The position numbers and the translations under genes were made by a program. Under the pieces are notes generated by a model. The model was not told the DNA's origin and did not search any database. It saw only the letters and a program-made list of their open reading frames with translations. Below, one piece after another: positions 1 to 64,000 of a stretch of 64,000 nucleotides of DNA (its first letter is position 1; each line of letters starts with the position of its first letter). Origin of the DNA: an uncultured Gemmatimonadaceae bacterium (lineage in GTDB: Bacteria > Gemmatimonadota > Gemmatimonadetes > Gemmatimonadales > Gemmatimonadaceae); contig CAWHHI010000006.1 in the NCBI GenBank assembly GCA_963829055.1, positions 512,001 through 576,000 on the forward strand. Reading direction: 5' to 3'.

Positions 1-684
1 CTCGAGGGAGGGCTCGACTTCAAGAAGAACATGACGGAGGCGATGGACGGCTACGCGGGCATCGAGCACACCCTGCCGATCACGCCGCTCTACAAGGACG
101 CGGTGCAGCTCTTCGCCAAGAGTGGGACCACGTATACGCCGACGCTGATCGTGCAGTATGGCGGGCCGATGGCGGAGAACTACTGGTACACGCACTACGA
201 CATTCACGCCGATGAGAAGCTCGCGCGCTTCACGCCGCACACCGAGCTCGATCGTCGCGCACTTCGGCGTCCGTCCTGGTTCGCGGAGAGCCAGTACAGC
301 TTCAAGCAATACGCCGAACAGCTCAAGAAGATCGTGGAGGCTGGAGGACGCGTAGGCCTCGGCGGCCATGGCCAGCTTCAGGGACTCGGCGTGCATTGGG
401 AGCTGTGGAGCATCGCCAGCGGCGGAATGGCGAACCACGACGTCCTGCGCGTCGGCACGATCTACGGCGCCGAGGCAATCGGCGTGGCGCGCGACCTCGG
501 GTCGCTGGAGGTCGGAAAGCTCGCGGACCTTCAGGTGCTCGAGCGCAATCCGCTGGAGGACATCCGCAACACGAACTCGCTCCGCTACGTGATGAAGAAC
601 GGCCGATTGTACGACGCGAACACGCTGAAGGAGGTGGCGCCGCGCGACAAGCCGCTCGACAGGATGTGGTGGGTGGCGCCGTAG
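1..684 (+). CDS. Amidohydrolase family protein, C-terminal part (5' truncated by window edge)
   Basis: GIEH, GGHGQLQG, GSLEVGKLADL and VMKNG motifs typical of the amidohydrolase C-terminus. Confidence 0.85.
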   Translation, partial: LEGGLDFKKNMTEAMDGYAGIEHTLPITPLYKDAVQLFAKSGTTYTPTLIVQYGGPMAENYWYTHYDIHADEKLARFTPHTELDRRALRRPSWFAESQYSFKQYAEQLKKIVEAGGRVGLGGHGQLQGLGVHWELWSIASGGMANHDVLRVGTIYGAEAIGVARDLGSLEVGKLADLQVLERNPLEDIRNTNSLRYVMKNGRLYDANTLKEVAPRDKPLDRMWWVAP

Positions 685-1025
685 GGGTGACTCGACGTCC
701 GCGGCACCTTACGCGCACAACCGCTGCATCGACGTTCTGCGGTGGCGTGCCGTGCGGGAGTGGGCGGAGTTGGAAGCGGACGCACCAGAGTCGACGGAGC
801 CCGCCGAGCCCGCGGCGACTATCGTGTGGAGGGCTTGGGTTGGGTTGACGATATTGGGTCCACGAGACATGGTCTCTACCAACCCGCGCGACTCCGGCTC
901 TGTCCTCGTCGCTTCGCCCCGCGCATCATCACGTGTTTCTACGACCCCAGATCGTCTGGCCACGCCGGCGAGCCGCGACCCAGCGCCGCTCACGAACCCA
1001 ACTATACAGAAGTAGAGGAGGCTGG

Positions 1026-2414
1026 ATGCGTCGATTCACCGTCGTCGCTGCACTGACCGCATTGAGCGGTCTCGCGCCCGTCGCCCGCGCGCAGGATCCG
1101 GCGTCTCGCGTCACCGACTTCGACAAGAAGAAGGGCGGCAGCGAGAAGATGCATCAGCTCGCACGCATCCCCGCGCACGACGGCGCGTGGAAGGCCGCCG
1201 ACGTCGAGCTCGAGCAGGATCGAGAACCGGCCGTACGTCTACCTCTGCGGCTTCGTCAACTTCGACTTCACGATCTACGACATCAGCAACACGTCGTCGC
1301 CGAAGCAGATCTTCCGCTGGACCATCGAGAATCCGGAGCTGCATCGCGGCATCGGCGCGATGGACGGGAAGTACTTCAAGATCAACGGCCGCTACTACTA
1401 CGCGCAGTCGCTCCAGTTCCAGCAGGGCACGCCCGACGCCGACCTCGGCGCCGTCATCTTCGACGTGACCGGTCTGCCTGACGCGTCGAAGGTGAAGGAA
1501 GTCGCGCGCATCCGGTACCCGCAGTCGCCGGGCGGCTTCCACAACACGTTCGCCTACAAGCACTCCGACGGCCGCGCGCTCTACTTCGCGACCATCGAAC
1601 CAGTCGAAGGCGCTCATCTACGATCTCGAGAAGATCGTGAAGGGCGCCGACCCGGCGACGTGCGCTCATCGGCGAAGTGCCGAACCCGACGCCCTTCAAG
1701 CAGATCGGCGGCGGCGGGTACCACGACTTCTACGTCGGCTACGATCCCGCCACCCAGCAGGACAAGTTCTACGGCGCGGGCCTCGGCGGCTACTCGGTGT
1801 GGGACGTCACGAAGCCCGAGGCGCCGAAGTCAGCTGTTCACGATCACGAGCCTCGGCATGGACGTCGCGCACACGTTCACGCCGTCGCCGGACGGTCGTT
1901 ATGCGGTGACCGAGACGGAGTACCAGTACACGCCGCTCCGCATCTGGGACCTCGAGCCGGGCAGTCGGGCAAGACGCAGAACATCGACATCCCGATCAGC
2001 GCCTGGACGGCGGACTGGCGCGACCTCTCGCACAACCATGAAGTGCGCTGGCCGTACGTGTTCGTCTCCGCGTACGAGGACGGCCTGCAGGTGTTCAACC
2101 TGAAGGACCCGAAGAACCCGAAGACGGAAGGCCACTTCTTCACCTGCGAGTGCGAGCACGAGCACGGCTTCGGCGGATCGCCGAACAACGGGTGGCAGAG
2201 CACGACGAGCGTCGATGCAGGGCGCGTTCGGCGTCGACGTCCGGAACTACGACGGCCTCGTCGTCCTCTCCGACATGCGCACGGGCTCTGGCTGTTCAAG
2301 ATGGACGGCTTCAACGGCTGGAACGGCCACGACGTCGGCATGCCGAACATCTCGAGCGTCCAGGACTGGGATCGCGGTCCGGACAAGACCTGGAAGCCGA
2401 AGGTCGCGAGCTGA
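1026..2414 (+). CDS. Secreted LVIVD-repeat / choice-of-anchor-B-like beta-propeller protein (frameshifted)
   Basis: RBS GAGGAG, ATG 1026, signal peptide; repeated His-containing blades (GGFHNTF, GYHDFY, SHNHEV, AYEDGLQVFNL) spread over ORFs 1360..2103 and 1677..2414. Confidence 0.65.
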
Positions 2415-2417
2415 GCG

Positions 2418-2521
2418 GTCATCCCGAGCGCAGCGAGGGATCGTCGTGGCACCGGTACGATCAGTCCTGTCGCTGCGCTCAGGACTCGGCGCTCGCTCGG
2501 ACATGACGCCGCTCGATGACA
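2418..2521. repeat. Degenerate GTCAT REP-like palindromic element
   Basis: GTCATCCCGAGCGCAGCGAGGGA...GCTCGCTCGGACATGAC...GCTCGATGACA. Confidence 0.65.
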
Positions 2522-2525
2522 GGTC

Positions 2526-2988
2526 ATGAAGAACTTCTCGCCGCTGTCGCACTGCTGCCGCTCGGGCCGTACGACATCCCGCTCCAGAACACCCCGAAGA
2601 CGCCTAACGCGCAGCGGCACGGCGCGGCTCGTCTTCGCCGAGTCGCCGTTCGGCGTCGCCGTGACGGCCGACGGGCGCGCGAGCTACGACGTGCAGCTCG
2701 AGCCTCTCCGGACTGCCCGAGCCCTCGACGCTCGGGCCATACAAGGCCTACGTCGCCTGGGGCGTCACGACGGACCTCAAGCAGTGGCACCGACTCGGCG
2801 CCGGTCGACGAACGGCAAGTCCACCGTCGGGCACGATCGAGTTCAACAAGTTCCTGCTCGTCATCACGGCCGAGTCCGATTCGGCCGCCACGAAGCACGC
2901 GGGGCCGATCGCGCTCAGCGGCACGTCGCCGAGCGGGTGGCTGCAGACGTTCCTGTCGCATCCGCTGTTTCGCGGGGTCGCGCCGTGA
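2526..2988 (+). CDS. Hypothetical protein coupled to the multicopper oxidase (frameshifted)
   Basis: High-GC3 segments GTARLVFAESPFGVAVTADG...YVAW...FNKFLLVITAE...HPLFRG; TGA overlaps the GTG of the next gene. Confidence 0.55.
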
Positions 2989-4815
2989 TCCGTCGTCTGC
3001 GCGCGGTGCTCGCGCTGCGCTCATGGCCGTCGCGCCTAACGTGCACGCTCGGCCAGACGAAGCCGCCGGCGAAGAAGCCCGATCCGGCATGCCCGGGATG
3101 CCGGGCATGACGCACGACTCGGCAAGAACGACGCCGTCGAAGAAGCCGGGCGCGAAGCCGCAGCCAGCGACAGCCGGCGCCGATGAACATGCCCGGCATG
3201 AGCGGCGACAGCATGGCCGCGGGCATGCCGATCCCGATGCCGAAGGGCATGCCAATGATGCCGGGACTCATCGGGCTGACGCCGCCCGTGACGCTCGTTC
3301 CTGCCCGGCGCAGGCGTCGATCCGGCGACGGTGCCGGCCGCGAAGCCGACGCAGACGGTCCGGCTCAAGGACGGCGACACGCTCGACCTCACGGCGGGAC
3401 TCGTCAGGCGCACGATTCGCGGCCAGCGGTTCGTGATGTACGCGTTCAACGGCATGGTGCCCGGTCCGCTCATCCGCGTCGCGCAGCAGGCGACGATCAC
3501 GGTGCGCTTCCACAACAGGATCGACCTGCCGAGCACCGTGCACTGGCACGGGCTGCGGCACGACAATCGGTTCGACGGCGTCCCGGGCCTGACGCAGGCG
3601 GAGGTCGCGCCGGGCGGCGACTTCACGTACACGGTCCACTTTCCGGACGCGGGCGTCTACTGGTATCACCCGCACGTGCGCGAGGACATCGAGCAGGCGA
3701 TGGGACTCTTCGGCAACATGATCGTCGACTCGCCGGAGCCCGACTACTACTCGCCGGTGAATCGCGAGCAGTCGCTCGTGCTGAACGACCTGCTCATCAA
3801 CGCCGACACGCTGATCCCGTTCGGCAAGGAAGCGCCGACGTACGCGCTCATGGGGCGCGTCGGCAACGTGCTCACGGTGAACGGCGAGCCGGACTACAAG
3901 CTCTCGGCGCGGAAGGGCGAGGTGGTGCGGTTCTTCTTCACGAACGTCTCCAACTCGCGCACGTACAACGTCTCGTTCGGCGGCGCGCCGATGAAGGTCG
4001 TCGCGCAGCGACGTGAGCCGCTTCGAGCGCGAGGAGCGTGTGCCGAGCGTCGTGCTCGCGCCGGCGGAGCGGTACGTGGTCGAGGTGCGGTTCGACAAGC
4101 CGGGTCGCTACGCGCTCGTGAACGCGATCCAGGCGATCAACCACTTCGCTGGGCGAGTTCGAGCCCGAGGTCGACACGTTAGGCATCGTGACCGTGAGCG
4201 ACGGTGCCGGCCATCGCCCGACTACGGGTCGCGGTTCGCGACGCTGCGCGCGTACCCGGCCGTGTCGCGCGACGTCGATCGCTTCCGGCAGTACTTCGAC
4301 AAGGAGCCCGACGAGACGCTCACGCTCACGGTGCGCGCCGAACTCGCTGCCGCTCGCGACGGTGCAGTTCATGAACGTCGACACGGCGTACTTCGCGCCG
4401 GTCGAGTGGGTGGACGGCATGCCCGACATGAACTGGCTGTCCACGAGCAAGCAGGTGCAGTGGATCCTGCGCGACGGATGCGACGGGCAAGGAGAACATG
4501 GACATCGACTGGCACGTGAAGCAGGGGTCGGTGGTGAAGCTCCGGATCTTCAACGATCCGAAGTCGTTTCATCCGATGCAGCACCCGATCCATCTGCACG
4601 GCCAGCGCATGCTCGTCGTGTCGCGCGACGGCGTGAAGACGCGCAATCTCGTCTGGAAGGACACGGTCATCATCCCCGTGGGGTCGACGGTCGATCTGCT
4701 GATCGACGCGTCCAATCCGGGAGCGTGGATGCTCCACTGCCACATTGCCGAGCATCTGGAGTCGGACATGATGGCGGTGATGCACGTGGACGCGGTAGGC
4801 GATGGCAAACGTTAG
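2985..4815 (+). CDS. Multicopper oxidase with Met-rich N-terminus (frameshifted)
   Basis: All four copper motifs present: HWHG, WYHPH, HPIHLHG, HCHIAEHLESDM. Confidence 0.9.
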
Positions 4816-4830
4816 GCTCCCGGGTCGAGG

Positions 4831-4968
4831 TGTCATTCCGAGCGGAGCGCCGAAGGCGCGCAGTCGAGGAATCCTTGGCTTCGCCGATAGAGAGCCCTCT
4901 ACCAGGACGATCGAGGATTCCTCGACTCGCTCGCTCGCTCGGAATGACAGCCGTCGCTCGGCATGACA
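4831..4968. repeat. GTCAT REP-like element, type I, with duplicated right end
   Basis: TGTCATTCCGAGC..GAGGAATC..TAGAGAGCCCTCTAC..GATTCCTCG..GCTCGGAATGACA then GCTCGGCATGACA. Confidence 0.85.
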
Positions 4969-5966
4969 GCATTGGCTCCGACCTGATCACTCAAGCGCCT
5001 CACCGCACGCCGGAGTTCGAACGTGCCGAGTCGCTGATTCGTCAGCGGTTCGCGCCATCGCGATTGGTCAAATCGACAGCGCTCTCGGATCGTCTCGGAG
5101 CGGACGTGCACCTCAAGCTCGAATGCGAGCTGCCGACTGGCTCCTTCAAGGTGCGCGGCGCGTACTACGCGCTCTCTCGCCAACGTGAGGGTGCCGACGT
5201 CTCCGAAGTCGTTGCGGCAAGTACGGGAAATCACGGCGCCGCCGTCGCGTGGGCGGCACGCGAGCTCGGGCTAGCCGCGAAGATTTTCGTCCCGAACGGC
5301 GCCAACGCGACGAAGATCGCGCGCATTCGCTCGCTCGGCGCTCAGCTCACGGAATCCGGAGCCGACATTGAAGGCGCACGACGCGCGGCCGAAGCGTACG
5401 TGGCCGACTCCGGCGCGTTCCTGCTCGATGACGCGACGAGCGATGACGTCCCAATCGGCGCCGGCACGATCGGTCTCGAGCTACTCGCCGAGCTTCCCGA
5501 CGCGAGCGCGGTGATCGTGCCGGTCGGCGACTCCGCGCTCATTCGCGGCGTCGCCGCCGCGATGAAGGCGATCCGACCCGACGTTCATGTCACGGGAGTG
5601 CAGGCGAGTGGAGCGCCCGCGTACTACCGCTCGTGGAAAGCTGGTACCGTCGTGACGACCGAGACCGCGGACACGATCGCCGACGGCCTCGCGACGACGC
5701 GTCCAACTGACTCGAACGTGACGGCCATCCGGGCGCTCGTCGATGGGATGGTGCTCGTCGACGAGCGGGACATGCTCGACGCGATGCGATGGCTACGAGC
5801 ACATGAGAGTATCGTGGCCGAACCTGCGGGCGCCGCCGCTGTGGCAGTCCTGTTGAACGCGCATGCGTGGCCGTTTTCATCGACGGTTGCATTGATCACC
5901 GGCGGGAACGTCGCGCCCGATCTGGCGATGGCACTCGCTGGCGGCGATTCCTCTTCCACGCGTTAG
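4944..5966 (+). CDS. PLP-dependent threonine/serine dehydratase family protein
   Basis: LKLECELPTGSFKVRGA (PLP lysine), ASTGNHG, VPVG, EPAGA, ITGGN; start uncertain. Confidence 0.9.
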   Translation: MTAVARHDSIGSDLITQAPHRTPEFERAESLIRQRFAPSRLVKSTALSDRLGADVHLKLECELPTGSFKVRGAYYALSRQREGADVSEVVAASTGNHGAAVAWAARELGLAAKIFVPNGANATKIARIRSLGAQLTESGADIEGARRAAEAYVADSGAFLLDDATSDDVPIGAGTIGLELLAELPDASAVIVPVGDSALIRGVAAAMKAIRPDVHVTGVQASGAPAYYRSWKAGTVVTTETADTIADGLATTRPTDSNVTAIRALVDGMVLVDERDMLDAMRWLRAHESIVAEPAGAAAVAVLLNAHAWPFSSTVALITGGNVAPDLAMALAGGDSSSTR

Positions 5967-5971
5967 GCACC

Positions 5972-6348
5972 GTGGCCACGCCGCGCCTGCCACACCCGAT
6001 CATCCTTCTGCTCGGGACTGGGGGCTCAACGAGCTCTCGGGACTCTTCTTCATCGCGGCGCTCGTCATCGGTGTGGTCGGCGGGCTCGGCCCGAGTGGAA
6101 GCACGGCGGCGTATCTCAAGGGAATGGAGGGCATGGTCGGCGCCGCCATTCTCGTCGGTGTCGCACGTGGCATCTCGGTGGTGCTCACCGATGGCCGCGT
6201 GATCGACACCATCGTGCAGGGACTGGCGTCACCGCTCATCGGGAAGCCGCCCGCGCTGGCAGCGGTGTTGATGGTCCCCATTGGCTTTGCTGCGCGCGGT
6301 GTTCTGCTCGTCGCAGTCGTCGGAATGATTGGCATCCTCGCGGTGTAG
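5972..6348 (+). pseudogene. Internally deleted YfcC/DcuC-like membrane transporter remnant
   Basis: N-terminal RLPHPIILLL joined to the mid segment GVARGISVVLTDGRVIDTIV and a short C-terminus; about 125 codons, far shorter than typical family members. Confidence 0.55.
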
Positions 6349-6384
6349 TGGCACCGTGGGACAAGAACGGTAAGGCAGATCGGT

Positions 6385-7566
6385 TTACCGCATTGTTCGC
6401 CCGTCCCGAACCCAGACGTCGTTGCCGACCGTCACCGTAGCATCCGTGAAGAAATTCCAGCGGACGTATCCTCCCGTCACCATCCCACCAAGCTCGGTGT
6501 TGTCCCCGAGTGATAGACGCACGACGCCAGCGCCGTAGCCGTAATAGGGAATCCAGCGAGAACCGACCGTGGGAATCGCGAGAAGTGGATTCAACCCAAG
6601 CACAAACTCGCGGAAGCGCCGAGCGCCGTTGCCGCCGGAGGCCAGTTCCCGTTCCACCGCATCGCGTCCTGCGCCGACGCGTATGTCCGTGATCTGTCCG
6701 CGCGAGAACGCGAGCACGAGACCTTCGATGCGTTGGCCGGCCCACACACTCGGCGGGAACGCAATCGTTCCTTCGACGGTCTCTTCGAGCGGCGCGACGC
6801 GCACGGCGCCCGCGGGCAGCTCGACCTCCCGATCGATCAGATTGCGACCGCGCGCCGCCCGCGCCGCGGATGCGTCACCGTCCTGCATTGTCACCGGACG
6901 GTCACCAACGCGGAATCGAAGGTCGGTCCCCGCTGGCGTCACCACGCGTACGACACCCGCACGCAGTGCTGCAGCCAGCGTGCGTTGTCGCGCAGCGAGC
7001 GCACCGTAGTCCGTCTCGAGCAGTGCGTGCTGATACACGCGCGCGACGTCCGGCGTCGTCGCCATGAGAACGCCGTCGAGATCGTACGCGCCGGCCCAAT
7101 GAAAATGCACCGTTCGGCCGCGGCCACCCCTGAGCACGCGCTGCATTGACGCGTAGACCGGGTCGCTGGCTGTCAGGCCCGGCAACATGACGGCGACATT
7201 GACCGTGCGAAGATATTCGTCGCTCGACGGCTCGCTGCGCTCGCTCAGCCCTCGAGTGAACTCGGTTGTCCATTCGGGGGGCGGCGTGCTGCGCTCCGCA
7301 ACCGCTCCAAGGTCGGTTGCACCGGCGGCGCGAATTGCGGCGCGCAGCAACGGGACGAGGGCGTCGGACTCGCCCGCAACGCCGGCCAGGAGCACACGTT
7401 CTCCGCGGACGAGCCCCATCCGTTCGACGATCTTCGCGGCAACCGCGCGCCAGTCGGTGGACTCGGTCTGTGCATCCGCCATCGTCGGCCGCATCAACGC
7501 GAGCAGCGAAAACGCGGAACCGAGAAGACGAGATGAAAACCTCGCATTGCTGACACTCCTGAGCAT
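6385..7566 (-). CDS. Secreted peptidase M29 (thermophilic aminopeptidase)-fold protein
   Basis: Signal peptide; VVTPAGTDLRF, ELPAG, FREFVLGLNP, LSLGDN motifs. Confidence 0.7.
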   Translation of the reverse strand: MLRSVSNARFSSRLLGSAFSLLALMRPTMADAQTESTDWRAVAAKIVERMGLVRGERVLLAGVAGESDALVPLLRAAIRAAGATDLGAVAERSTPPPEWTTEFTRGLSERSEPSSDEYLRTVNVAVMLPGLTASDPVYASMQRVLRGGRGRTVHFHWAGAYDLDGVLMATTPDVARVYQHALLETDYGALAARQRTLAAALRAGVVRVVTPAGTDLRFRVGDRPVTMQDGDASAARAARGRNLIDREVELPAGAVRVAPLEETVEGTIAFPPSVWAGQRIEGLVLAFSRGQITDIRVGAGRDAVERELASGGNGARRFREFVLGLNPLLAIPTVGSRWIPYYGYGAGVVRLSLGDNTELGGMVTGGYVRWNFFTDATVTVGNDVWVRDGRTMR

Positions 7567-7822
7567 TCCTGGCTCCGCCGAGAGTGGGGCAGAGTATACG
7601 AAGCCCAGCAACTCCGGGCCACGGCAACTCTCAACGGTTGGTACCACCGATCTCACAGTTGGCACCCTGCGGGCAGCGACGATTCGCCTTTCGTGCATTA
7701 TGGCTTCGTCCGGCTGTCGATTCGAGCCTCGCTCATACGTCATAGATGTAGGCGGATGACGTCGACGCCGTGACCAGCAAGAACAGCCCGGAATTCTGCG
7801 GGCAGTCACACTGGAGGATGAA

Positions 7823-8233
7823 GTGTCATCGATCGCGAAGAGAAAGAGCACCGTGTTGGTCCCCACGCGCGCTGAGCCCACGCGACTCGGCGCCGAGCCC
7901 GCTTTGTTCGTTGCCGTTGTGCACGCGGAAGACGGAGTGCGATTCACCGCGACCTCCGATTCGCGGCGAGATCTCGTACGTCAGATCGCCGAGTACGCCG
8001 GACGATGGGGCGTGTACATGCTGCACCCACCTCACGCTCGACACCTGCGGGCCTTGATTCTGCGCGGCGAGTGGGAGGCGGCCGTCGAGCTCTACTTTGG
8101 TCTCGTCGGCAAGCGATGGGACAAGGAATGGCTCGTGACCGCCGTCGTACCGATAAACGCTCACCACGAGGCTGTAGCGGTGGTCGGCGAGGTCGCGGTT
8201 CGCGAAGCGTGCAGGTTGAGGAAGTCCATCTGA
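7823..8233 (+). CDS. Hypothetical protein
   Basis: GGAGG RBS upstream; 136-aa protein-like ORF. Confidence 0.6.
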   Translation: MSSIAKRKSTVLVPTRAEPTRLGAEPALFVAVVHAEDGVRFTATSDSRRDLVRQIAEYAGRWGVYMLHPPHARHLRALILRGEWEAAVELYFGLVGKRWDKEWLVTAVVPINAHHEAVAVVGEVAVREACRLRKSI

Positions 8234-8236
8234 ACA

Positions 8237-8266
8237 TTGACACCACTATTGTACCACTACTAGACT
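8237..8266 (+). promoter_or_regulatory. Sigma70-like promoter containing ACCACTA direct repeats
   Basis: TTGACA (8237-8242), 18-bp spacer, TAGACT (8261-8266); ACCACTA at 8242 and 8253. Confidence 0.6.
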
Positions 8267-8293
8267 GCTGAGGAACCGGGATTCGGAGGATCC

Positions 8294-9142
8294 ATGCGAG
8301 TCGGTGACTTCAGCGTCGAGATCGTTCCAACTGATGGCGAGGGCGTACTCGAGACCGCGTCGGGCCACGTGCTGGCGCGACCGGGCCAGGTGTACGCCCT
8401 CCGACTACGCAATCACGGTCCGCTGCGCGCGGTCGCTGATATCTCCATTGACGGCCACCCCGTCACGGGCGGCGGGTTGGTGATCGCGGCGGGAAGCTCG
8501 GTGAACCTCGAGCGACCGATCCACGCGACGGAGCGCGGTCGGTTCACGGTGATCGCCGAGGGTAACGAGCACGTATTCGGTCCGGACGGTGGACGCGATA
8601 ACGCCAATCTCGGCCTCATCGACGCGCGGTTCCGGCGCGAGTTGCCGCACACCGGCGGTCGCGTGCAGCGCATCCCCGAGTTTCCGTTCGGTCGCCCGGA
8701 TCCGCTCGGTGCTCTGCCGAGTCCAACGCCCGAGCAGTCGCCGGATGTGCCATCACGCCGGGGGATGGAGCCGCCGATGTGGGGGTCGCCCGACGTGCGG
8801 ATCGGGAGTTTGCGCGGTGCAGGATCGTCAGACGGACCCGATCGCCACGATCGTCGCGAGCAACGCCAGCCGAGCGCGATCAGCGCGCTCATGGCGCCGA
8901 CCATGCCGGCCGAAGCGCCCGCCGCGCCAACGCACGTGCGCGACGCGATCGAGCGGGCTGCGGGCACCGGGCTCACCGGCAGCTCACAGCAGGAGTTCAT
9001 GTCCGTGTACGTGGGACCGCTCGAGACCGAAGCGACGGTGATCCAGCTCCGACTCGTGATCGGCACGGATGACGCGTTGACTGCTGCGCGTCCACTCCCC
9101 GGCGTCGCGACCACCCCGGCGCGCCCGGCACCGCGACCGTAG
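8294..9142 (+). CDS. Conserved hypothetical beta-rich protein with Pro-rich insert
   Basis: GGAGG RBS, ATG; YALRLRN..ISIDG N-terminal part and GTGLTG..IQLRLV C-terminal part. Confidence 0.75.
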   Translation: MRVGDFSVEIVPTDGEGVLETASGHVLARPGQVYALRLRNHGPLRAVADISIDGHPVTGGGLVIAAGSSVNLERPIHATERGRFTVIAEGNEHVFGPDGGRDNANLGLIDARFRRELPHTGGRVQRIPEFPFGRPDPLGALPSPTPEQSPDVPSRRGMEPPMWGSPDVRIGSLRGAGSSDGPDRHDRREQRQPSAISALMAPTMPAEAPAAPTHVRDAIERAAGTGLTGSSQQEFMSVYVGPLETEATVIQLRLVIGTDDALTAARPLPGVATTPARPAPRP

Positions 9143-9154
9143 CGACGCGCGTCC

Positions 9155-9791
9155 ATGGCAGGCAACACAGTCTCCGAGCGGGCGGACGCCGCGCGCGACG
9201 TGATCGGCGAGCTGCACGCGTGGCGCGCGCGTGCGGTTCCCGACTCGGCTCCACTGGACGCGGAAGACGTCGCGCGGCTCGTGCGCGCGTGCTTCGACGC
9301 GTTAGGCATCGACGCCGAGGTCGGCGCCGACTTCTCCGTCAACACCGTCCATTACTATCGTCGCAAGGACATCCTGGACACGCCGGAAGGGCGGACGTCG
9401 GCGGCGCGGTATGGCATCCGGCACGTCTGGCAGGCGGCAGGCGCGCGGCTCGCCGGGTATCTGGGCCTCGTGACGCTGGCCGAGGCGCGGAAGGCCATGC
9501 GGGGCGCTGATGAGCGGACGCTCGTGGCGTTCGTCGCGGCACGCGTGATGGACGCGCGTGCGCGGCAGAGGTTGCGGGCGCCCGTCACCGCCCGGGCACG
9601 TCCGCTGCCCGGCGTATTGGCCGAGCCGGCACAGCGGGTGCCGCGCGGCGGGTGTCGCGGTGGGCGTCATTCCACTCCCGAATGAGGCGTGGTGCATTGT
9701 GCCTTCGTCACACCCAGCACACCATTCGACGGTAGCGGCTCGCGAGCTCGTTCACGCGCTGGCCGCGGCGCTCCGCGTCCAGATTCGTTAG
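9155..9791 (+). CDS. MerR-like HTH transcriptional regulator (frameshift near 9650)
   Basis: SVNTVHYYRRKDILDTPEGRTSAARYGIRH winged-HTH signature. Confidence 0.75.
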
Positions 9792-9843
9792 CCGGCTCGG
9801 CGTCGGCCGGATTCGTTAGGTAGAAACCACACGCATCAGCCAT

Positions 9844-10477
9844 ATGCCCACGATCTACACCCCGCAGATCATCGAGCGGTCGAGCCGCGGTGAGCGGACG
9901 TACGACATCTATTCGCGGCTCCTCATGGACCGCATCATCTTCCTCGGTACCGAGCTCGACGATGATGTGGCGAACATCATCATCGCGCAGCTGCTCTTTC
10001 TCGAGGCGGACAGTCCGGGCAAGGACATCCAGATGTACATCAACTGCCCGGGCGGGAGCGTGTCGGCTGGTCTGGCGATCTATGACACGATGCGCTACCT
10101 CGAGTCGCCGGTCGGCACGACGTGCATGGGCATGGCGGCGAGCATGGGATGTTTCCTGCTTGGCGCGGGTCACGCGGGCAAGCGCCGGTCGCTGCCGCAG
10201 GCGCGCATCATGATGCATCAGCCGTCGCAGGGCGGGATGCAGGGCGTCGCGGCGGACATCGAGATCGTCGCCAGGGAGATCCTGTACATGCGCGCGAAGA
10301 TGAACGAGCTCCTCGCGCGCCACACGGGTCAGCCGGTCGAGCGTATCGAGCGGGACTTCGACCGCGACCGGTGGATGTCGGCGCCCGAGGCGGTGGCCTA
10401 TGGCTTCATCGATCAGGTGATCGAGTTGCCAGGTACGCTCGTCGAGAAGCGTGATTCCATCGATTCCTGGCAGGTAG
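9844..10477 (+). CDS. clpP: ATP-dependent Clp protease proteolytic subunit
   Basis: [27 protein letters not shown] (Ser), MHQP (His), DRD (Asp); nearest TAG (10475-10477) is one base out of frame, so the called ORF reads into the repeat. Confidence 0.95.
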
Positions 10478-10608
10478 TCATTCCGCGCGGATTGTCATTC
10501 CGAGCGAGCGAAGCGAGTCGAGGAATCGAGACTGTACGCTGTAGAGGGCCCTCCGTCGGGACGATCGCGATTCCTCGCTCCGGCCTTCGGCCTCCGCTCG
10601 GAATGACA
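10477..10608. repeat. GTCAT REP-like element, type I, with duplicated left end
   Basis: GTCATTCCGCGC..TGTCATTCCGAGC..GTAGAGGGCCCTC..GCTCGGAATGACA. Confidence 0.85.
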
Positions 10609-10627
10609 TCCACCCATCTCCACTCTC

Positions 10628-11355
10628 GTGACGTCGCCATCCGACAGCAGCGATTCGTTCGACGTCACGGACGTCAATCGCGTTAGGCGCTATCACCAGC
10701 GCGGCCATTACGACCACGCGACCGTCTTCCGCATCCTCGACGAAGGGCTCGTCGCCCACGTCGCCTTCGTGGACGACGGCCGGCCTGTCGTGATTCCCAT
10801 GGCGTACGGCCGGGACGGCGACCGGCTGTTCCTCCACGCGGCTCGCAAGGGACGCATCACCACCACGCCCGCGGGCGAGCAGGTGAGCATTGGCGTACAC
10901 TCGTGGACGGGCTCGTCGTCGCGCGCTCGCTGTTCGACTCGTCGATGAACTACCGCGCCGTCGTCATCCACGGGCGCGCGTCCGTCGTTGAAGGCGAGGC
11001 CGAGCGGCTGCACGCGCTCAAGTGCATCGTCGAGCACATGATCCCGGGCCGATGGGCCGAGGCGGGTGTGCCGTCGGCGCAGCATCTCAAGGCTACGACG
11101 GTGCTCGAGGTCGAGATCGAGACGGCGTCAGCGAAGGTCCGCGACGGTGGCGTCAACGAGGACTACGACGCGGATTCGGCGGCGATGTGGTGCGGGGTGG
11201 TGCCGCTCGTTACGACGGTCGGGACACCCGAGGTGGATGCGGCGGTGCCGAGTGGTGTGGCGGTTCCGGCGTCGGTGCTTGGGCTCGGTCGTCGGTACGG
11301 GAGAGCCGATCGCTCGAATGACATACCCGACCAAACGATGACGTCGGCGAAATAG
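10628..11355 (+). CDS. Pyridoxamine 5'-phosphate oxidase-like flavin-binding protein (frameshift near 10900)
   Basis: [47 protein letters not shown]. Confidence 0.85.
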
Positions 11356-11428
11356 CACCCCCCGCGGTGCCGGGGCTACATTCTCTGGTCGAGACTCGAC
11401 ACGACCGACACGATCGCATTGGGCAAGC

Positions 11429-11533
11429 GTGTCATCCGGCGACCGTCGAGGGAACGTTTGTGAAGTATTTGTGGCCGGACCGGCTCGATGCCGGGCTCGA
11501 TCCGCCGACGGCAGGTCCATCCTCGGGATGACA
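11429..11533. repeat. Degenerate GTCAT REP-like element, type II
   Basis: GTGTCATCCG..GAGGGA..GTGAAGT..GTGGCCGG..CCTCGGGATGACA. Confidence 0.65.
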
Positions 11534-11558
11534 TGCAGCCCAGGAACCGCAGGGTCCA

Positions 11559-13060
11559 GTGACCGACGTATCCGCGTCCGCGCCGCCCAAGGCGACATCC
11601 ACGAGCACGCCCAGCACCGTCACGTCACGTCGGCTCTCACGACGACCGCAGAGCGGCGGCGTTACGACCGCTCGATCATCGAAGGGCCACTGCAAGGCCG
11701 CCGTGTGGAAGATCGCGTGGCCGACGATGCTCACGAACATCATCGGCGGCATGCAGGGCATCGTCGATCACGTGCTCGTCGGGCACCTCGTCGGCTACAA
11801 GGGCAACGCGGCCATCGGCGTCGCGTGGCAGATCTTCCTCATCGTCATCGCGTTCATCTCGTCGCTGTTCATCGGCATGGGCGTGCTCGTCGCGCGCTTC
11901 GCCGGCGCGGGCGATGAAGACAAGGTCGACCGCGTCGTCTACCAGGCGTTTCTGACGGCCGTCGGGATCTCGCTGTTGATCATGGCGCCGATCGGCTGGT
12001 TCGCGTCGCCGCGGCTGCTCGATCTCGTGAACGCCGCACCGCAGGTGAAGGCCGAGGCGCTGCCGTTTCTGCGCATCATGTTCCTGTGCAGCATCGGCAT
12101 GATGGTGTTCTTCATGTTAGGCGGCGCGCTTCGCGCCGCCGGCGACGCGCGGACGCCGATGATGCTCGGCATCGCGCATGACGGTGCTGAACCTCGTGCT
12201 CAACATCGTCTTCATTCGCGGACTCGGGCCCGATTCCGGCGCTCGGCACCAAGGGCGCGGCGGTGGGAACGTGCATCGCGTCGGGCATCATCGATGGTGT
12301 ACGCGCTCGTGGAAGCTCTGGAGTGGCACGTGGGTCGTGAAATTTCCACGCGGCCAGGGATTCGGACCGGACTGGGCGATCATCCGATCGCTGTTCAGGT
12401 TCGGCCTGCCGTCCGGAATTCAGGGCATCGCGATGAACGTCGGCGGGACGCTGATGCTCGCGTTCATCGGCTCGGTGGCGCAGGGGCGCGGCGGCGCAGG
12501 CGGCGTTCGCGATCGGCTACTCGCAGCTCTTCTCGCTCATCACGTGGACGTCGGTCGGACTCATGGGCGCGGCGGCCGCGGTCGCCGGCCAGAACCTCGG
12601 CGCCGCGCAATCCCGATCGTGCCAACGAGGCCGTGCACGTCGCCGCGCGCTTCGGCGTCGTCGGGCGCCGCGATCATCGGCGCGTTCTTCCTGTTCCTCC
12701 CGCGCCAGCTGCTCGGCGTGTTCGGCATGAACGACCCGGCGGTGCTCGAGATCGGCGCGCAGCTGCTGCGTGTGCTCGAGCGTCTCCGGACTGTTCATCA
12801 CGCGTCGCGCTGACGTACACCGGCGGCCTGCAGGGCACGGGCGACACGAAGAGCCCGCTCTACATCTCGATCGTCTCGCAGATCGTCGTGCCGTTAGGCA
12901 TCTGCTTCGTGATCAAGCGAGACGGGCACGCTCGCAGCCGATCCACATCTGGATCGCGATCCTGGTCGGCCACGCGACGCGATGCGTGCTGAGCGTGGTG
13001 CGGTTCAATCAGGGGAAGTGGCGGAACATCGCGGTCGCGATCGGCGGTGAGCAGGCGTAG
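11559..13060 (+). CDS. MATE family efflux transporter (multiple frameshifts)
   Basis: IAWP, VDHVLVGHL, LRAAGDARTPM, NLVLN, GLQGTGDTKSPL. Confidence 0.85.
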
Positions 13061-13061
13061 G

Positions 13062-13873
13062 ATGACTCGACGCCAGATCGCTACGACGCCTTCCGCACGC
13101 TGCATCAGTCCGGATGCTTCGTGATCCCCAATCCATGGGACCTCGGCAGCGCGCGCATGCTCGTGCACCTCGGCTTCAAGGCGCTGGCGACCACGAGCTC
13201 CGGCTTCGCGTGGTCGGTGGGTCGTCGCGACAATCACGTGTCGCTCGATCAGGCGCTCGTGCATCTGCGCGCGATCGCCGAGGGCGTGAGCGTGCCGGTC
13301 AACGCGGACTTCGAGGGCGGCTTCGCCGTCGAGCCCGAGGGTGTGGCGACGAATGTCGCGGCCGCGGTGACGACTGGTGTCGCCGGATTGTCGATCGAAG
13401 ACTCCACCGGCGACGCGAGTGCGCCGCTCTTCGACTTCGCGCTCTCCGTCGAGCGCATTCGTGCAGCGCGTCGAGCAATCGATCAGAGTCGAACTGGCGT
13501 GCTGCTCACGGGGCGCTCGGAGGGGTTCATCGTCGGACGGCCGGACCTGGCCGAGACGATCCGTAGACTGACCGCGTATGCGGAGGCAGGCGCGGACTGC
13601 CTCTATGCGCCTGGCCTCGAGACGATCGCGGACTTCAAAGCGGTCGTGGATGCAGTCGCGCCCAAGCCGGTGAACGCGCTCGTGTACAGCGACTTCGCGA
13701 CGGTCGCCGAGCTCGCGAGTCTTGGCGTGCGCCGCATCAGCATCGGCGGTGCGTTGGCTCGCGCGGCGTGGACCGGCTTCATCGCTGCCGCGACGGAGAT
13801 CGCGGAGAAGGGAACGTTCACGGGCCTGGCGCGCGCGGTTCCTTCCTCGGCCATCGAGCGCGCGTTCGACTGA
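13062..13873 (+). CDS. Isocitrate lyase / PEP mutase family protein
   Basis: PNPWD, ATTSSG, NADFEGG, SIED, AYAEAGADCLYAPG. Confidence 0.9.
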
Positions 13874-14082
13874 GCTCGTCGGCGAGCTGAGCGAATGGCG
13901 CCTACGTCAAGGCTCTCTGGCGCCGAACGGTACGTGTGCATGGCTCACGCGCACTGTCGTGCCTCTTCGAGAAGCTCGAGGGCTTTCTCGCGAGCAACCG
14001 TCCGCGCTGTGACAGGAACGCACGAATGTTGATCGCCAGGCGGAACACGGATGAGTCCGTGGCAGCAGCAAGAGTTTGCGAA

Positions 14083-14315
14083 CTGCGAACGGCATGACAG
14101 GATGGCCAGGATGGCCAGGATTTGCAGGTTGATTGGCGTAGGCGTCGAATATGCGGTCGCCAGGACCTCGTGATTCCTGTGATGCAACTCAGGGAGAGTA
14201 GCATCTCGAGCGGCTGTTCGCCGCATTCCCGGTTCGTTGCGCGAGCGAGCGTGGATGCCGACGATCTTCCTGTCAATCCTGCGCCATCCTGGCCATCCTG
14301 TCATGCAGTTCGCAG
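14083..14315. repeat. Inverted-repeat element with CAGGATGGC-periodic arms
   Basis: 14083-14128 is a near-perfect reverse complement of 14269-14315; a related arm lies at 52085-52121. Confidence 0.75.
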
Positions 14316-14442
14316 GTCCTCGCCCCGGTCCGAGCCGAGCCACTCCTCGCCGCGAGCCGGAGCGTCGAGTACGTTCTTTCCTCCTCGGCGTACCGTCTGT
14401 ATCCGCACCTGTCTGCTGCCCGCACGCGATACCGGAGACTGA

Positions 14443-15754
14443 ATGAGCGGCGACGCTGCGCCCCCGACTGACGTAGGCATGCCGCTGACGGCCACCGCAG
14501 ACGACGCGGGGCTGTTCGGGTGGTGGCGCGTCGCCAGCACGTCGTCGCGACGCGCGCTCGTCGCCGCGGGACTCGGCTGGGCGCTCGACGCGTTCGACGT
14601 CATGCTGTTCTCGCTGACGCTCGCGGCGGTCATCGCCGATCTCGGCCTCACGAAGACGCAGGCGGGCGCGCTCGGGTCGATCACGTTGTTAGGCGGCGCG
14701 GCCGGTGGTCTCATCTTCGGCCACGTCGCCGATCGATTCGGGCGCACGCGTGCGTTGATGGCGAGCGTGTTGATCTACTCCGTGTTTACCGCGGCGTGCG
14801 GCCTGTCCCAGACGTTGTGGCAGTTCGCGATCTTCCGCGCGCTGCTCGGCCTCGGCATGGGCGGCGAGTGGGCCAGCGGCGCGGCGCTCGTCTCGGAGAC
14901 GTGGCCGGCGAAGCATTGCGGGCGCGCGTTAGGCTACATGCAGAGCGCCTGGGCCATCGGGTTTGCCGTGGCGGCCATGGTCGTCGGGTTCGTGCTGCCG
15001 CGGTACGGATGGCGCGTGGTGTTCTTCGTCGGGATCCTGCCCGCGTTTTTCACGCTGTGGGTGCGGCGAAACGTGGAAGAGCCCGACGTCTGGAAGGCGC
15101 ACCGCCGAGCGGTCGGTGCCGCCGGCGCGAGCGGCCGCACGGCTGGGCCGCTTCACCGACATCTTCAAAGGCAAGATGCTCGGCCTAACGAGCGCGGTGA
15201 CGTTCATGAACGCCTGCGCGCTGTTCGGCTGGTGGGGGCTCAACGGCTGGGTGCCCGCCTACCTGTCGCTGCCCGTCGCGCAGGGCGGTATCGGACTCGG
15301 CACCGAAACGATGTCGTGGTTCATCGTCGCGATGCAGGTCGGGATGTGGATCGGGTACGTCTCGTTCGGCTACATCACCGACGCGGTCGGCCGGAAGCGC
15401 GTGTACGTGACGTATCTCGTGATGGCGAGCCTGCTGTTGCCGCTCTACGGTTTCATGAAGGTCCCGCTCGTACTGCTGTTGCTCGGGCCGTTCGTGGCAT
15501 TCTTCGGTACCGGCTTCTTCAGCGGCTTCGGCGCTGTCACGGCCGAGATCTATCCCACATCCATTCGCGCCACGGCGCAGGGCTTCACGTACAACCTCGG
15601 CCGCATCGCGAGCGCAGCCGCGCCGTTCACCGTCGGGAAACTCGCGACGTCGCACGGCTTCAGCACGGCGTTTGCGGTGGCGGGTGCGGTGTACCTCCTC
15701 GGTGCACTGGCGTGGAGCTGGATACCCGAGACTCGCGGCCGAGAGCTGACGTAA
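14443..15754 (+). CDS. MFS transporter (frameshift near 15130)
   Basis: WALDAFD, GHVADRFGR, GMGGEW, EIYPTSIRATAQG. Confidence 0.9.
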
Positions 15755-15900
15755 TCCTGACGGCTGCGTTAGGCATCGTGTCATATCCGTTGCCGTTGGT
15801 TGGATATCCATCATTCCGTCGATTGCAGCGCGCGGTGTTGTGACGGTTCCCGCCGCCGGGTGCCTCGCGCCGTCCGTTGCTCCCTGTCAGCAGCGAAGCA

Positions 15901-16353
15901 ATGAGCGCCAGAACTCGATGAGCCGGCCTGCGGAAGATTGGCCTCCCATGACGAGTGGCATTGCAGCGGCCGCTCTCGTTGTCGTGGACCATACGCCGGC
16001 GATGCTCGCCTACTGGGATGACAGTCTGCGCTGTCGCTTCGCGAATGCCGCCTATCTCCAGTGGATGGGGAAGTCGCGCGAAGAGGCGTTGGGCGCACAT
16101 CGCCGACGTCACACCGATAAAAGCGTTGGAGGCATCGCTCCGAGAGGCGAACGCGGCACTGCAGCATTCACTGGATCAGATGCGCGAGCTGCGCGCGATC
16201 GTGCCCATCTGCGTGTACTGTAAGAGCGTGCGGACGGACGAGAACTACTGGCAGCAGGTCGAGACCTACATCCGCCGGTTCACGACCGCCCAGTTCTCGC
16301 ACGGGATCTGCCCGCAGTGCTACGAGAAGGCGGCACGGGAGCTGTTGCCATAG
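15901..16353 (+). pseudogene. Partial PAS domain joined to a Cys-rich C-terminal module (internal deletion plus frameshift)
   Basis: LAYWDDSLRCRFANAAY is followed directly by IADVT and IVPICVYCKSVR..FSHGICPQC. Confidence 0.6.
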
Positions 16354-16451
16354 CCGTGCCGCTGGCCCGGTGGGGCGGCCGACCACGTTAGGCGGTGGAC
16401 GGTACCCGCGGGGATAGTGACGGACGGTGGCGTTCGCTAGCTTGTCCCCTC

Positions 16452-17111
16452 ATGCCATTCACGCCAAGCCACACCATCCGGCTCGCCGCCTGCGCCGCAG
16501 CCTTTCACCTGCTCGCGGCGACTTCCGGGGCCGCTCAGCGCCTCACCGTCGCCGGCATGTTCTCGAGCACGACGCACGACCAGCTGAACCAACCGATCGG
16601 CGCGATGTTGTCGCTCATTACCGGGGGCGCCGGCAGCCGCGTCAACATCCTGGTCTCGATAAGCCGGCAGCAGCGCACGTCCGATGGGACCGGACAGGTC
16701 TGCGGAGGCCTCATCGACCCGAATAACTGCCCGGTGGAGTCATTCGAGGAAATGGGACGGCTCTCGCTCCTGGGTTTTGGCGCCGACGTTCACCTCGTGG
16801 GCTCCTCCGCGGTCGCGCTGTCCTTCCAGCCGCAGTTCCTCTGGGGACGTGCGCGGACGGAAACGGAAGGAGCCACTACTAGCAACCGGCTGTTTGCCGA
16901 GAAGGGGCAGCTCGGGTTCTCGGGAGGTCTCGAACTGCGGGCGTTTCCATTTCGCGACTTCCCGGTTGGCGTCGCACTTGGCGGCGCCTACAGCCGACTC
17001 GGCCCATCAAGCGGTGATGAGCCTCAGGACGCCTACACGCCGTTCGACCACTGGTACTCGGTGTGGACAGCGTACCTCGGCGCGACGCTCGGGTGGGGCA
17101 GGCGCAGGTAA
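16452..17111 (+). CDS. Secreted hypothetical protein, probable outer-membrane beta-barrel
   Basis: Signal peptide, alternating beta pattern, C-terminal YLGATLGW. Confidence 0.55.
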   Translation: MPFTPSHTIRLAACAAAFHLLAATSGAAQRLTVAGMFSSTTHDQLNQPIGAMLSLITGGAGSRVNILVSISRQQRTSDGTGQVCGGLIDPNNCPVESFEEMGRLSLLGFGADVHLVGSSAVALSFQPQFLWGRARTETEGATTSNRLFAEKGQLGFSGGLELRAFPFRDFPVGVALGGAYSRLGPSSGDEPQDAYTPFDHWYSVWTAYLGATLGWGRRR

Positions 17112-17117
17112 ACGGGC

Positions 17118-17180
17118 CGGAGGAAGGAGGCCTTAGGAAGGAGGAAGGAGGAGGGCGGACGGCGGATGGCGGAGGAAAGG
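17118..17180 (+). repeat. Heptamer-periodic purine-rich tract
   Basis: GGAAGGA and GGCGGAY units; similar tract at 47775-47800. Confidence 0.55.
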
Positions 17181-17183
17181 CGG

Positions 17184-17289
17184 TGTCATCCCGAGCGCAG
17201 CGAGGGACCTTGTGTGATGTCATCGTAGCCGCCTAGCCACGAGTACTTCACAGGAGGTCCCTCGTCGCTGCCGCTCCTCGGGATGACAG
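17184..17289. repeat. GTCAT REP-like element, type II
   Basis: GTGTCATCCCGAGC..GAGGGACCT..GCCACGAGTACTTCAC..AGGTCCCTC..CTCGGGATGACA. Confidence 0.85.
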
Positions 17290-17443
17290 CGTGTTTGTTC
17301 CTCCTTACTACGGCCTCCTTCTTCGCACGGCTCCGTCTCGTTCGGCCTAGTAGCGGCAAGCCAGTTCGACGTTGTGGGTGCCGCAGCATTTCAAGCCGGG
17401 ACGTAAGGAACTGAGACGACGTTATTTCATGGGAGCGTGACGC

Positions 17444-17959
17444 GTGGCCAAGCGAAGTGGAGATTCGCGAGGGGGATGGGTCGGGTTGATGGGGTGGCTC
17501 GCGCTCTGCTTCGCGGCGGGCGGTGCAGGGGCGGTGGCGACCGTGGACGTCGTGCCGTTCTACGCGTCGCTCGTGAAGCCGCCGTGGGCGCCGCCGGCGT
17601 GGCTGTTCGCGCCGGCGTGGACGGTGCTCTACATCCTGATGGGCGTGGCGGCGTGGCTCGTGTGGCGCGAACGTGATCTCGACGAAACGCGGGCGCTGAG
17701 CCGCCGTCAGGGCCTCGTGCTGTTCGTCGTCCAACTCGTTCTCAACGCGCTGTGGACGTGGCTCTTCTTCCGCTGGCGCGTGGGTGGAGTAGCGATGGCC
17801 GAGCTGGTGCTGATGTGGATCACGGTCGCGATCGTCGCGAGGCTCTTCTCGCGCGTGAAGCCGATCGCGGCGTGGCTACTCGTGCCGTATCTGTGTTGGC
17901 TGATTTACGCGGGCGCGCTCAACTGGACGGTCTGGCGCGCGAACCCGGGCGTGTTCTAG
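17444..17959 (+). CDS. tspO: TspO/MBR tryptophan-rich sensory protein
   Basis: YASLVKPPWAPPAWLFAPAWT, QLVLNALW, LLVPYLCW. Confidence 0.92.
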   Translation: MAKRSGDSRGGWVGLMGWLALCFAAGGAGAVATVDVVPFYASLVKPPWAPPAWLFAPAWTVLYILMGVAAWLVWRERDLDETRALSRRQGLVLFVVQLVLNALWTWLFFRWRVGGVAMAELVLMWITVAIVARLFSRVKPIAAWLLVPYLCWLIYAGALNWTVWRANPGVF

Positions 17960-17985
17960 GGCGGACGGAGGGCGGAAGCGGACGG

Positions 17986-18138
17986 GTGTCATCCCGAGCG
18001 CGGGAGCCCGCGCAGCGGGCAGATGAGGGACCTTCTGTGAAGTCATCGTGGCCGGTCTTGCCACGAGTACTTCACAGAAGATCCCTCCCTTCGTCGCTGC
18101 GCTCCTCAGGGCAGGCTCCGGCGCTCCTCGGGCTGACA
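17986..18138. repeat. GTCAT REP-like element, type II
   Basis: Same ends and GTGAAGTCATCGTGGC/GCCACGAGTACTTCAC core; lies between convergent genes. Confidence 0.8.
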
Positions 18139-18143
18139 GACGC

Positions 18144-18482
18144 CTACTTCCTCTCCGGGACTAGAACCCCGAGGCGATCGCCGCGGTGAACTTCGAGCGA
18201 GCCGGTGTCCTCCTCCGGCTGCCCCTGCGGATGCACGAAGAAATCGACGTTCCCCTCGAGCACGATCGGGTCAGCGACACGGAGTGTGGCGGTAGTTCCC
18301 GCGGGCACGACGCCCAGCTCGATCTCGCCGAAGCCGTCCTGCGCGTATACTCGCACGGGAACGTGCCGGTTGTTCTGGACTTGCACGAACGTCATGGCCG
18401 ACGAGTCAGGCACTGACGATTTGTGTTTCGGTGGCTTGGTCGACGCGAGCTGCGTCGCGAGTAGTGCGGCAATGATGAACAT
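18144..18482 (-). CDS. Small secreted hypothetical protein
   Basis: Hydrophobic N-terminus; VQVQNNR..VRVY..LGVVPAG beta-rich domain. Confidence 0.6.
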   Translation of the reverse strand: MFIIAALLATQLASTKPPKHKSSVPDSSAMTFVQVQNNRHVPVRVYAQDGFGEIELGVVPAGTTATLRVADPIVLEGNVDFFVHPQGQPEEDTGSLEVHRGDRLGVLVPERK

Positions 18483-18499
18483 GATGATCTCCTGGTTGT

Positions 18500-18641
18500 G
18501 TGTCATTCCGGGCGGAGTCTGTCATTCCGAGCGAGCGCAGCGAGTCGAGGAATCGAGCCTGGCGTCCCGGTAGAGGGCCCTCTACCATGTACAGTCGACG
18601 ATTCCTCGACTCCGCGCCTCGGCGCTCCGCTCGGAATGACA
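18500..18641. repeat. GTCAT REP-like element, type I, with duplicated left end
   Basis: Perfect central palindrome GGTAGAGGGCCCTCTACC. Confidence 0.85.
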
Positions 18642-18644
18642 ACA

Positions 18645-19235
18645 CTATGGATGGAAGCCGACGCCGATCGTTAGGCCGACGTCGTTGCGAGTAGAATGCG
18701 TAGCATCGGCCGTCGGGGCAGCGTACGAGACGATGTTGTCCCGCGCCGCGAGGCGGATCGCCGAGCGTCCGAGCGCGACCTCCGTCCCGATCGCGGCGAA
18801 ACCCTCACCCCCCGTCCGGTCGTCGAGCTCGGACGTCGAGAACGAGTAGCGACGGATCCCACCGCCGACATCGGCGAATGGGCGCATGGCCCACCGACGC
18901 GTGTTGCCTCGCGCACCGCCGACCTCGAGTCCCACGCCAGCCTGATAGACGTTCGCGTGCGTGTCGGTCGGCAGCAGGCTGGTCGACGGATGTGACCAGC
19001 CGAAGTCGCCGAGCAAGTCGAGGTGCGTCCCGAGGGCGTAGTTGCCCTGTGCGCCGAGCAACAGCGCGGTATCGAAGTCGTCGCTCGCATTCCCTGTGGG
19101 AATCGATGCGCCAGCGTACGTCGCGAAATTGAAGCGCGGCACGTACGTCGGCGGTGCGTCCTGCGCGGGCAGAGAGGTGGCGAGCGCGAAGCAGGTCGCG
19201 CCGAGGAAGGCGAGGGTCGAGGTACGGTACTTCAT
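18645..19235 (-). CDS. Outer-membrane beta-barrel protein
   Basis: Signal peptide; PFADVGGG; C-terminal TIGVGF. Confidence 0.7.
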   Translation of the reverse strand: MKYRTSTLAFLGATCFALATSLPAQDAPPTYVPRFNFATYAGASIPTGNASDDFDTALLLGAQGNYALGTHLDLLGDFGWSHPSTSLLPTDTHANVYQAGVGLEVGGARGNTRRWAMRPFADVGGGIRRYSFSTSELDDRTGGEGFAAIGTEVALGRSAIRLAARDNIVSYAAPTADATHSTRNDVGLTIGVGFHP

Positions 19236-19298
19236 GGAAATTCTCCTGTCGTCTGTTGTCGATGTTGGAGGTGATGCGATCGCGACACGGCGAGACCG

Positions 19299-20039
19299 CT
19301 ACATCGCGGTCTCGTGCAGCGTGGCGGTGACTGGCCCGCTCGGCGTGTCGATACTGGCTGTCACGTCATCCGGGCCGGCGTTCGGGCCTAACGTGAGCGC
19401 ATCCGTCGCGACACCGAATGCGTCCGTGGTAACGGTCGTCGCCGTGAGCGATCCGCTGGCGTCGTCCGAGAACGTGACGGTCACGTTAGGTACGGCGTTC
19501 CCGTACTGGTCGACGACCCTGACCGTCAGCGGCGACGAGAGCGCGCTTCCCGCCGCGGCACTCTGCGCGTCACCCGCAGTCACCATGATGGTCGCGGCGA
19601 CACCCGGCGCCGCGGTGGCGAGCACCAGTACTGGCGACAGGCTCCCGGCCTGAACGGCGAGCGTGTCCGTTCCGGCGACGGTGCCTAACGTCCAGTTCAC
19701 CGCCACCTGCCCGTTCGTGTCCGTCGTGAGCTGCGCGCTCGGAACGCTTCCGGACGCCGTGCCAAGCGTGAGGTTCACCGCCACTCCGGCCAGCGCCTTG
19801 CCGTTCTGATCGTTCACCTGCACCACCACCGGAGTGGCCAGCACGGCGCCGACCGTCCCACTCTGCGAGCCACCGCTCAGCACGGTCACAGCGCTGGCCG
19901 TCAGCGGCGCAGTCGAGTCGTCATTGTGGCACGCCGCGAGCCCCAGGACGGCCACGCACGCCGTCAGTATCCGTGAAGCACGGATACCCCGCCGTGCGGA
20001 GGGTGACCGGAGTGTCAATGAGCCGTTTAGGTCGGGCAT
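19299..20039 (-). CDS. Ig-like (Big_1) domain lipoprotein
   Basis: Lipobox LAAC; two repeats of GxxQS..PxxVxVxDxxGN..TD..G.A. Confidence 0.8.
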   Translation of the reverse strand: MPDLNGSLTLRSPSARRGIRASRILTACVAVLGLAACHNDDSTAPLTASAVTVLSGGSQSGTVGAVLATPVVVQVNDQNGKALAGVAVNLTLGTASGSVPSAQLTTDTNGQVAVNWTLGTVAGTDTLAVQAGSLSPVLVLATAAPGVAATIMVTAGDAQSAAAGSALSSPLTVRVVDQYGNAVPNVTVTFSDDASGSLTATTVTTDAFGVATDALTLGPNAGPDDVTASIDTPSGPVTATLHETAM

Positions 20040-20250
20040 GGTAGTCTCCTCGATATCAGCCTGTGATCGTCACCGGCACCTGGCGCCGGCGGAGCGCGTC
20101 GCGGAGTCGTTCTCGCGCGAGCCCCCGTACTCTGGAGGACAGAGCACAGCCGGGAGTCGTTAGGGCGCCGCGCAGGTCTTAACGAGTTCTCAATGCCGTT
20201 CGCGTCGTTCGCGCTGCCCGCAGTGCCGTCCCGCACGGAGTGCTCGACTC

Positions 20251-20952
20251 ATGTCCTTCGTCGACTCGATTCTCGTCATCGAGGATGATCCATTGATCGC
20301 GGCCGTCGTTGCCGACGCGCTGCGTGGCACGGCACGCTCCGTCCGACGCGCGAGCACCGCCACCCAAGGCGTCGCTGCCGCACGCGATGAACCGCCCGGG
20401 CTCATCGTCCTCGACCTCGGCCTCCCGGACCTGGACGGCGTGAGCGTGTGCCGGAAGCTTCGCGACACCACGCGCGTTCCCATCGTCGTGCTCAGCGCGC
20501 GTCAGGCAGAGCGCGACAAGGTTCAACTGCTCAACGCGGGCGCGGACGACTACGTGACGAAGCCGTTCAGCACGCCGGAGCTCGTGGCCCGCGTGCAGGC
20601 GCAGCTCAGACGATCACAGCTCTATCAGACTGACTCGCCCGGTGTCATCCAGATCGGCGACCTGTCGATCGATCTCGCCCGACGCACCGCCGCGCGCAAC
20701 GGTCGCGACGTCGGCCTGACGCCGGTCGAGTGGCATCTGCTCCGCGTGCTCGCGACGAACGCGGGACGCACACTCACCCATCGACAACTATTCCATGCGG
20801 TGTGGGGCAACGTCTTCGGCGACGCGCAGCAGAATCTGCGCGTGCACATCACGCACTTGCGCCGGAAGATCGAGACGACGCCCGCGGCACCGTCGATCAT
20901 CGTGACGGAGCCGGGCGTAGGCTATCGCTGCGAGATCGCCGACCCATCATGA
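20251..20952 (+). CDS. KdpE-like OmpR-family response regulator
   Basis: IEDD, LDLGLPD, GADDYVTKPF, LRVHITHLRRKIE, TEPGVGY. Confidence 0.9.
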   Translation: MSFVDSILVIEDDPLIAAVVADALRGTARSVRRASTATQGVAAARDEPPGLIVLDLGLPDLDGVSVCRKLRDTTRVPIVVLSARQAERDKVQLLNAGADDYVTKPFSTPELVARVQAQLRRSQLYQTDSPGVIQIGDLSIDLARRTAARNGRDVGLTPVEWHLLRVLATNAGRTLTHRQLFHAVWGNVFGDAQQNLRVHITHLRRKIETTPAAPSIIVTEPGVGYRCEIADPS

Positions 20953-22574
20953 CGACGAACGCAACTGGTCGCCGGACGTCACCTCGCTGGCTCCAGTGGG
21001 TACTGTGGCTCGGCGCCCTCGTCGTCGTGACGGCCGCACTCAGAGTAGTGCGCGGTCAGATGGAGCAGGTCCACGTCACGCTCGTCTACCTGCTGCTCGT
21101 ACTCGGCGCGAGCGCCAGCGGCGGGCGATCGATCGGTCTCGTGGTCGCCACGTTCGCCATCGCCGCGATCGACTTCTTCTTCCAGTCTCCGTACGACACG
21201 ATTGTCGTGCACGAGAATCTCGACTGGCTCGTGCTCCTGACCTTCTATCTCACGGCGATCGTCGCCACGAGTCTGCTCGCGCGGGCCCGCATCGAGGCGG
21301 ACAGGGCGTACCGTGGCACGATCGAAGCACGCGAGCTCGCGCAACTCGGCGCCCAGACGATGCGTCATGGCTCGCCGTCCGAGGCGCTGCAGGCAATCGC
21401 CGCGCTGTTTCGCGAGCGCCTCGACGCCGGGCGATGCGTCATTCGCGGATGGAACGCGGGATCGGGCCTGAACGGCGTGGCTCTCGACGTCTCCCGATCC
21501 GACGCGCCATCGCTGATGATCGACGAAGCGCTACTCGCGCGAAGCGGCACGACCGCGATGGGTTGGACGATCGATGGATGGGGGACCGCGGTGACCTGCG
21601 ATCCGGACGAGCTGGCGTCGCTGCCCGACAACGCACTCTCCGAAACACGTGCGATCGTCCTACCGCTTCGCCTGGAGCAGCGCACGGTCGGCGTGCTCGT
21701 CATCGCCGACGCCGGGCCGCTCAGGCTCGGCGGAGCGGAGCGACGATTTCTCACCGCGCTCGCGTACTACGCCGCGGTAGCGCTCGAGTGGCAGCGCCTT
21801 TCCGCGTCGGCCGCTCGCGCCGCCGCGGCGGCCGAGGCGAGTCGGATGAAGGAGCTCGTGCTGGTGTCGGCGTCGCACGATCTCCGCACGCCGCTCACGA
21901 CGATCAAGGCGCTGGCGGAGGGAGGGACGCTGGACGGTTCGGCGACCGGTCGCGCGATCGTGGAGCAGGTGGACCGCCTAACGCGTCTGGTGAGCGATGT
22001 CCTCGAGCTCTCGCGCCTCGATGGCACCGACGCGCCGCTCGAGATCGCGGTCAATACCGCTGAAGACCTCGTGGGCGGTGTCGTACGTCAGACGGCGGGC
22101 GTGCTCGACGGTCGTCGCCTCGACGTGGAGCTGACGCTCGAGCCGGCAGCGCTCGCCGGCCGCTTCGACTACGTGAGCTCACTCCGGATCCTGACGAACC
22201 TCATCGAGAACGCGGTGCGCTACACGGCGGCAGGAGACTCCGTGCAACTCCGAGTCACTGGCGACGCAGACTGGCTGGCGTTCACGGTGAGCGACCGCGG
22301 TCCCGGTGTGCCGGCGGCTGAGCGCGAGGCGATCTTCGAGCCGTTCTATCGGGCACCGTCGGCGACGGTCGATGCCGGGCGCGTCGGCCTTGGTCTGGCC
22401 ATCGCGCGACGACTGGCTGCTGCTCAGGGTGGGACGCTGGTCTACCACGCTCGCGAAGGTGGGGGAAGCACGTTCACTCTTCGACTACCACGTACCGAGC
22501 TGGCGGAAACGAGTGACGAGAGCGTGGAGCGTTACGCAGCATTGTCATCCCGACATCAGCGAGATCCTGTGTGA
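20949..22574 (+). CDS. KdpD-like sensor histidine kinase (4-TM DUF4118, GAF, kinase; no N-terminal KdpD/Usp domains)
   Basis: DFFF.SPY transmembrane region, SHDLRTPLTTI H-box, N/G1/F/G2 boxes. Confidence 0.85.
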   Translation: MTTNATGRRTSPRWLQWVLWLGALVVVTAALRVVRGQMEQVHVTLVYLLLVLGASASGGRSIGLVVATFAIAAIDFFFQSPYDTIVVHENLDWLVLLTFYLTAIVATSLLARARIEADRAYRGTIEARELAQLGAQTMRHGSPSEALQAIAALFRERLDAGRCVIRGWNAGSGLNGVALDVSRSDAPSLMIDEALLARSGTTAMGWTIDGWGTAVTCDPDELASLPDNALSETRAIVLPLRLEQRTVGVLVIADAGPLRLGGAERRFLTALAYYAAVALEWQRLSASAARAAAAAEASRMKELVLVSASHDLRTPLTTIKALAEGGTLDGSATGRAIVEQVDRLTRLVSDVLELSRLDGTDAPLEIAVNTAEDLVGGVVRQTAGVLDGRRLDVELTLEPAALAGRFDYVSSLRILTNLIENAVRYTAAGDSVQLRVTGDADWLAFTVSDRGPGVPAAEREAIFEPFYRAPSATVDAGRVGLGLAIARRLAAAQGGTLVYHAREGGGSTFTLRLPRTELAETSDESVERYAALSSRHQRDPV

Positions 22575-22644
22575 AGTCATGTAGCCGGCCTGGCCACGAG
22601 TACTTCACAGAAGGTCCCTCGTCGTTTCACTCCTCGGGATGACA
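22543..22644. repeat. GTCAT REP-like element, type II
   Basis: TGTCATCCCG..GTGAAGTCAT..GCCACGAGTACTTCAC..CTCGGGATGACA. Confidence 0.8.
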
Positions 22645-22655
22645 CCAACTGCCGA

Positions 22656-23171
22656 TCAGCGCCGATACGTCGTGATCGCCGAGTCGTCGAACCCGCGGCG
22701 ACTCGTGCCACGCGGCACGTCGTGCGTACTCGCATGCTCGGCCACGAGGATTCGTGAGAAGCCCGTGGACTTCCAGCTCGCGATGACGAGATCCAGCTGT
22801 CGCGACTCGTAGGGTGGGTCGACGAAGGCAATGTCGTACGCGTCCGCCTCGAGCGCCGCCGCGAACTGCACGGCGTCGCGCTTGAAGATGCGGGTGCGGT
22901 CGCGCATGCGGAGGGCGGCGACGTTCGCCCGCAGGGCGTGGAGACTCGAGGGACGGAACTCCACGAAGTCCGCCTTCGAGGCGCCACGCGACAGCGCCTC
23001 GAGCCCGAGTGCGCCCGTACCGGCGAACAGGTCGAGGACGCGAGCGTTAGGCAGGTCGGCGGCGAGGCTGTCCAGCACCGCCGCGCGGATGTGCTCCGCC
23101 GTTGGCCTGACTCTGAAGTCGGCTGGGGACGTGAGGTCCCGGCCCGCGAACTTGCCCCCGACGATCCGCAG
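22656..23171 (-). CDS. rsmD: 16S rRNA m2G966 methyltransferase
   Basis: (L)RIVGGKFAGR, RPT, LDLFAGTGALGLEALSRGA, DPPY; probable CTG start. Confidence 0.88.
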   Translation of the reverse strand: MRIVGGKFAGRDLTSPADFRVRPTAEHIRAAVLDSLAADLPNARVLDLFAGTGALGLEALSRGASKADFVEFRPSSLHALRANVAALRMRDRTRIFKRDAVQFAAALEADAYDIAFVDPPYESRQLDLVIASWKSTGFSRILVAEHASTHDVPRGTSRRGFDDSAITTYRR

Positions 23172-23407
23172 CTTCGCACTCCCTCGGTCGATGATCTGTC
23201 GCGCGGGGTGCCTTCGGTGGCACGTTTCCCGGCGCGTAAGGGGAATCTACGAGGCATCTCCGGGGAGGGAGAGCGCCCCGCGGGCCCGCCGAACGACGAC
23301 GTCGTCGAGCGCCGCAGCGCAAGATGGAGCAGTGCGACGCAGTCGGTGCCGAACTGCGAGGCCTGGCGTATCTTGGCGCTTCCCCAACGCGCCTCGATCA
23401 TCACGCC

Positions 23408-24585
23408 ATGCCATCACCCGTGTTCCACGACCGCCCCGTTTTCCCCCGCGGCTTCCGCTGTGCCAGTCGCAACGTCGGCCTCAAGCCGACGGCGAAGGAC
23501 CTCGCCCTGTTCGCCAGCGACGTCGATGCCGCCGCCGCCGCCATCTTCACGCGCAACCACTTCCCGGGCGCCCCCGTCATCGTCGGTCGTGAGATCATTC
23601 GGAGCGGTCAGCTGCGCGGCATCGTGGTGAACAGCAAGGTGAGTAACGTCGCCACCGGGAAGACGGGCATCGAGAACGTGCGACGCATGGCCGCCGCCGC
23701 GGCCGCAGAGCTCGGGACACGTCGCCCGAGCGGGTGCTCGTCAGCTCCACCGGCGTGATCGGCGTTCCGCTCCCCATCGACATCATCGAGCGCGGAATCA
23801 AAGGCATCGGCGGCGATCTTCAGGACAATCCGCTCGTCGGCGCCGAAGGGATCATGACGACGGACCGCCATCCGAAGGCGCTGTCGACGAGCGTCGGCGA
23901 CGCGACGATCACGTGGGTCGCGAAGGGCTCGGGGATGATCGAGCCGAACATGGCCACGATGCTCGTCTACATCTTCACCGACGCTGCGTTCGACGCCATC
24001 ACGCTCGACCGCATGCTGCGGGCGGCGGCCGAGGTGTCGTTCAACATGCTGTCGGTGGATACGGACACGAGCACGTCGGACACGTGCGCCATTCTCGCGA
24101 ACGGACTCGCGGGCCGCGTCGACGAGACGGCGTTCGTCGAGGCGCTCATCGCCGGCTGCACGCGGATGACGGAAATCCTCGCGCGCGATGGCGAGGGCGC
24201 GATGCGCATGATCCGCGCGAACGTACGCGGTGCGCTCAACAACTACGAGGCGAAGCGCGTCGCGAAGTCGCTCGTGAACTCGCCGCTCGTGAAGACGATG
24301 GTCGCGGGCGCCGACCCTAACGTGGGGCGTCTGCTGATGGCGGTCGGCAAGTGCTTCGACTGCACGATCACGCCGGCGAACACGGACGCGTGGATCAACG
24401 GGCATCCGGTGGTCGTCGGTGGCCAGCGCCTCGACTTCGAGGACGCGCTGGTCCGCGCGACGCTGTCCGGCGACGTGGTCGACCTGGAGGTCTCGCTCGG
24501 TGTCGGGAACGGTGAGGCGCGCGCGTTCGGCTGCGACCTCACGGCGGGCTACGTCGAGGAGAACGCGGCGTACTACTCCAGCTGA
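23408..24585 (+). CDS. argJ: Ornithine acetyltransferase / N-acetylglutamate synthase (frameshift near 23720)
   Basis: PRGF, STGVIG, IMTTD, KGSGMIEPNMATML, DTSTSDT, DGEG, GCDLT. Confidence 0.93.
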
Positions 24586-24603
24586 TCCTCCAGTCGCGCG
24601 GCG

Positions 24604-25053
24604 CTAGGCGACGTTAGGCATCGTCTCGCGGACGCTGCTCGCCCAGGCGCGTACACGGGCGATGTGGCCGGCGGCGTCCGATGTCTCGTCAGGCGGTGTG
24701 GCGGCGTCCACCACCGTCATCGGCCAGACGCGCGGCCAGCCTTCGGGTGGTTCAGCGCCGCGTTCCCTCACGCGGATGCCGCCCGTGAAATGCGCCCGCG
24801 CACGCTCCAGAAAATTCGCCGGCGTCGAGATGCCGTCCAGCGATTCGGCGACGATGATCTGCCACATGCGAATGGCGTCGCGCGAGTATCCGCGCGGGTG
24901 CTGGAGCGAGTAGACGGCGACCGTCAGGTGATGCACAGCGCCGAACGCTTCCGGCAACGCATACTCGTGGGCGAGCAGCTGGTCGAACATCCCGCGGCAC
25001 GTCTCGCCCTCGGCGACGGGCGCCCCACAATCAGCGCAGATCATTCGACTCAC
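24604..25053 (-). CDS. DUF5946-like hypothetical protein
   Basis: CADCGA, HHLTVAVYSLQHP, VRAWA. Confidence 0.6.
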   Translation of the reverse strand: MSRMICADCGAPVAEGETCRGMFDQLLAHEYALPEAFGAVHHLTVAVYSLQHPRGYSRDAIRMWQIIVAESLDGISTPANFLERARAHFTGGIRVRERGAEPPEGWPRVWPMTVVDAATPPDETSDAAGHIARVRAWASSVRETMPNVA

Positions 25054-25822
25054 ATACGCAGCAGCAGACTGCAGCACGTGACCCCACCCTCGGCTTTCGC
25101 CAGCTCGCCAGCCGGCACGGGGCGCACGTCGAATCCCGCCGCCGTGAGCCGCGCCGCCGTGCGCACGTGCTCCGCCGGATAGATGATCGAGTCCGCGACG
25201 CGCAGCGCGTTTGCCGCGAATGGCTCCGCGGGATCGATCTCGATGATGCGCATCGAGCTGAAGCGCCCGGCGTCTACCCAGGCGGGATTGATCAGCACCG
25301 TATCGTCGGCGATGGTGGACACCGCCGACTTGAGGTGAAGGCAGCCCTGGAATGCCATTGCCTCCGCTGTGTATCCCTGCGACCCGACGATCGACCGCAG
25401 CTGCTTCACGCCCGCCTCGTTGCTGCGATAGCCGACGCCGACGAGCAGCTCTCGTCCCATTCTCAGAATGTCTCCGCCGTCGAGCGTACCCGGCGCGAGA
25501 ATGGCGGCAACGGGACGATAGCCGCGCAGCGCCTCCGCAACGCCGGCCGTTTCTGCTCGCCGAGATTCAGCGCCGGGCCGCGTGATGACGGCGAGCTCGT
25601 CGAGCACGAGGGCGGCATCCTCGATGAAGACCGAGTCCGCCAACTCCGGTCCGGCGGGCAGGCGCTGCACCTCGCACCCGAGATCGCGGAGCGTAGCCTC
25701 GTATGCCTCGTGCTCCGACCGCGCACGTGCGAGGTCGATGGTCGTTCGTTCCAGGTGCGTGAGCTCGCAGTGCTCGATGGCCGGCGAGATGTCACGCGTG
25801 AGCGCCAGAAGGCGGGGTGCAT
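25050..25822 (-). CDS. Dimethylarginine dimethylaminohydrolase
   Basis: CELTHLER, DSVFIED, LDGGD, LHLKS, GGVTCCS. Confidence 0.9.
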
Positions 25823-25873
25823 GTTCGCGTCATTCTGGGAAGCGTGCACCCTCGCCAGCTCGGACGCTAGGGA

Positions 25874-27255
25874 CTACTTGACGGTCGCCTTCTCCAGCTT
25901 CGTCGTCGGCCCGTCGCGCGTCGTCAGATACACCACGCCGCCCGCCCCAAAGCCTGTGATCGTCCGGCCCACTGGAATCTGTACGCGCTCGACCAGCTCG
26001 CCTTTGCGATTGATGACGTCGTACACCGGTCCGCCCGCGATCGCCTTCGTCGGGATCGTGCGGACCCACACGTTGCCCTCGGTGTCCGCGCGAACGAAGC
26101 CGTTCAGGAACACCGGCTTGTAATCCGGCAGCTCACTCGGCGCCACGAACGTCGGTGCTGGCGCCGTCATGTTGAATCCGCCTGCCGGACCGGCTCCGTC
26201 ACGACGCGGAGCGCCATCGCCGCCCGGAGGACCGCCGAACACCATGACGCGCATGCCTTCCACCGGGGGGTTCGCCGCCGGCGGAGCACCCGCTGCATTG
26301 CCGGCTGCGGGAGCGCCGCCACCGCCCGGCGTCACCGGACGCGGCGCGTTCGCGCCCATGCGCTCACGCGCCGCCTTCACCGAGTCGATGAACGCGACCT
26401 TGTCCTCGTCCGTCAGCCGCTGCCACTCGAACGGAATCTTCGGCGCCGACGCTCGCGACCCGTCGGCGTTGATCCAGTCGATGTGATAGTCGCGCCCGCG
26501 CACGATCGCGACGGAGCCGTCCGACAGCGCCGCCCACTCGTCCACGACCGGCAGCGGGTTGATCTCCGAGGTCATCATCACGCGACCGTTGTCGGCCTGG
26601 TCACGTTCATCTTGACCTTCTGGGTCTTGATGAAGGCGAGCGTGTCGACCTTCCGCGTGGCGAGGTCGATGCGGAAGATGCCCGCGGAGTCGGGAATCTC
26701 GGGCATGCGCGGGGCGCCGCCCGCCGCGCCGGGCCCTCCGAATGCTCGCATGTCGAGACGCGGCGACGAGCGGTAGACGAGCCGACCCTGCGGATCCACT
26801 ACCGCGACGCCTAACACGCCAGCGAACGACATGGCGTCCTGCGAGCTGGGCACCGACATCACGCGACTCACCTTGCCCGCGGGGTCGAGCACGAGCATCG
26901 ACAGCGACTGCGGATCGACGAACAGCGTCGAATCGCCCTTGTAGGCGACGAGTCCGGCAAAGCGTCCACCGTAGGCGTTGGCCGTAGCGCTCGTGCTGTC
27001 CGCGACGACGGTGAAGTTCTCGAGCTTCGCGTCGAACAGCATCACGCGCCGGCCAGAACGGGTCGTTCACGAGCACTCGGCCATCGGAGAGCGGGCGGAT
27101 GTTCGAGACGGTGCCAAGCTTCTCCTTCGCCGTGGCCGTCACGGCGCCGAGCTGCCGGATGGGCGGAAGCTCCGGCCCTTTGGCCTGTGCGCCGCGCGAC
27201 GCTCGACTCCGAGCAGCAGGAACGACAACGACTTCACGTGGCTCTCGAGTCTCAT
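25874..27255 (-). CDS. Secreted beta-propeller-like hypothetical protein (frameshifted)
   Basis: LSDGRVLVND, GDSTLFVD, DGSVAIVRG..IDW, YDVINRKGELV; directly downstream of the TonB-dependent gene. Confidence 0.65.
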
Positions 27256-27319
27256 TGCAATTACCGCAGAGGGTGAAAAGAAGCACCAGTAGCGCGACGA
27301 CGCGCTGCCTGACGAAATC

Positions 27320-27367
27320 GTGTCATTCCGAGCGAAGGCCTCGAAGGGCCGCAGTCGAGGAATGACA
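27320..27367. repeat. Internally deleted GTCAT REP-like element
   Basis: GTGTCATTCCGAGC..AGTCGAGGAATGACA. Confidence 0.7.
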
Positions 27368-27368
27368 C

Positions 27369-30300
27369 CTTGACGAACGATCACCTGCGCGCCACCGCCG
27401 CCAGCACCGATGAACACGTTGCCGCCCCCGCCGACGGGCGCGCCGCCGCCCGGGAACATCCCGCCCACGAACGTTGCCGTCCCCGATCGAATCGACGCCA
27501 GGTAGCGCGGCTCCAGGTAGCTCGCCACGAACGGCGGCAGCTTCCGCCGTTGCTCCGGCGTGAGCAGTCCTTTGACCTGCGGCCCGATCTTCGTCAGCAG
27601 ATCGATCGTCGCATGACGCGCGTTCATGTACCGGTCGTAGGCCGTGCCTTCATCATAGCGATCGGGCAGCGTGCCGAGGTACTTGGCGACCGGCGCCCAG
27701 ATCGAATCGTTGCGGATGCGTGTACCAGCGGTTGAGCGCCGCGATGCTGTCGGCCTGCTTCGCCGTGAGGTGCAGGCTGTCCTGCTGGCGGAGAATCGTC
27801 GCGAGCGGATTCTGCAGGCCACCGCCACTGACCGTAGATCGACGCGAAGCATTGGCTCCGGCAGCTTCTGGCCCGGCAGCGTGCGACCGCGATTGAGCTG
27901 CTGCGTGAGCGACTGCCGCTCGCGCGTCGGACCGACGTCGAAGCGGAGCAGAGCGGTCAGCGTCACCGGCGCGCGGAACGCGCTGAACTGCGGGTTCGTC
28001 GCGCCGAAGCGCTGGTTGACTTCGTACCTGTAGCGCTGCGTCGCCGGGTCGAAGCCGCGCACGTACAGCAGCGACGGATCCGGCGTCGCGGACTGGCCCC
28101 AGCCCTTCAGGTTGTTGTCGTCGTGCACGAGCATGTCCGCGGCGCCGAGCGGATTCGAGAGCTGGAACTGAATCGACGCCCGCTGCGGCATCCGGATCTT
28201 CGCCGGGTTGAACGAGATCGACAGGCTCGCGTTCGATGTCCACGGGCCCTGACAGCTGTTCCGCTTCGCGAGCTGACCGAGCTGCTTCGCGAGACAGTCG
28301 CGCGCCGCGCTCGAGCCCGTTGGTGAGCAGCTGCTGCATCGCGCTCGTGACGGCCGGGTCGGCGCTGCGTCAGCTTCGGGATCGAAGATGAACGCGCGGT
28401 CGTTCGAGTAGCCGTCGCCGTTCACGTCGCCCGAGATGACAGGCGTGAACGGCTGGCCGGAGCGGAACTGCCCGAACCAGCTCACGCGCACCGCGTCCCA
28501 GAAGTTGTAGCCGATGCTGTACACGATCTGGTGGCGCGAGTCGAACGAGGCGCGCCCCCACTCGACGTCGAGCGGATTGCCGACCGTGCTCGTGAACCCG
28601 CGGACGCGCTCGCGCACGTTGGAGTACACGTACGACGCGCTCCACGTGAGACGCGTGCTGTACTGCCCCGGCGACAGACGGAACGAGAGCTGCCGGCTCT
28701 CCGAGCGAAGGTCCGAGCGCTGCTCGGTGACGCGAGAGAAGAGCGGCGACACGCGCCCATCGCGCGAGCGCGATCGACGCCCGTCGTCGGCACGATGCTC
28801 GTTCGGCTGCACGAACACCGGCCGGTCGGCCTCGTTGCCTAGCGCGAATCGCTGCGACGGGATTGAAGTTCAGGTCGACGAAGCTGCCCTGGTTCAGGTT
28901 GAGCGAGTACGTCCCGTCCACGTTGAGCGAGAACAGGTTGTTCAGGATCGGGCCGTCCCACTGCAGGTTCGAGCGCAGGCTCCGCGGCGCGACGTAGTTG
29001 TTCGCGAACAGCGACACGTTAGGCGCCGCGTCCGAGAACACGCGTGCCCGTCGTGCCGTCGGCGCAGCGGTCGGGAATGGCGCTGCCGTCCGACTGGTAG
29101 GCAGCTCCAGTCGGCGATCGGCGTGGCCAGCACCCGTACACGTCAGCTGCTGAATGCCGCTCGGCAACCCGGTGTTGTCGAGCGCACCGCCGATCTGGTT
29201 CACACCCGGCGTATTCTGGAACAGGCCAATGCCACCGCGCACGACGGCACGCGGGCCGCGGGCCGCGCCCTGGAATCCGGCGATCGCCGCAGCCTGACCG
29301 TAGCTCCACGAGAAGCCGACGCGCGGGCTCAGGTACACCGCGTTGGGCACGTGATCGTTGCTGACGCCGAACACCGTCTCGACCTGCGGATTGACGTCAG
29401 GCTGCATCGAGAAACCGGTTGGCGTCCAGGCGCAGGCCGTACTGCAGCTGGAAGCTGCTGCTCTTCCGCCACGAGTCGCCGAGCGACAGGCCCGCCACGA
29501 GCTGGCCGACATCGCGCTCGCGCCGCGTGAGCTGCCGCGTGAACTGCGCCGGACGCCCGGCCGCGAGATCGGCGAGCGAGTTGAACGTGAACGTGCCGAG
29601 CAGGTTCGAGGTCTGGTCCTGCGACAGTCCGTCGTAGCGCAGCTCGCTCGTGAGCTTGAGGCGGTGCTTGTTGTTCGTGCTGAACCACGAGAGCTGGTTC
29701 GTGCTTGTGCGCCCCTCGTCGTCGACGTGCTGTTCAGCGTCTGACTGCCGCCGAACGACAGCATCTGCACGCTGCTCGTGCCGTCGTCGAACACGGAGTT
29801 GACGCGCACGCGACCACCAGGCAGCGACAGGTACGGGTCGGCATAGTTGCGCGACCAGCTCACGCCTAACGACGTCTCGCTGAGGATGCCCACGCCGAAG
29901 TAGGTCGTGTGACGTCCCTGCAGACCGCCGCGCCAGCTCGTGCGCTCGCCGTCACTCGCCGGCACCGACGTGACGGCGCCGAAGACGGGGCGCTGCTTGT
30001 TCCACCCGCCGTTGAACGAGAGGTTGTACGCGCTCCCGCGGGTCGAGGCCGGCGGCGCGAAGTCGACGCTCCCGAACACCGTGCCCTGGTCGCTCAACTT
30101 GTTGCTGGCGACGGCGGCCGACGGACGACGGCACCGACTGGTCTCCCGAGGATCCCGAGGAATCGAGTCACGGAATCCGACGACACACCAGCGGCCTTGC
30201 AGTCCGATCGGATCGGTGTCGAGCAGGTTCTGGTAGTCGTTCGCGCGACGCCCGAGCTGCCACGACATGTTGTAGAACGTCTTGTCGAACGAGATCGGCC

Positions 30301-31150
30301 CCGACAACGCCCCGCCCAGCGACGCGTTCGTGTACTCCTGTCCGAGCGCGCGCGCGACCGGGTCGGTCCACTGCGTCTTCGGCGTGTCGAGATTCAGGCT
30401 CATGCCGCGCGTGATGAAGTTCGAGCCGGGCCGCGTGCGCAACGAGAACTGCGCGCCGCTGAAGCCGCCGCGCGAGACGTCGTAGGGCGTCGTCACGAGC
30501 GAGCTCGAGACCGCGGCGTCCCGGGTAAGCCCGAACCCGCCGAAGTTCATCCCGTTGAGCGTGGTGTTGTTCTGGTCCGCGCCAAGGCCAAGTACAGAGA
30601 AGCCATTGGGATCGCCGTCGGCGCCGGGCACCGTCTGCACGCCGGGCAGCGTCGCGGCCATCGCCGCGAGGTCGCCCATGAGATTCGCCGGAACGTCGGC
30701 CGTGGGGATCGGCCGCTCGGTACCGCTGATGTCGGGTGCGGGGTCGGTCCGCGCCACCTTGTCGCGCGGAGCCCTGATGTCCATCTGGCCGAGCACGGCG
30801 TCGACCTTCGTCAGCTTGGCGTCGGCGACGAGGATCTCCTCATCGGCCATCCGCTTGACCTCGAAGCGTTTGGCTGCGTAGCCGATCGCCGCGAACGCCA
30901 CCATGTAGTCGCCGTCGCCGGCGGGGAACGTCACGGTGAAGCGGCCGTCGCGATTCGTTCGTGCGGTCCGGCTGACGTTGCCGGAGAAGGACGTCACGGT
31001 CACGAGTACTTCGGGGACTGGCAGGCTGTCCGGCCCGATCACGCGACCGCGGATGACGTCGGCTTGCTGCGCAAATGCGCGATGGGGCGCGAAGCGAGAT
31101 GCCCGCGAGCAATACGGCCGCGAGCAGTATCAGAAGACGAAGGTCACGGA
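27369..31150 (-). CDS. TonB-dependent receptor-like protein with carboxypeptidase-regulatory N-domain (multiple frameshifts)
   Basis: IRGRV..TNRDGRF..IGY, plug-like NNTTLNG..YDVSRGGFSG, SPRVGFSW, GDVNGDGYSNDR; ends approximate. Confidence 0.75.
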
Positions 31151-31467
31151 AATCCCTTCGACCTTCGGAGGAGGGAAGTGGCTGGATGCCGCGTTGCGCG
31201 GGTCAGCGGGAGGTTGGACTCCCGCGGGCGCGAATGGGTTTACTACAGGCGTCAGTTTGCCGGCCGAATGGCGACTCAGCGCACCGCGCGCTCGCAGTCA
31301 TCGAGAGCGTCACCAGCATCTGGTGCGTCTACGTACACGTCCCCCATCTTGGTGGCTACCTCGCCAGCCAATGTCCAACCGTGCATACAACACTACTGCC
31401 GCGTCCAGGATCCTGCATGCCGTGGCATGCCATGCTGGATCCCGAAGCGCGTACCATACACACCACA

Positions 31468-32506
31468 ATGATCCGACGTCACCTGCGTCACCTAACGACC
31501 CTCGCGCTGTCGCTCTCGTTCGCCGTCGTCGTAAGCCCGGCCGCGGGCGCGCAGCTTCCGCGTGTTGGCATCATCGACTTCTACGGACTGCACAAGACCA
31601 CCCCGGCGCAGATCCGCGAGGCGCTCGGCATCGCCGTCGGGGACTCGATCACGGCGCTCGGGCTGTTCCAGGTGCCCGCCCGGCTCGCCGATATCCCGGG
31701 AGTCGCGTCGGCCGCGATCGACCCCGTCTGCTGTGAAGATGGTAAGACGATGCTGTACGTCGGCATCGCCGAAGAAGGAGCGCCGACGCTCGAGCTCCGC
31801 GCAGCCCCTACCGGCGCAAGCCGCCTGACGCCGGACGTGATGCAGGCCGGAGACGCGCTCGCCGATGCGCAGATGCGCGCCGCGAGGCGTGGCTTCGTGA
31901 AGGAGGACTGTCTCAGAGGGCCACTCGCTCATGGCCGATTCGGCCGCCCGCACGATCCAGCTGAGCTTCATACCCTTGGCGGAGAAGCATCTCGACACCC
32001 TGCGCAAAGTCCTGCGCACGTCGAGCGACGCCGACCACAGGGCGTTCGCGGCCGAGGTGCTGGCGTATGCGCCTAACAAGCAGAGCGTCGTCCCCGACCT
32101 GGTCTACGCGATGCGCGATCGCTCGGCTGACGTCCGCAACAACGCGACGCGCGCGCTCGCGCTGATCGCGATGTACGGCCAGCAGCACCCGGAGGCCAAG
32201 ATCACGGTCCCGTTCGAGCCGTTCATCGACCTGCTGAACTCCCTGGCGTGGACGGACAGGAACAAGGCGTCGCTGGCGCTCATGGCAGTGACGGAGAGCC
32301 GCAACCCGGCGCTCCTCGCGGCGCTCAAGACGCGCGCGTTCGACTCCCTCGTCGACATCGCGCAGTGGACGAACCCGGGGCACGCGATGGCCGGCGATCT
32401 ACATGCTCGGTCGCATCGCGGGCATCGCCGATCCGGAGATCTACGCGATGTTCGAGCGAGGAGAACGCGACAAGATCATCGAGGCGCGCACGCGAAGGCC
32501 AAGTAG
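31468..32506 (+). CDS. Secreted HEAT-repeat protein with POTRA-like N-terminus (frameshifted)
   Basis: IDFYGL..IREALG; DVRNNATRAL and TDRNKASLAL repeats. Confidence 0.6.
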
Positions 32507-32609
32507 CCGACATGCGGCAGCTGGCTGCACTCGGCTGTCGCAGTATTTCCGACGGTGGCCGCTTGACCTTGCGCCGACTGACAGCTGCGCCTTCGTACGC
32601 TGGCCGTGC

Positions 32610-32817
32610 GCTGCGACGCTGCTGCTATTAGCCCGAGGAGCCGTCGTCAGTCCCGAGCGTCAGCGAGTCGGATCGCGATCGTCCCGGTAGAGACGCCTGT
32701 ACCGCGGCGACTGGCGACTCGGCTCTCGGCTCGGCAGTCATGCCGGCGGATCGGGACTGAACCGTGCTCGACTGAGTGACTGGCCCACTTGGTACTGGCC
32801 ATGCCGCCGCCGGATGC
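32610..32817 (-). repeat. ATCCGGCGGC-family flank element, copy 1
   Basis: Reverse complement of 32780-32817 matches 35936-35973 at 33/38; CGCTGCTGCTATTAGC shared with 56442. Confidence 0.7.
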
Positions 32818-32835
32818 CCAGCCTCTCCCTGGCTC

Positions 32836-35534
32836 TCACCCCGTCGCCAAGCGCCGTCTTTGGGTCTACGCCTGCCGCGCGCCGAGCTGGGATCAGTGCG
32901 GAGATGACCGCCGTCCCCGCCAGCAACCCGATCGCCACGATATAGGTGATCGGGTCCCGCGCCCCGACGCCCACCAACAGGCTCGAGAGTGCTCTCGCGC
33001 GCCAGCAGCGCGAGCGGCAGCCCGATCACGACGCCGAGCGCTACCAGCCGCAGCCCCTGTCGCACGACGAGCCGCACCACCTGCGCCGCGCCGGGCGCCG
33101 AGTGCCATGCGGATGCCGATCTCCTGGCGCCGCCGTCCGACGACGTACGAGAGCACCGCGTAGATCCCGCCTAACGCCAGCGACAGTGCGACCGCGCCGA
33201 AGGCGGCGAACGCGAACGCGATCGTCCGCCGATTCGCGATCGAGCGATTGACCGCCGCCTGCGCACTCTGCAGCTCGATGAGCGGGAGCTCCGGGTCGAG
33301 CCGCCTCACGACAGCGCGCGCCGCGGCGGCGACCGCCGCTGGCGCACTCGCCGAACGGATCGCGATGCCGTACGACGGCCGAAAGTTGCTCGTGTCCACG
33401 TCGCTCGACGACAGATAGAGACCGGGCCGCATGGGGTCGACGAGCCCGTAGTGCCTGACGTCCCTCACCACGCCGACCACCGTCATCACCTGCGACGTCG
33501 CGGTATCGCCGCTCCACTTCATCCGGCGCCCCGTCGGGTCAGCGACGTTAGGCCAGAGCTGACGCGCGAGCTGCTCGTTGATGACCACCGGATGTCGGCC
33601 ACGCGCTCGCGCCTCGTCGTCACGCGAAGAACCGACCGCGCGCGAGCCGGATTCCCATCGTCCCGAAGTAGCCTGACGATGCATAACGCATGAGCACGAC
33701 CGGGTTCGACTCGTTCCTCGCCGGTGGCGGCGCGCCCTCGGCCTCTACGAAGCCTCCCCAGTGACATCCGAACGGCAGACAGGTGACGATCCCGGCGCTC
33801 GTGACGCCTGGTGTTGCCTGCAGTTCGTCGACGAGCCTCGAGTAGAACCGCTCCTGCATCACAGCCGATTCGCGTACTTCGCTCGCGGTAGCGCGAGTCG
33901 GAACGTCGTCACGCCGTCCGGCCGGAAGCCTGGGTCGGTGTTGCGCAGGTTTCCGTAGGCGCGGACGAGCAGTCCGCTGCCGGCGAGCAGCACGAGCGCG
34001 AGCGCGATCTCGATGACCACGAGCGCATCCAGCAGGCGCCGCTGCGGAAGGCCGACGCTCGTCCGCGTGCCGCGCACCGCCCCACGCCAGCGACCCGGCG
34101 ACATCGGCGCGCCGAGGTTGCAGCGCGGGCACGAGACCGAAGACGATCGCGGTCAGCACGATGACGAGCGCCGCGAACGCGAGCGTGCGTCCGTCCGCCT
34201 GAAGCTGTACCCAGCCCGGAATCTGATCGGGCGCGGCAGCGACGAGCAGCCGGATTCCCCAGCGGCCCACGAGCGTCCCGATGATGCCGGCGATGGCGGC
34301 AAGGGCGAGACTCTCCGTGATCAGCTGGCGCCCAACCCTCCGCGCGCTCGCGCCTAACGCCATCCGGATGGCGATCTCGCGACGCCGGAAGATCGAGCGC
34401 GCGAGCATCGCGCCCGCGACGTTCGCGCAGGCGATCAGCAGCACGAGCAGCGCGCCGGCGCCGAGCGCCTTGCCCATGACGCGAAAGTTCGTGACGAACT
34501 GGTCGCGCAGTCCGGAGAGTCGCGGACTCACGACGTGCGCGGTGTCGCTCCGGGCCCAGACGGGCGCGTGTGCGCTCACGAGGTCTGCTCGCGCCTGCTC
34601 GATCGTCACGCCCGGCCTTCATGCGCGCGACGCCGTCGAACGAGTAGGACTGGCCCTGCTGATTCGGATCGCCGTTGAGCGGCATCCAGAACTGCGTTTT
34701 CCCGGGAAAGTCGGCCTCGGGCGGCAGGACGCCGATGATCGTGTACGGGACGCTGTTGATGCGAAGCGCTTGTCCCACGACGTCACGCGACCCGGCGAAC
34801 CGCGTCTGCCACAACCCATACGCGATGACGACCACGCGCGTCGGCGTGGGGCCGTCCTCTTCTTTCGTGAACGTCCGCCCGAGGATCGGACGGATGCCTA
34901 ACACTTTCGGGAAGTCGTACGTGACCGCGAGTCCGTCCGCGCGCGTCACTCCCGATTCGTCCGCGAGATTGATGCTCGTCTCCGACCACAGCGCCATCGC
35001 GTCGAACGCGCGGGCGCGTTCTCGCCACGTGAGGAAGTCGGGATAGTTGATGCCCGTGAATTCGAGGTTCCACGCCGGCGCGCGCTCGTTGAGATACACG
35101 AGCCGCTCGGCTTGCGGGAACGGGAATGGACGCAGGAAGAGTCCATCGACGATCGCGAAGACGGCGGTATTGGCCGCCACGCCTAACGCGAGCGTGAGCA
35201 CGATGAGGGCTGTCGGGCCGGGCTGGCGCGTGAACGACCGAACGGCGAAGCGCAGGTCGGCGAGGAACGAACGCATCGTGGACTCCTCGTTAGGACGCCT
35301 GCCGCGACGCCGCCAGTGCTCGTAGGGCGCGCGTCGCGCGATGTCCAAGGCGGACGCGATCGCGAACCAGAGTTGCGCGAGCAGACCGCTCGAGCGAGCG
35401 GCGCTCAGCTCATCCGCGAACAGCGCTTCGATCTCGGCGCCGTCGCGGTCGCGCATGTCGGCCGGGAGCAGGAAGAGCAGAGCGCGATACGCGCGGACGG
35501 CGAATGACCGGCGTGGCGAACGAGGCGTGGTCAC
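32836..35534 (-). CDS. ADOP-type duplicated ABC (MacB/FtsX-like) permease (frameshifted)
   Basis: [66 protein letters not shown]. Confidence 0.9.
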
Positions 35535-35870
35535 GACGGACTCTCCGACTCGCGCGAGTCGTCGCTGCGCCACACCGACGAGCGACTGCATCCGCTCGAT
35601 CTCGGCCACGAGCGCGCGCCGGCCTTGTGGCGTTATGCGGAACCAGCGTCGGTGGCCACGGTCCTCATCGGCTTGCGGCGCGACGTCGAGCTCGCGGATC
35701 CATGACGCTTCGCGGAGCTCGTCGAGCGACCCGTAGAGCGTGACGGGCCAGAGCCGGAGCTCGCCGCCGGTGAGCTCGAGCACGTCCCGCACGATGCCCG
35801 AGCCGTGTCGATCCCGCTCGGCCAGGGAGAGCAGGATGAAGAACCAGTGCCGCCGCATGTCGGTCGCCAT
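35531..35870 (-). CDS. PadR-family regulator
   Basis: ILLSL..RHG.GI, TLYGSL, RRWFRITPQGR; reads through into the permease, probably through one extra base. Confidence 0.85.
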
Positions 35871-35873
35871 GCG

Positions 35874-35897
35874 CGATTATACAGCACAGTATAATCG
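35874..35897. promoter_or_regulatory. Probable PadR operator
   Basis: Perfect inverted repeat CGATTATAC-N6-GTATAATCG immediately upstream of the padR ATG. Confidence 0.7.
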
Positions 35898-35935
35898 ATC
35901 GGCAAGCATGTCATTCACGGCAGGAGCCACTCTGA

Positions 35936-36144
35936 GCATCCGGCGGCAGCTTGGCGAGTACCAAGTGCGTCAGCGACTGCTCAGCAGCAGGTGTCAGGCA
36001 TCAGGTCCCGTATCCGCCGGCTTGGGGCGCGCGTGGGGTCGTGCCGCGCGGACTGGCGACTGGGCTCGGAGACTGATACCTGACACCTCGTACTCAAGTG
36101 CTGAAGTGCTGAGCGACTGGCCAGGACGCCGAGATGATGTCTGG
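35936..36144 (+). repeat. ATCCGGCGGC-family hairpin element, copy 2
   Basis: Shares both ends with 59756-59905; internal IR AGGTGTCAGGCATCAG/CTGATACCTGACACCT. Confidence 0.75.
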
Positions 36145-36588
36145 CTAGAGCAGATGCTTGCCCGTGGCAACGTGCGCGATGAGCACGTCGGGCACATCCT
36201 GAATCGCGCGATGGTAGCGCCGATGAAACCCCTCGCCGTTCTCGTCGGGGCGCAGCAGCGCGCGCGCCTGGTTCAACAGGGCTTCGCCGTCAGCGACCGT
36301 CGGCTCGTCCGCGGCGAGCAGCTCATCGATCTGCACGACGAGGCCCGACAGCGGGTGCAGCCAGGCGAACCATGGGTCGTTCAGCACGAGCTGGAGGAGC
36401 GCGCCGCTGCCCTCGATCCGTCCCTGCTCACGCTCGTAGCGGATGCGTGCGTCGTCGAGCAGCGCCTTGTGAATGCGCAGCAGGCCGACTCGGACGTCGT
36501 CGAGCTGACGGCGGTCTTCGGCCGACAGCGGACGCGATGGGGCCGGAGAAGGTGAAGAGGACGGAGCGTTCGGCGGCGGGCTGGTCAT
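36145..36588 (-). CDS. Conserved hypothetical helical protein
   Basis: LLRIHKALLD..YE..G..LLQLV.NDPWFAWLHPLS. Confidence 0.7.
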   Translation of the reverse strand: MTSPPPNAPSSSPSPAPSRPLSAEDRRQLDDVRVGLLRIHKALLDDARIRYEREQGRIEGSGALLQLVLNDPWFAWLHPLSGLVVQIDELLAADEPTVADGEALLNQARALLRPDENGEGFHRRYHRAIQDVPDVLIAHVATGKHLL

Positions 36589-36693
36589 TGCAGGAAGGCG
36601 TTAGTCGGCGTTGCGGTCAGTCGGTTTTACGGGATGGTAATGGCTGCGCAAGCGTCGCGCCTCATAGCTCGTCCACTACCCTCGACTGGTACG

Positions 36694-37317
36694 ATGCGCG
36701 AGTCTTCAGGCGTGACCGATCCACGGCAACTTCCGACGCGGCCAATCGAGCAGGTGCGTGAACGCGTCGTCGAGGCGCTCAGCGAACACTTTGCCCGCGA
36801 CAATCTGTCGATCGAGGATCTCGAGACGCGCATGGCGCGCGTGTACTCGGCGACCACGCCGCACGAGGTCGAAGCGTTGCTCGATGGCCTGCCGGCGCTC
36901 GCCACGGGTGCGCCGGTTCCGGTTTCGGTCGACTCGTTCTCATCGACGCCGAAGCTGCGAGAGCGGCTGGTCGCGATCATGTCGGGGATCGTGCGCCGAG
37001 GGGCGTGGCGGATTCCGCGACGGCTGAGGGTGGTGGCGATCATGGGCGGCGTCGAGCTCGACCTCCGTCAGGCGGAGCTGCCGCCGGGTGTCACGGAGAT
37101 CAGCGCGTTCGTGCTGATGGGCGGGCTCGTGGTTCGCGTTCCGCCTGGTGTTCGCCTCGAGACCGACGGCTTCGCGTTCATGGGCGGATTCGAGGATCGC
37201 ATGCACGACCCGGGCATCGCGCGCGCGGACGCGCCCGTAGTGCGAGTGACGGGTGTCGCGATCATGGGCGGGGTCGATGCCCAGGTACTGGCGGTCGGGG
37301 CTTACGTTGACGACTGA
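36694..37317 (+). CDS. DUF1707 (SHOCT-like) plus LiaF-like domain protein
   Basis: RERVVEALSEHF..LETRM; repeated IMGGV.LDLR. Confidence 0.8.
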   Translation: MRESSGVTDPRQLPTRPIEQVRERVVEALSEHFARDNLSIEDLETRMARVYSATTPHEVEALLDGLPALATGAPVPVSVDSFSSTPKLRERLVAIMSGIVRRGAWRIPRRLRVVAIMGGVELDLRQAELPPGVTEISAFVLMGGLVVRVPPGVRLETDGFAFMGGFEDRMHDPGIARADAPVVRVTGVAIMGGVDAQVLAVGAYVDD

Positions 37318-37401
37318 GACGGGAACAGGGAACCGGGAACAGAGGCTGCTCGCAGCGAGCGACACGCAGCTACCGGTTCCCGGTTACCCGTTCCCCGTCT
37401 C
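37316..37401. repeat. GGGAAC-heptamer inverted repeat between convergent genes (probable terminator)
   Basis: GAGACGGGAACAGGGAACCGGGAAC / GTTCCCGGTTACCCGTTCCCCGTCTC. Confidence 0.65.
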
Positions 37402-37841
37402 CGCTCTTCTCCCACTCCACTTCGTCTCCAACACGAATCTCTCCGCCAGTTAGCACCATCGCGAACGCTCCGCCGCGCCAGTTCGGGTACATCGCCGCCC
37501 GCAGGCCGGGAACGGCTTCCTCCATGCGCTCGCACGGCTTGGTCTCGCCGGCGATCTCGAGTCTCGCGACGCCGATGCGGAGTACGCGCTTTCGCGTGTC
37601 GGCGAGTGCGACGCCACTGATCATGAGGTTCGCGCGACGAGTCGACGGCGGGGCGTCGGCGCCGGTCTCGCGCATCAGTTCCTCCCAGATCTCGCGCTCG
37701 ATGATCGTGACCTGCCGGCGGCTGCTGCGATCAATGCCGCCCTCGATGCCTTTGCCCGCGATCAACACGACCGACTCGCGAGCATCCATCGGGCCGCGGT
37801 GAGCACGCTTCAACCAGATCGCCTCGAGCCGGCCAGGCCAT
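37370..37841 (-). CDS. MOSC domain protein
   Basis: GRLEAIW, RQVT, RRANL, TKPCERM, GEIRVGD; ATG 37841 needs a one-base correction. Confidence 0.85.
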
Positions 37842-37898
37842 TCTGAGCCCTCGGGTTCAGAGTCGAATGTCGTCGTTCGATCGCAGCGTGGTTGAACC

Positions 37899-38168
37899 GC
37901 TTCGGCACGCATCCAGAACGAAGGTGTTTCCGGAAAAAGCCGGAAACAACTGACAGGGCCCGATCCCATCGCGACCCCGACAGATCGTCGCGCCGGGTCT
38001 TTTTGAAAAAGGGGAACGGCCTCGTGAGACCACTGCGTCCCCGAGGCCGCTCCCCTTTCCGTCACGGCTCGTTGCGGCACCGACTCTCCCGACGCCGGAC
38101 CGATCCGCCCGATCCGGTGTTTCCGGCCGTTTCCGTTCACACCCTCGGTTCTGGATGCGTGCCGAAGC
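37899..38168. other. Structured 270-bp element closed by a perfect 21-bp inverted repeat (candidate ncRNA or MITE)
   Basis: GCTTCGGCACGCATCCAGAAC (37899-37919) / GTTCTGGATGCGTGCCGAAGC (38148-38168); several internal hairpins. Confidence 0.65.
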
Positions 38169-38173
38169 AGTGG

Positions 38174-38926
38174 CTAACTCGGTTCAGAGATGACTGCGAG
38201 CAGCGGATAGTGATCCGATGCCGCAGCGGCATCGGGTGCTTTGTCAGCTACCGAGCACTCGTTGATGCGCGATGCGTACTGCTCCGGCGTGAAGACGTAG
38301 TCCAGCCTAACGTGGGCGCCCCACGTCGGGAACGTGTAGCCATCGCCCGTCGGATGCAGCCGACGCCACGCGTCCACGTACCGCTCATCGAGCATCACCT
38401 GAATCGTCTCGCGCGCGATGTCTCGGCCGCTGATCCACACCATCGCGCGAATCCAGCGCGGCATCTGAGCGACCTGCAGACGCTCGCCCGGCGCGAGCGC
38501 GTTGAAGTCACCGGCAATGATGTGAAAGCCGTTCTGATGCTCGCGAATGCCATCGAGCAGCAGGCGAATCTCGCGCGCGCGACGGCGCTCGCTCCACTTC
38601 GAGAACCACGCGCTCAGGTGAAGCCCGAAGATCCTCGGGTGCGGTCCCTCGAGCACGACCTCGAGAAACGGATGCTTGGCGCCGCGCGGACTGTGCCAGG
38701 CGTGATGCGTGACCGGTAAGCGACTCAGAAATCCAGTCGAGTGTCCGGGCCGAGAACCCCAGTGCGCGAAGCCGGCCTGTTCAGCGACACGCTCGATCAC
38801 GCGCGGGTCGGTCGCTTCCTGCAGCACGACGATGTCGGGTGCGCATCCCTGGATCACCGAAGCGAGCTGCGCTTCGCGTCCCGTTCCACCATACCGGATG
38901 TTGTAGCTGAGGAACCGCAGGCTCAC
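38174..38926 (-). CDS. Endonuclease/exonuclease/phosphatase (EEP) family protein
   Basis: SYNI, LQEA, GDFNA, RLDY, SDHYP catalytic motifs. Confidence 0.92.
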   Translation of the reverse strand: MSLRFLSYNIRYGGTGREAQLASVIQGCAPDIVVLQEATDPRVIERVAEQAGFAHWGSRPGHSTGFLSRLPVTHHAWHSPRGAKHPFLEVVLEGPHPRIFGLHLSAWFSKWSERRRAREIRLLLDGIREHQNGFHIIAGDFNALAPGERLQVAQMPRWIRAMVWISGRDIARETIQVMLDERYVDAWRRLHPTGDGYTFPTWGAHVRLDYVFTPEQYASRINECSVADKAPDAAAASDHYPLLAVISEPS

Positions 38927-39567
38927 GCGCGGGCGTCGTCCGTCGAACCACGCCGACGCTCAGCCAGCACACCGGAATCAGCAGCCTCGTTCGCGCGAGT
39001 AGGCGCGTCGGCGTGACCGCTCGCGACGTCAGCCAACGATCGGTCCTCCTCTTTTTCCTCGGCCCCGTCTTCATTCTCGCCCGCGTCGATGAGCTTGAAG
39101 TACGGCTGATCGAACAGCACATCGCGCGCATACTGCACGAAGCTCGACGTCGCCTGAATGTTCACCGGGCGCCCCGCGATCTTGCAGAGCGCGCGACGGA
39201 GCGGAACGAGCGACGGACACGAATGCGGCGTGTGGTCGTTGAGCGGCGCGGTGTGCAACTTCGGGATGTAGAACGCGTCGTCGTTCCACAGCTTGAGCAT
39301 GTCGCCGCCGACGAGCGTGAGGTCGATGTCGCTGGTGCCTGGGCCATCGGCGTCGAACGGAGCGCCGTCCTCCCACCGCACGCCGATCACGGCGCTGCCG
39401 CGCAGGACGACGGTAACGTCGGCGGGCAGCGCTTCGCGTAACGCACTGACGAAAGCGTCGAAGCGCGCGCGATCACCGCCGAACGCGAGCTGCACGATCC
39501 GCTCCTCTATCTGAGCGTCGGTCAGCTCGCGAGTCTTCTCGGTGGCTTCCTTGGCCTGCTCGTTCAT
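38923..39567 (-). CDS. Hypothetical protein with a Pol-beta-type nucleotidyltransferase motif
   Basis: LRGSAVIG...SDIDL; GRPVNI where minimal NTases have GRxVD; 4-bp overlap with the EEP gene. Confidence 0.6.
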   Translation of the reverse strand: MNEQAKEATEKTRELTDAQIEERIVQLAFGGDRARFDAFVSALREALPADVTVVLRGSAVIGVRWEDGAPFDADGPGTSDIDLTLVGGDMLKLWNDDAFYIPKLHTAPLNDHTPHSCPSLVPLRRALCKIAGRPVNIQATSSFVQYARDVLFDQPYFKLIDAGENEDGAEEKEEDRSLADVASGHADAPTRANEAADSGVLAERRRGSTDDARA

Positions 39568-39652
39568 GGTGTCCGGTGTTGAGGTCGAGCTACCTCAGTA
39601 GCAAGCCCTGAACCGTCTCGGCCATAACCGGACTCCGCCATGCGACGTGCGT

Positions 39653-40090
39653 CTAGTCTTCTTCCTCGTCCTCGTCTTCCGAGTCGGCGCTCGCGGCACC
39701 GTTCGCCATGCGCTCACACGATTCGGCGCAGGCCGCGCAGATCTCGGCGCAATGCACCAGCCGTTCGTCTCCGGAGATCGAGCGGCACGCCTCCTCACAC
39801 GCCCGGCAGAGCTCGGCGCAGGCGGCGCACGTCACCACGTGATGTGGCGATCCGCGCAGCATGAAGTTCGCGCTGACCTGACAGATCTCCGCGCAATCCA
39901 GGAGCACGCCGATCATGTTGACGTCGGCGTGCTCTCCACCCTCCGTCATGCAGTACTGGGCGGTCATCGTGCACACGGCGTGGCAGTTCAGGCACTCCTC
40001 GATGCAGCGCTGAAGCTCGTCGTGCTCCTCTTCGTGCTCGTGATCGGGGTCGTACTCGTGCCCATGTGAGTGCTCGTGGCTGTGAGCCAT
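39653..40090 (-). CDS. Four-helix-bundle copper storage protein (Csp3/DUF326-like)
   Basis: 16 Cys in CxxxC/CxxC repeats; no signal peptide; His-rich N-terminus and acidic tail. Confidence 0.85.
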   Translation of the reverse strand: MAHSHEHSHGHEYDPDHEHEEEHDELQRCIEECLNCHAVCTMTAQYCMTEGGEHADVNMIGVLLDCAEICQVSANFMLRGSPHHVVTCAACAELCRACEEACRSISGDERLVHCAEICAACAESCERMANGAASADSEDEDEEED

Positions 40091-40230
40091 AGCCCCTCCG
40101 CCCCTGACGAACTGGTGGTATTCGCAGCGTTTCCGTGATCGACCTGGACTTTCGGCACGATGCGTACCGTGGTCCTTCGTCGATCCTGTAATCACCACAG
40201 AAGTTCGCCGAGGGCAAGAGGCGAATTCGC

Positions 40231-41661
40231 TTACAGATAGCTCAACCAGCGATCGCTGCGACGGCTCCGCAGCGCGGCGAACCAGCGACATGGGAAGTAG
40301 AGGATGACTACCGTCGCGATCGTTATCGCGTAGAGGGCGGTGAGACTGTACATGTAACCCGGCGGCGCTGGCGGCACGAACATGGGATGATTGGCCGTCA
40401 TCCACGGGATCACGCTGCCGAAGCGCGCGATCGACAGGCCGACGAAGATCAGGTGGATGAGTGGGATGTGCAGCACGTAATAGAAGAGCGGCACGCGCCC
40501 GAACACCGTGAGCACGCGCGCGACCGGTCCACGCGCTCGCTCCAACAGTGGAATGAGCAGAATTGTCGGCCCGAGCGTCATGAGCAGAAACAACAGCGAC
40601 GCCGGGTACTTGGCGGTATTGATGAACTGCAACGCGGCTGGCATGCGGGGCAGCGGCCGTCGTTGTGCGCGAGGCGGTGCTCCACCAGCCGGCGCGCCGG
40701 CTGGCACGTTAGGCGGACGGGCCGGTTGCCCGGTCACTGTCTGACCGCTCGACGCCGCCATCTGCGCCGCGGCTCTCTGCGCAGCTGCCCTTTGAGCCGC
40801 ATCACCCCACGGACGCGGATCGCCGTAGAATGTTGAATCCGCGCAGTACGAGAAACGCGACGATCGCGCCGCCGCCTAACGCCAGGCAGATCCGCCGGCG
40901 GCGGGCGGCATCCACCCGCATCACGGGCCCGAACGCGTAGCCGGCGGCCATCACGCCGATCCACGGAATGATCGAGTACAGCACAGCGAGCTGCGGTCCA
41001 TTCTCCCCGCCACCGAGCGAGATGCTGCCAGCGCGGTAGAACAGCTGATACAGCCACCCGAGGCTGCTCGCGCCGAGTGACTGGTCGAGCTGCTGCGCAA
41101 AGGGATCGGTGAGGTTGTGGAGCGCGATGATCGCGACGCCGATGGTGCCAATGGCCGCGAGCGGGAGGTAGACGAGTCCCGCCATGAGGATCATGCACCA
41201 TCCGATCACCCAGATCACGCCAGCGAGCGTGTAGTGCGCGTAGTCGAAGTTGAACGTCCACGCGAATCGGAGCACCGTCAGCTCGAGCAGCACGAGCCAC
41301 GCGCCGCGCGTCAGGAGAAACCGCGCCAGCACGCCGCGATCGTGCACGCCGCGATCGCGCACCTTCTCCCCATACAGAAACGCCGCGGTACCTGCGAGGA
41401 AAATGAATGCCGGCGCGCAGAAGTTGGTGACCCATCGCGTGAAGAACACGCCGGGCCAGGGGCCGCCGGCGGGAACCCCCGCGTACACGCGCACGTGGTC
41501 GATTGCCATGAGCACCATCACGGCGCCGCGGATGATGTCGATCGAGGCGATCCGCCGACTCTCGGCGGCGGGCCTGCCGCTCGTGCTCGCTGGTCTGCGG
41601 CAGGAGGCGAATACGCGTGTCCAGTCGCGCGAGCGCCTGCGGGGGAGACGACAGTGCTCAT
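40231..41661 (-). CDS. DUF1624 / HGSNAT-like membrane protein (frameshifted)
   Basis: RIASIDIIRG..MAIDH, TRWVTNFCAP.F, KYPASL, GRVPLFYY. Confidence 0.85.
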
Positions 41662-41811
41662 CCTCGAGTCCTCGGTCCCTGGTTGAGCAGGACTGATGAT
41701 GCCGCATACTGCTCGAGCACAACGGCGAGTCAGCCAGCGGTGCGGGCTACTGGTGAATGGTCACCGTGGCGCAGCCAGTGGGCTGCCAGTGGGCTGCACG
41801 CAGCCCACGCG

Positions 41812-42619
41812 TTACCCCTTTCGGATCAGCTCCGCCACCTGTTCACGCCGACGCCGACTGACAGGCACGCGCGTCCCGTCACGCAGCACCAGCACCGATT
41901 CGCCCGAACTCGCCGTCCTCATTTCACGCACGCGATCGAGCCTAACGATGGCGGAGCGGTGCACCCGCACGAAGCAATTCGGCATCGAGCCGCTGCTCCA
42001 GTGACGCGAGCGACTCGCGGATGAGGTGGCGTCGCCCGCGCGCGTGCACCGCTGCGTAGTAGTCCTCCGCCTGAATCCAGTCGATCTCGTCGACGTCAAG
42101 AACAAGGTCACCTGTCGCCGTCGGCACGACCAGACGCCGGGCCGGAGCCACCGCGGCACCCGACACGAAACCGGCCGCATCGCCTCGCGGATCACCTCGA
42201 CGATCGTGCGCCGCGAGCAGATCGCCGATCCGCCGCGTCAACTCCAGCGCCTCCGCGAACCGCATCCGCTCGCGTACTCGGTCGAGCGCCGCCGCGAATC
42301 GCGCCTCGTTCACCGGCTTCACCAGATAGTCCAGCGCGTGCGTCTCGAACGCGCGCACCGCGAACTCATCGTACGCCGTCACGAAGACGACGTGCGGCAT
42401 CCGCGCCGCGCCACGCGCGCGTACGACCTCGAACCCGTCGAGCTCCGGCATCTGCACGTCGAGAAAGACGAGATCCGGCGCGAGCGTCTCGAGCGCCGTC
42501 AACGCTTCGCGCCCGTTCCGACACTCGCCGACGATGTCGACGTCCTCGCACGGCTCTAGCAGCTGGCGGATGCCACGACGCGCGAGCGGCTCGTCGTCGA
42601 CGATGAGCGCACGAATCAT
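41812..42619 (-). CDS. LytTR-family response regulator (frameshift near 41990)
   Basis: VDDEPLAR, FLDVQMP, DYLVKP, FVRVHRS, VSRR. Confidence 0.9.
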
Positions 42620-43770
42620 CGTCCTGGGGACCGGAGATTGGGGACCGGGGACTCGGCCGCCACCACCTTCGCCGCGCCGGCGGCACTACGGAATGGCAGC
42701 GTCAGCTGGACCAGTGTACCTCCGCCTTCATCCTTCGAGCGAGGGAGCAACTCGAGCCGTGCGTGCGTCCCGTACATTGTCGTTAGGCGCTCACGGACGT
42801 TCGCCAGGCCGAGTCCATTGCCCGGTGCATCATGATGCGCGCTCGGCGGTGCGGCGAGGCCAGCGCCATCGTCACTCACGCACAGCACGAGGGAGTTCCC
42901 CTCCCGTCGCGCCGAGATCTGCACCGAGCCACCTTCGGCTCGCTTCGAGATGCCGTGTCGGAGCGCGTTCTCGACGATGGGCTGCAGGAGGAATTCGGGC
43001 ACGGCGGCGTCGAGCAGATCGTCTTCGACGTCGAAGCGCACCCGAAGACGATCGGAGAAGCGCACCTGCTCGATGGCCAGGTAGCGCTCGAGAAAGCGAA
43101 GCTCCGAGTCGAGCGAGACCTCGTGCGCCTTGTCGCTGCGCAGGACCTGGCGCAGTACGTCGCTCAGGAGATCGAGCATGCGCCCGGCCGCGACCGTGTC
43201 CTGATCGCGCACCAGCACGGTGATGGCGTTCAGACTGTTGAACAGGAAGTGTGGATGCAGCTGCGTCCGGAGCGCGCTCAGGCGGGCTTCCGCGACCTGC
43301 GCCGCGAGCCGCGCGGTCTGCGCCTCGCGCTCCGTCGCCTCCACGAAATACGTGAAGGCGTACATGCAGCCGAGGATCGTGAAGTACATGAACGTGCCCC
43401 ACGGGATCGTCGTGAGGAGCCAGTTCGTGAGATGCTGCGTCTTCGTGATCTGGGATGGGCCAATGCCGAGCACCCACCGGAGCGACGCGCCGGCACTCGC
43501 CCACCCGATGCAGAGCAGCAGCGCGCCGCCGGCGTGCGCGAGCAGATTGCGTCCGACGATGGGCGGACGAAGCGGGAAGCGCCGCGCGAGCCAGTACACC
43601 AGCGGCGTGAGGGCGCCGAGGATGAGCCACTCGTTCGCCTGCCAGAACACCTCCTGCCAGCTCGTCGGCCTGCCGGCGAGCACGCCCTGGACGTACGTGA
43701 GCCCACCGTCGAGGACGGCCGGCACAACGCAGGCGGCGGCGATCACGAGCCAGAGTCGACCGATCTTCAC
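42616..43770 (-). CDS. LytS-like sensor histidine kinase
   Basis: QLHPHFLFNSLN, QPIVENA, DDGAG, GLGLANV. Confidence 0.9.
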   Translation of the reverse strand: MKIGRLWLVIAAACVVPAVLDGGLTYVQGVLAGRPTSWQEVFWQANEWLILGALTPLVYWLARRFPLRPPIVGRNLLAHAGGALLLCIGWASAGASLRWVLGIGPSQITKTQHLTNWLLTTIPWGTFMYFTILGCMYAFTYFVEATEREAQTARLAAQVAEARLSALRTQLHPHFLFNSLNAITVLVRDQDTVAAGRMLDLLSDVLRQVLRSDKAHEVSLDSELRFLERYLAIEQVRFSDRLRVRFDVEDDLLDAAVPEFLLQPIVENALRHGISKRAEGGSVQISARREGNSLVLCVSDDGAGLAAPPSAHHDAPGNGLGLANVRERLTTMYGTHARLELLPRSKDEGGGTLVQLTLPFRSAAGAAKVVAAESPVPNLRSPGR

Positions 43771-43880
43771 GTCGAGAAGCTATCGAACGGTCGGGTGCAC
43801 AGGCGAGCGTCGGCAGCAAACGGCGCCCCGGACGCAGCAACCGGTCGCGCTACGCGGCGAGTGGTTCGTTAGGCGCGGGT

Positions 43881-44019
43881 TGTCATTCCGAGCGGAGGCC
43901 GAAGGCCGCAGTCGAGGAATCGCGACCGTCCGGACAGAGAGCCCTCTACCGAGTACACTCTCGATTCCTCGACTCGCCTGACGGCTCGCTCGGAATGACA
44001 ACCTCCGCTCGGAATGACA
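43881..44019. repeat. GTCAT REP-like element, type I, with duplicated right end
   Basis: TGTCATTCCGAGC..AGAGAGCCCTCTAC..GCTCGGAATGACA twice. Confidence 0.85.
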
Positions 44020-44901
44020 GCCGGCGAAGTCGACGGCCGCGGCGATCGTCTCCGGGTCACGCAGGATGCGCTTGTGACCGAGCGATGGCGCCGGAACCAG
44101 CCGACTGCCTGTCCACGCGTCGGCCAACTGCGTCGCGAACGTGAACGGGACCTCGCGGTCCGCCGGGTCGTGGAAGATGATCGCGGGCACGTCGGTCCTG
44201 CGCGCCGCGACGAGCGCGTCGAGCGATTCGACCGACCGACCCACGCGCTCGACCACCCGCCGCATCATCCCCACCGCACGCTCCGCGGGAAGCCCGATCG
44301 CTCGGCTGAACCGATCGACGTAATACGCCGGTCCGGGTGCCGGCGAGAAGAGCACCGCGCCCCGCACCGGAAGGGCGAGCTCCGTGATCGCGAGGACAGC
44401 CGCGGCGCCACCGAACGAATGACCCACGACCACCTCCGGTGCTCCAAGCGCACCACACACCGCGTCGATCGCGCGGAGGAAATCGACCAGCGAGCTCTCG
44501 CGACCGGGCGACTGCCCGTGTCCCGGCATGTCGAAGACGACCGCGCGATGGCCGGCGCGTGCGAACGCGCGCGCGAGCGGCATCATGTCGGACGCAGAAC
44601 CGCCCCACCCGTGGAGCAGCATGACCGTCGGTCCGTCGCCTATCACGGATGCTGGCACCTGAAGCGAGCCGCCTCGCACACGAATGTCCAAGGTTCGGAT
44701 GCGGCCGTGGCCGATATCATCAATGGCTGCTTTGTGGCTCGACGTAGGCCGCTTCTGGCGCGGTGGTGTCACGAACATCTTCGCCGCACGTCGCTCAGCG
44801 GATTCCGGCGCAACGCGTGATTCAAGGGCGAACCAGAGTCGAAGCGCTCTGAGGCTCGCCGGAACAGCGCGATCGGTCGTGCTTTTTATGGTGCGGCTCA
44901 T
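44020..44901 (-). CDS. Alpha/beta hydrolase
   Basis: LHGWGG, DMPGHG, GHSFG, HDPAD, LGH; the 3' end reads into the repeat. Confidence 0.88.
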
Positions 44902-44918
44902 GAGGACAGGACCGGAGA

Positions 44919-45521
44919 TCAAGTGTGAGTCGAGCTTCGAGCGCCCGCGACCAGAACGTCGAACGCGCCGATCGCGCGGGACTTCGCCAAGGGGTCGCGA
45001 AGTAGGCGCGCGCAGTGGTAGTAGCTGAGCACGACGCCGAACAGCTGAAAGGCGAACAGGTCCGGGTCGACGTCCGACCGAAAATGTCCGGCTTCTATCG
45101 TCAGGCGCACCGACCTCGCGAGCATCTCGAGCCACCGCTGTTGTTGCACGACGAGGGCGTCGCGCGCCGGGCCCGGGCGGTCGTCGAGCTCCGCGGCCGC
45201 GTGCATGAAAACGCACCCGCCGGGAAGGCTTTCATGCTGCTCCCACTGCAGCCAGTGCTCGAACAACGCGCGCAGCCGCGGTTCACCGCGAGGCGCCGTG
45301 AGCGCGGGTGCGACGACGACCTGCGTGAACTTCTCCGCCGCGGCGTTCAGGACGTCGACCTGCAGCGCCTCCTTGGAGTCGAAGTGCGCGAAGAGCCCGC
45401 TCTTGGACATGCCGACGTCCGCGGCGACTTTGCCGAGCGTGATGCCTTCGATGCCGTCGACGCTGGCGGCGCGTAGAGCGGTCTCGACGATCCGGCTGCG
45501 CGTGATGTTCCCCTTGGACAT
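44919..45521 (-). CDS. TetR-family regulator
   Basis: GMSKSGLFAHFDSKEAL HTH; GGC motif. Confidence 0.92.
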   Translation of the reverse strand: MSKGNITRSRIVETALRAASVDGIEGITLGKVAADVGMSKSGLFAHFDSKEALQVDVLNAAAEKFTQVVVAPALTAPRGEPRLRALFEHWLQWEQHESLPGGCVFMHAAAELDDRPGPARDALVVQQQRWLEMLARSVRLTIEAGHFRSDVDPDLFAFQLFGVVLSYYHCARLLRDPLAKSRAIGAFDVLVAGARSSTHT

Positions 45522-45531
45522 ACGAAAACAA

Positions 45532-45549
45532 TACGACCGATCGGTCGTA
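45532..45549. promoter_or_regulatory. Probable TetR operator
   Basis: Perfect palindrome TACGACCGATCGGTCGTA; partial copy CGATCGGTCGT at 44870-44880. Confidence 0.75.
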
Positions 45550-45624
45550 AATAGCAAGATTCAATCTGCGCTTGAAAGAATTGCCTTGCGCGGAGGTGGG
45601 CTGGGCCGTTAAGGTGCTGGACCA

Positions 45625-45708
45625 ATGTCCAACCGCGCCGCCGCCACCTATTACTACTTTAGCTACTGGAAAACCTCCGGGAGCTACAGGCGCGCGCGCA
45701 CGATCTAG
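45625..45708 (+). CDS. Aromatic amino acid attenuator leader peptide [27 protein letters not shown]
   Basis: 27 codons; 6 aromatic codons in a 7-codon run; precedes a terminator and aroF. Confidence 0.85.
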
Positions 45709-45735
45709 ATTCAGAACACCCGCACTGCCTGCGAC

Positions 45736-45770
45736 GAGCTCCCGAGATTCTCGGGGGCTCTTTTTTTTTT
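45736..45770 (+). terminator. Attenuator intrinsic terminator
   Basis: 11-bp stem GAGCTCCCGAG/CTCGGGGGCTC followed by T10. Confidence 0.88.
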
Positions 45771-45798
45771 CCGCCTTTTGCCGGACAAGGAGTCTGAG

Positions 45799-46708
45799 AT
45801 GCTGGAGACCCGACTCACCGCCCGAACCACGCCGACCCAGGCCGCGACGGTCATTCGCATCGCGGACGAGACTGATCGGCGGTCCGGCATTCACCGTCAT
45901 TGCCGGACCATGCTCGGTCGAGGGGCGCGAGATGCTGCTCCGGTCCGCGGCGGTCGTACGCGCGTCCGGCGCGCGTCTCCTGCGCGGAGGCGCATTCAAG
46001 CCCCGAACCTCTCCGTATGCATTCCGCGGACTCGGCGCCGCCGCGCTGGAGATGTTGGCCGAGGCACGCGAGGTGACCGGGTTACCAATCGTGACGGAGC
46101 TGATGGACGCCCGGGACATCGACGCCGTCGATGCGGTTGCTGACCTCATCCAGATCGGCGCGCGGAACATGCAGAACTTCTCGCTGCTCGCTGCCGTTGG
46201 CGAGCGAGGCACGCCGGTGCTGCTCAAGCGCGGCATGTCGGCGACGGTGACCGAGCTCTTACTGGCGGCCGAGCACATCATGGCGCATGGGAACTCGCGA
46301 GTGATTCTGTGCGAGCGCGGCATCCGCACCTTCGAGACGTCCACGCGCAACACACTCGACATCTCGGCCATCCCCGTCCTGAAGCGTGAGACGCACCTGC
46401 CGGTGATCGTGGACCCGAGTCACGCCGCGGGCCGCGCCGATCTCGTGCCCGCGCTCGCCGCGGCGGCGGTTGCGGTCGGCGCGGACGGGTTGATCGTCGA
46501 AGTGCATCCAGATCCGGCGAGCGCGCTCTCGGACGGGGCGCAGTCGCTGACGCCGGAGGCGTTCGCTGACATGATGCGCATGCTCGCGCCGCTGGCGGAG
46601 GTGTGTGGCCGTCAGCTCGAGATTCCGATCGGGCTCCCGCTCGACGCGCACGACTCATCGCTGCTCGTCGAGAGTGGCTCGCACTCGGCGCTGCGAGTGT
46701 GCGCATGA
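45799..46708 (+). CDS. aroF: DAHP synthase type I-beta (frameshift near 45870)
   Basis: [51 protein letters not shown]. Confidence 0.93.
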
Positions 46709-47371
46709 GCGTGCGCGGGAGCGAGATGCGAGTCGCGACCGCGCCGCGCGTCGCGTATCAGGGTGAGCCTGGCGCGTACGGCGAGATGGCGATCGCGCAG
46801 GAGTGGCGCGGCAACGCGACGGCGTTAGGTGCGCCGACGTTCGCCGAGGCCCTCGGTCAGCTCGGACGCGGCCGGGCGGACTTCGCGGTGATCCCCGTCT
46901 GGAATTCGACGATCGGGGACATCAAGGACACGACCGTGTTGCTGGCGCATCACGCGTCGCGTCTGGAGACGGTCTCCGAGCTCGTTGTCCCGGTCGTGCA
47001 CTGTCTGCTCGGGCTGCCTGGCGCGTCGTTCGCGACGGTGCGTTACGTCGGCAGTCATCCGACGGCGCTCGCGCAGTGTCGCCGGCTGTTCGGGGCGCCG
47101 CGTTCGCTGCAGCCCTGCGTGGCGCATGACACCGCCGGCGCCGCGCGCGAGCTTTCGACGTTAGGCATCCGCGACTCGGTTGCCGCGAAACGGCGCGGCA
47201 CCGTGGTTCGAGCCATACCAGTCTGCGGGCGCTGCGTCGCTGGCGGTGATCGCCGGCGCGGCGGTCGCACAGTTGTATGGTTTGGTCGTGATCGCCGAGG
47301 GGGTGCAGGACAATCCGGAGAACGCCACGCGGTTCGTGGTGGTCAAGGCACAGGACGGTGTGCGTTGGTGA
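46705..47371 (+). CDS. pheA: Prephenate dehydratase, catalytic domain only (frameshift near 47190)
   Basis: [35 protein letters not shown], then stop. Confidence 0.85.
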
Positions 47372-47410
47372 CGTCTCGCCTCGAGCACCCAACCACAGGC
47401 GCAGCCGCGG

Positions 47411-47776
47411 ATGCGCGCCGTCCGCGGCGCTGTAACGGTGGACGCCGACACGCCGGCCGCGATTGACGCCGCCGTGCGTGAGCTGCTCGAACAGCTCACG
47501 GACGCCAATGCGATCGACTCGCGGGACATCGTGAGCGCCATCTTCTCCGCGACGCCCGACCTCCGCAGTCGCAACCCGGCCACGTCGGCTCGCACGTTAG
47601 GCTGGACGGACGTGCCGCTGATGGGAGTGGCCGAGTTCGAGACTGACGGTATGCTCGCGCGGTGCGTGCGCGTGATGCTGCACGTGAGCGTCGCCGACGG
47701 GCGGCGGCTGCAGGCCGTATATCTCGGCGGTGCTGCGTGCCTTCGTCCGGATCTGGCGTCGTTCGCAGAGGCCTGA
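47411..47776 (+). CDS. aroH: AroH-type chorismate mutase
   Basis: MRAVRGA, FSATPDL, RCVRVMLH, YLGGA..LRPDL. Confidence 0.9.
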   Translation: MRAVRGAVTVDADTPAAIDAAVRELLEQLTDANAIDSRDIVSAIFSATPDLRSRNPATSARTLGWTDVPLMGVAEFETDGMLARCVRVMLHVSVADGRRLQAVYLGGAACLRPDLASFAEA

Positions 47777-47800
47777 GGAAGGAGGCCATAGGAAGGAGGT

Positions 47801-48072
47801 TGTCATCCTGAGCGCCGGAAGCGACAGCGAGGGACCTTCTCGAACGTTCTTGTGGCCGGGCTGGCTACAATGACGTTGACGGAATCGGGCCTCTCAGACG
47901 AAGGGTGCTACGGATGCCGCGTCAGCGACGGATAGCCTCCGAGCCGGGACGAGGCACTGTCACGGGCTGTGAAGGGGAACCGCGTCGGATGCATTGTCAT
48001 CCGCTGTCGCGACGCTTCTCGGACAGCGGAGTCAATCCGCTCGATCCGACAGATCCGTTCTCTCCGTCAGTC
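47801..48072. repeat. Degenerate GTCAT type II element plus CGGAT/ATCCG-rich inverted repeats
   Basis: TGTCATCCTGAGC..GAGGGACCTT..GTGGCCGG; repeated ATCCG units at 48035-48068. Confidence 0.45.
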
Positions 48073-48092
48073 CTGAGCCGTCCGACGGCGTC

Positions 48093-49395
48093 CTATGGAC
48101 GCAGGTCGATGACCCGCACTGCAGTCCGCGTTGGCGGTCGCGTTTGTGGAGCGAGCCGGCCGCTACGATCGTCGAGGCGCCCGTACTGGCTGTTCGCAAT
48201 GTAGTAGAAGCGAGTTCCGACGAGGACTCCCGTCGTCGGCTGCTGCACGACCGGTAGCCCGCGTTCGATCACCGCGCCCGACGTGATCCGGCTCCCGTCG
48301 GCAGACACACCGTACCTGACGACGCGCGCGAGCGTCGGGATTCCCTGGACGGCGATGAGGCCGTCGCCGTACCAGTACAACCCATCGACGGACGCGGTGC
48401 TCACCGAGTCGGGCGACGGCACAAGCGTGAGACTCTCGCGTCGTCAGGTCCAGCCGCGCGATGCCTTCGAGGAACGCCACGTAGAGCGCGCGTTCGTCGG
48501 GGTGCACCGTGATGCCGTTCGCACTCGTATACCGATCGAGCGGAGGCTGCACGAACAGCTCGAGCGTGTCGTCAGGAGAGCGCAGGCGGTAGATCGAGCC
48601 CTTTTCGGTGTCCGTGAGATAGAGACTTCCGTCGCGCATGACAACGAAGTCGTTCAGCAGGTGCCCGGGCCTGCCACCGTCCGGCGTCCACGACTTGATG
48701 ATCCTGCCTGTCGCGAGCTCGGCGAGAAACAGGCGCGTTATGCTCGGCGGCTCGGTGGAATCGCGATGCGTCGAGTCCGGCGCCCACGTCGCGAACCATA
48801 GGCGCCCGCGCGCGGCGTCGATGTGAATACCGACGACGCGGAGCATGTTCGGCGCGTGAGCGATGTACGGCGTGACGGCGCCGTTAGGCGCGACGGCTGA
48901 AACGACACGCCTGGCGAGACTCCCGACGAGAAATCGGCCGCGCGTGCTGTCGAACGCGAGCGCCTCCGGGACGAAGTCAGGGTCCGCGATCTCGAACGCG
49001 ACTTTCCCGTCGAGAATCGGCAGCCGGTTGGAGAGCAGCCGATTCCGCGCGCTCGCGTAGCCAGGACGCGCTCGCAACGGGGCGAACACGGAGTCCGCGT
49101 TAGGGTCGCGCGTGTCGCCCATGCGCCCGAGTCGCGCGAGCGCGGCGATAGCGGAATCTGGGGCGCCGGAGCGTGCGAAGGCGCGCGCCTGGGCGTAGAC
49201 GACGCCCGGATGACTCGGCGCACGCGCCGCGACTTCCCGCACGTGCGCCGCGTACCCGGCGAAGTCGCCAGCCGCGGCTGCACGTTCTGCGAGCTGCGAG
49301 TGGCAGAAGACATCACACGCTGGCTGCTGTGCGCTGCCAGTCGCGGAAGCGAACGCGAGCGACGTGCAAGCAAGAAGCAGCCGCCGCGCCATCAC
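48093..49395 (-). CDS. Secreted SMP-30/gluconolactonase-like beta-propeller with helical N-terminus (frameshift near 48430)
   Basis: PEALAFD, LNDF..DG.LY.TD, ANGI, DGLY, PTTG. Confidence 0.7.
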
Positions 49396-49859
49396 GTCAG
49401 GTCGGCGTTCCCGTCGATGAACTTCGAGGTTGAAGCGGAACGCCGTGATGCGCCACGTTCGTTGGGTGAGCTCACGAGCGTGAAGTCGTACGTTCCGACG
49501 AACGTCCTCGTGTTCCGCCCTGACGGGGTACGACGGTAGTGCATTGCGATACCGTAACAGGACGCGTCCGCCTCACGGCCACGTACGGTGATCTGAAAGT
49601 TTCCCGCCTGATGATGCAGGAACTCGATCGGGGCGAGGCCCTCCTTCCAGCCGGCAATGATCTGCTCGGCTGACACCGTCGCGGGCTCGCCGCCCGCGAC
49701 CAATGTCATGTCGAAGTCCACGGTGTCCGTCAGACAGGTGCGTATGCCGTCCCAGTCGCGAGTATCCGTATACTCGAACAACCGGACGATGCAGTCGGTG
49801 ATCTGCTGCCGGGCGACGAGATCGGCGAGGCCGCTCGGTACGCGCTGCACGTCGATCAT
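49392..49859 (-). CDS. SnoaL-like / NTF2 family protein
   Basis: DTRDWD, HHQAGN, GTYDF. Confidence 0.8.
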   Translation of the reverse strand: MIDVQRVPSGLADLVARQQITDCIVRLFEYTDTRDWDGIRTCLTDTVDFDMTLVAGGEPATVSAEQIIAGWKEGLAPIEFLHHQAGNFQITVRGREADASCYGIAMHYRRTPSGRNTRTFVGTYDFTLVSSPNERGASRRSASTSKFIDGNADLT

Positions 49860-49863
49860 CGCG

Positions 49864-49980
49864 TCAGACCGAAGCCAGGGCTTCGTGCTCGACGCGGGTG
49901 CCGAGTGCCGCCTGGAACGGGACCATGACTTCGTAATCCTCGACGAAGTCGCCGACGAGCATCAGAATCTTCTTCGACAT
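49864..49980 (-). pseudogene. Truncated DJ-1/PfpI family gene
   Basis: RBS then MSKKILMLVGDFVEDYEVMVPFQA; stops after 38 codons. Confidence 0.75.
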
Positions 49981-50062
49981 CCGATACCTCCGCGAAACGG
50001 GGCTGCTGAGTTGAGTGACGCACCTGGATTTGCCGTGACGATCGCGCGGAGACAAGTCCTCC

Positions 50063-50214
50063 GTGTCATTCCGAGCAGGTTGTCATTCCGAGCGAGCGGC
50101 AGCGAGTCGAGGAATCGCGATTGTCCTCATAGAGGGGCCGCTCTGCCCGTATGATCGCGATTCCTCATGCGCCCAGAGGGCACCCGCGGCCTGCGGCCTC
50201 CGCTCGGAATGACA
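50063..50214. repeat. GTCAT REP-like element, type I, with duplicated left end
   Basis: GTGTCATTCCGAGC twice..TAGAGGGGCCGCTCT..GCTCGGAATGACA. Confidence 0.85.
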
Positions 50215-50217
50215 ACG

Positions 50218-51461
50218 CTATCTTCGACGAGCAGTTATCAGAACCTGAATCTCGTCAGGGCGTGGATTGAGGAAGTCCAGCCGTATCCGCCCATCCGGCA
50301 ACGTGCTGACCGTCGTGGTGAATCGAGCTGTTCGTCAGCACCCAGCCCGCCGGCAGCACGACGGCATTCGCCGGACGACCGAAGCCGCGATCCCACACGA
50401 GCTCGTCGCCCGACAGCTTGTAGCGTGCCGTGTCCGTGTACGTCTCGAACATTCGAAGCGAATCGACTCGCCCGCCTTCACCGCCGGGAAGCGAAACACC
50501 ACGACTTCGGTCGTCGGCGTGACATTCTCGCACGTCGAGCTTCGCCTTCGTGATCGCGTCGCCGACCAGCACCTCATGTGGGAGCATCTCACCCGTGTCG
50601 AGGTTTCGCGCCGACGGCTTCGACACCGTGCTGCCCGCGCGCACGACATTGAGATACGTGCTCACGCCGGGCCGCGTCTCCGTGTAGTCGTGATACAGAT
50701 CGAACGCGTGCGTCTCCGGCTGCTGCAGGAAGTACACGATCTCGCGGTTCTGATACGCGCGTTCGACCAGTCGTGCGGCATCAACACTCGACTTCGCGGG
50801 GCCGAGCTTCGGCGCCTTTCGCGCGCGGAGCACCAGCGGTGCTTCGGCCGGCGTGACGTTCCAGAACGTGACCTTGATCCGGCCGTCCGCTTCCTGAAGG
50901 ATCTGCGACGGATAGTTGCAGGCCACGAGCTCGTAGCCGTTAGGCAGCACGACCGCGTTGCGCTTGATGCCGAGCGGTCGGTTGAAGACGATGTCGCTGC
51001 CGTCGAGGAAGTAGCTCTTCGCGTCCTCGTACGTCTTGTCGATCAGGACGCGGGCCTCGCCGCCGTCGGCGGGAACCGGGCGCGCGAGCGCGACGCGGAT
51101 GTAGTCCTGCGTCGAGTCGGCGCCGCGAACGCCGCCGGCGCGTGCGACAGTGCCATTCACCACATCGAATCGGAGGGGCGCTCCGGTCGCACGATCGGTC
51201 ACGCGCTCGTCGCTCGCGACGCTTCCTCGGCGAATGGGATTGAAGTAGTAGCGGGCGCCCGCCGTCGTCGCGGAGACCTCGTAGATGATCCGGAACTTGG
51301 CCGACCCTGGCGCCAGCAGCTCGTATCGGGTGTAGGCGTCGGCCTCGGTCTGCCTGGGCGGCTCGGCCGCAGTGCCTGGTGGCGCCGGTGTCTGCGCGCC
51401 GAGAGACCCGGATGCGATGATCAGAGCGACAAGCGAAGCGCGCAGTGCGCAGTCGAGGCAT
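50218..51461 (-). CDS. Secreted hypothetical protein with an internal duplication (frameshifted)
   Basis: Two similar halves: Y.LL.P.S..F.I.Y..NAVVLPNGY and YFLQQPETHAF..NAVVLPAGW. Confidence 0.65.
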
Positions 51462-51466
51462 GAGAG

Positions 51467-52012
51467 TCAGGGGCCGAGCGCTCCGGTGCAGCGCTGGAGG
51501 CACTTCACGGTGAAGAGGCCGGGGTCCGTCGTGAACCCGATGCCGCTGAGCTTCCGCGTGCCCGACATCGCGACGAAGGGGCTGTCGCTCGTCAGACGAT
51601 TCGTGGACACGTCGTAGCGGACGGCGACGCCGTCGATACGACGGCGCGTCGTGTCTGACGTGATCGCCACGCGGCCATGTGCGTCGACCACCGCGCGGTT
51701 CACATGATAGGTGCCGCTCGGCGCGGTAAGACTGCTCAGCGGCCTGCCTAACGTCGTCGTGAACTGCGCGCGGAAGCCACGGAACTCGAAGCGCGTCAAG
51801 GCGTCGAACGACATGACCGTGTCGCCGCCGATCTCGCCGCGACGCAGGCCGTTCGAGGCGAGCACCGAGCGCGCACCGAACATCACCTGTTCGGCGGAGT
51901 CGCGCGCCGTGCCGGTGTTCGGAGCGGCCGAGCGCTGTGGCGAGTTGCACGCCCAGGCCAGGAAAACAACGCTGATTCCGAGGACGAGCCTCGTAACGCG
52001 CACGATGCTCAT
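51467..52012 (-). CDS. LptC-like periplasmic protein
   Basis: Lipobox-like AWAC; AEQVMFG, LTAPSG.Y, SDSPF, GIGFTTDP. Confidence 0.6.
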   Translation of the reverse strand: MSIVRVTRLVLGISVVFLAWACNSPQRSAAPNTGTARDSAEQVMFGARSVLASNGLRRGEIGGDTVMSFDALTRFEFRGFRAQFTTTLGRPLSSLTAPSGTYHVNRAVVDAHGRVAITSDTTRRRIDGVAVRYDVSTNRLTSDSPFVAMSGTRKLSGIGFTTDPGLFTVKCLQRCTGALGP

Positions 52013-52537
52013 CGGTTCGACCCGCGGTTACGACAGCGTTCCACCCTGGATCCTCGCGAACGGCGGGTCAATGTCCGGATATGTGAACTGCGCGACAGGA
52101 TGGACAAGATGGGCAGGATGGGCGCGCCTGGATAGCGGGCGTGGGTGAGTCAAGATCGGGATCGACGTGGGACGTGCCGAGCGGTCCGACTGGGCGTGCG
52201 CGCGATTGCGGCCAGCGTCGGCGAGCTCCGTCACACGGCAGCGTCTGCTTCAAGCTTCTGGACGACGCGACGTTCTTCGCGGCGAGCTCGCTCGTCGACG
52301 ACGTGGGTCGTCGCTGCACCGCGGTCGTTCAACATCGGCTTCCTGCGTCCGATGCTGCGTGCCGGGCACGGTGACCGCTCGCGGCACGTCGCATGCCGGC
52401 CACTCGCTGTCTGCTACCGACAGCGGCCGCGTGCTACGTGGAGCTGCATGTCGCACGCAGCCCATGCTGCATGTCGAGCCGAGCGGGTGGCAGCGCGCAG
52501 CGAGCCGCCTGGCGATACGCAAGCAGCAAGCTGCAGT

Positions 52538-53188
52538 TCAAGCAGCATGCTGCAGTTGATCCATGGTCTCCTGCACAATCTCGATCTCGTCGCCGCTGAC
52601 GGTGTGTCCCATGCCCGGGTAGAGCTTTCGCGTCACCGCTGCACCGAGGCGGCGGAAGACCGTCTCGCTCTCGAGCACGCGCTCGCCGGGATGTGCGGGT
52701 CGACGTCGCTGCAGCCGAGGAACACCGGCGTGCCGTCGAGCGACGTCGTGACGTCGTCCCACGTCGTTCCTGGCGGGCCGATCAGACCCGCCGCTCAGCG
52801 CCATGACGCCGCCGTAGCGTCGCGGGTGGCGGATCGAGAATTCGGACGTTAGGCATGCGCCCTGGGAAAACCCGAGCAGCATGATCTGCTGCGGCGGGAA
52901 TCCCGCGCTCGATGAGATCGCTCACGAGCGACTCGATCACGAACAGGCCCGACGAGATGCCCGGCTCGTTCTGCTCGCGTGGCGCCATGAAGCTGAGCGG
53001 ATACCACGTCCCGCCAGCGGCTGCCGGCGCCAGGTACACGAAGTCGGGCCGATCGAGGACCGCCGAACGAGCTCGAGGATGTTCGCCGGGGCCGGCGTTC
53101 CGGCCGTGAATCATGATCATGGCGGCACGTGCGGTCGTCGAGCGGCGGCGCCGGCGCGCAGGATCGGCTGACCGGCGTGTGGCTGCAT
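52538..53188 (-). CDS. Phospholipase/carboxylesterase (MhqD-like; frameshifted)
   Basis: IHGR, WYP.SF, GFSQG, YPGMGH. Confidence 0.8.
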
Positions 53189-53206
53189 TGGTCGAGAATC
53201 TGCCGG

Positions 53207-54154
53207 TCAGTAGCGAACGTTAGGCAGCTGCGCTTCGATCTCGGTCCGGTGCGGCTCTTCCCACGGCGGCAGCTTGAGCGCCGCGTCCGAGCTCGGCCAC
53301 CGGCTCGTCGACCGGGAAGCCGGGCCGCATCGTCGCGATCTCGAACAACACGCCGCCCGGCTCGCGGAAGTAGATCGACTTGAAAGTACTGCCGGTCGCG
53401 CACGGCGGTGACCTGCGCGCGCCCGACCAGCTCCTCGCGCAGTCTTCAGCTGCTCGTCCTCGCTGCCGATGGCCATCGCGACGTGGTGCACGGTGCCGAG
53501 CCCGTTCTTCGCCCACGCCGCATCGCCGGCATGGACAATGTCCATCACCTTGCCTGGGCCGTCGCCGTTGACGGCGACGCGAATGCGGCCCTCCATCTCG
53601 TTCACGACCTCGAAGCCGAGCATGTCGCGCATGAACTCCACGGTCCGGCGCGGCTCGCGGACCTCGAGCGACACGCTGTGGAGGCCCGCGCACGGCAGAC
53701 GTCGCGTCTACACCGCCGGCGGTCCACGGGGACACGCGTATCCTGCGTCGTTCGCCACGAGCTCGATGACGAGGCCCGATGGGTCGGTGATGACGATCGA
53801 CTCTTCGCCGAATCGCGGCGGGCGCGTCGGTCACCGTGTAGCCGCGCTCGCGAAGGCGCGTCTTCCAGGCGTCGAGTGAACCGGCGGGAACGGAGAACGA
53901 CGTGACGGTGATCTGTCCCGCGCCCTTGATGCCCGAGCGGCACGCCTCGGCCCTTGTAGGGAAAGGTCGTCCAGATCGTTCCGGGATGGCCGACCTCGTC
54001 GCCGTAGTAGAAGTGGTAGACGAAGTGGTTGTCGAAGTTGACCGTCTTCTTCACGAGACGCATGCCGAGCGCGTCGACGCTGAAGTCGAGGTCGTCCTGG
54101 GCGTCCGTCGACCGTCGCCGTGACGTGATGCAGCCCGAGGATCGGAGAGCTCAT
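53207..54154 (-). CDS. Ring-cleaving dioxygenase / glyoxalase (MhqO-like; frameshifted)
   Basis: [49 protein letters not shown]. Confidence 0.88.
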
Positions 54155-54274
54155 GGGGTGATGTAAAGCCTCAGCGGCGCGTCCAGCAAGGTTCCCGCTG
54201 ACACCGCAAGTAACATTGCGTGGTATGTTCGACCACGGCATTTCAGTCGACACCGCCTCTGCACGGGAACTCAT

Positions 54275-54828
54275 ATGACGACGTGCTGACTCGGCCCGAC
54301 CGAACGGAAGCTGCCGAGTACTACTACACGTACATCGATCAGGTGCCGCCGGATGCCGACATGCTCCGCATGCTCGAAGACGCAGCTTCCCGAGACGGTG
54401 AGCTGCTCGAGGGGATCTCGGACGAACAAGTCGCTGCACCGGTACGCACCGGACAAGTGGAGCATTCGCGAGGTGGTGAGCCACATCAACGATACAGAGC
54501 GAGTGTTCGTGTTCCGCGCCTGTGGTTCGCCCGCGGCCTCGAGCCGGCGATTGCCGAGCTTCGATCAGGACGTCGCGACTGGCGGCGCGTACGCGGACGA
54601 GCGACCCTGGCGTCAACACATCGATGAGTTCCGCGCGGTTCGCGCGGCGTCGCTGCGCGTTCTTCAAGCATCTGCCCGACGACGCGTGGACGCGTCGTGG
54701 CGATTGCGAGCGGCAATCCGTTCACGGTGCGCGCGCTCGCGTACATCACGGCCGGGCACGTCAGCGCACCACATGCGGATCCTGCTCAGGGAGCGGTATC
54801 TGTACGCGCGCGCCGTCGCCCGCCGTGA
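54275..54828 (+). CDS. DinB family protein (frameshifted)
   Basis: YYYTYI, RYAPDKWSIREVVSHINDTERVF, GH..HH. Confidence 0.8.
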
Positions 54829-56369
54829 TACGGCCGATCGACCACCTGTATCGCGGCGCGCGACCGCGTCGCCTAACGCGGTCGCGATCGCCGGGCCGGG
54901 TGAGCCGCTCACGTACGCCGAGTCTGGTAGCGTCGGTCGAGGCGCTCGCGGCCGCGCTCCAGTCGATCGATCCGATGGATCGGGAGCCGCGTCGGCATCT
55001 GCGCCCGGAACACGGTCGAGCACCTGTTCGCGTTGCTCGCGACGTACGCGGCCGGCAAGGTGTGGGTGCCGCTCAACCCGACGAACAGCGCGCGCCGACC
55101 TCGATCGAATGATCGCCGCGACGCGTCCGACGCTGATCATCGCCGACGAATCGAGCGCTCGATCGCTTCACGCCGACCGACGCGCCAGTCGATCCTGGCG
55201 AAGACGAGCGTTCGCCGGGCGAGGAGTCGACCGAGCGTTCGGCGGACTCATCGCCGACTGGCACGGCCGACGACCGACCGTGGTCGATCGCGCGGACGAC
55301 GGCGACGCGCAGATCATCAAGTTCAGCGGCGGAAGCACCGGCGCGCCGAAGCCGGTCGTGCAGTCGGTCCGCTGCGTGAACGCGCAGGTCGACGGAATCC
55401 TCGGCGTGCTTCGAGCTCGACGCGGGCGACGTCAATCTCATCGCCGCGCCGCTCACGCACGGGGCGTCGTGCTTCGTGCTGCCGATCCTCGCCGTGGGTG
55501 GACCGGCACGTGCTGGTCGAGGATCCGAAGCCGCCTCGCGTGCTCGACGCTATCGAGTCGCACGGCGTGACGACAATGTACGCGCCGCCGACGCTCATCT
55601 ACGGTATGCTCGACGACGCCTCCGTCCACGGGCGGAACTACACGCAGCCTGCGTCACGTGATCTACTCGGCCGCGCCCATGCGACCGGAGCAGATCCGCG
55701 AGGCGCAGCGCGTGTTCGGGCCGGTGATCGAGACGGCCTACGGTCAGGTGGAAGCGCCGCAGATCGTGACGGCCATGCGCGCGACGGAGCTCGCGCGCGA
55801 CGAGAATCTGGCGTCGATCGGGCGGCCGTCCCCGGTGGCGGAGGTGGCGATCATGAGCACCGACGGGCGAGCTGCTGCCTAACGGCGAGATCGGGCGAGA
55901 TCGTGGTGCGTGGCCCACTCGTCATGAACGGCTATCTCGATCGGCCCGACATGACGGCCGAGACGATCGTGGACGGCTGGCTGCATACCGGCGACCTCGG
56001 GCTGATCGACGATCGCGGCTACGTGTTCATTCGCGGCCGACTGCGCGAGGTGATCAACAGCGGTGGGTTCAAGGTCTTTCCGGGCGACGTCGAGGCTGCG
56101 CTCGCGAAGCATCCCGCGGTCGCCGAGTGCAGCGTGTTCGGCGTGCGCTGACGAGAAGTGGGGCGAGGCGGTGCACGCCGCCGTGCAGGCTGGTGCCCGG
56201 CGTGCGGTGAGCGCTGCGGAGCTGATCGCGTTCGTGAAGGCGGAGCTCGGGTCGGTGAAGGCGCCGAAGGCGATTCACTTCGTGACGCGAGCTTCCGAGG
56301 AATGCGGCGGGGAAGGTGAGTCGCGCTGCGGTACGTCGGCTGATCGAGGACGCACGCCCTAGCGCCTGA
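54825..56369 (+). CDS. AMP-binding acyl-CoA synthetase (multiple frameshifts)
   Basis: FSGGSTGAPK, YGQVE, GWLHTGDLG, GRLREVINSGG, GKV. Confidence 0.85.
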
Positions 56370-56434
56370 CTAGCTGCGGCACTGCAGGCTGCGCGCTGGG
56401 AACGATCTGCCGACGGCTGCATGCTGCGGCCGCA

Positions 56435-56632
56435 CGCTGCCCGCTGCTGCTATTAGCGCCCGGCGACCTCCGCGCTGCCGCTCGCTGACGGTCTGCCTCG
56501 AACTCGCCAGTCACGCAGCGACTGACGCAGCGATGGCGGCTCGTAGCCGTTCGCCAGGCGGGACTGAAACCTGATGACCGACGACCGAGAACTCACGACG
56601 TGCTACCGGTGAGACCGGTCGCGATGCCGGCC
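56435..56632 (-). repeat. Degenerate flank element, copy 4
   Basis: CGCTGCTGCTATTAGC (56442) and CGGGACTGAA (56559) shared, in the same order, with 32617 and 32752. Confidence 0.5.
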
Positions 56633-56674
56633 TCTAAACCAGCCTCGAACCTTTTCGCCAATTCGCCTGTCTCA

Positions 56675-56693
56675 CCTTCAGACAATCTGAAGG
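56675..56693. promoter_or_regulatory. Probable PadR operator overlapping the RBS
   Basis: CCTTCAGA-CAA-TCTGAAGG inverted repeat just upstream of padR. Confidence 0.7.
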
Positions 56694-56705
56694 AGAGCCG
56701 GAACG

Positions 56706-57066
56706 ATGGCCGAACGAGCCGGGCGAACTGCTGCAGGGCACCCTCGAGATGATGGTGCTCAAGACGCTGTCCCTCGAGCCGATGCACGGGTGGGGGATCG
56801 CGCAGCGCATCCAGCAGATGTCCAAGGACGTCTTCCTCGTGACGCAGGGGTCGCTCTACCCCGCGCTCATCCGCATGAAGCGCCGCGGATGGCTCACGAC
56901 GTCGTGGCGCGTCACCGAGAACAGCCGGCGCGCGCGGTACTACGAGCTCACCGCCGCGGGACGGCGACAGCTTGGCGTCGAGCAGGCGTCGTGGCAGCGC
57001 GCGTCCGCCGCCGTCGACTGGGTCATGAACGCCCGTTGGGCTACCGATGGAGGAGGAAGCGCATGA
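56706..57066 (+). CDS. PadR-family regulator (acidobacterial type)
   Basis: LLQGTLEM, MHGWGI, QGSLYPAL, RRARYYELT..GR. Confidence 0.9.
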
Positions 57067-59732
57067 GCATGCGAGCATGTTCTCGGACATCGTCGAGCGC
57101 GTACGCTCGATCATCTTCCGGCGCCGCGACGAGCGCGAGCTCGCCGAGGAGCTGCGACTTCCACGCGACATGGAAGCGGAGCAGCTCGAGCGTCGCGGAC
57201 AGAGCCCGAGCGAGGCTCGCCGGCGGAGCGCACTGGCGCTCGGCGGCGTCGAGCGGGTGAAGGACGACGTCCGCGACGCGCGCGGCACGCGACTCCTCCA
57301 CGACGGCGGGCGCGACTTCGGCTTCGCGCTGCGCACGCTCGCGCGCAATCCCGGCTTCGCGACGGTCGCCATCCTGACGCTCGCCGTCGGCATCGGCGGA
57401 ACGACGGCCGTGTTCAGCGCCGTCGACGCGGTGCTGCTCCAGCCGCTGCCGTACCAGCAGCCCGGCCAGCTCGTTCGGCTCTATTACACGGACGCACGAC
57501 GCAAGGAGGACCGTGGCGTCGTGACACCCGTGCACTTTCTCGACTACCGCGCAGAGCATGGCGTCGTTCGGGTCGATGGCGGCGCTCGTTCCTGTACAAC
57601 GAGACCGGCGCCGACATCGGCACCGGCGACGACGTCAGGCGCATCCGATTGCTCCCGGTCAGCGCCGACTACTTCGACGTCGTGCGCGTGCAGCCGGTCG
57701 ATCGGGCAGCGCGTTCGGACGCGACGAGGAGAACGGCGGAGCGACGGTCGTCGTCCTCAGCCACGCGCTGTGGAAGGAACGGTTCGGCGCGAAGCCCGTC
57801 GGCCGTCGGCCAGTCACTGACGATGAACGGCCGATCGTACACGGTGGCCGGCGTGATGCCCGACGGATTCGTCGATCCGCTCGCCGGCGCGGTCGACGCG
57901 TGGGTGCCCGGGGACCTCGGCCCGGGTCGGGATCTCGACAACGTCGACAATCACTATCTCTCCGTCATCGCGCGGCTGCGCCCGGACGTGACGATCGCGC
58001 GGGCGCAGGGCGGAGCTCGACCGACTCAGCGCGACGCTGGCCGAGCGGTATCCGCGACGCGCGGTACGCGGGCGCGAGGCTCGACCCACTCAAGGAGGAC
58101 ATCGTCGGGGAATCGAGCGGCCGCTCCAGATCATGCTCGGCGCCGTGGCGCTGGTGCTCGTGCTGATCTGCGTGAACCTCGCGAACCTGCTGCTCGTGCG
58201 CGGCATCGGACCGCGCGCGCGAGTTCGCGCTCCGTTCTGCGTTAGGCGCGGAGCGGCGGCGACTCGTCCGGCAGACACTCATCGAGAGCCTGACGCTGGC
58301 GCATCGCCGGCGACATCGCGGGTATCGTCGTGGCGCGGTTCGCGATGACGGCGATCGTCGCGACTCGGCGCCGGCTCGATCCCGCGACTCTCGTCGCTCA
58401 CGCTCGAGCCGCGACTGCTCGCTGTTCTCGCTCGTCATCGCGTCGCTCAGCGCTCTCGGGTTCGGGCTCGCGCCGGCGCTACGAGCGGCGAGGACGCAGC
58501 CCGGCGACGTGCTTCGCGAGCAGAGCCGCTCGTCGACGAGCGGCGGCGTGCAGATGCGACTACGGCAGTGGCTCGTCGTGTCGCAGGTCGCGCTCGCGTT
58601 CGTGCTGCTCGTGGGCGCAGGGCTGCTGATCGCGAGCTTCCAGCGAATCCGGCAGGTGCCGCTCGGCGTCAAGCCCGACGGGCGTGCTGACGTTCGAGCT
58701 GCACTTGCCGGACGCGCGCTACGATTCGACGGCCCGCGCCCGCTTCTACGAGACGGTGGCCGAGCGGACTGGCCACGCTGCCGGGCGTCGTCGGCGGCGG
58801 GTGGCGTGATCGAAGCTGCCGGCGACGGGCGACTACAACATCTGGGGCACGCGAGCCTGTGACCGGTCCGCTCGCGAACACCGACGCGGTCGAACATAGC
58901 GGCGCAGAATCGCGTCGTCTCCGGGAGATACTTCGACGTCGTCGGCATTCCCCTTGCTCGACGGTCGGCTGTTCGATGAGCACGACGACGCGTCGCGCGC
59001 CGCGCCGCGTGATCGTCAGTCGAGCGGTCGCTGAGCGACTGTTCCCGGGCGTGCGGGCGGTCGGACAGCGCCTGACGACCGGCGACGGCGACCGCGAGAT
59101 CATCGGCGTCGTCGGCCGACGTCGCGCTCGACCCGCAGGGCCGGGCAGGGCGGGTACGTCTATCATCCGCATCGGCAGTTCGCCGGCGACCGAAACTGGG
59201 CGCTCACGCAGGTCGTGCGCACGACGGGCTCGCTGGACGCGCTGCAGGGCAGTGCACGGCGCGTGATCGCGTCGCTCGACCCGCAGCTCGTGATGTACAA
59301 GCCCATGCGCGCTCACCGAGGCGATCGGGCGAGGCGAGGCGCAGCGCGTGTTCACGCTGCGACTGCTGACGACGTTCGCCGGCGTCGCGCTGGCGCTGGC
59401 CGCGCTCGGACTGTTCGGCGTGCTGTCCTACGGCGTGCGGCTCCGCAGCCGCGAGTTCGGGATTCGCATGGCGCTCGGTGCCGATCGCGGGTCGATTCGC
59501 CGCATGGTCATGCGCGAGGGACTGATGGTGACGGCGATCGGCACGCTCCTCGGCTTGTTAGGCGCGGTGGCACTGTCGCGGCTGCATGGCGTCACTGGTC
59601 TTCGGCGTGAGCGCGCTCGACCCGACGGTGATCGTCGGCGCGGCGGTGTTCATGGCGGTCGTCGCGGCGTTTGCGGCCTACTTGCCGGCGCATCGGGCGA
59701 CGTCGGTCGAGCCGAGCACGGTATTGCAGTAG
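57063..59732 (+). CDS. ADOP-type duplicated ABC permease (many frameshifts)
   Basis: [44 protein letters not shown]. Confidence 0.88.
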
Positions 59733-59905
59733 GGAAATCCGGCGGCAGTAGGGATATCCGGCGGCGGCATGGCCAGTATGAAGTGCGTCAGTTACTCAGG
59801 TTCAGGTTTCAGGTATCAGGTGCAAAAGCGTTCACCCTGATACCTGAAACCTCCTACTGACGGCTCACACGCTGATAACTGGCCAGGCTGCGAGATGATG
59901 CCGGC
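59726..59905 (+). repeat. ATCCGGCGGC-family hairpin element, copy 3, with 19-bp tandem duplication at its start
   Basis: GCAGTAGGGA(A/T)ATCCGGCGGC twice; internal IR AGGTTTCAGGTATCAG/CTGATACCTGAAACCT. Confidence 0.75.
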
Positions 59906-59907
59906 GA

Positions 59908-60351
59908 TCATTCCACCTCGACGTGGCCCTTCATACCTAACGCCGCGTGCGGGTCGCACTGGAAGTAGTACTTGCCGGGCGCCATGGTCACCAGAATGTC
60001 GTGCGTCTGCCCTGGCAGCTGCAGCATTTCCGAAGTCGCGGGGAGCCCCGTCTTGATCGTGTTCGAGTCGGGAAGGAAGTTCACGTTATGCACGCCGACC
60101 TTGAGCGTGTATCGGATCACGTCACCCTTGTGGACCTCGAACTCGCTCGGTGAGAAGCGGCTGCTGGTCTCGTCCGTGACCATCTCGACGACGACCACCT
60201 TGCCACCTGGAGCGGGCGTCACCTCGCCCGACGGCCCCGCCGCTGACGGTGCGGCCGACGGGGAACTGTCCGCCGGCTTCGTCTGCTCGGCGCCCTTGCA
60301 ACCGGCGAAGACGAACAGCGCGCCAAGCGCGAGGACTCTCATGCTGTGCAT
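59908..60351 (-). CDS. Plastocyanin/azurin-like cupredoxin lipoprotein
   Basis: Lipobox FAGC; type 1 Cu ligands HNV and CDPHAALGM. Confidence 0.88.
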   Translation of the reverse strand: MHSMRVLALGALFVFAGCKGAEQTKPADSSPSAAPSAAGPSGEVTPAPGGKVVVVEMVTDETSSRFSPSEFEVHKGDVIRYTLKVGVHNVNFLPDSNTIKTGLPATSEMLQLPGQTHDILVTMAPGKYYFQCDPHAALGMKGHVEVE

Positions 60352-60390
60352 TGGATTGTGATTCGGTTGGTGTGTGGAGTCGCGCATCGG

Positions 60391-61194
60391 TCAGAAATCC
60401 TTACGCGCGAACGCGCGAAGTCCGAAGGCGATGGGAAGCGCTGCCCACAAGCTGAGAGCAGCGATGGCGGCGGCCGAACCGGCCGTCGTGCCGAAGAAGC
60501 GCGTGAACACGGCGCCGGTGTAGCCCATGAGCGCCGCAGTATCGGAGTGGAGCACGAGCAACACGCGCGCGAGGTCGATCGGGTTGGCGACGGTGAGCAG
60601 CAATAGCGGGCGCTCCACCGCGTGGTCGCCGAGGACGACCGTCGCGACCAGCACGACGCCGTCATACAACAGCGACGCCAGCAGCCAGATGGCCACGGCG
60701 GTCCCGAGCGCCTTCAGTCGATCCTCGACGCACGTCGCGACGAGGAACGCGAGCGCACCGAACACCACCGTCATCGCCACCGCGGTGCCGAGCAGCGACA
60801 CCACAGCGCCGACATGCCGCGCTTCGACGAGGTCGCGATGCCAGAGCAATGGCGCCGCCACGCCGGCAATCACGGCGGCGCAGAGCGGCAGGGTGAATCC
60901 CAGATACAGCCCCGCGTACAGTCTGCCGCGGCGTACGGGCTGCGCGAGCAGGAGCTCGGTGTAGTCGCGCGAGTTGTAGACGTACACCGTGCCGAAGACG
61001 GCGGTGACGAGCGGCACGACGAACAGCACGATGCTGCCGAGGCTGAGGAGTGCCTTGCTCTCGCCGCCGCCGTAGCGGAGGAGTCCCTCGCCGGTGAGCG
61101 CGAAGAAAAGAGTGTACGCGACCAGCCAGCGGCTGCGAATGAGATCGCGCGTCTGGTAGGCGATGACGCTGCGAACCGTCGACGCGGCGGTCAT
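60391..61194 (-). CDS. nosY: Nos ABC transporter permease
   Basis: VPLV, ELLLAQPV, NPIDLAR, MGYTG, RKDF. Confidence 0.85.
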   Translation of the reverse strand: MTAASTVRSVIAYQTRDLIRSRWLVAYTLFFALTGEGLLRYGGGESKALLSLGSIVLFVVPLVTAVFGTVYVYNSRDYTELLLAQPVRRGRLYAGLYLGFTLPLCAAVIAGVAAPLLWHRDLVEARHVGAVVSLLGTAVAMTVVFGALAFLVATCVEDRLKALGTAVAIWLLASLLYDGVVLVATVVLGDHAVERPLLLLTVANPIDLARVLLVLHSDTAALMGYTGAVFTRFFGTTAGSAAAIAALSLWAALPIAFGLRAFARKDF

Positions 61195-61904
61195 GCTGCC
61201 CTCCGGGTTCGCATCAACTCGGCGACCGCACGCTCGAGATTGTTCTGCCGCGTCAGGCGCTTGAGGTCCCACACGGGCCCCGCGAAGCACACACGCCCGT
61301 CGGCGAGGAAGACGACGTCATCGGCGAGCTCCTCGAGGTCGCTCATGACGTGTGATGTCACGATGACTGTGCGCCCGGAATGGCGGTCGGCGAGAACCTT
61401 GTCCTTGAGTGTTGCGCTCGACACGGGGTCGAGGCCGGCGGTAGGCTCGTCGAGGATCAGCAGGTCCGGCGAGAACGCGAAGGCGAGCGCCGCGTTGATC
61501 TTTTGCCGAGTCCCGCCGGAGAGCGTGCGCACCGGCTTGTTCAGTTGCTCGCCGAGGTCGAACGACTCGAACAGGGTCTCGTCGGCCGGTCGCGCGTCAC
61601 CGCGCAGGTCGCGCAGCATAGCGTAGAGCTCCGCGCCAGTGAGGTTGCTGGGGAATCGCGGCGCCTGCGGCATGTAGCCGATGCGGGCGCGGAACGACTC
61701 GTCGTCACCTAACGTGTGGCCATCGAACACGATGATTCCGGCGTCCGGCCGGGTGAGACCGAGCACCGACTTGAGGAGCGTCGTCTTGCCGGCGCCGTTA
61801 GGCCCGACGAGAGCCGTCACGCGGCCACGTCCGATTGTGAGGTCTACCGCCTGCAGCACATGAAGCGCGCCGAAGCGTTTGCTCAGCCCTCGCGTCTCGA
61901 TCAT
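61191..61904 (-). CDS. nosF: Nos ABC transporter ATPase
   Basis: GPNGAGKT, LSGG, DEPTAGLDP; located between nosD and nosY. Confidence 0.88.
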   Translation of the reverse strand: MIETRGLSKRFGALHVLQAVDLTIGRGRVTALVGPNGAGKTTLLKSVLGLTRPDAGIIVFDGHTLGDDESFRARIGYMPQAPRFPSNLTGAELYAMLRDLRGDARPADETLFESFDLGEQLNKPVRTLSGGTRQKINAALAFAFSPDLLILDEPTAGLDPVSSATLKDKVLADRHSGRTVIVTSHVMSDLEELADDVVFLADGRVCFAGPVWDLKRLTRQNNLERAVAELMRTRRAA

Positions 61905-63320
61905 CGGTGTCTCCGGATGGCTGGGGCCGTGTCGGTGAGTGTTTCTGGCGTGAGCGACGGCAGCGCGCGCTCGGCGGCGTCGAGGACCTGCACGAAGGCA
62001 CTGCGCAGGAGAATCAGCGCCGGACCGTGCCGCTCGACGATCATCGAGAAGAGGCGCACGGGATGATGCGGCAGATCGCCGACGCCATCGCGGTCGAGAT
62101 CGTAGCCGCGGTACGCATCCCAGTAGTTCCCAGTGAACGTGCTGGCCGGTGTTCGTGAGTTCGTGGCGACGTCGAACGTGTTGCCGACGAAGTCGTTCGC
62201 GACGAACTCGCCGTCCACGGTGCTGCCATCGAGCTTGATGGCCCACCCGTTGTCGATGAACTGATTATCGTCGCGCGACAATGCGGTTCGCGCCGTCCGC
62301 GACGAGTGCGGTCGTGTTGTCGACGAAGGCGTTATGCTCGAGGTGTGGGTCGCTGATCTCCTTGAGCAGTAGCCCGTACGCCGCGGCGCCGCGGTTTCCC
62401 TCGAACCGGTTGCCCGCCATCGTCACGCGCTTCGTGTACATGACCGCGACACCAGAGCCATTCTCGCGGAACACATTCTCCGTGTAGACGCAGTCGTCGG
62501 AGTACATGAAGTGCAGCCCGTACCGCAGGTTCGACTCGCTGACGTTGTGGCGGACGTCGGTGTCGTGCACGAACTCGAAGTAGATGCCGTCGCGATACCC
62601 GCGAACGTCATTCCTTTCAATGACGATGTGTCGCGAAGACCAGAGGTGAATGCCGTTGCCTGACGATGCTTCGGTCTTCCCCGACGCGCGCAGCACATTG
62701 TCCGCGATGCGGCACCCTTCCACCTGGGCCAGGTAGATCCCGAAGAACCCGTCGTCGATACGGTTCCGTTCGATCGTGCATCCGTGTGCGCCGCTCACCT
62801 TGATGGCCGCGCGGTCATCCACGTTACTGGCGCCGACTCGGCGGAACGTGAGCCCGCGGATCGTCACGCTGTCGGCGGTCACGGCCATGATCGTCGTTCC
62901 CCAACCGCCATCGAGCACCGCCCCCGAATCGCCGACGAGCGTCACGCGCCGATCGACGACAATGGTCGGTTCGCGATAGACGCCGGCTCGCACTGTGATC
63001 ACCGCTCCCGGCGCTGCCCGGCGTACAGCGTCGCGGATGCTCGAAACGGCGCCGTTAGGCGACACCTCGAGCTCCGCCAGCAGCGGACCGACGTACGGCG
63101 GGAGTCAGCAGGCACGTCGGCCGCGGTTTTGTCGTCGCGACGCATCGCCATATGCCCGGAGTGCACGGCCGCCTCCGCTGTCGCCGCGGACTCGGCGTGA
63201 CTCATCGCGGCAGCGCCCGACGACCGCCACGCAATCGCGCCGACGGCCGCTGAATGCCGTCGTGGCGGCAAGCACGGACGTCAGTGCGGCCGAGGATCGT
63301 CCGCCTGGGCGACACGTCAG
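61901..63320 (-). CDS. nosD: Nitrous oxide reductase maturation protein (frameshifted; start approximate)
   Basis: GNGIHLW, RDGIYFE, RYGLHFMYS, GVAVMY, GNYWD.Y.GYDLDRDGVGD. Confidence 0.9.
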
Positions 63321-63970
63321 GCACCCACTGTCCGGTGAGCGTCTGCGCCGGCGGCCGTCATGTGCTCGACGCCTAACGTCTTACTTTGCCTGCGGGGTGC
63401 TCGGGGCGCGGATACCACCAACGCGGCCGCGCCGAGAAGTATTGCGAGCCCGGCGGCGATTGCGCCGGTGGACGGCCACGACGTTGCCGTGAAGTTCAAC
63501 AGCTGCTTCGTGCCGATCAGCGGTGGCTGGTACGTCATCCCCGGCACCTTGATGATGGCGTTCTCGAAGTCGAGGTCGTGACCGTAGTCGTATTCCCACC
63601 GCCAGAAATCGGCGATGCCCACCGCGCCGAACAGCGCGAACGCGCCGAGCCATACCATCAGCCATCGTCGCCGTCCCGCCGCGGCGACGGCGAGGCCCGC
63701 GACCGCCAGCGCCGCGACGATCCACGGCATCACCTTCAGCTCGGGAATCGCGTCAGGCGAGATCACCTTCATGCCGATGTAGTGATTGAGCTGGTTGATC
63801 TTCATCAGATCGAATTCGCTCGCGCCGCGAACGGTGTTGATGTGGATCGTCATGCCGAGCCCCTCGGGGTACTGAGGGGCGCCGAGGTGCACCGTCCACA
63901 GCGGTGTCACCAGCATCGTGGCGACGGCGAGTGCCGCCGCCACGACGAGGGCTCTGGAGAGCCGATTCAT
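63317..63970 (-). CDS. nosB: Clade II nos cluster membrane protein (NosB-like)
   Basis: PLW..L.APQYPEGL, INQLNHYIGM, YDYGHDLD, YQPPLIGTKQLLNF. Confidence 0.8.
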   Translation of the reverse strand: MNRLSRALVVAAALAVATMLVTPLWTVHLGAPQYPEGLGMTIHINTVRGASEFDLMKINQLNHYIGMKVISPDAIPELKVMPWIVAALAVAGLAVAAAGRRRWLMVWLGAFALFGAVGIADFWRWEYDYGHDLDFENAIIKVPGMTYQPPLIGTKQLLNFTATSWPSTGAIAAGLAILLGAAALVVSAPRAPRRQSKTLGVEHMTAAGADAHRTVGA

Positions 63971-64000
63971 GATCCTGCTCGGTGAGAGATGCGTGCTCGC

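Follow-up and report, generated by a model that had tools for sequence, protein, structure and literature searches.

A dispersed, self-excluding octamer, CGTTAGGC, in genomes of Gemmatimonadales and of one Verrucomicrobiota order

Why is one short word written again and again, in any frame, across the genes of a Gemmatimonadaceae genome, and what might read it? We addressed this question on a stretch of 64,000 nucleotides (the window; contig CAWHHI010000006.1, positions 512,001 to 576,000, assembly GCA_963829055.1), in which a first-pass annotation had counted 29 GTTAGGC and 20 GCCTAAC. This count is exact and each coordinate quoted with it matches, giving 49 dispersed copies of (C)GTTAGGC between 2602 and 63377, 29 on the plus and 20 on the minus strand, while the "about 10" GTTAGG-N variants number exactly 10. 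A zero-order model predicts 7.2 copies in the window, as the earlier estimate of about 7 had it, at a GC content of 67.0% and not of about 69%; 100 dinucleotide shuffles give a mean of 2.1 copies and at most 6. C precedes 43 of the 49 copies, so the full word is the octamer CGTTAGGC, which is not a palindrome and has GCCTAACG as its reverse complement. An Rfam scan of the window returned no match, and a simple pattern search saw no CRISPR array. The copies that supply stops or fall in a Walker A motif, and the variants, are the following.

4178..4184, plus strand: GTTAGGC copy giving the TAG stop of ORF 3331-4182
4811..4817, plus strand: GTTAGGC copy giving the TAG stop 4813-4815, followed by a REP-like element at 4831
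5962..5968, plus strand: GTTAGGC copy giving the TAG stop 5964-5966
10682..10688, plus strand: GTTAGGC copy giving the TAG stop of ORF 9844-10686
41940..41946, minus strand: word copy giving the TAG stop of ORF 41942-42619 (minus strand)
61797..61803, plus strand: GTTAGGC copy that encodes Pro-Asn (CCT AAC) within the Walker A motif, GPNGAGKT, of an ABC ATPase (gene 61191-61904, minus strand)
9815..61713: ten variants GTTAGG(T/G/A), at 9815, 19485, 20159, 24315, 31490, 35289, 46824, 49099, 59935 and 61707

The TAG stops at 4813 and 5964 are as first described, and so is the Walker A copy, written GGG CCT AAC GGC (G-P-N-G) in gene 61191-61904, the gene that the first-pass annotation named NosF.

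The source genome as a whole (G000, 86% complete) holds 5,004 CGTTAGGC and 7,103 GTTAGG, with a GTTAGGC density of 0.57-0.93 per kb across all 20 contigs. The first gene caller missed many genes and the second covers 73% of this frameshift-rich assembly, so that gene-based counts are approximate; on these, the 5,307 called genes contain 3,375 GTTAGGC, compared with 167-190 after a synonymous-codon shuffle (an excess of about 19-fold) and 125-129 after a codon shuffle. A null preserving codons or dipeptides, which had been named as a possible refutation, does not explain such counts. The word takes in 71% of the TTA codons and 36% of the TAA stops, and it tolerates other letters in a graded manner at positions 1, 6 and 8, the tolerated variants genome-wide being TGTTAGGC, CGTTAGGT/G and CGTTATGC.

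The copies arise via point changes over existing codons; both strands carry them, and all four frames free of stops are used. Those in rpoB/C are substitutions in intact frames, with some sites common to several genera; relatives keep 64 of 114 word sites compared with 393 of 1,055 for control words, in pairs that are not independent, and 10-bp flanks are common to only 25-37 of 7,101 sites. No copies lie in an 8.4-kb stretch with rRNA primer hits or in two foreign-looking blocks. Genes of low GC3 are thinner in the word (occupancy 0.11-0.23 vs 0.34-0.35), and its density is 0.55 per kb in divergent promoter gaps vs 1.5 in convergent gaps. A Mu-like provirus carries it at host-level density (26 copies in 25.5 kb), and close to the dif-like site the density is only modestly lower.

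Analysis of the distances demonstrates that copies avoid one another within about 300 bp in any orientation. The pair correlation is 0.2-0.3 below 100 bp and has risen to about 1 by 400-500 bp, whatever the orientation. Computed up to 20 kb, it stays flat past 1 kb, and no helical period is seen in the pair distances. Opposite-facing pairs closer than 50 bp are depleted to 0.0-0.3 of expectation, and 6% of the sites have a neighbour within 100 bp. Genome-wide, the variants with T or G as last base obey the same spacing rule as the main word. Abundance levels off near one copy per kb, and new copies are rarely gained beside an existing copy of the same word. In the Verrucomicrobiota genome G259 a second word excludes its own copies and not those of the first, and therefore the spacing is reader-specific. 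For comparison, HIP1 on a Nostoc plasmid (73 sites over 100 kb, a small sample) shows no short-range exclusion, with 9 gaps below 50 bp vs 2.6 expected.

The occurrence of the word is patchy within Gemmatimonadales. Six congeneric genomes hold 2,501-5,112 CGTTAGGC each, and the four that belong to our panel are assemblies broken into 260-1,170 contigs; the genome G014 (92% complete) holds 6,360 copies, and in the cultured, PacBio-sequenced Gemmatirosa kalamazoonensis KBS708 two megaplasmids carry the word at host-level density. Contigs from four public runs of four studies span motif sites and, among the 40 difference rows listed of 635, depart little from the window, as in the span 16092-16645, where 1 letter differs. 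Its presence in congeners, in the megaplasmids of a PacBio isolate and in these public contigs disposes of the base-calling artefact considered in the first pass. The word reappears in a second phylum, where 19 genomes, among 201 from a single Verrucomicrobiota order, are hyper-abundant in it as the dialect TCGTTAGGC, the difference lying at position -2; the earlier qualifier "lineage-specific" therefore has to be dropped, while the proposal of a DNA-level signal of the HIP1 or uptake-sequence kind is supported. No substitute word was found in 40-80 kb samples of non-enriched relatives. The tree was built on six linked genes only, with G098 left out for lack of a marker, and the unpublished genomes G013, G084, G123, G202, G388, G403, G668 and G693 enter among the non-enriched tally rows only. 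A viral scan gave at least 80 loci, at least 20 of them with 6 or more copies, and most of the 18 viral loci with listed sites resemble attC arrays; a metagenome scan gave 14 loci, 9 resembling G000 proteins, 1 with the T dialect and 4 ambiguous.

Our best reading, which we hold tentatively, is that of an uptake-sequence-like tag accumulated through biased recombination. Neisseria and Haemophilus recognise DNA for uptake via such tags, and to our knowledge sequence-specific uptake has been demonstrated in very few bacterial families. Published values are a DUS density of 0.89 per kb for N. meningitidis and a USS spacing of about 1 kb for H. influenzae (PMC2817400 / PMC7811141), two USS within 100 bp bring no added uptake (PMC7811141), and DUS exist as dialects (PMC3630211). 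By this tag mechanism, one sequence-specific, methylation-independent reader would bind CGTTAGGC, acting like a DNA uptake sequence receptor. Fragments bearing at least one word would be preferentially taken up and recombined, alleles that create the word would therefore spread (molecular drive), and a short fragment that already has one copy would gain nothing from another, leaving the 300-bp gap; the patchy spread and the reappearance in a second phylum may mean that the reader was gained, lost or transferred. Pilus genes are present in G000, as are ComEC, a ComEA-type HHH gene, DprA and RecA, and its FimT-like pilin ends in GRVRR. Against uptake, no reader was found, and none of the candidates profiled covaries with the word: ComEC is found in 48/50 and 26/26 genomes and HHH_3 in 50/50; the FimT-like gene occurs in 36/39, positives and negatives alike, and the same query gave 0/11 in the Verrucomicrobiota order. 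The columns of the FimT alignment separate enriched from non-enriched genomes no better than those of control proteins. ComP_DUS matched none of the 6 pilins scanned, 8 pilin-like genes being listed. Two candidate sources of a reader were rejected: the orphan pilin of C11 has clear orthologues only in the genus and does not track the word, and neither does the gene content around comEC (6 enriched vs 6 non-enriched genomes). The literature searched yielded no report of natural transformation in either group. Also against uptake, the provirus and the megaplasmids stand at host-level density, whereas uptake sequences are described as thin in newly acquired DNA; the low density at divergent promoters fits intracellular binding, and a self tag that two phyla have in common would be strange.

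Other origins were weighed against the same evidence. Biased use of codons or dipeptides, repeat elements and errors of base calling are hardly conceivable as the origin: the assembly has many frameshifts and Pro-Asn is 1.4-fold enriched in the called genes, but the excess over synonymous shuffles, the unique flanks and the presence in congeners, an isolate and another phylum all speak against them. That the copies are products or targets of an integron integrase is quite improbable, and an integron-integrase origin is largely refuted. No other attC right end is as common in these genomes as the word, its tolerated variants presumably resemble attC ends as well, the few copies in non-enriched relatives sit at attC ends (the G027 array), G000 has IntI with a small array, and an IntI-type N-terminal domain occurs in 4 of 5 dense Verrucomicrobiota genomes. 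However, IntI is found in 14/24 enriched vs 17/26 non-enriched genomes and was not found in G014 despite its 6,360 copies, attC-oriented pairs are not in excess (130 candidate pairs genome-wide vs 7,103 cores), and neither the rarely shared flanks nor the in-frame substitutions of rpoB/C agree with it; the likeness to the integron core GTTRRRY noted in the first pass holds in its letters and applies to a small minority of copies only. A methyltransferase or other DNA modification that marks and drives the word, as proposed for HIP1, is improbable. Saturation at about one copy per kb and short-range exclusion match predictions of the HIP1 ratchet model (PMC4390886), and PMC13756078 has HIP1 helping transformation in a way that depends on methylation, its function open for three decades. 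No C5 or N6/N4 methyltransferase match was found in G000 (86% complete), its three ORFs with both adenine-methyltransferase motifs show, by eye, no DNA-methyltransferase features, and the searches for PglX and DndC gave 0/5 over the cut-off and 0/5, respectively. An HsdM-like fragment, however, adjoins a foreign-looking block, and SMRT sequencing detects m5C poorly. The SMRT methylome of KBS708 has three methylated motifs, RGATCY, ATGCAC and CCAGN7TCA (PMC3974934), and the word that this strain carries is not one of them.

A polar signal of Chi or KOPS type, for RecBCD/AddAB or FtsK, is very improbable. The leading strand is slightly favoured, with 368 copies to 297 near the dif-like site and 2,102 to 1,897 genome-wide, but for GGGNAGGG, which we take to be the ordinary KOPS word, the ratio on that contig is 113 to 13, and exclusion is equally strong between opposite-facing and same-facing copies, contrary to what one would expect of a one-way signal. 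The little strand skew reported earlier was borne out, and because the word is barely polar it is neither KOPS nor Chi. The main rival reading, possible but rather doubtful, is that a monomeric DNA-binding protein reads the word inside the cell, in chromosome organisation or in methylation-free strand choice during heteroduplex repair; one site would serve about 300 bp on each side, nearby extras being useless or harmful. The orientation-independent, word-specific exclusion, the graded tolerance at positions 1, 6 and 8, the sparse divergent promoter gaps, the host density of megaplasmids and provirus and the identical word in two phyla would suit such a protein, whose stand-alone gene could cross phyla more easily than a pilus part; a saturating repair ratchet with about one site per kb has been modelled for HIP1 (PMC4390886). 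Against it, no candidate was seen among the G000 proteins with a match in the 783 kb of G259 compared (27% of its 2.9 Mb), as judged by eye from N-terminal sequence, and the same comparison showed by eye only housekeeping-type matches as regards a transferred gene. Furthermore, mutL lies among unrelated housekeeping genes, the drop in density close to the dif-like site is only modest and the pair distances lack a helical period. From the options listed in the first pass, methylation, a polar signal and an integron integrase become unlikely, and uptake and an intracellular binding protein remain; of the genes profiled, those for methyltransferases, PglX, DndC, ComEC, HHH_3 and IntI do not track the word.

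New here are the exclusion, the second phylum, the second self-excluding word and the carriage by KBS708, with a methylome that does not list the word. The word is undescribed in the open-licence PMC and bioRxiv texts searched, a scope outside which supplements and subscription papers could list it. We further consider it conceivable, with some doubt, that a portable reader gene moved between Gemmatimonadales and the Verrucomicrobiota order, rewriting whole genomes (core genes, megaplasmids, prophages) toward one CGTTAGGC per few hundred bases, readers being modular and one genome having two that each space their own word. If true, this would represent a transferable genome-tagging drive, either a cross-phylum DNA-exchange dialect or an unmethylated intracellular counterpart of HIP1; if one reader were common to both phyla, a mobile gene would be reshaping codon use genome-wide. 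Two phyla, both abundant and poorly cultured, now have a comparable word, and their sister lineages differ in whether they are enriched. The measurable length scale of about 300 bp, the control that the second, independent word provides and the published methylome of a cultured strain are assets, and therefore uptake drive and intracellular binding can be directly tested against each other.

Among known systems, the attC right core GTTRRRY has identical letters, and true attC sites in both phyla end in CGTTAGGC, whereas almost all copies are single, in or beside core genes, and lack a partner inverse core 40-140 bp away. Chi and KOPS are likewise non-palindromic octamers over-represented in coding DNA; here, in contrast, only 53-55% of copies lie on the leading strand and the genome has a separate, strongly polar KOPS word. 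HIP1 (GCGATCGC) and the alternate HIPs of cyanobacteria are octamers in genes, in any frame, at about one per kb, kept beyond control words and sporadic across their clade; the present word differs in being non-palindromic, without a cognate methyltransferase found and outside the methylated motifs of KBS708. The DUS of Neisseriaceae (receptor ComP) and the USS of Pasteurellaceae differ in sequence and phyla, in the ComP-type gene, of which none was found here among the 6 pilins scanned, in their inverted terminator pairs at gene ends, absent here, and in the proportion of sites with a neighbour within 100 bp (23% for USS vs 6%), and the present word is common to two phyla. They resemble it in being non-palindromic, at about one per kb in both orientations, of point-mutation origin, more evenly spread than random and divided into dialects, in being thinner in low-GC3 genes and in being thin in rRNA and foreign DNA, with one provirus and two megaplasmids as the exceptions here.

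The exact count in the window is 29 GTTAGGC and 20 GCCTAAC, in agreement with the copies and positions listed by the first-pass annotation, and dinucleotide shuffles give a mean of 2.1 copies and a maximum of 6. C precedes 43 of the 49, extending the heptamer to CGTTAGGC (the word). In the source genome (G000; 7.78 Mb, 20 contigs; MutL 82-85% identical to the closest Gemmatimonas sp. or Gemmatimonadaceae relatives) the iteration suspected from the window extends to the whole assembly: the word has 5,004 copies against 257 expected under an order-3 Markov model, and ranks top among 7- and 8-mers relative to that model. GTTAGGC totals 5,630 and the core GTTAGG 7,103; across the 20 contigs the density of GTTAGGC stays between 0.57 and 0.93 per kb.

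Within 5,307 genes from our own caller (73% of G000 covered), 3,375 GTTAGGC are spread over all four stop-free frames, against 167-190 after synonymous shuffling (n=3) and 125-129 after codon shuffling (n=2) of the same genes. Codon bias is thus rejected, and the DNA-level cause that the annotation had deduced from frame independence withstands the codon-preserving null it had itself named. The motif does force TTA codons, as was claimed, since 1,754 of 2,480 in the called genes lie inside the core, as do 247 of 678 TAA and 176 of 1,394 TAG stops. A repeat element is rejected because flanks are almost never common: a 10-bp flank common to at least three other sites occurs upstream of 25 and downstream of 37 of 7,101 sites. 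The artefact reading of the word was likewise rejected. In rpoB/C alignments copies overwrite codons through one to three substitutions, and several occupy identical alignment positions in G000, G001, G005 and G014; across nine relatives, which are not independent of each other, the core is retained in 64 of 114 cases versus 393 of 1,055 for control words.

The copies avoid one another. Gaps below 100 bp between cores number 213 against 629 expected in G000 (10 against 26 in G014), a deficit absent from seven control patterns, five of them distinct. For CGTTAGGC the pair correlation stands at 0.2-0.3 for distances under 100 bp and climbs to about 1 by 400-500 bp, with similar values for same-facing, converging and diverging pairs. 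Places where the protein sequence permits the word (Pro-Asn; x-Leu-Gly) use it in 4% of cases when another copy lies less than 50 bp away; this share rises to 18% for distances of 100-200 bp and to about 40% for 500-1,000 bp. The variants TGTTAGGC, CGTTAGGT, CGTTAGGG and CGTTATGC are scarce near canonical sites (0.25-0.37), and CGTCAGGC, CGTGAGGC and CGTTCGGC are not (1.0-1.1), a pattern that outlines a graded binding preference.

Intergenic density in G000 is 1.5 per kb in convergent, 1.12 in tandem and 0.55 in divergent gaps, with peaks at stop codons and just downstream on both strands. A REP-like intergenic element starting TGTCATTCCGAGCG was also seen, with 16 window matches (including 4831, 10493, 17184, 18501, 27321, 43881 and 50064) and about 700 copies of its 10-mers in G000. 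Two motif-free blocks, whose duplicate housekeeping genes have a foreign appearance, are probably mis-joined contaminant DNA:
G000:C6:6854-55038, motif-free block
G000:C11:7377-44055, motif-free block

Among 41 genomes, eight carry 2,501-6,360 copies (G014 and the seven members of genus g1), another eight have 173-605 and 25 only 3-65, each of these 25 falling below its own reversed-word control; the few copies of non-enriched genomes are often attC ends. A further 200 genomes from this phylum include 11 with 173-1,100 copies, all in the same order, outside which no genome exceeds 70 (62 genomes); G230 reaches 7,821 in 6.1 Mb. In a six-gene tree g1, G014, G021, G120 and G164 form one enriched clade (support 0.97), and the remaining enriched genomes alternate with non-enriched sisters in three families. 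Short tandem arrays of repeats containing CGTTAGGC were observed at G225:C3:1511531-1511879 and in L288, with the repeats spaced 71 bp and 108 bp apart; elsewhere these genomes or contigs have few copies.

A viral scan led beyond this phylum:
L268/L360 (G229), Mu-like provirus, 26 dispersed CGTTAGGC in 25.5 kb, mostly in the dialect TCGTTAGGC (T at position 2 before the core); reversed-word control 2
The nearest named relative of its terminase (79% identical) is from Chthoniobacterales, its probable host. In the order of G226 (Verrucomicrobia), which we read as Chthoniobacterales, 19 of 201 genomes hold 152-2,512 copies, five of them at least 1,485; no genome exceeds 104 in a Verrucomicrobiota-wide sample of 221. 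The lineage-specific signal first suggested therefore holds within the Gemmatimonadota survey, where it is confined to one order, and fails beyond it. G700, one of 151 genomes from the phylum of G228 (Vicinamibacterales), has 299 strand-balanced copies in 4.9 Mb and is possibly a third lineage.

G259 (57% GC; its ribosomal protein S7 matches a Verrucomicrobiota sequence at 92% identity) uses TCGTTAGGC: T stands at -2 in 83% of its copies, versus 30% in G000. These copies fall in the same four frames as those of G000 and exclude one another (0.20 below 50 bp, 0.56 at 50-100 bp). The genome also has a second iterated word, TGTCGATCT(T) or (A/T)TGTCGATCTT, with 1,227 copies in 783 kb (L367-L406), in all six frames; it is not enriched in G000 and is absent from the provirus. 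It self-excludes at 50-150 bp (0.38-0.59; 1.29 below 50 bp), and the two words show no mutual exclusion (1.18-1.45). Since each excludes itself and not the other, the spacing is word-specific, which is what separate readers, one per word and each with diminishing returns, would produce.

The search for a reader gene did not find one. Nearly all genomes, whether enriched or not, have ComEC, HHH_3 proteins and a FimT-like pilin, so these do not track the word; no transferred DNA-binding gene is evident between the G000 proteome and 27% of the G259 genome. The pilin, conserved across Gemmatimonadales and frameshifted in the G000 assembly, ends in what is presumably the FimT motif:
G000:C8 ~164900-165330 (L090; orthologues L421-L455), orphan FimT-like pilin ending GRxR
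G000:C20:198000-209000, integron, IntI at 208008-208985 and a short cassette array
Further attC-like sites are scattered through G000, whose 7.8 Mb yielded just three tyrosine recombinases. Among the matches listed, viral contigs L240, L247, L253, L273, L275, L299 and L316 carry attC-like arrays with very short cassettes, adjoined in L247 by terminase-, portal- and capsid-like genes.

The word is dispersed, built by point mutation, near strand-neutral, subject to a word-specific exclusion of about 300 bp, and present in two phyla. We tentatively propose that it accumulated by biased uptake and recombination, as DUS/USS did: word-bearing DNA would be preferentially taken up and recombined. Two USS less than 100 bp apart give no extra uptake (PMC7811141). 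Against this proposal stand the absence of terminator pairs and of a covarying pilin, the thinness of the word in promoters, and its host-level density in the provirus and megaplasmids (701 and 778 copies versus 19 and 20 for controls in the two of the cultured Gemmatirosa kalamazoonensis KBS708). That the word is instead a site read inside the cell is the rival reading, possible though less probable.

Other readings have little to recommend them. A methylation ratchet is very improbable: the methylome of KBS708, the one strain with such data, lists RGATCY, ATGCAC and CCAGN7TCA only (PMC3974934), and searches for a suitable methyltransferase, PglX or DndC came up empty. Integrase action on the word seems scarcely credible, IntI being present in 14 of 24 enriched versus 17 of 26 non-enriched genomes. 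At C16 ~561 kb of G000 lies what we take to be a dif-like site, coinciding with a GC-skew switch. The leading-strand split around it is 113:13 for GGGNAGGG, presumably the ordinary KOPS word, and 368:297 for CGTTAGGC, in line with the little strand skew noted at first; a Chi/KOPS-type signal is most unlikely.

No description of the word was found in open-access papers (without supplements), and so far as searched it is new to the literature. The word works like an uptake sequence or HIP1, though it lacks features that mark each of these classes.
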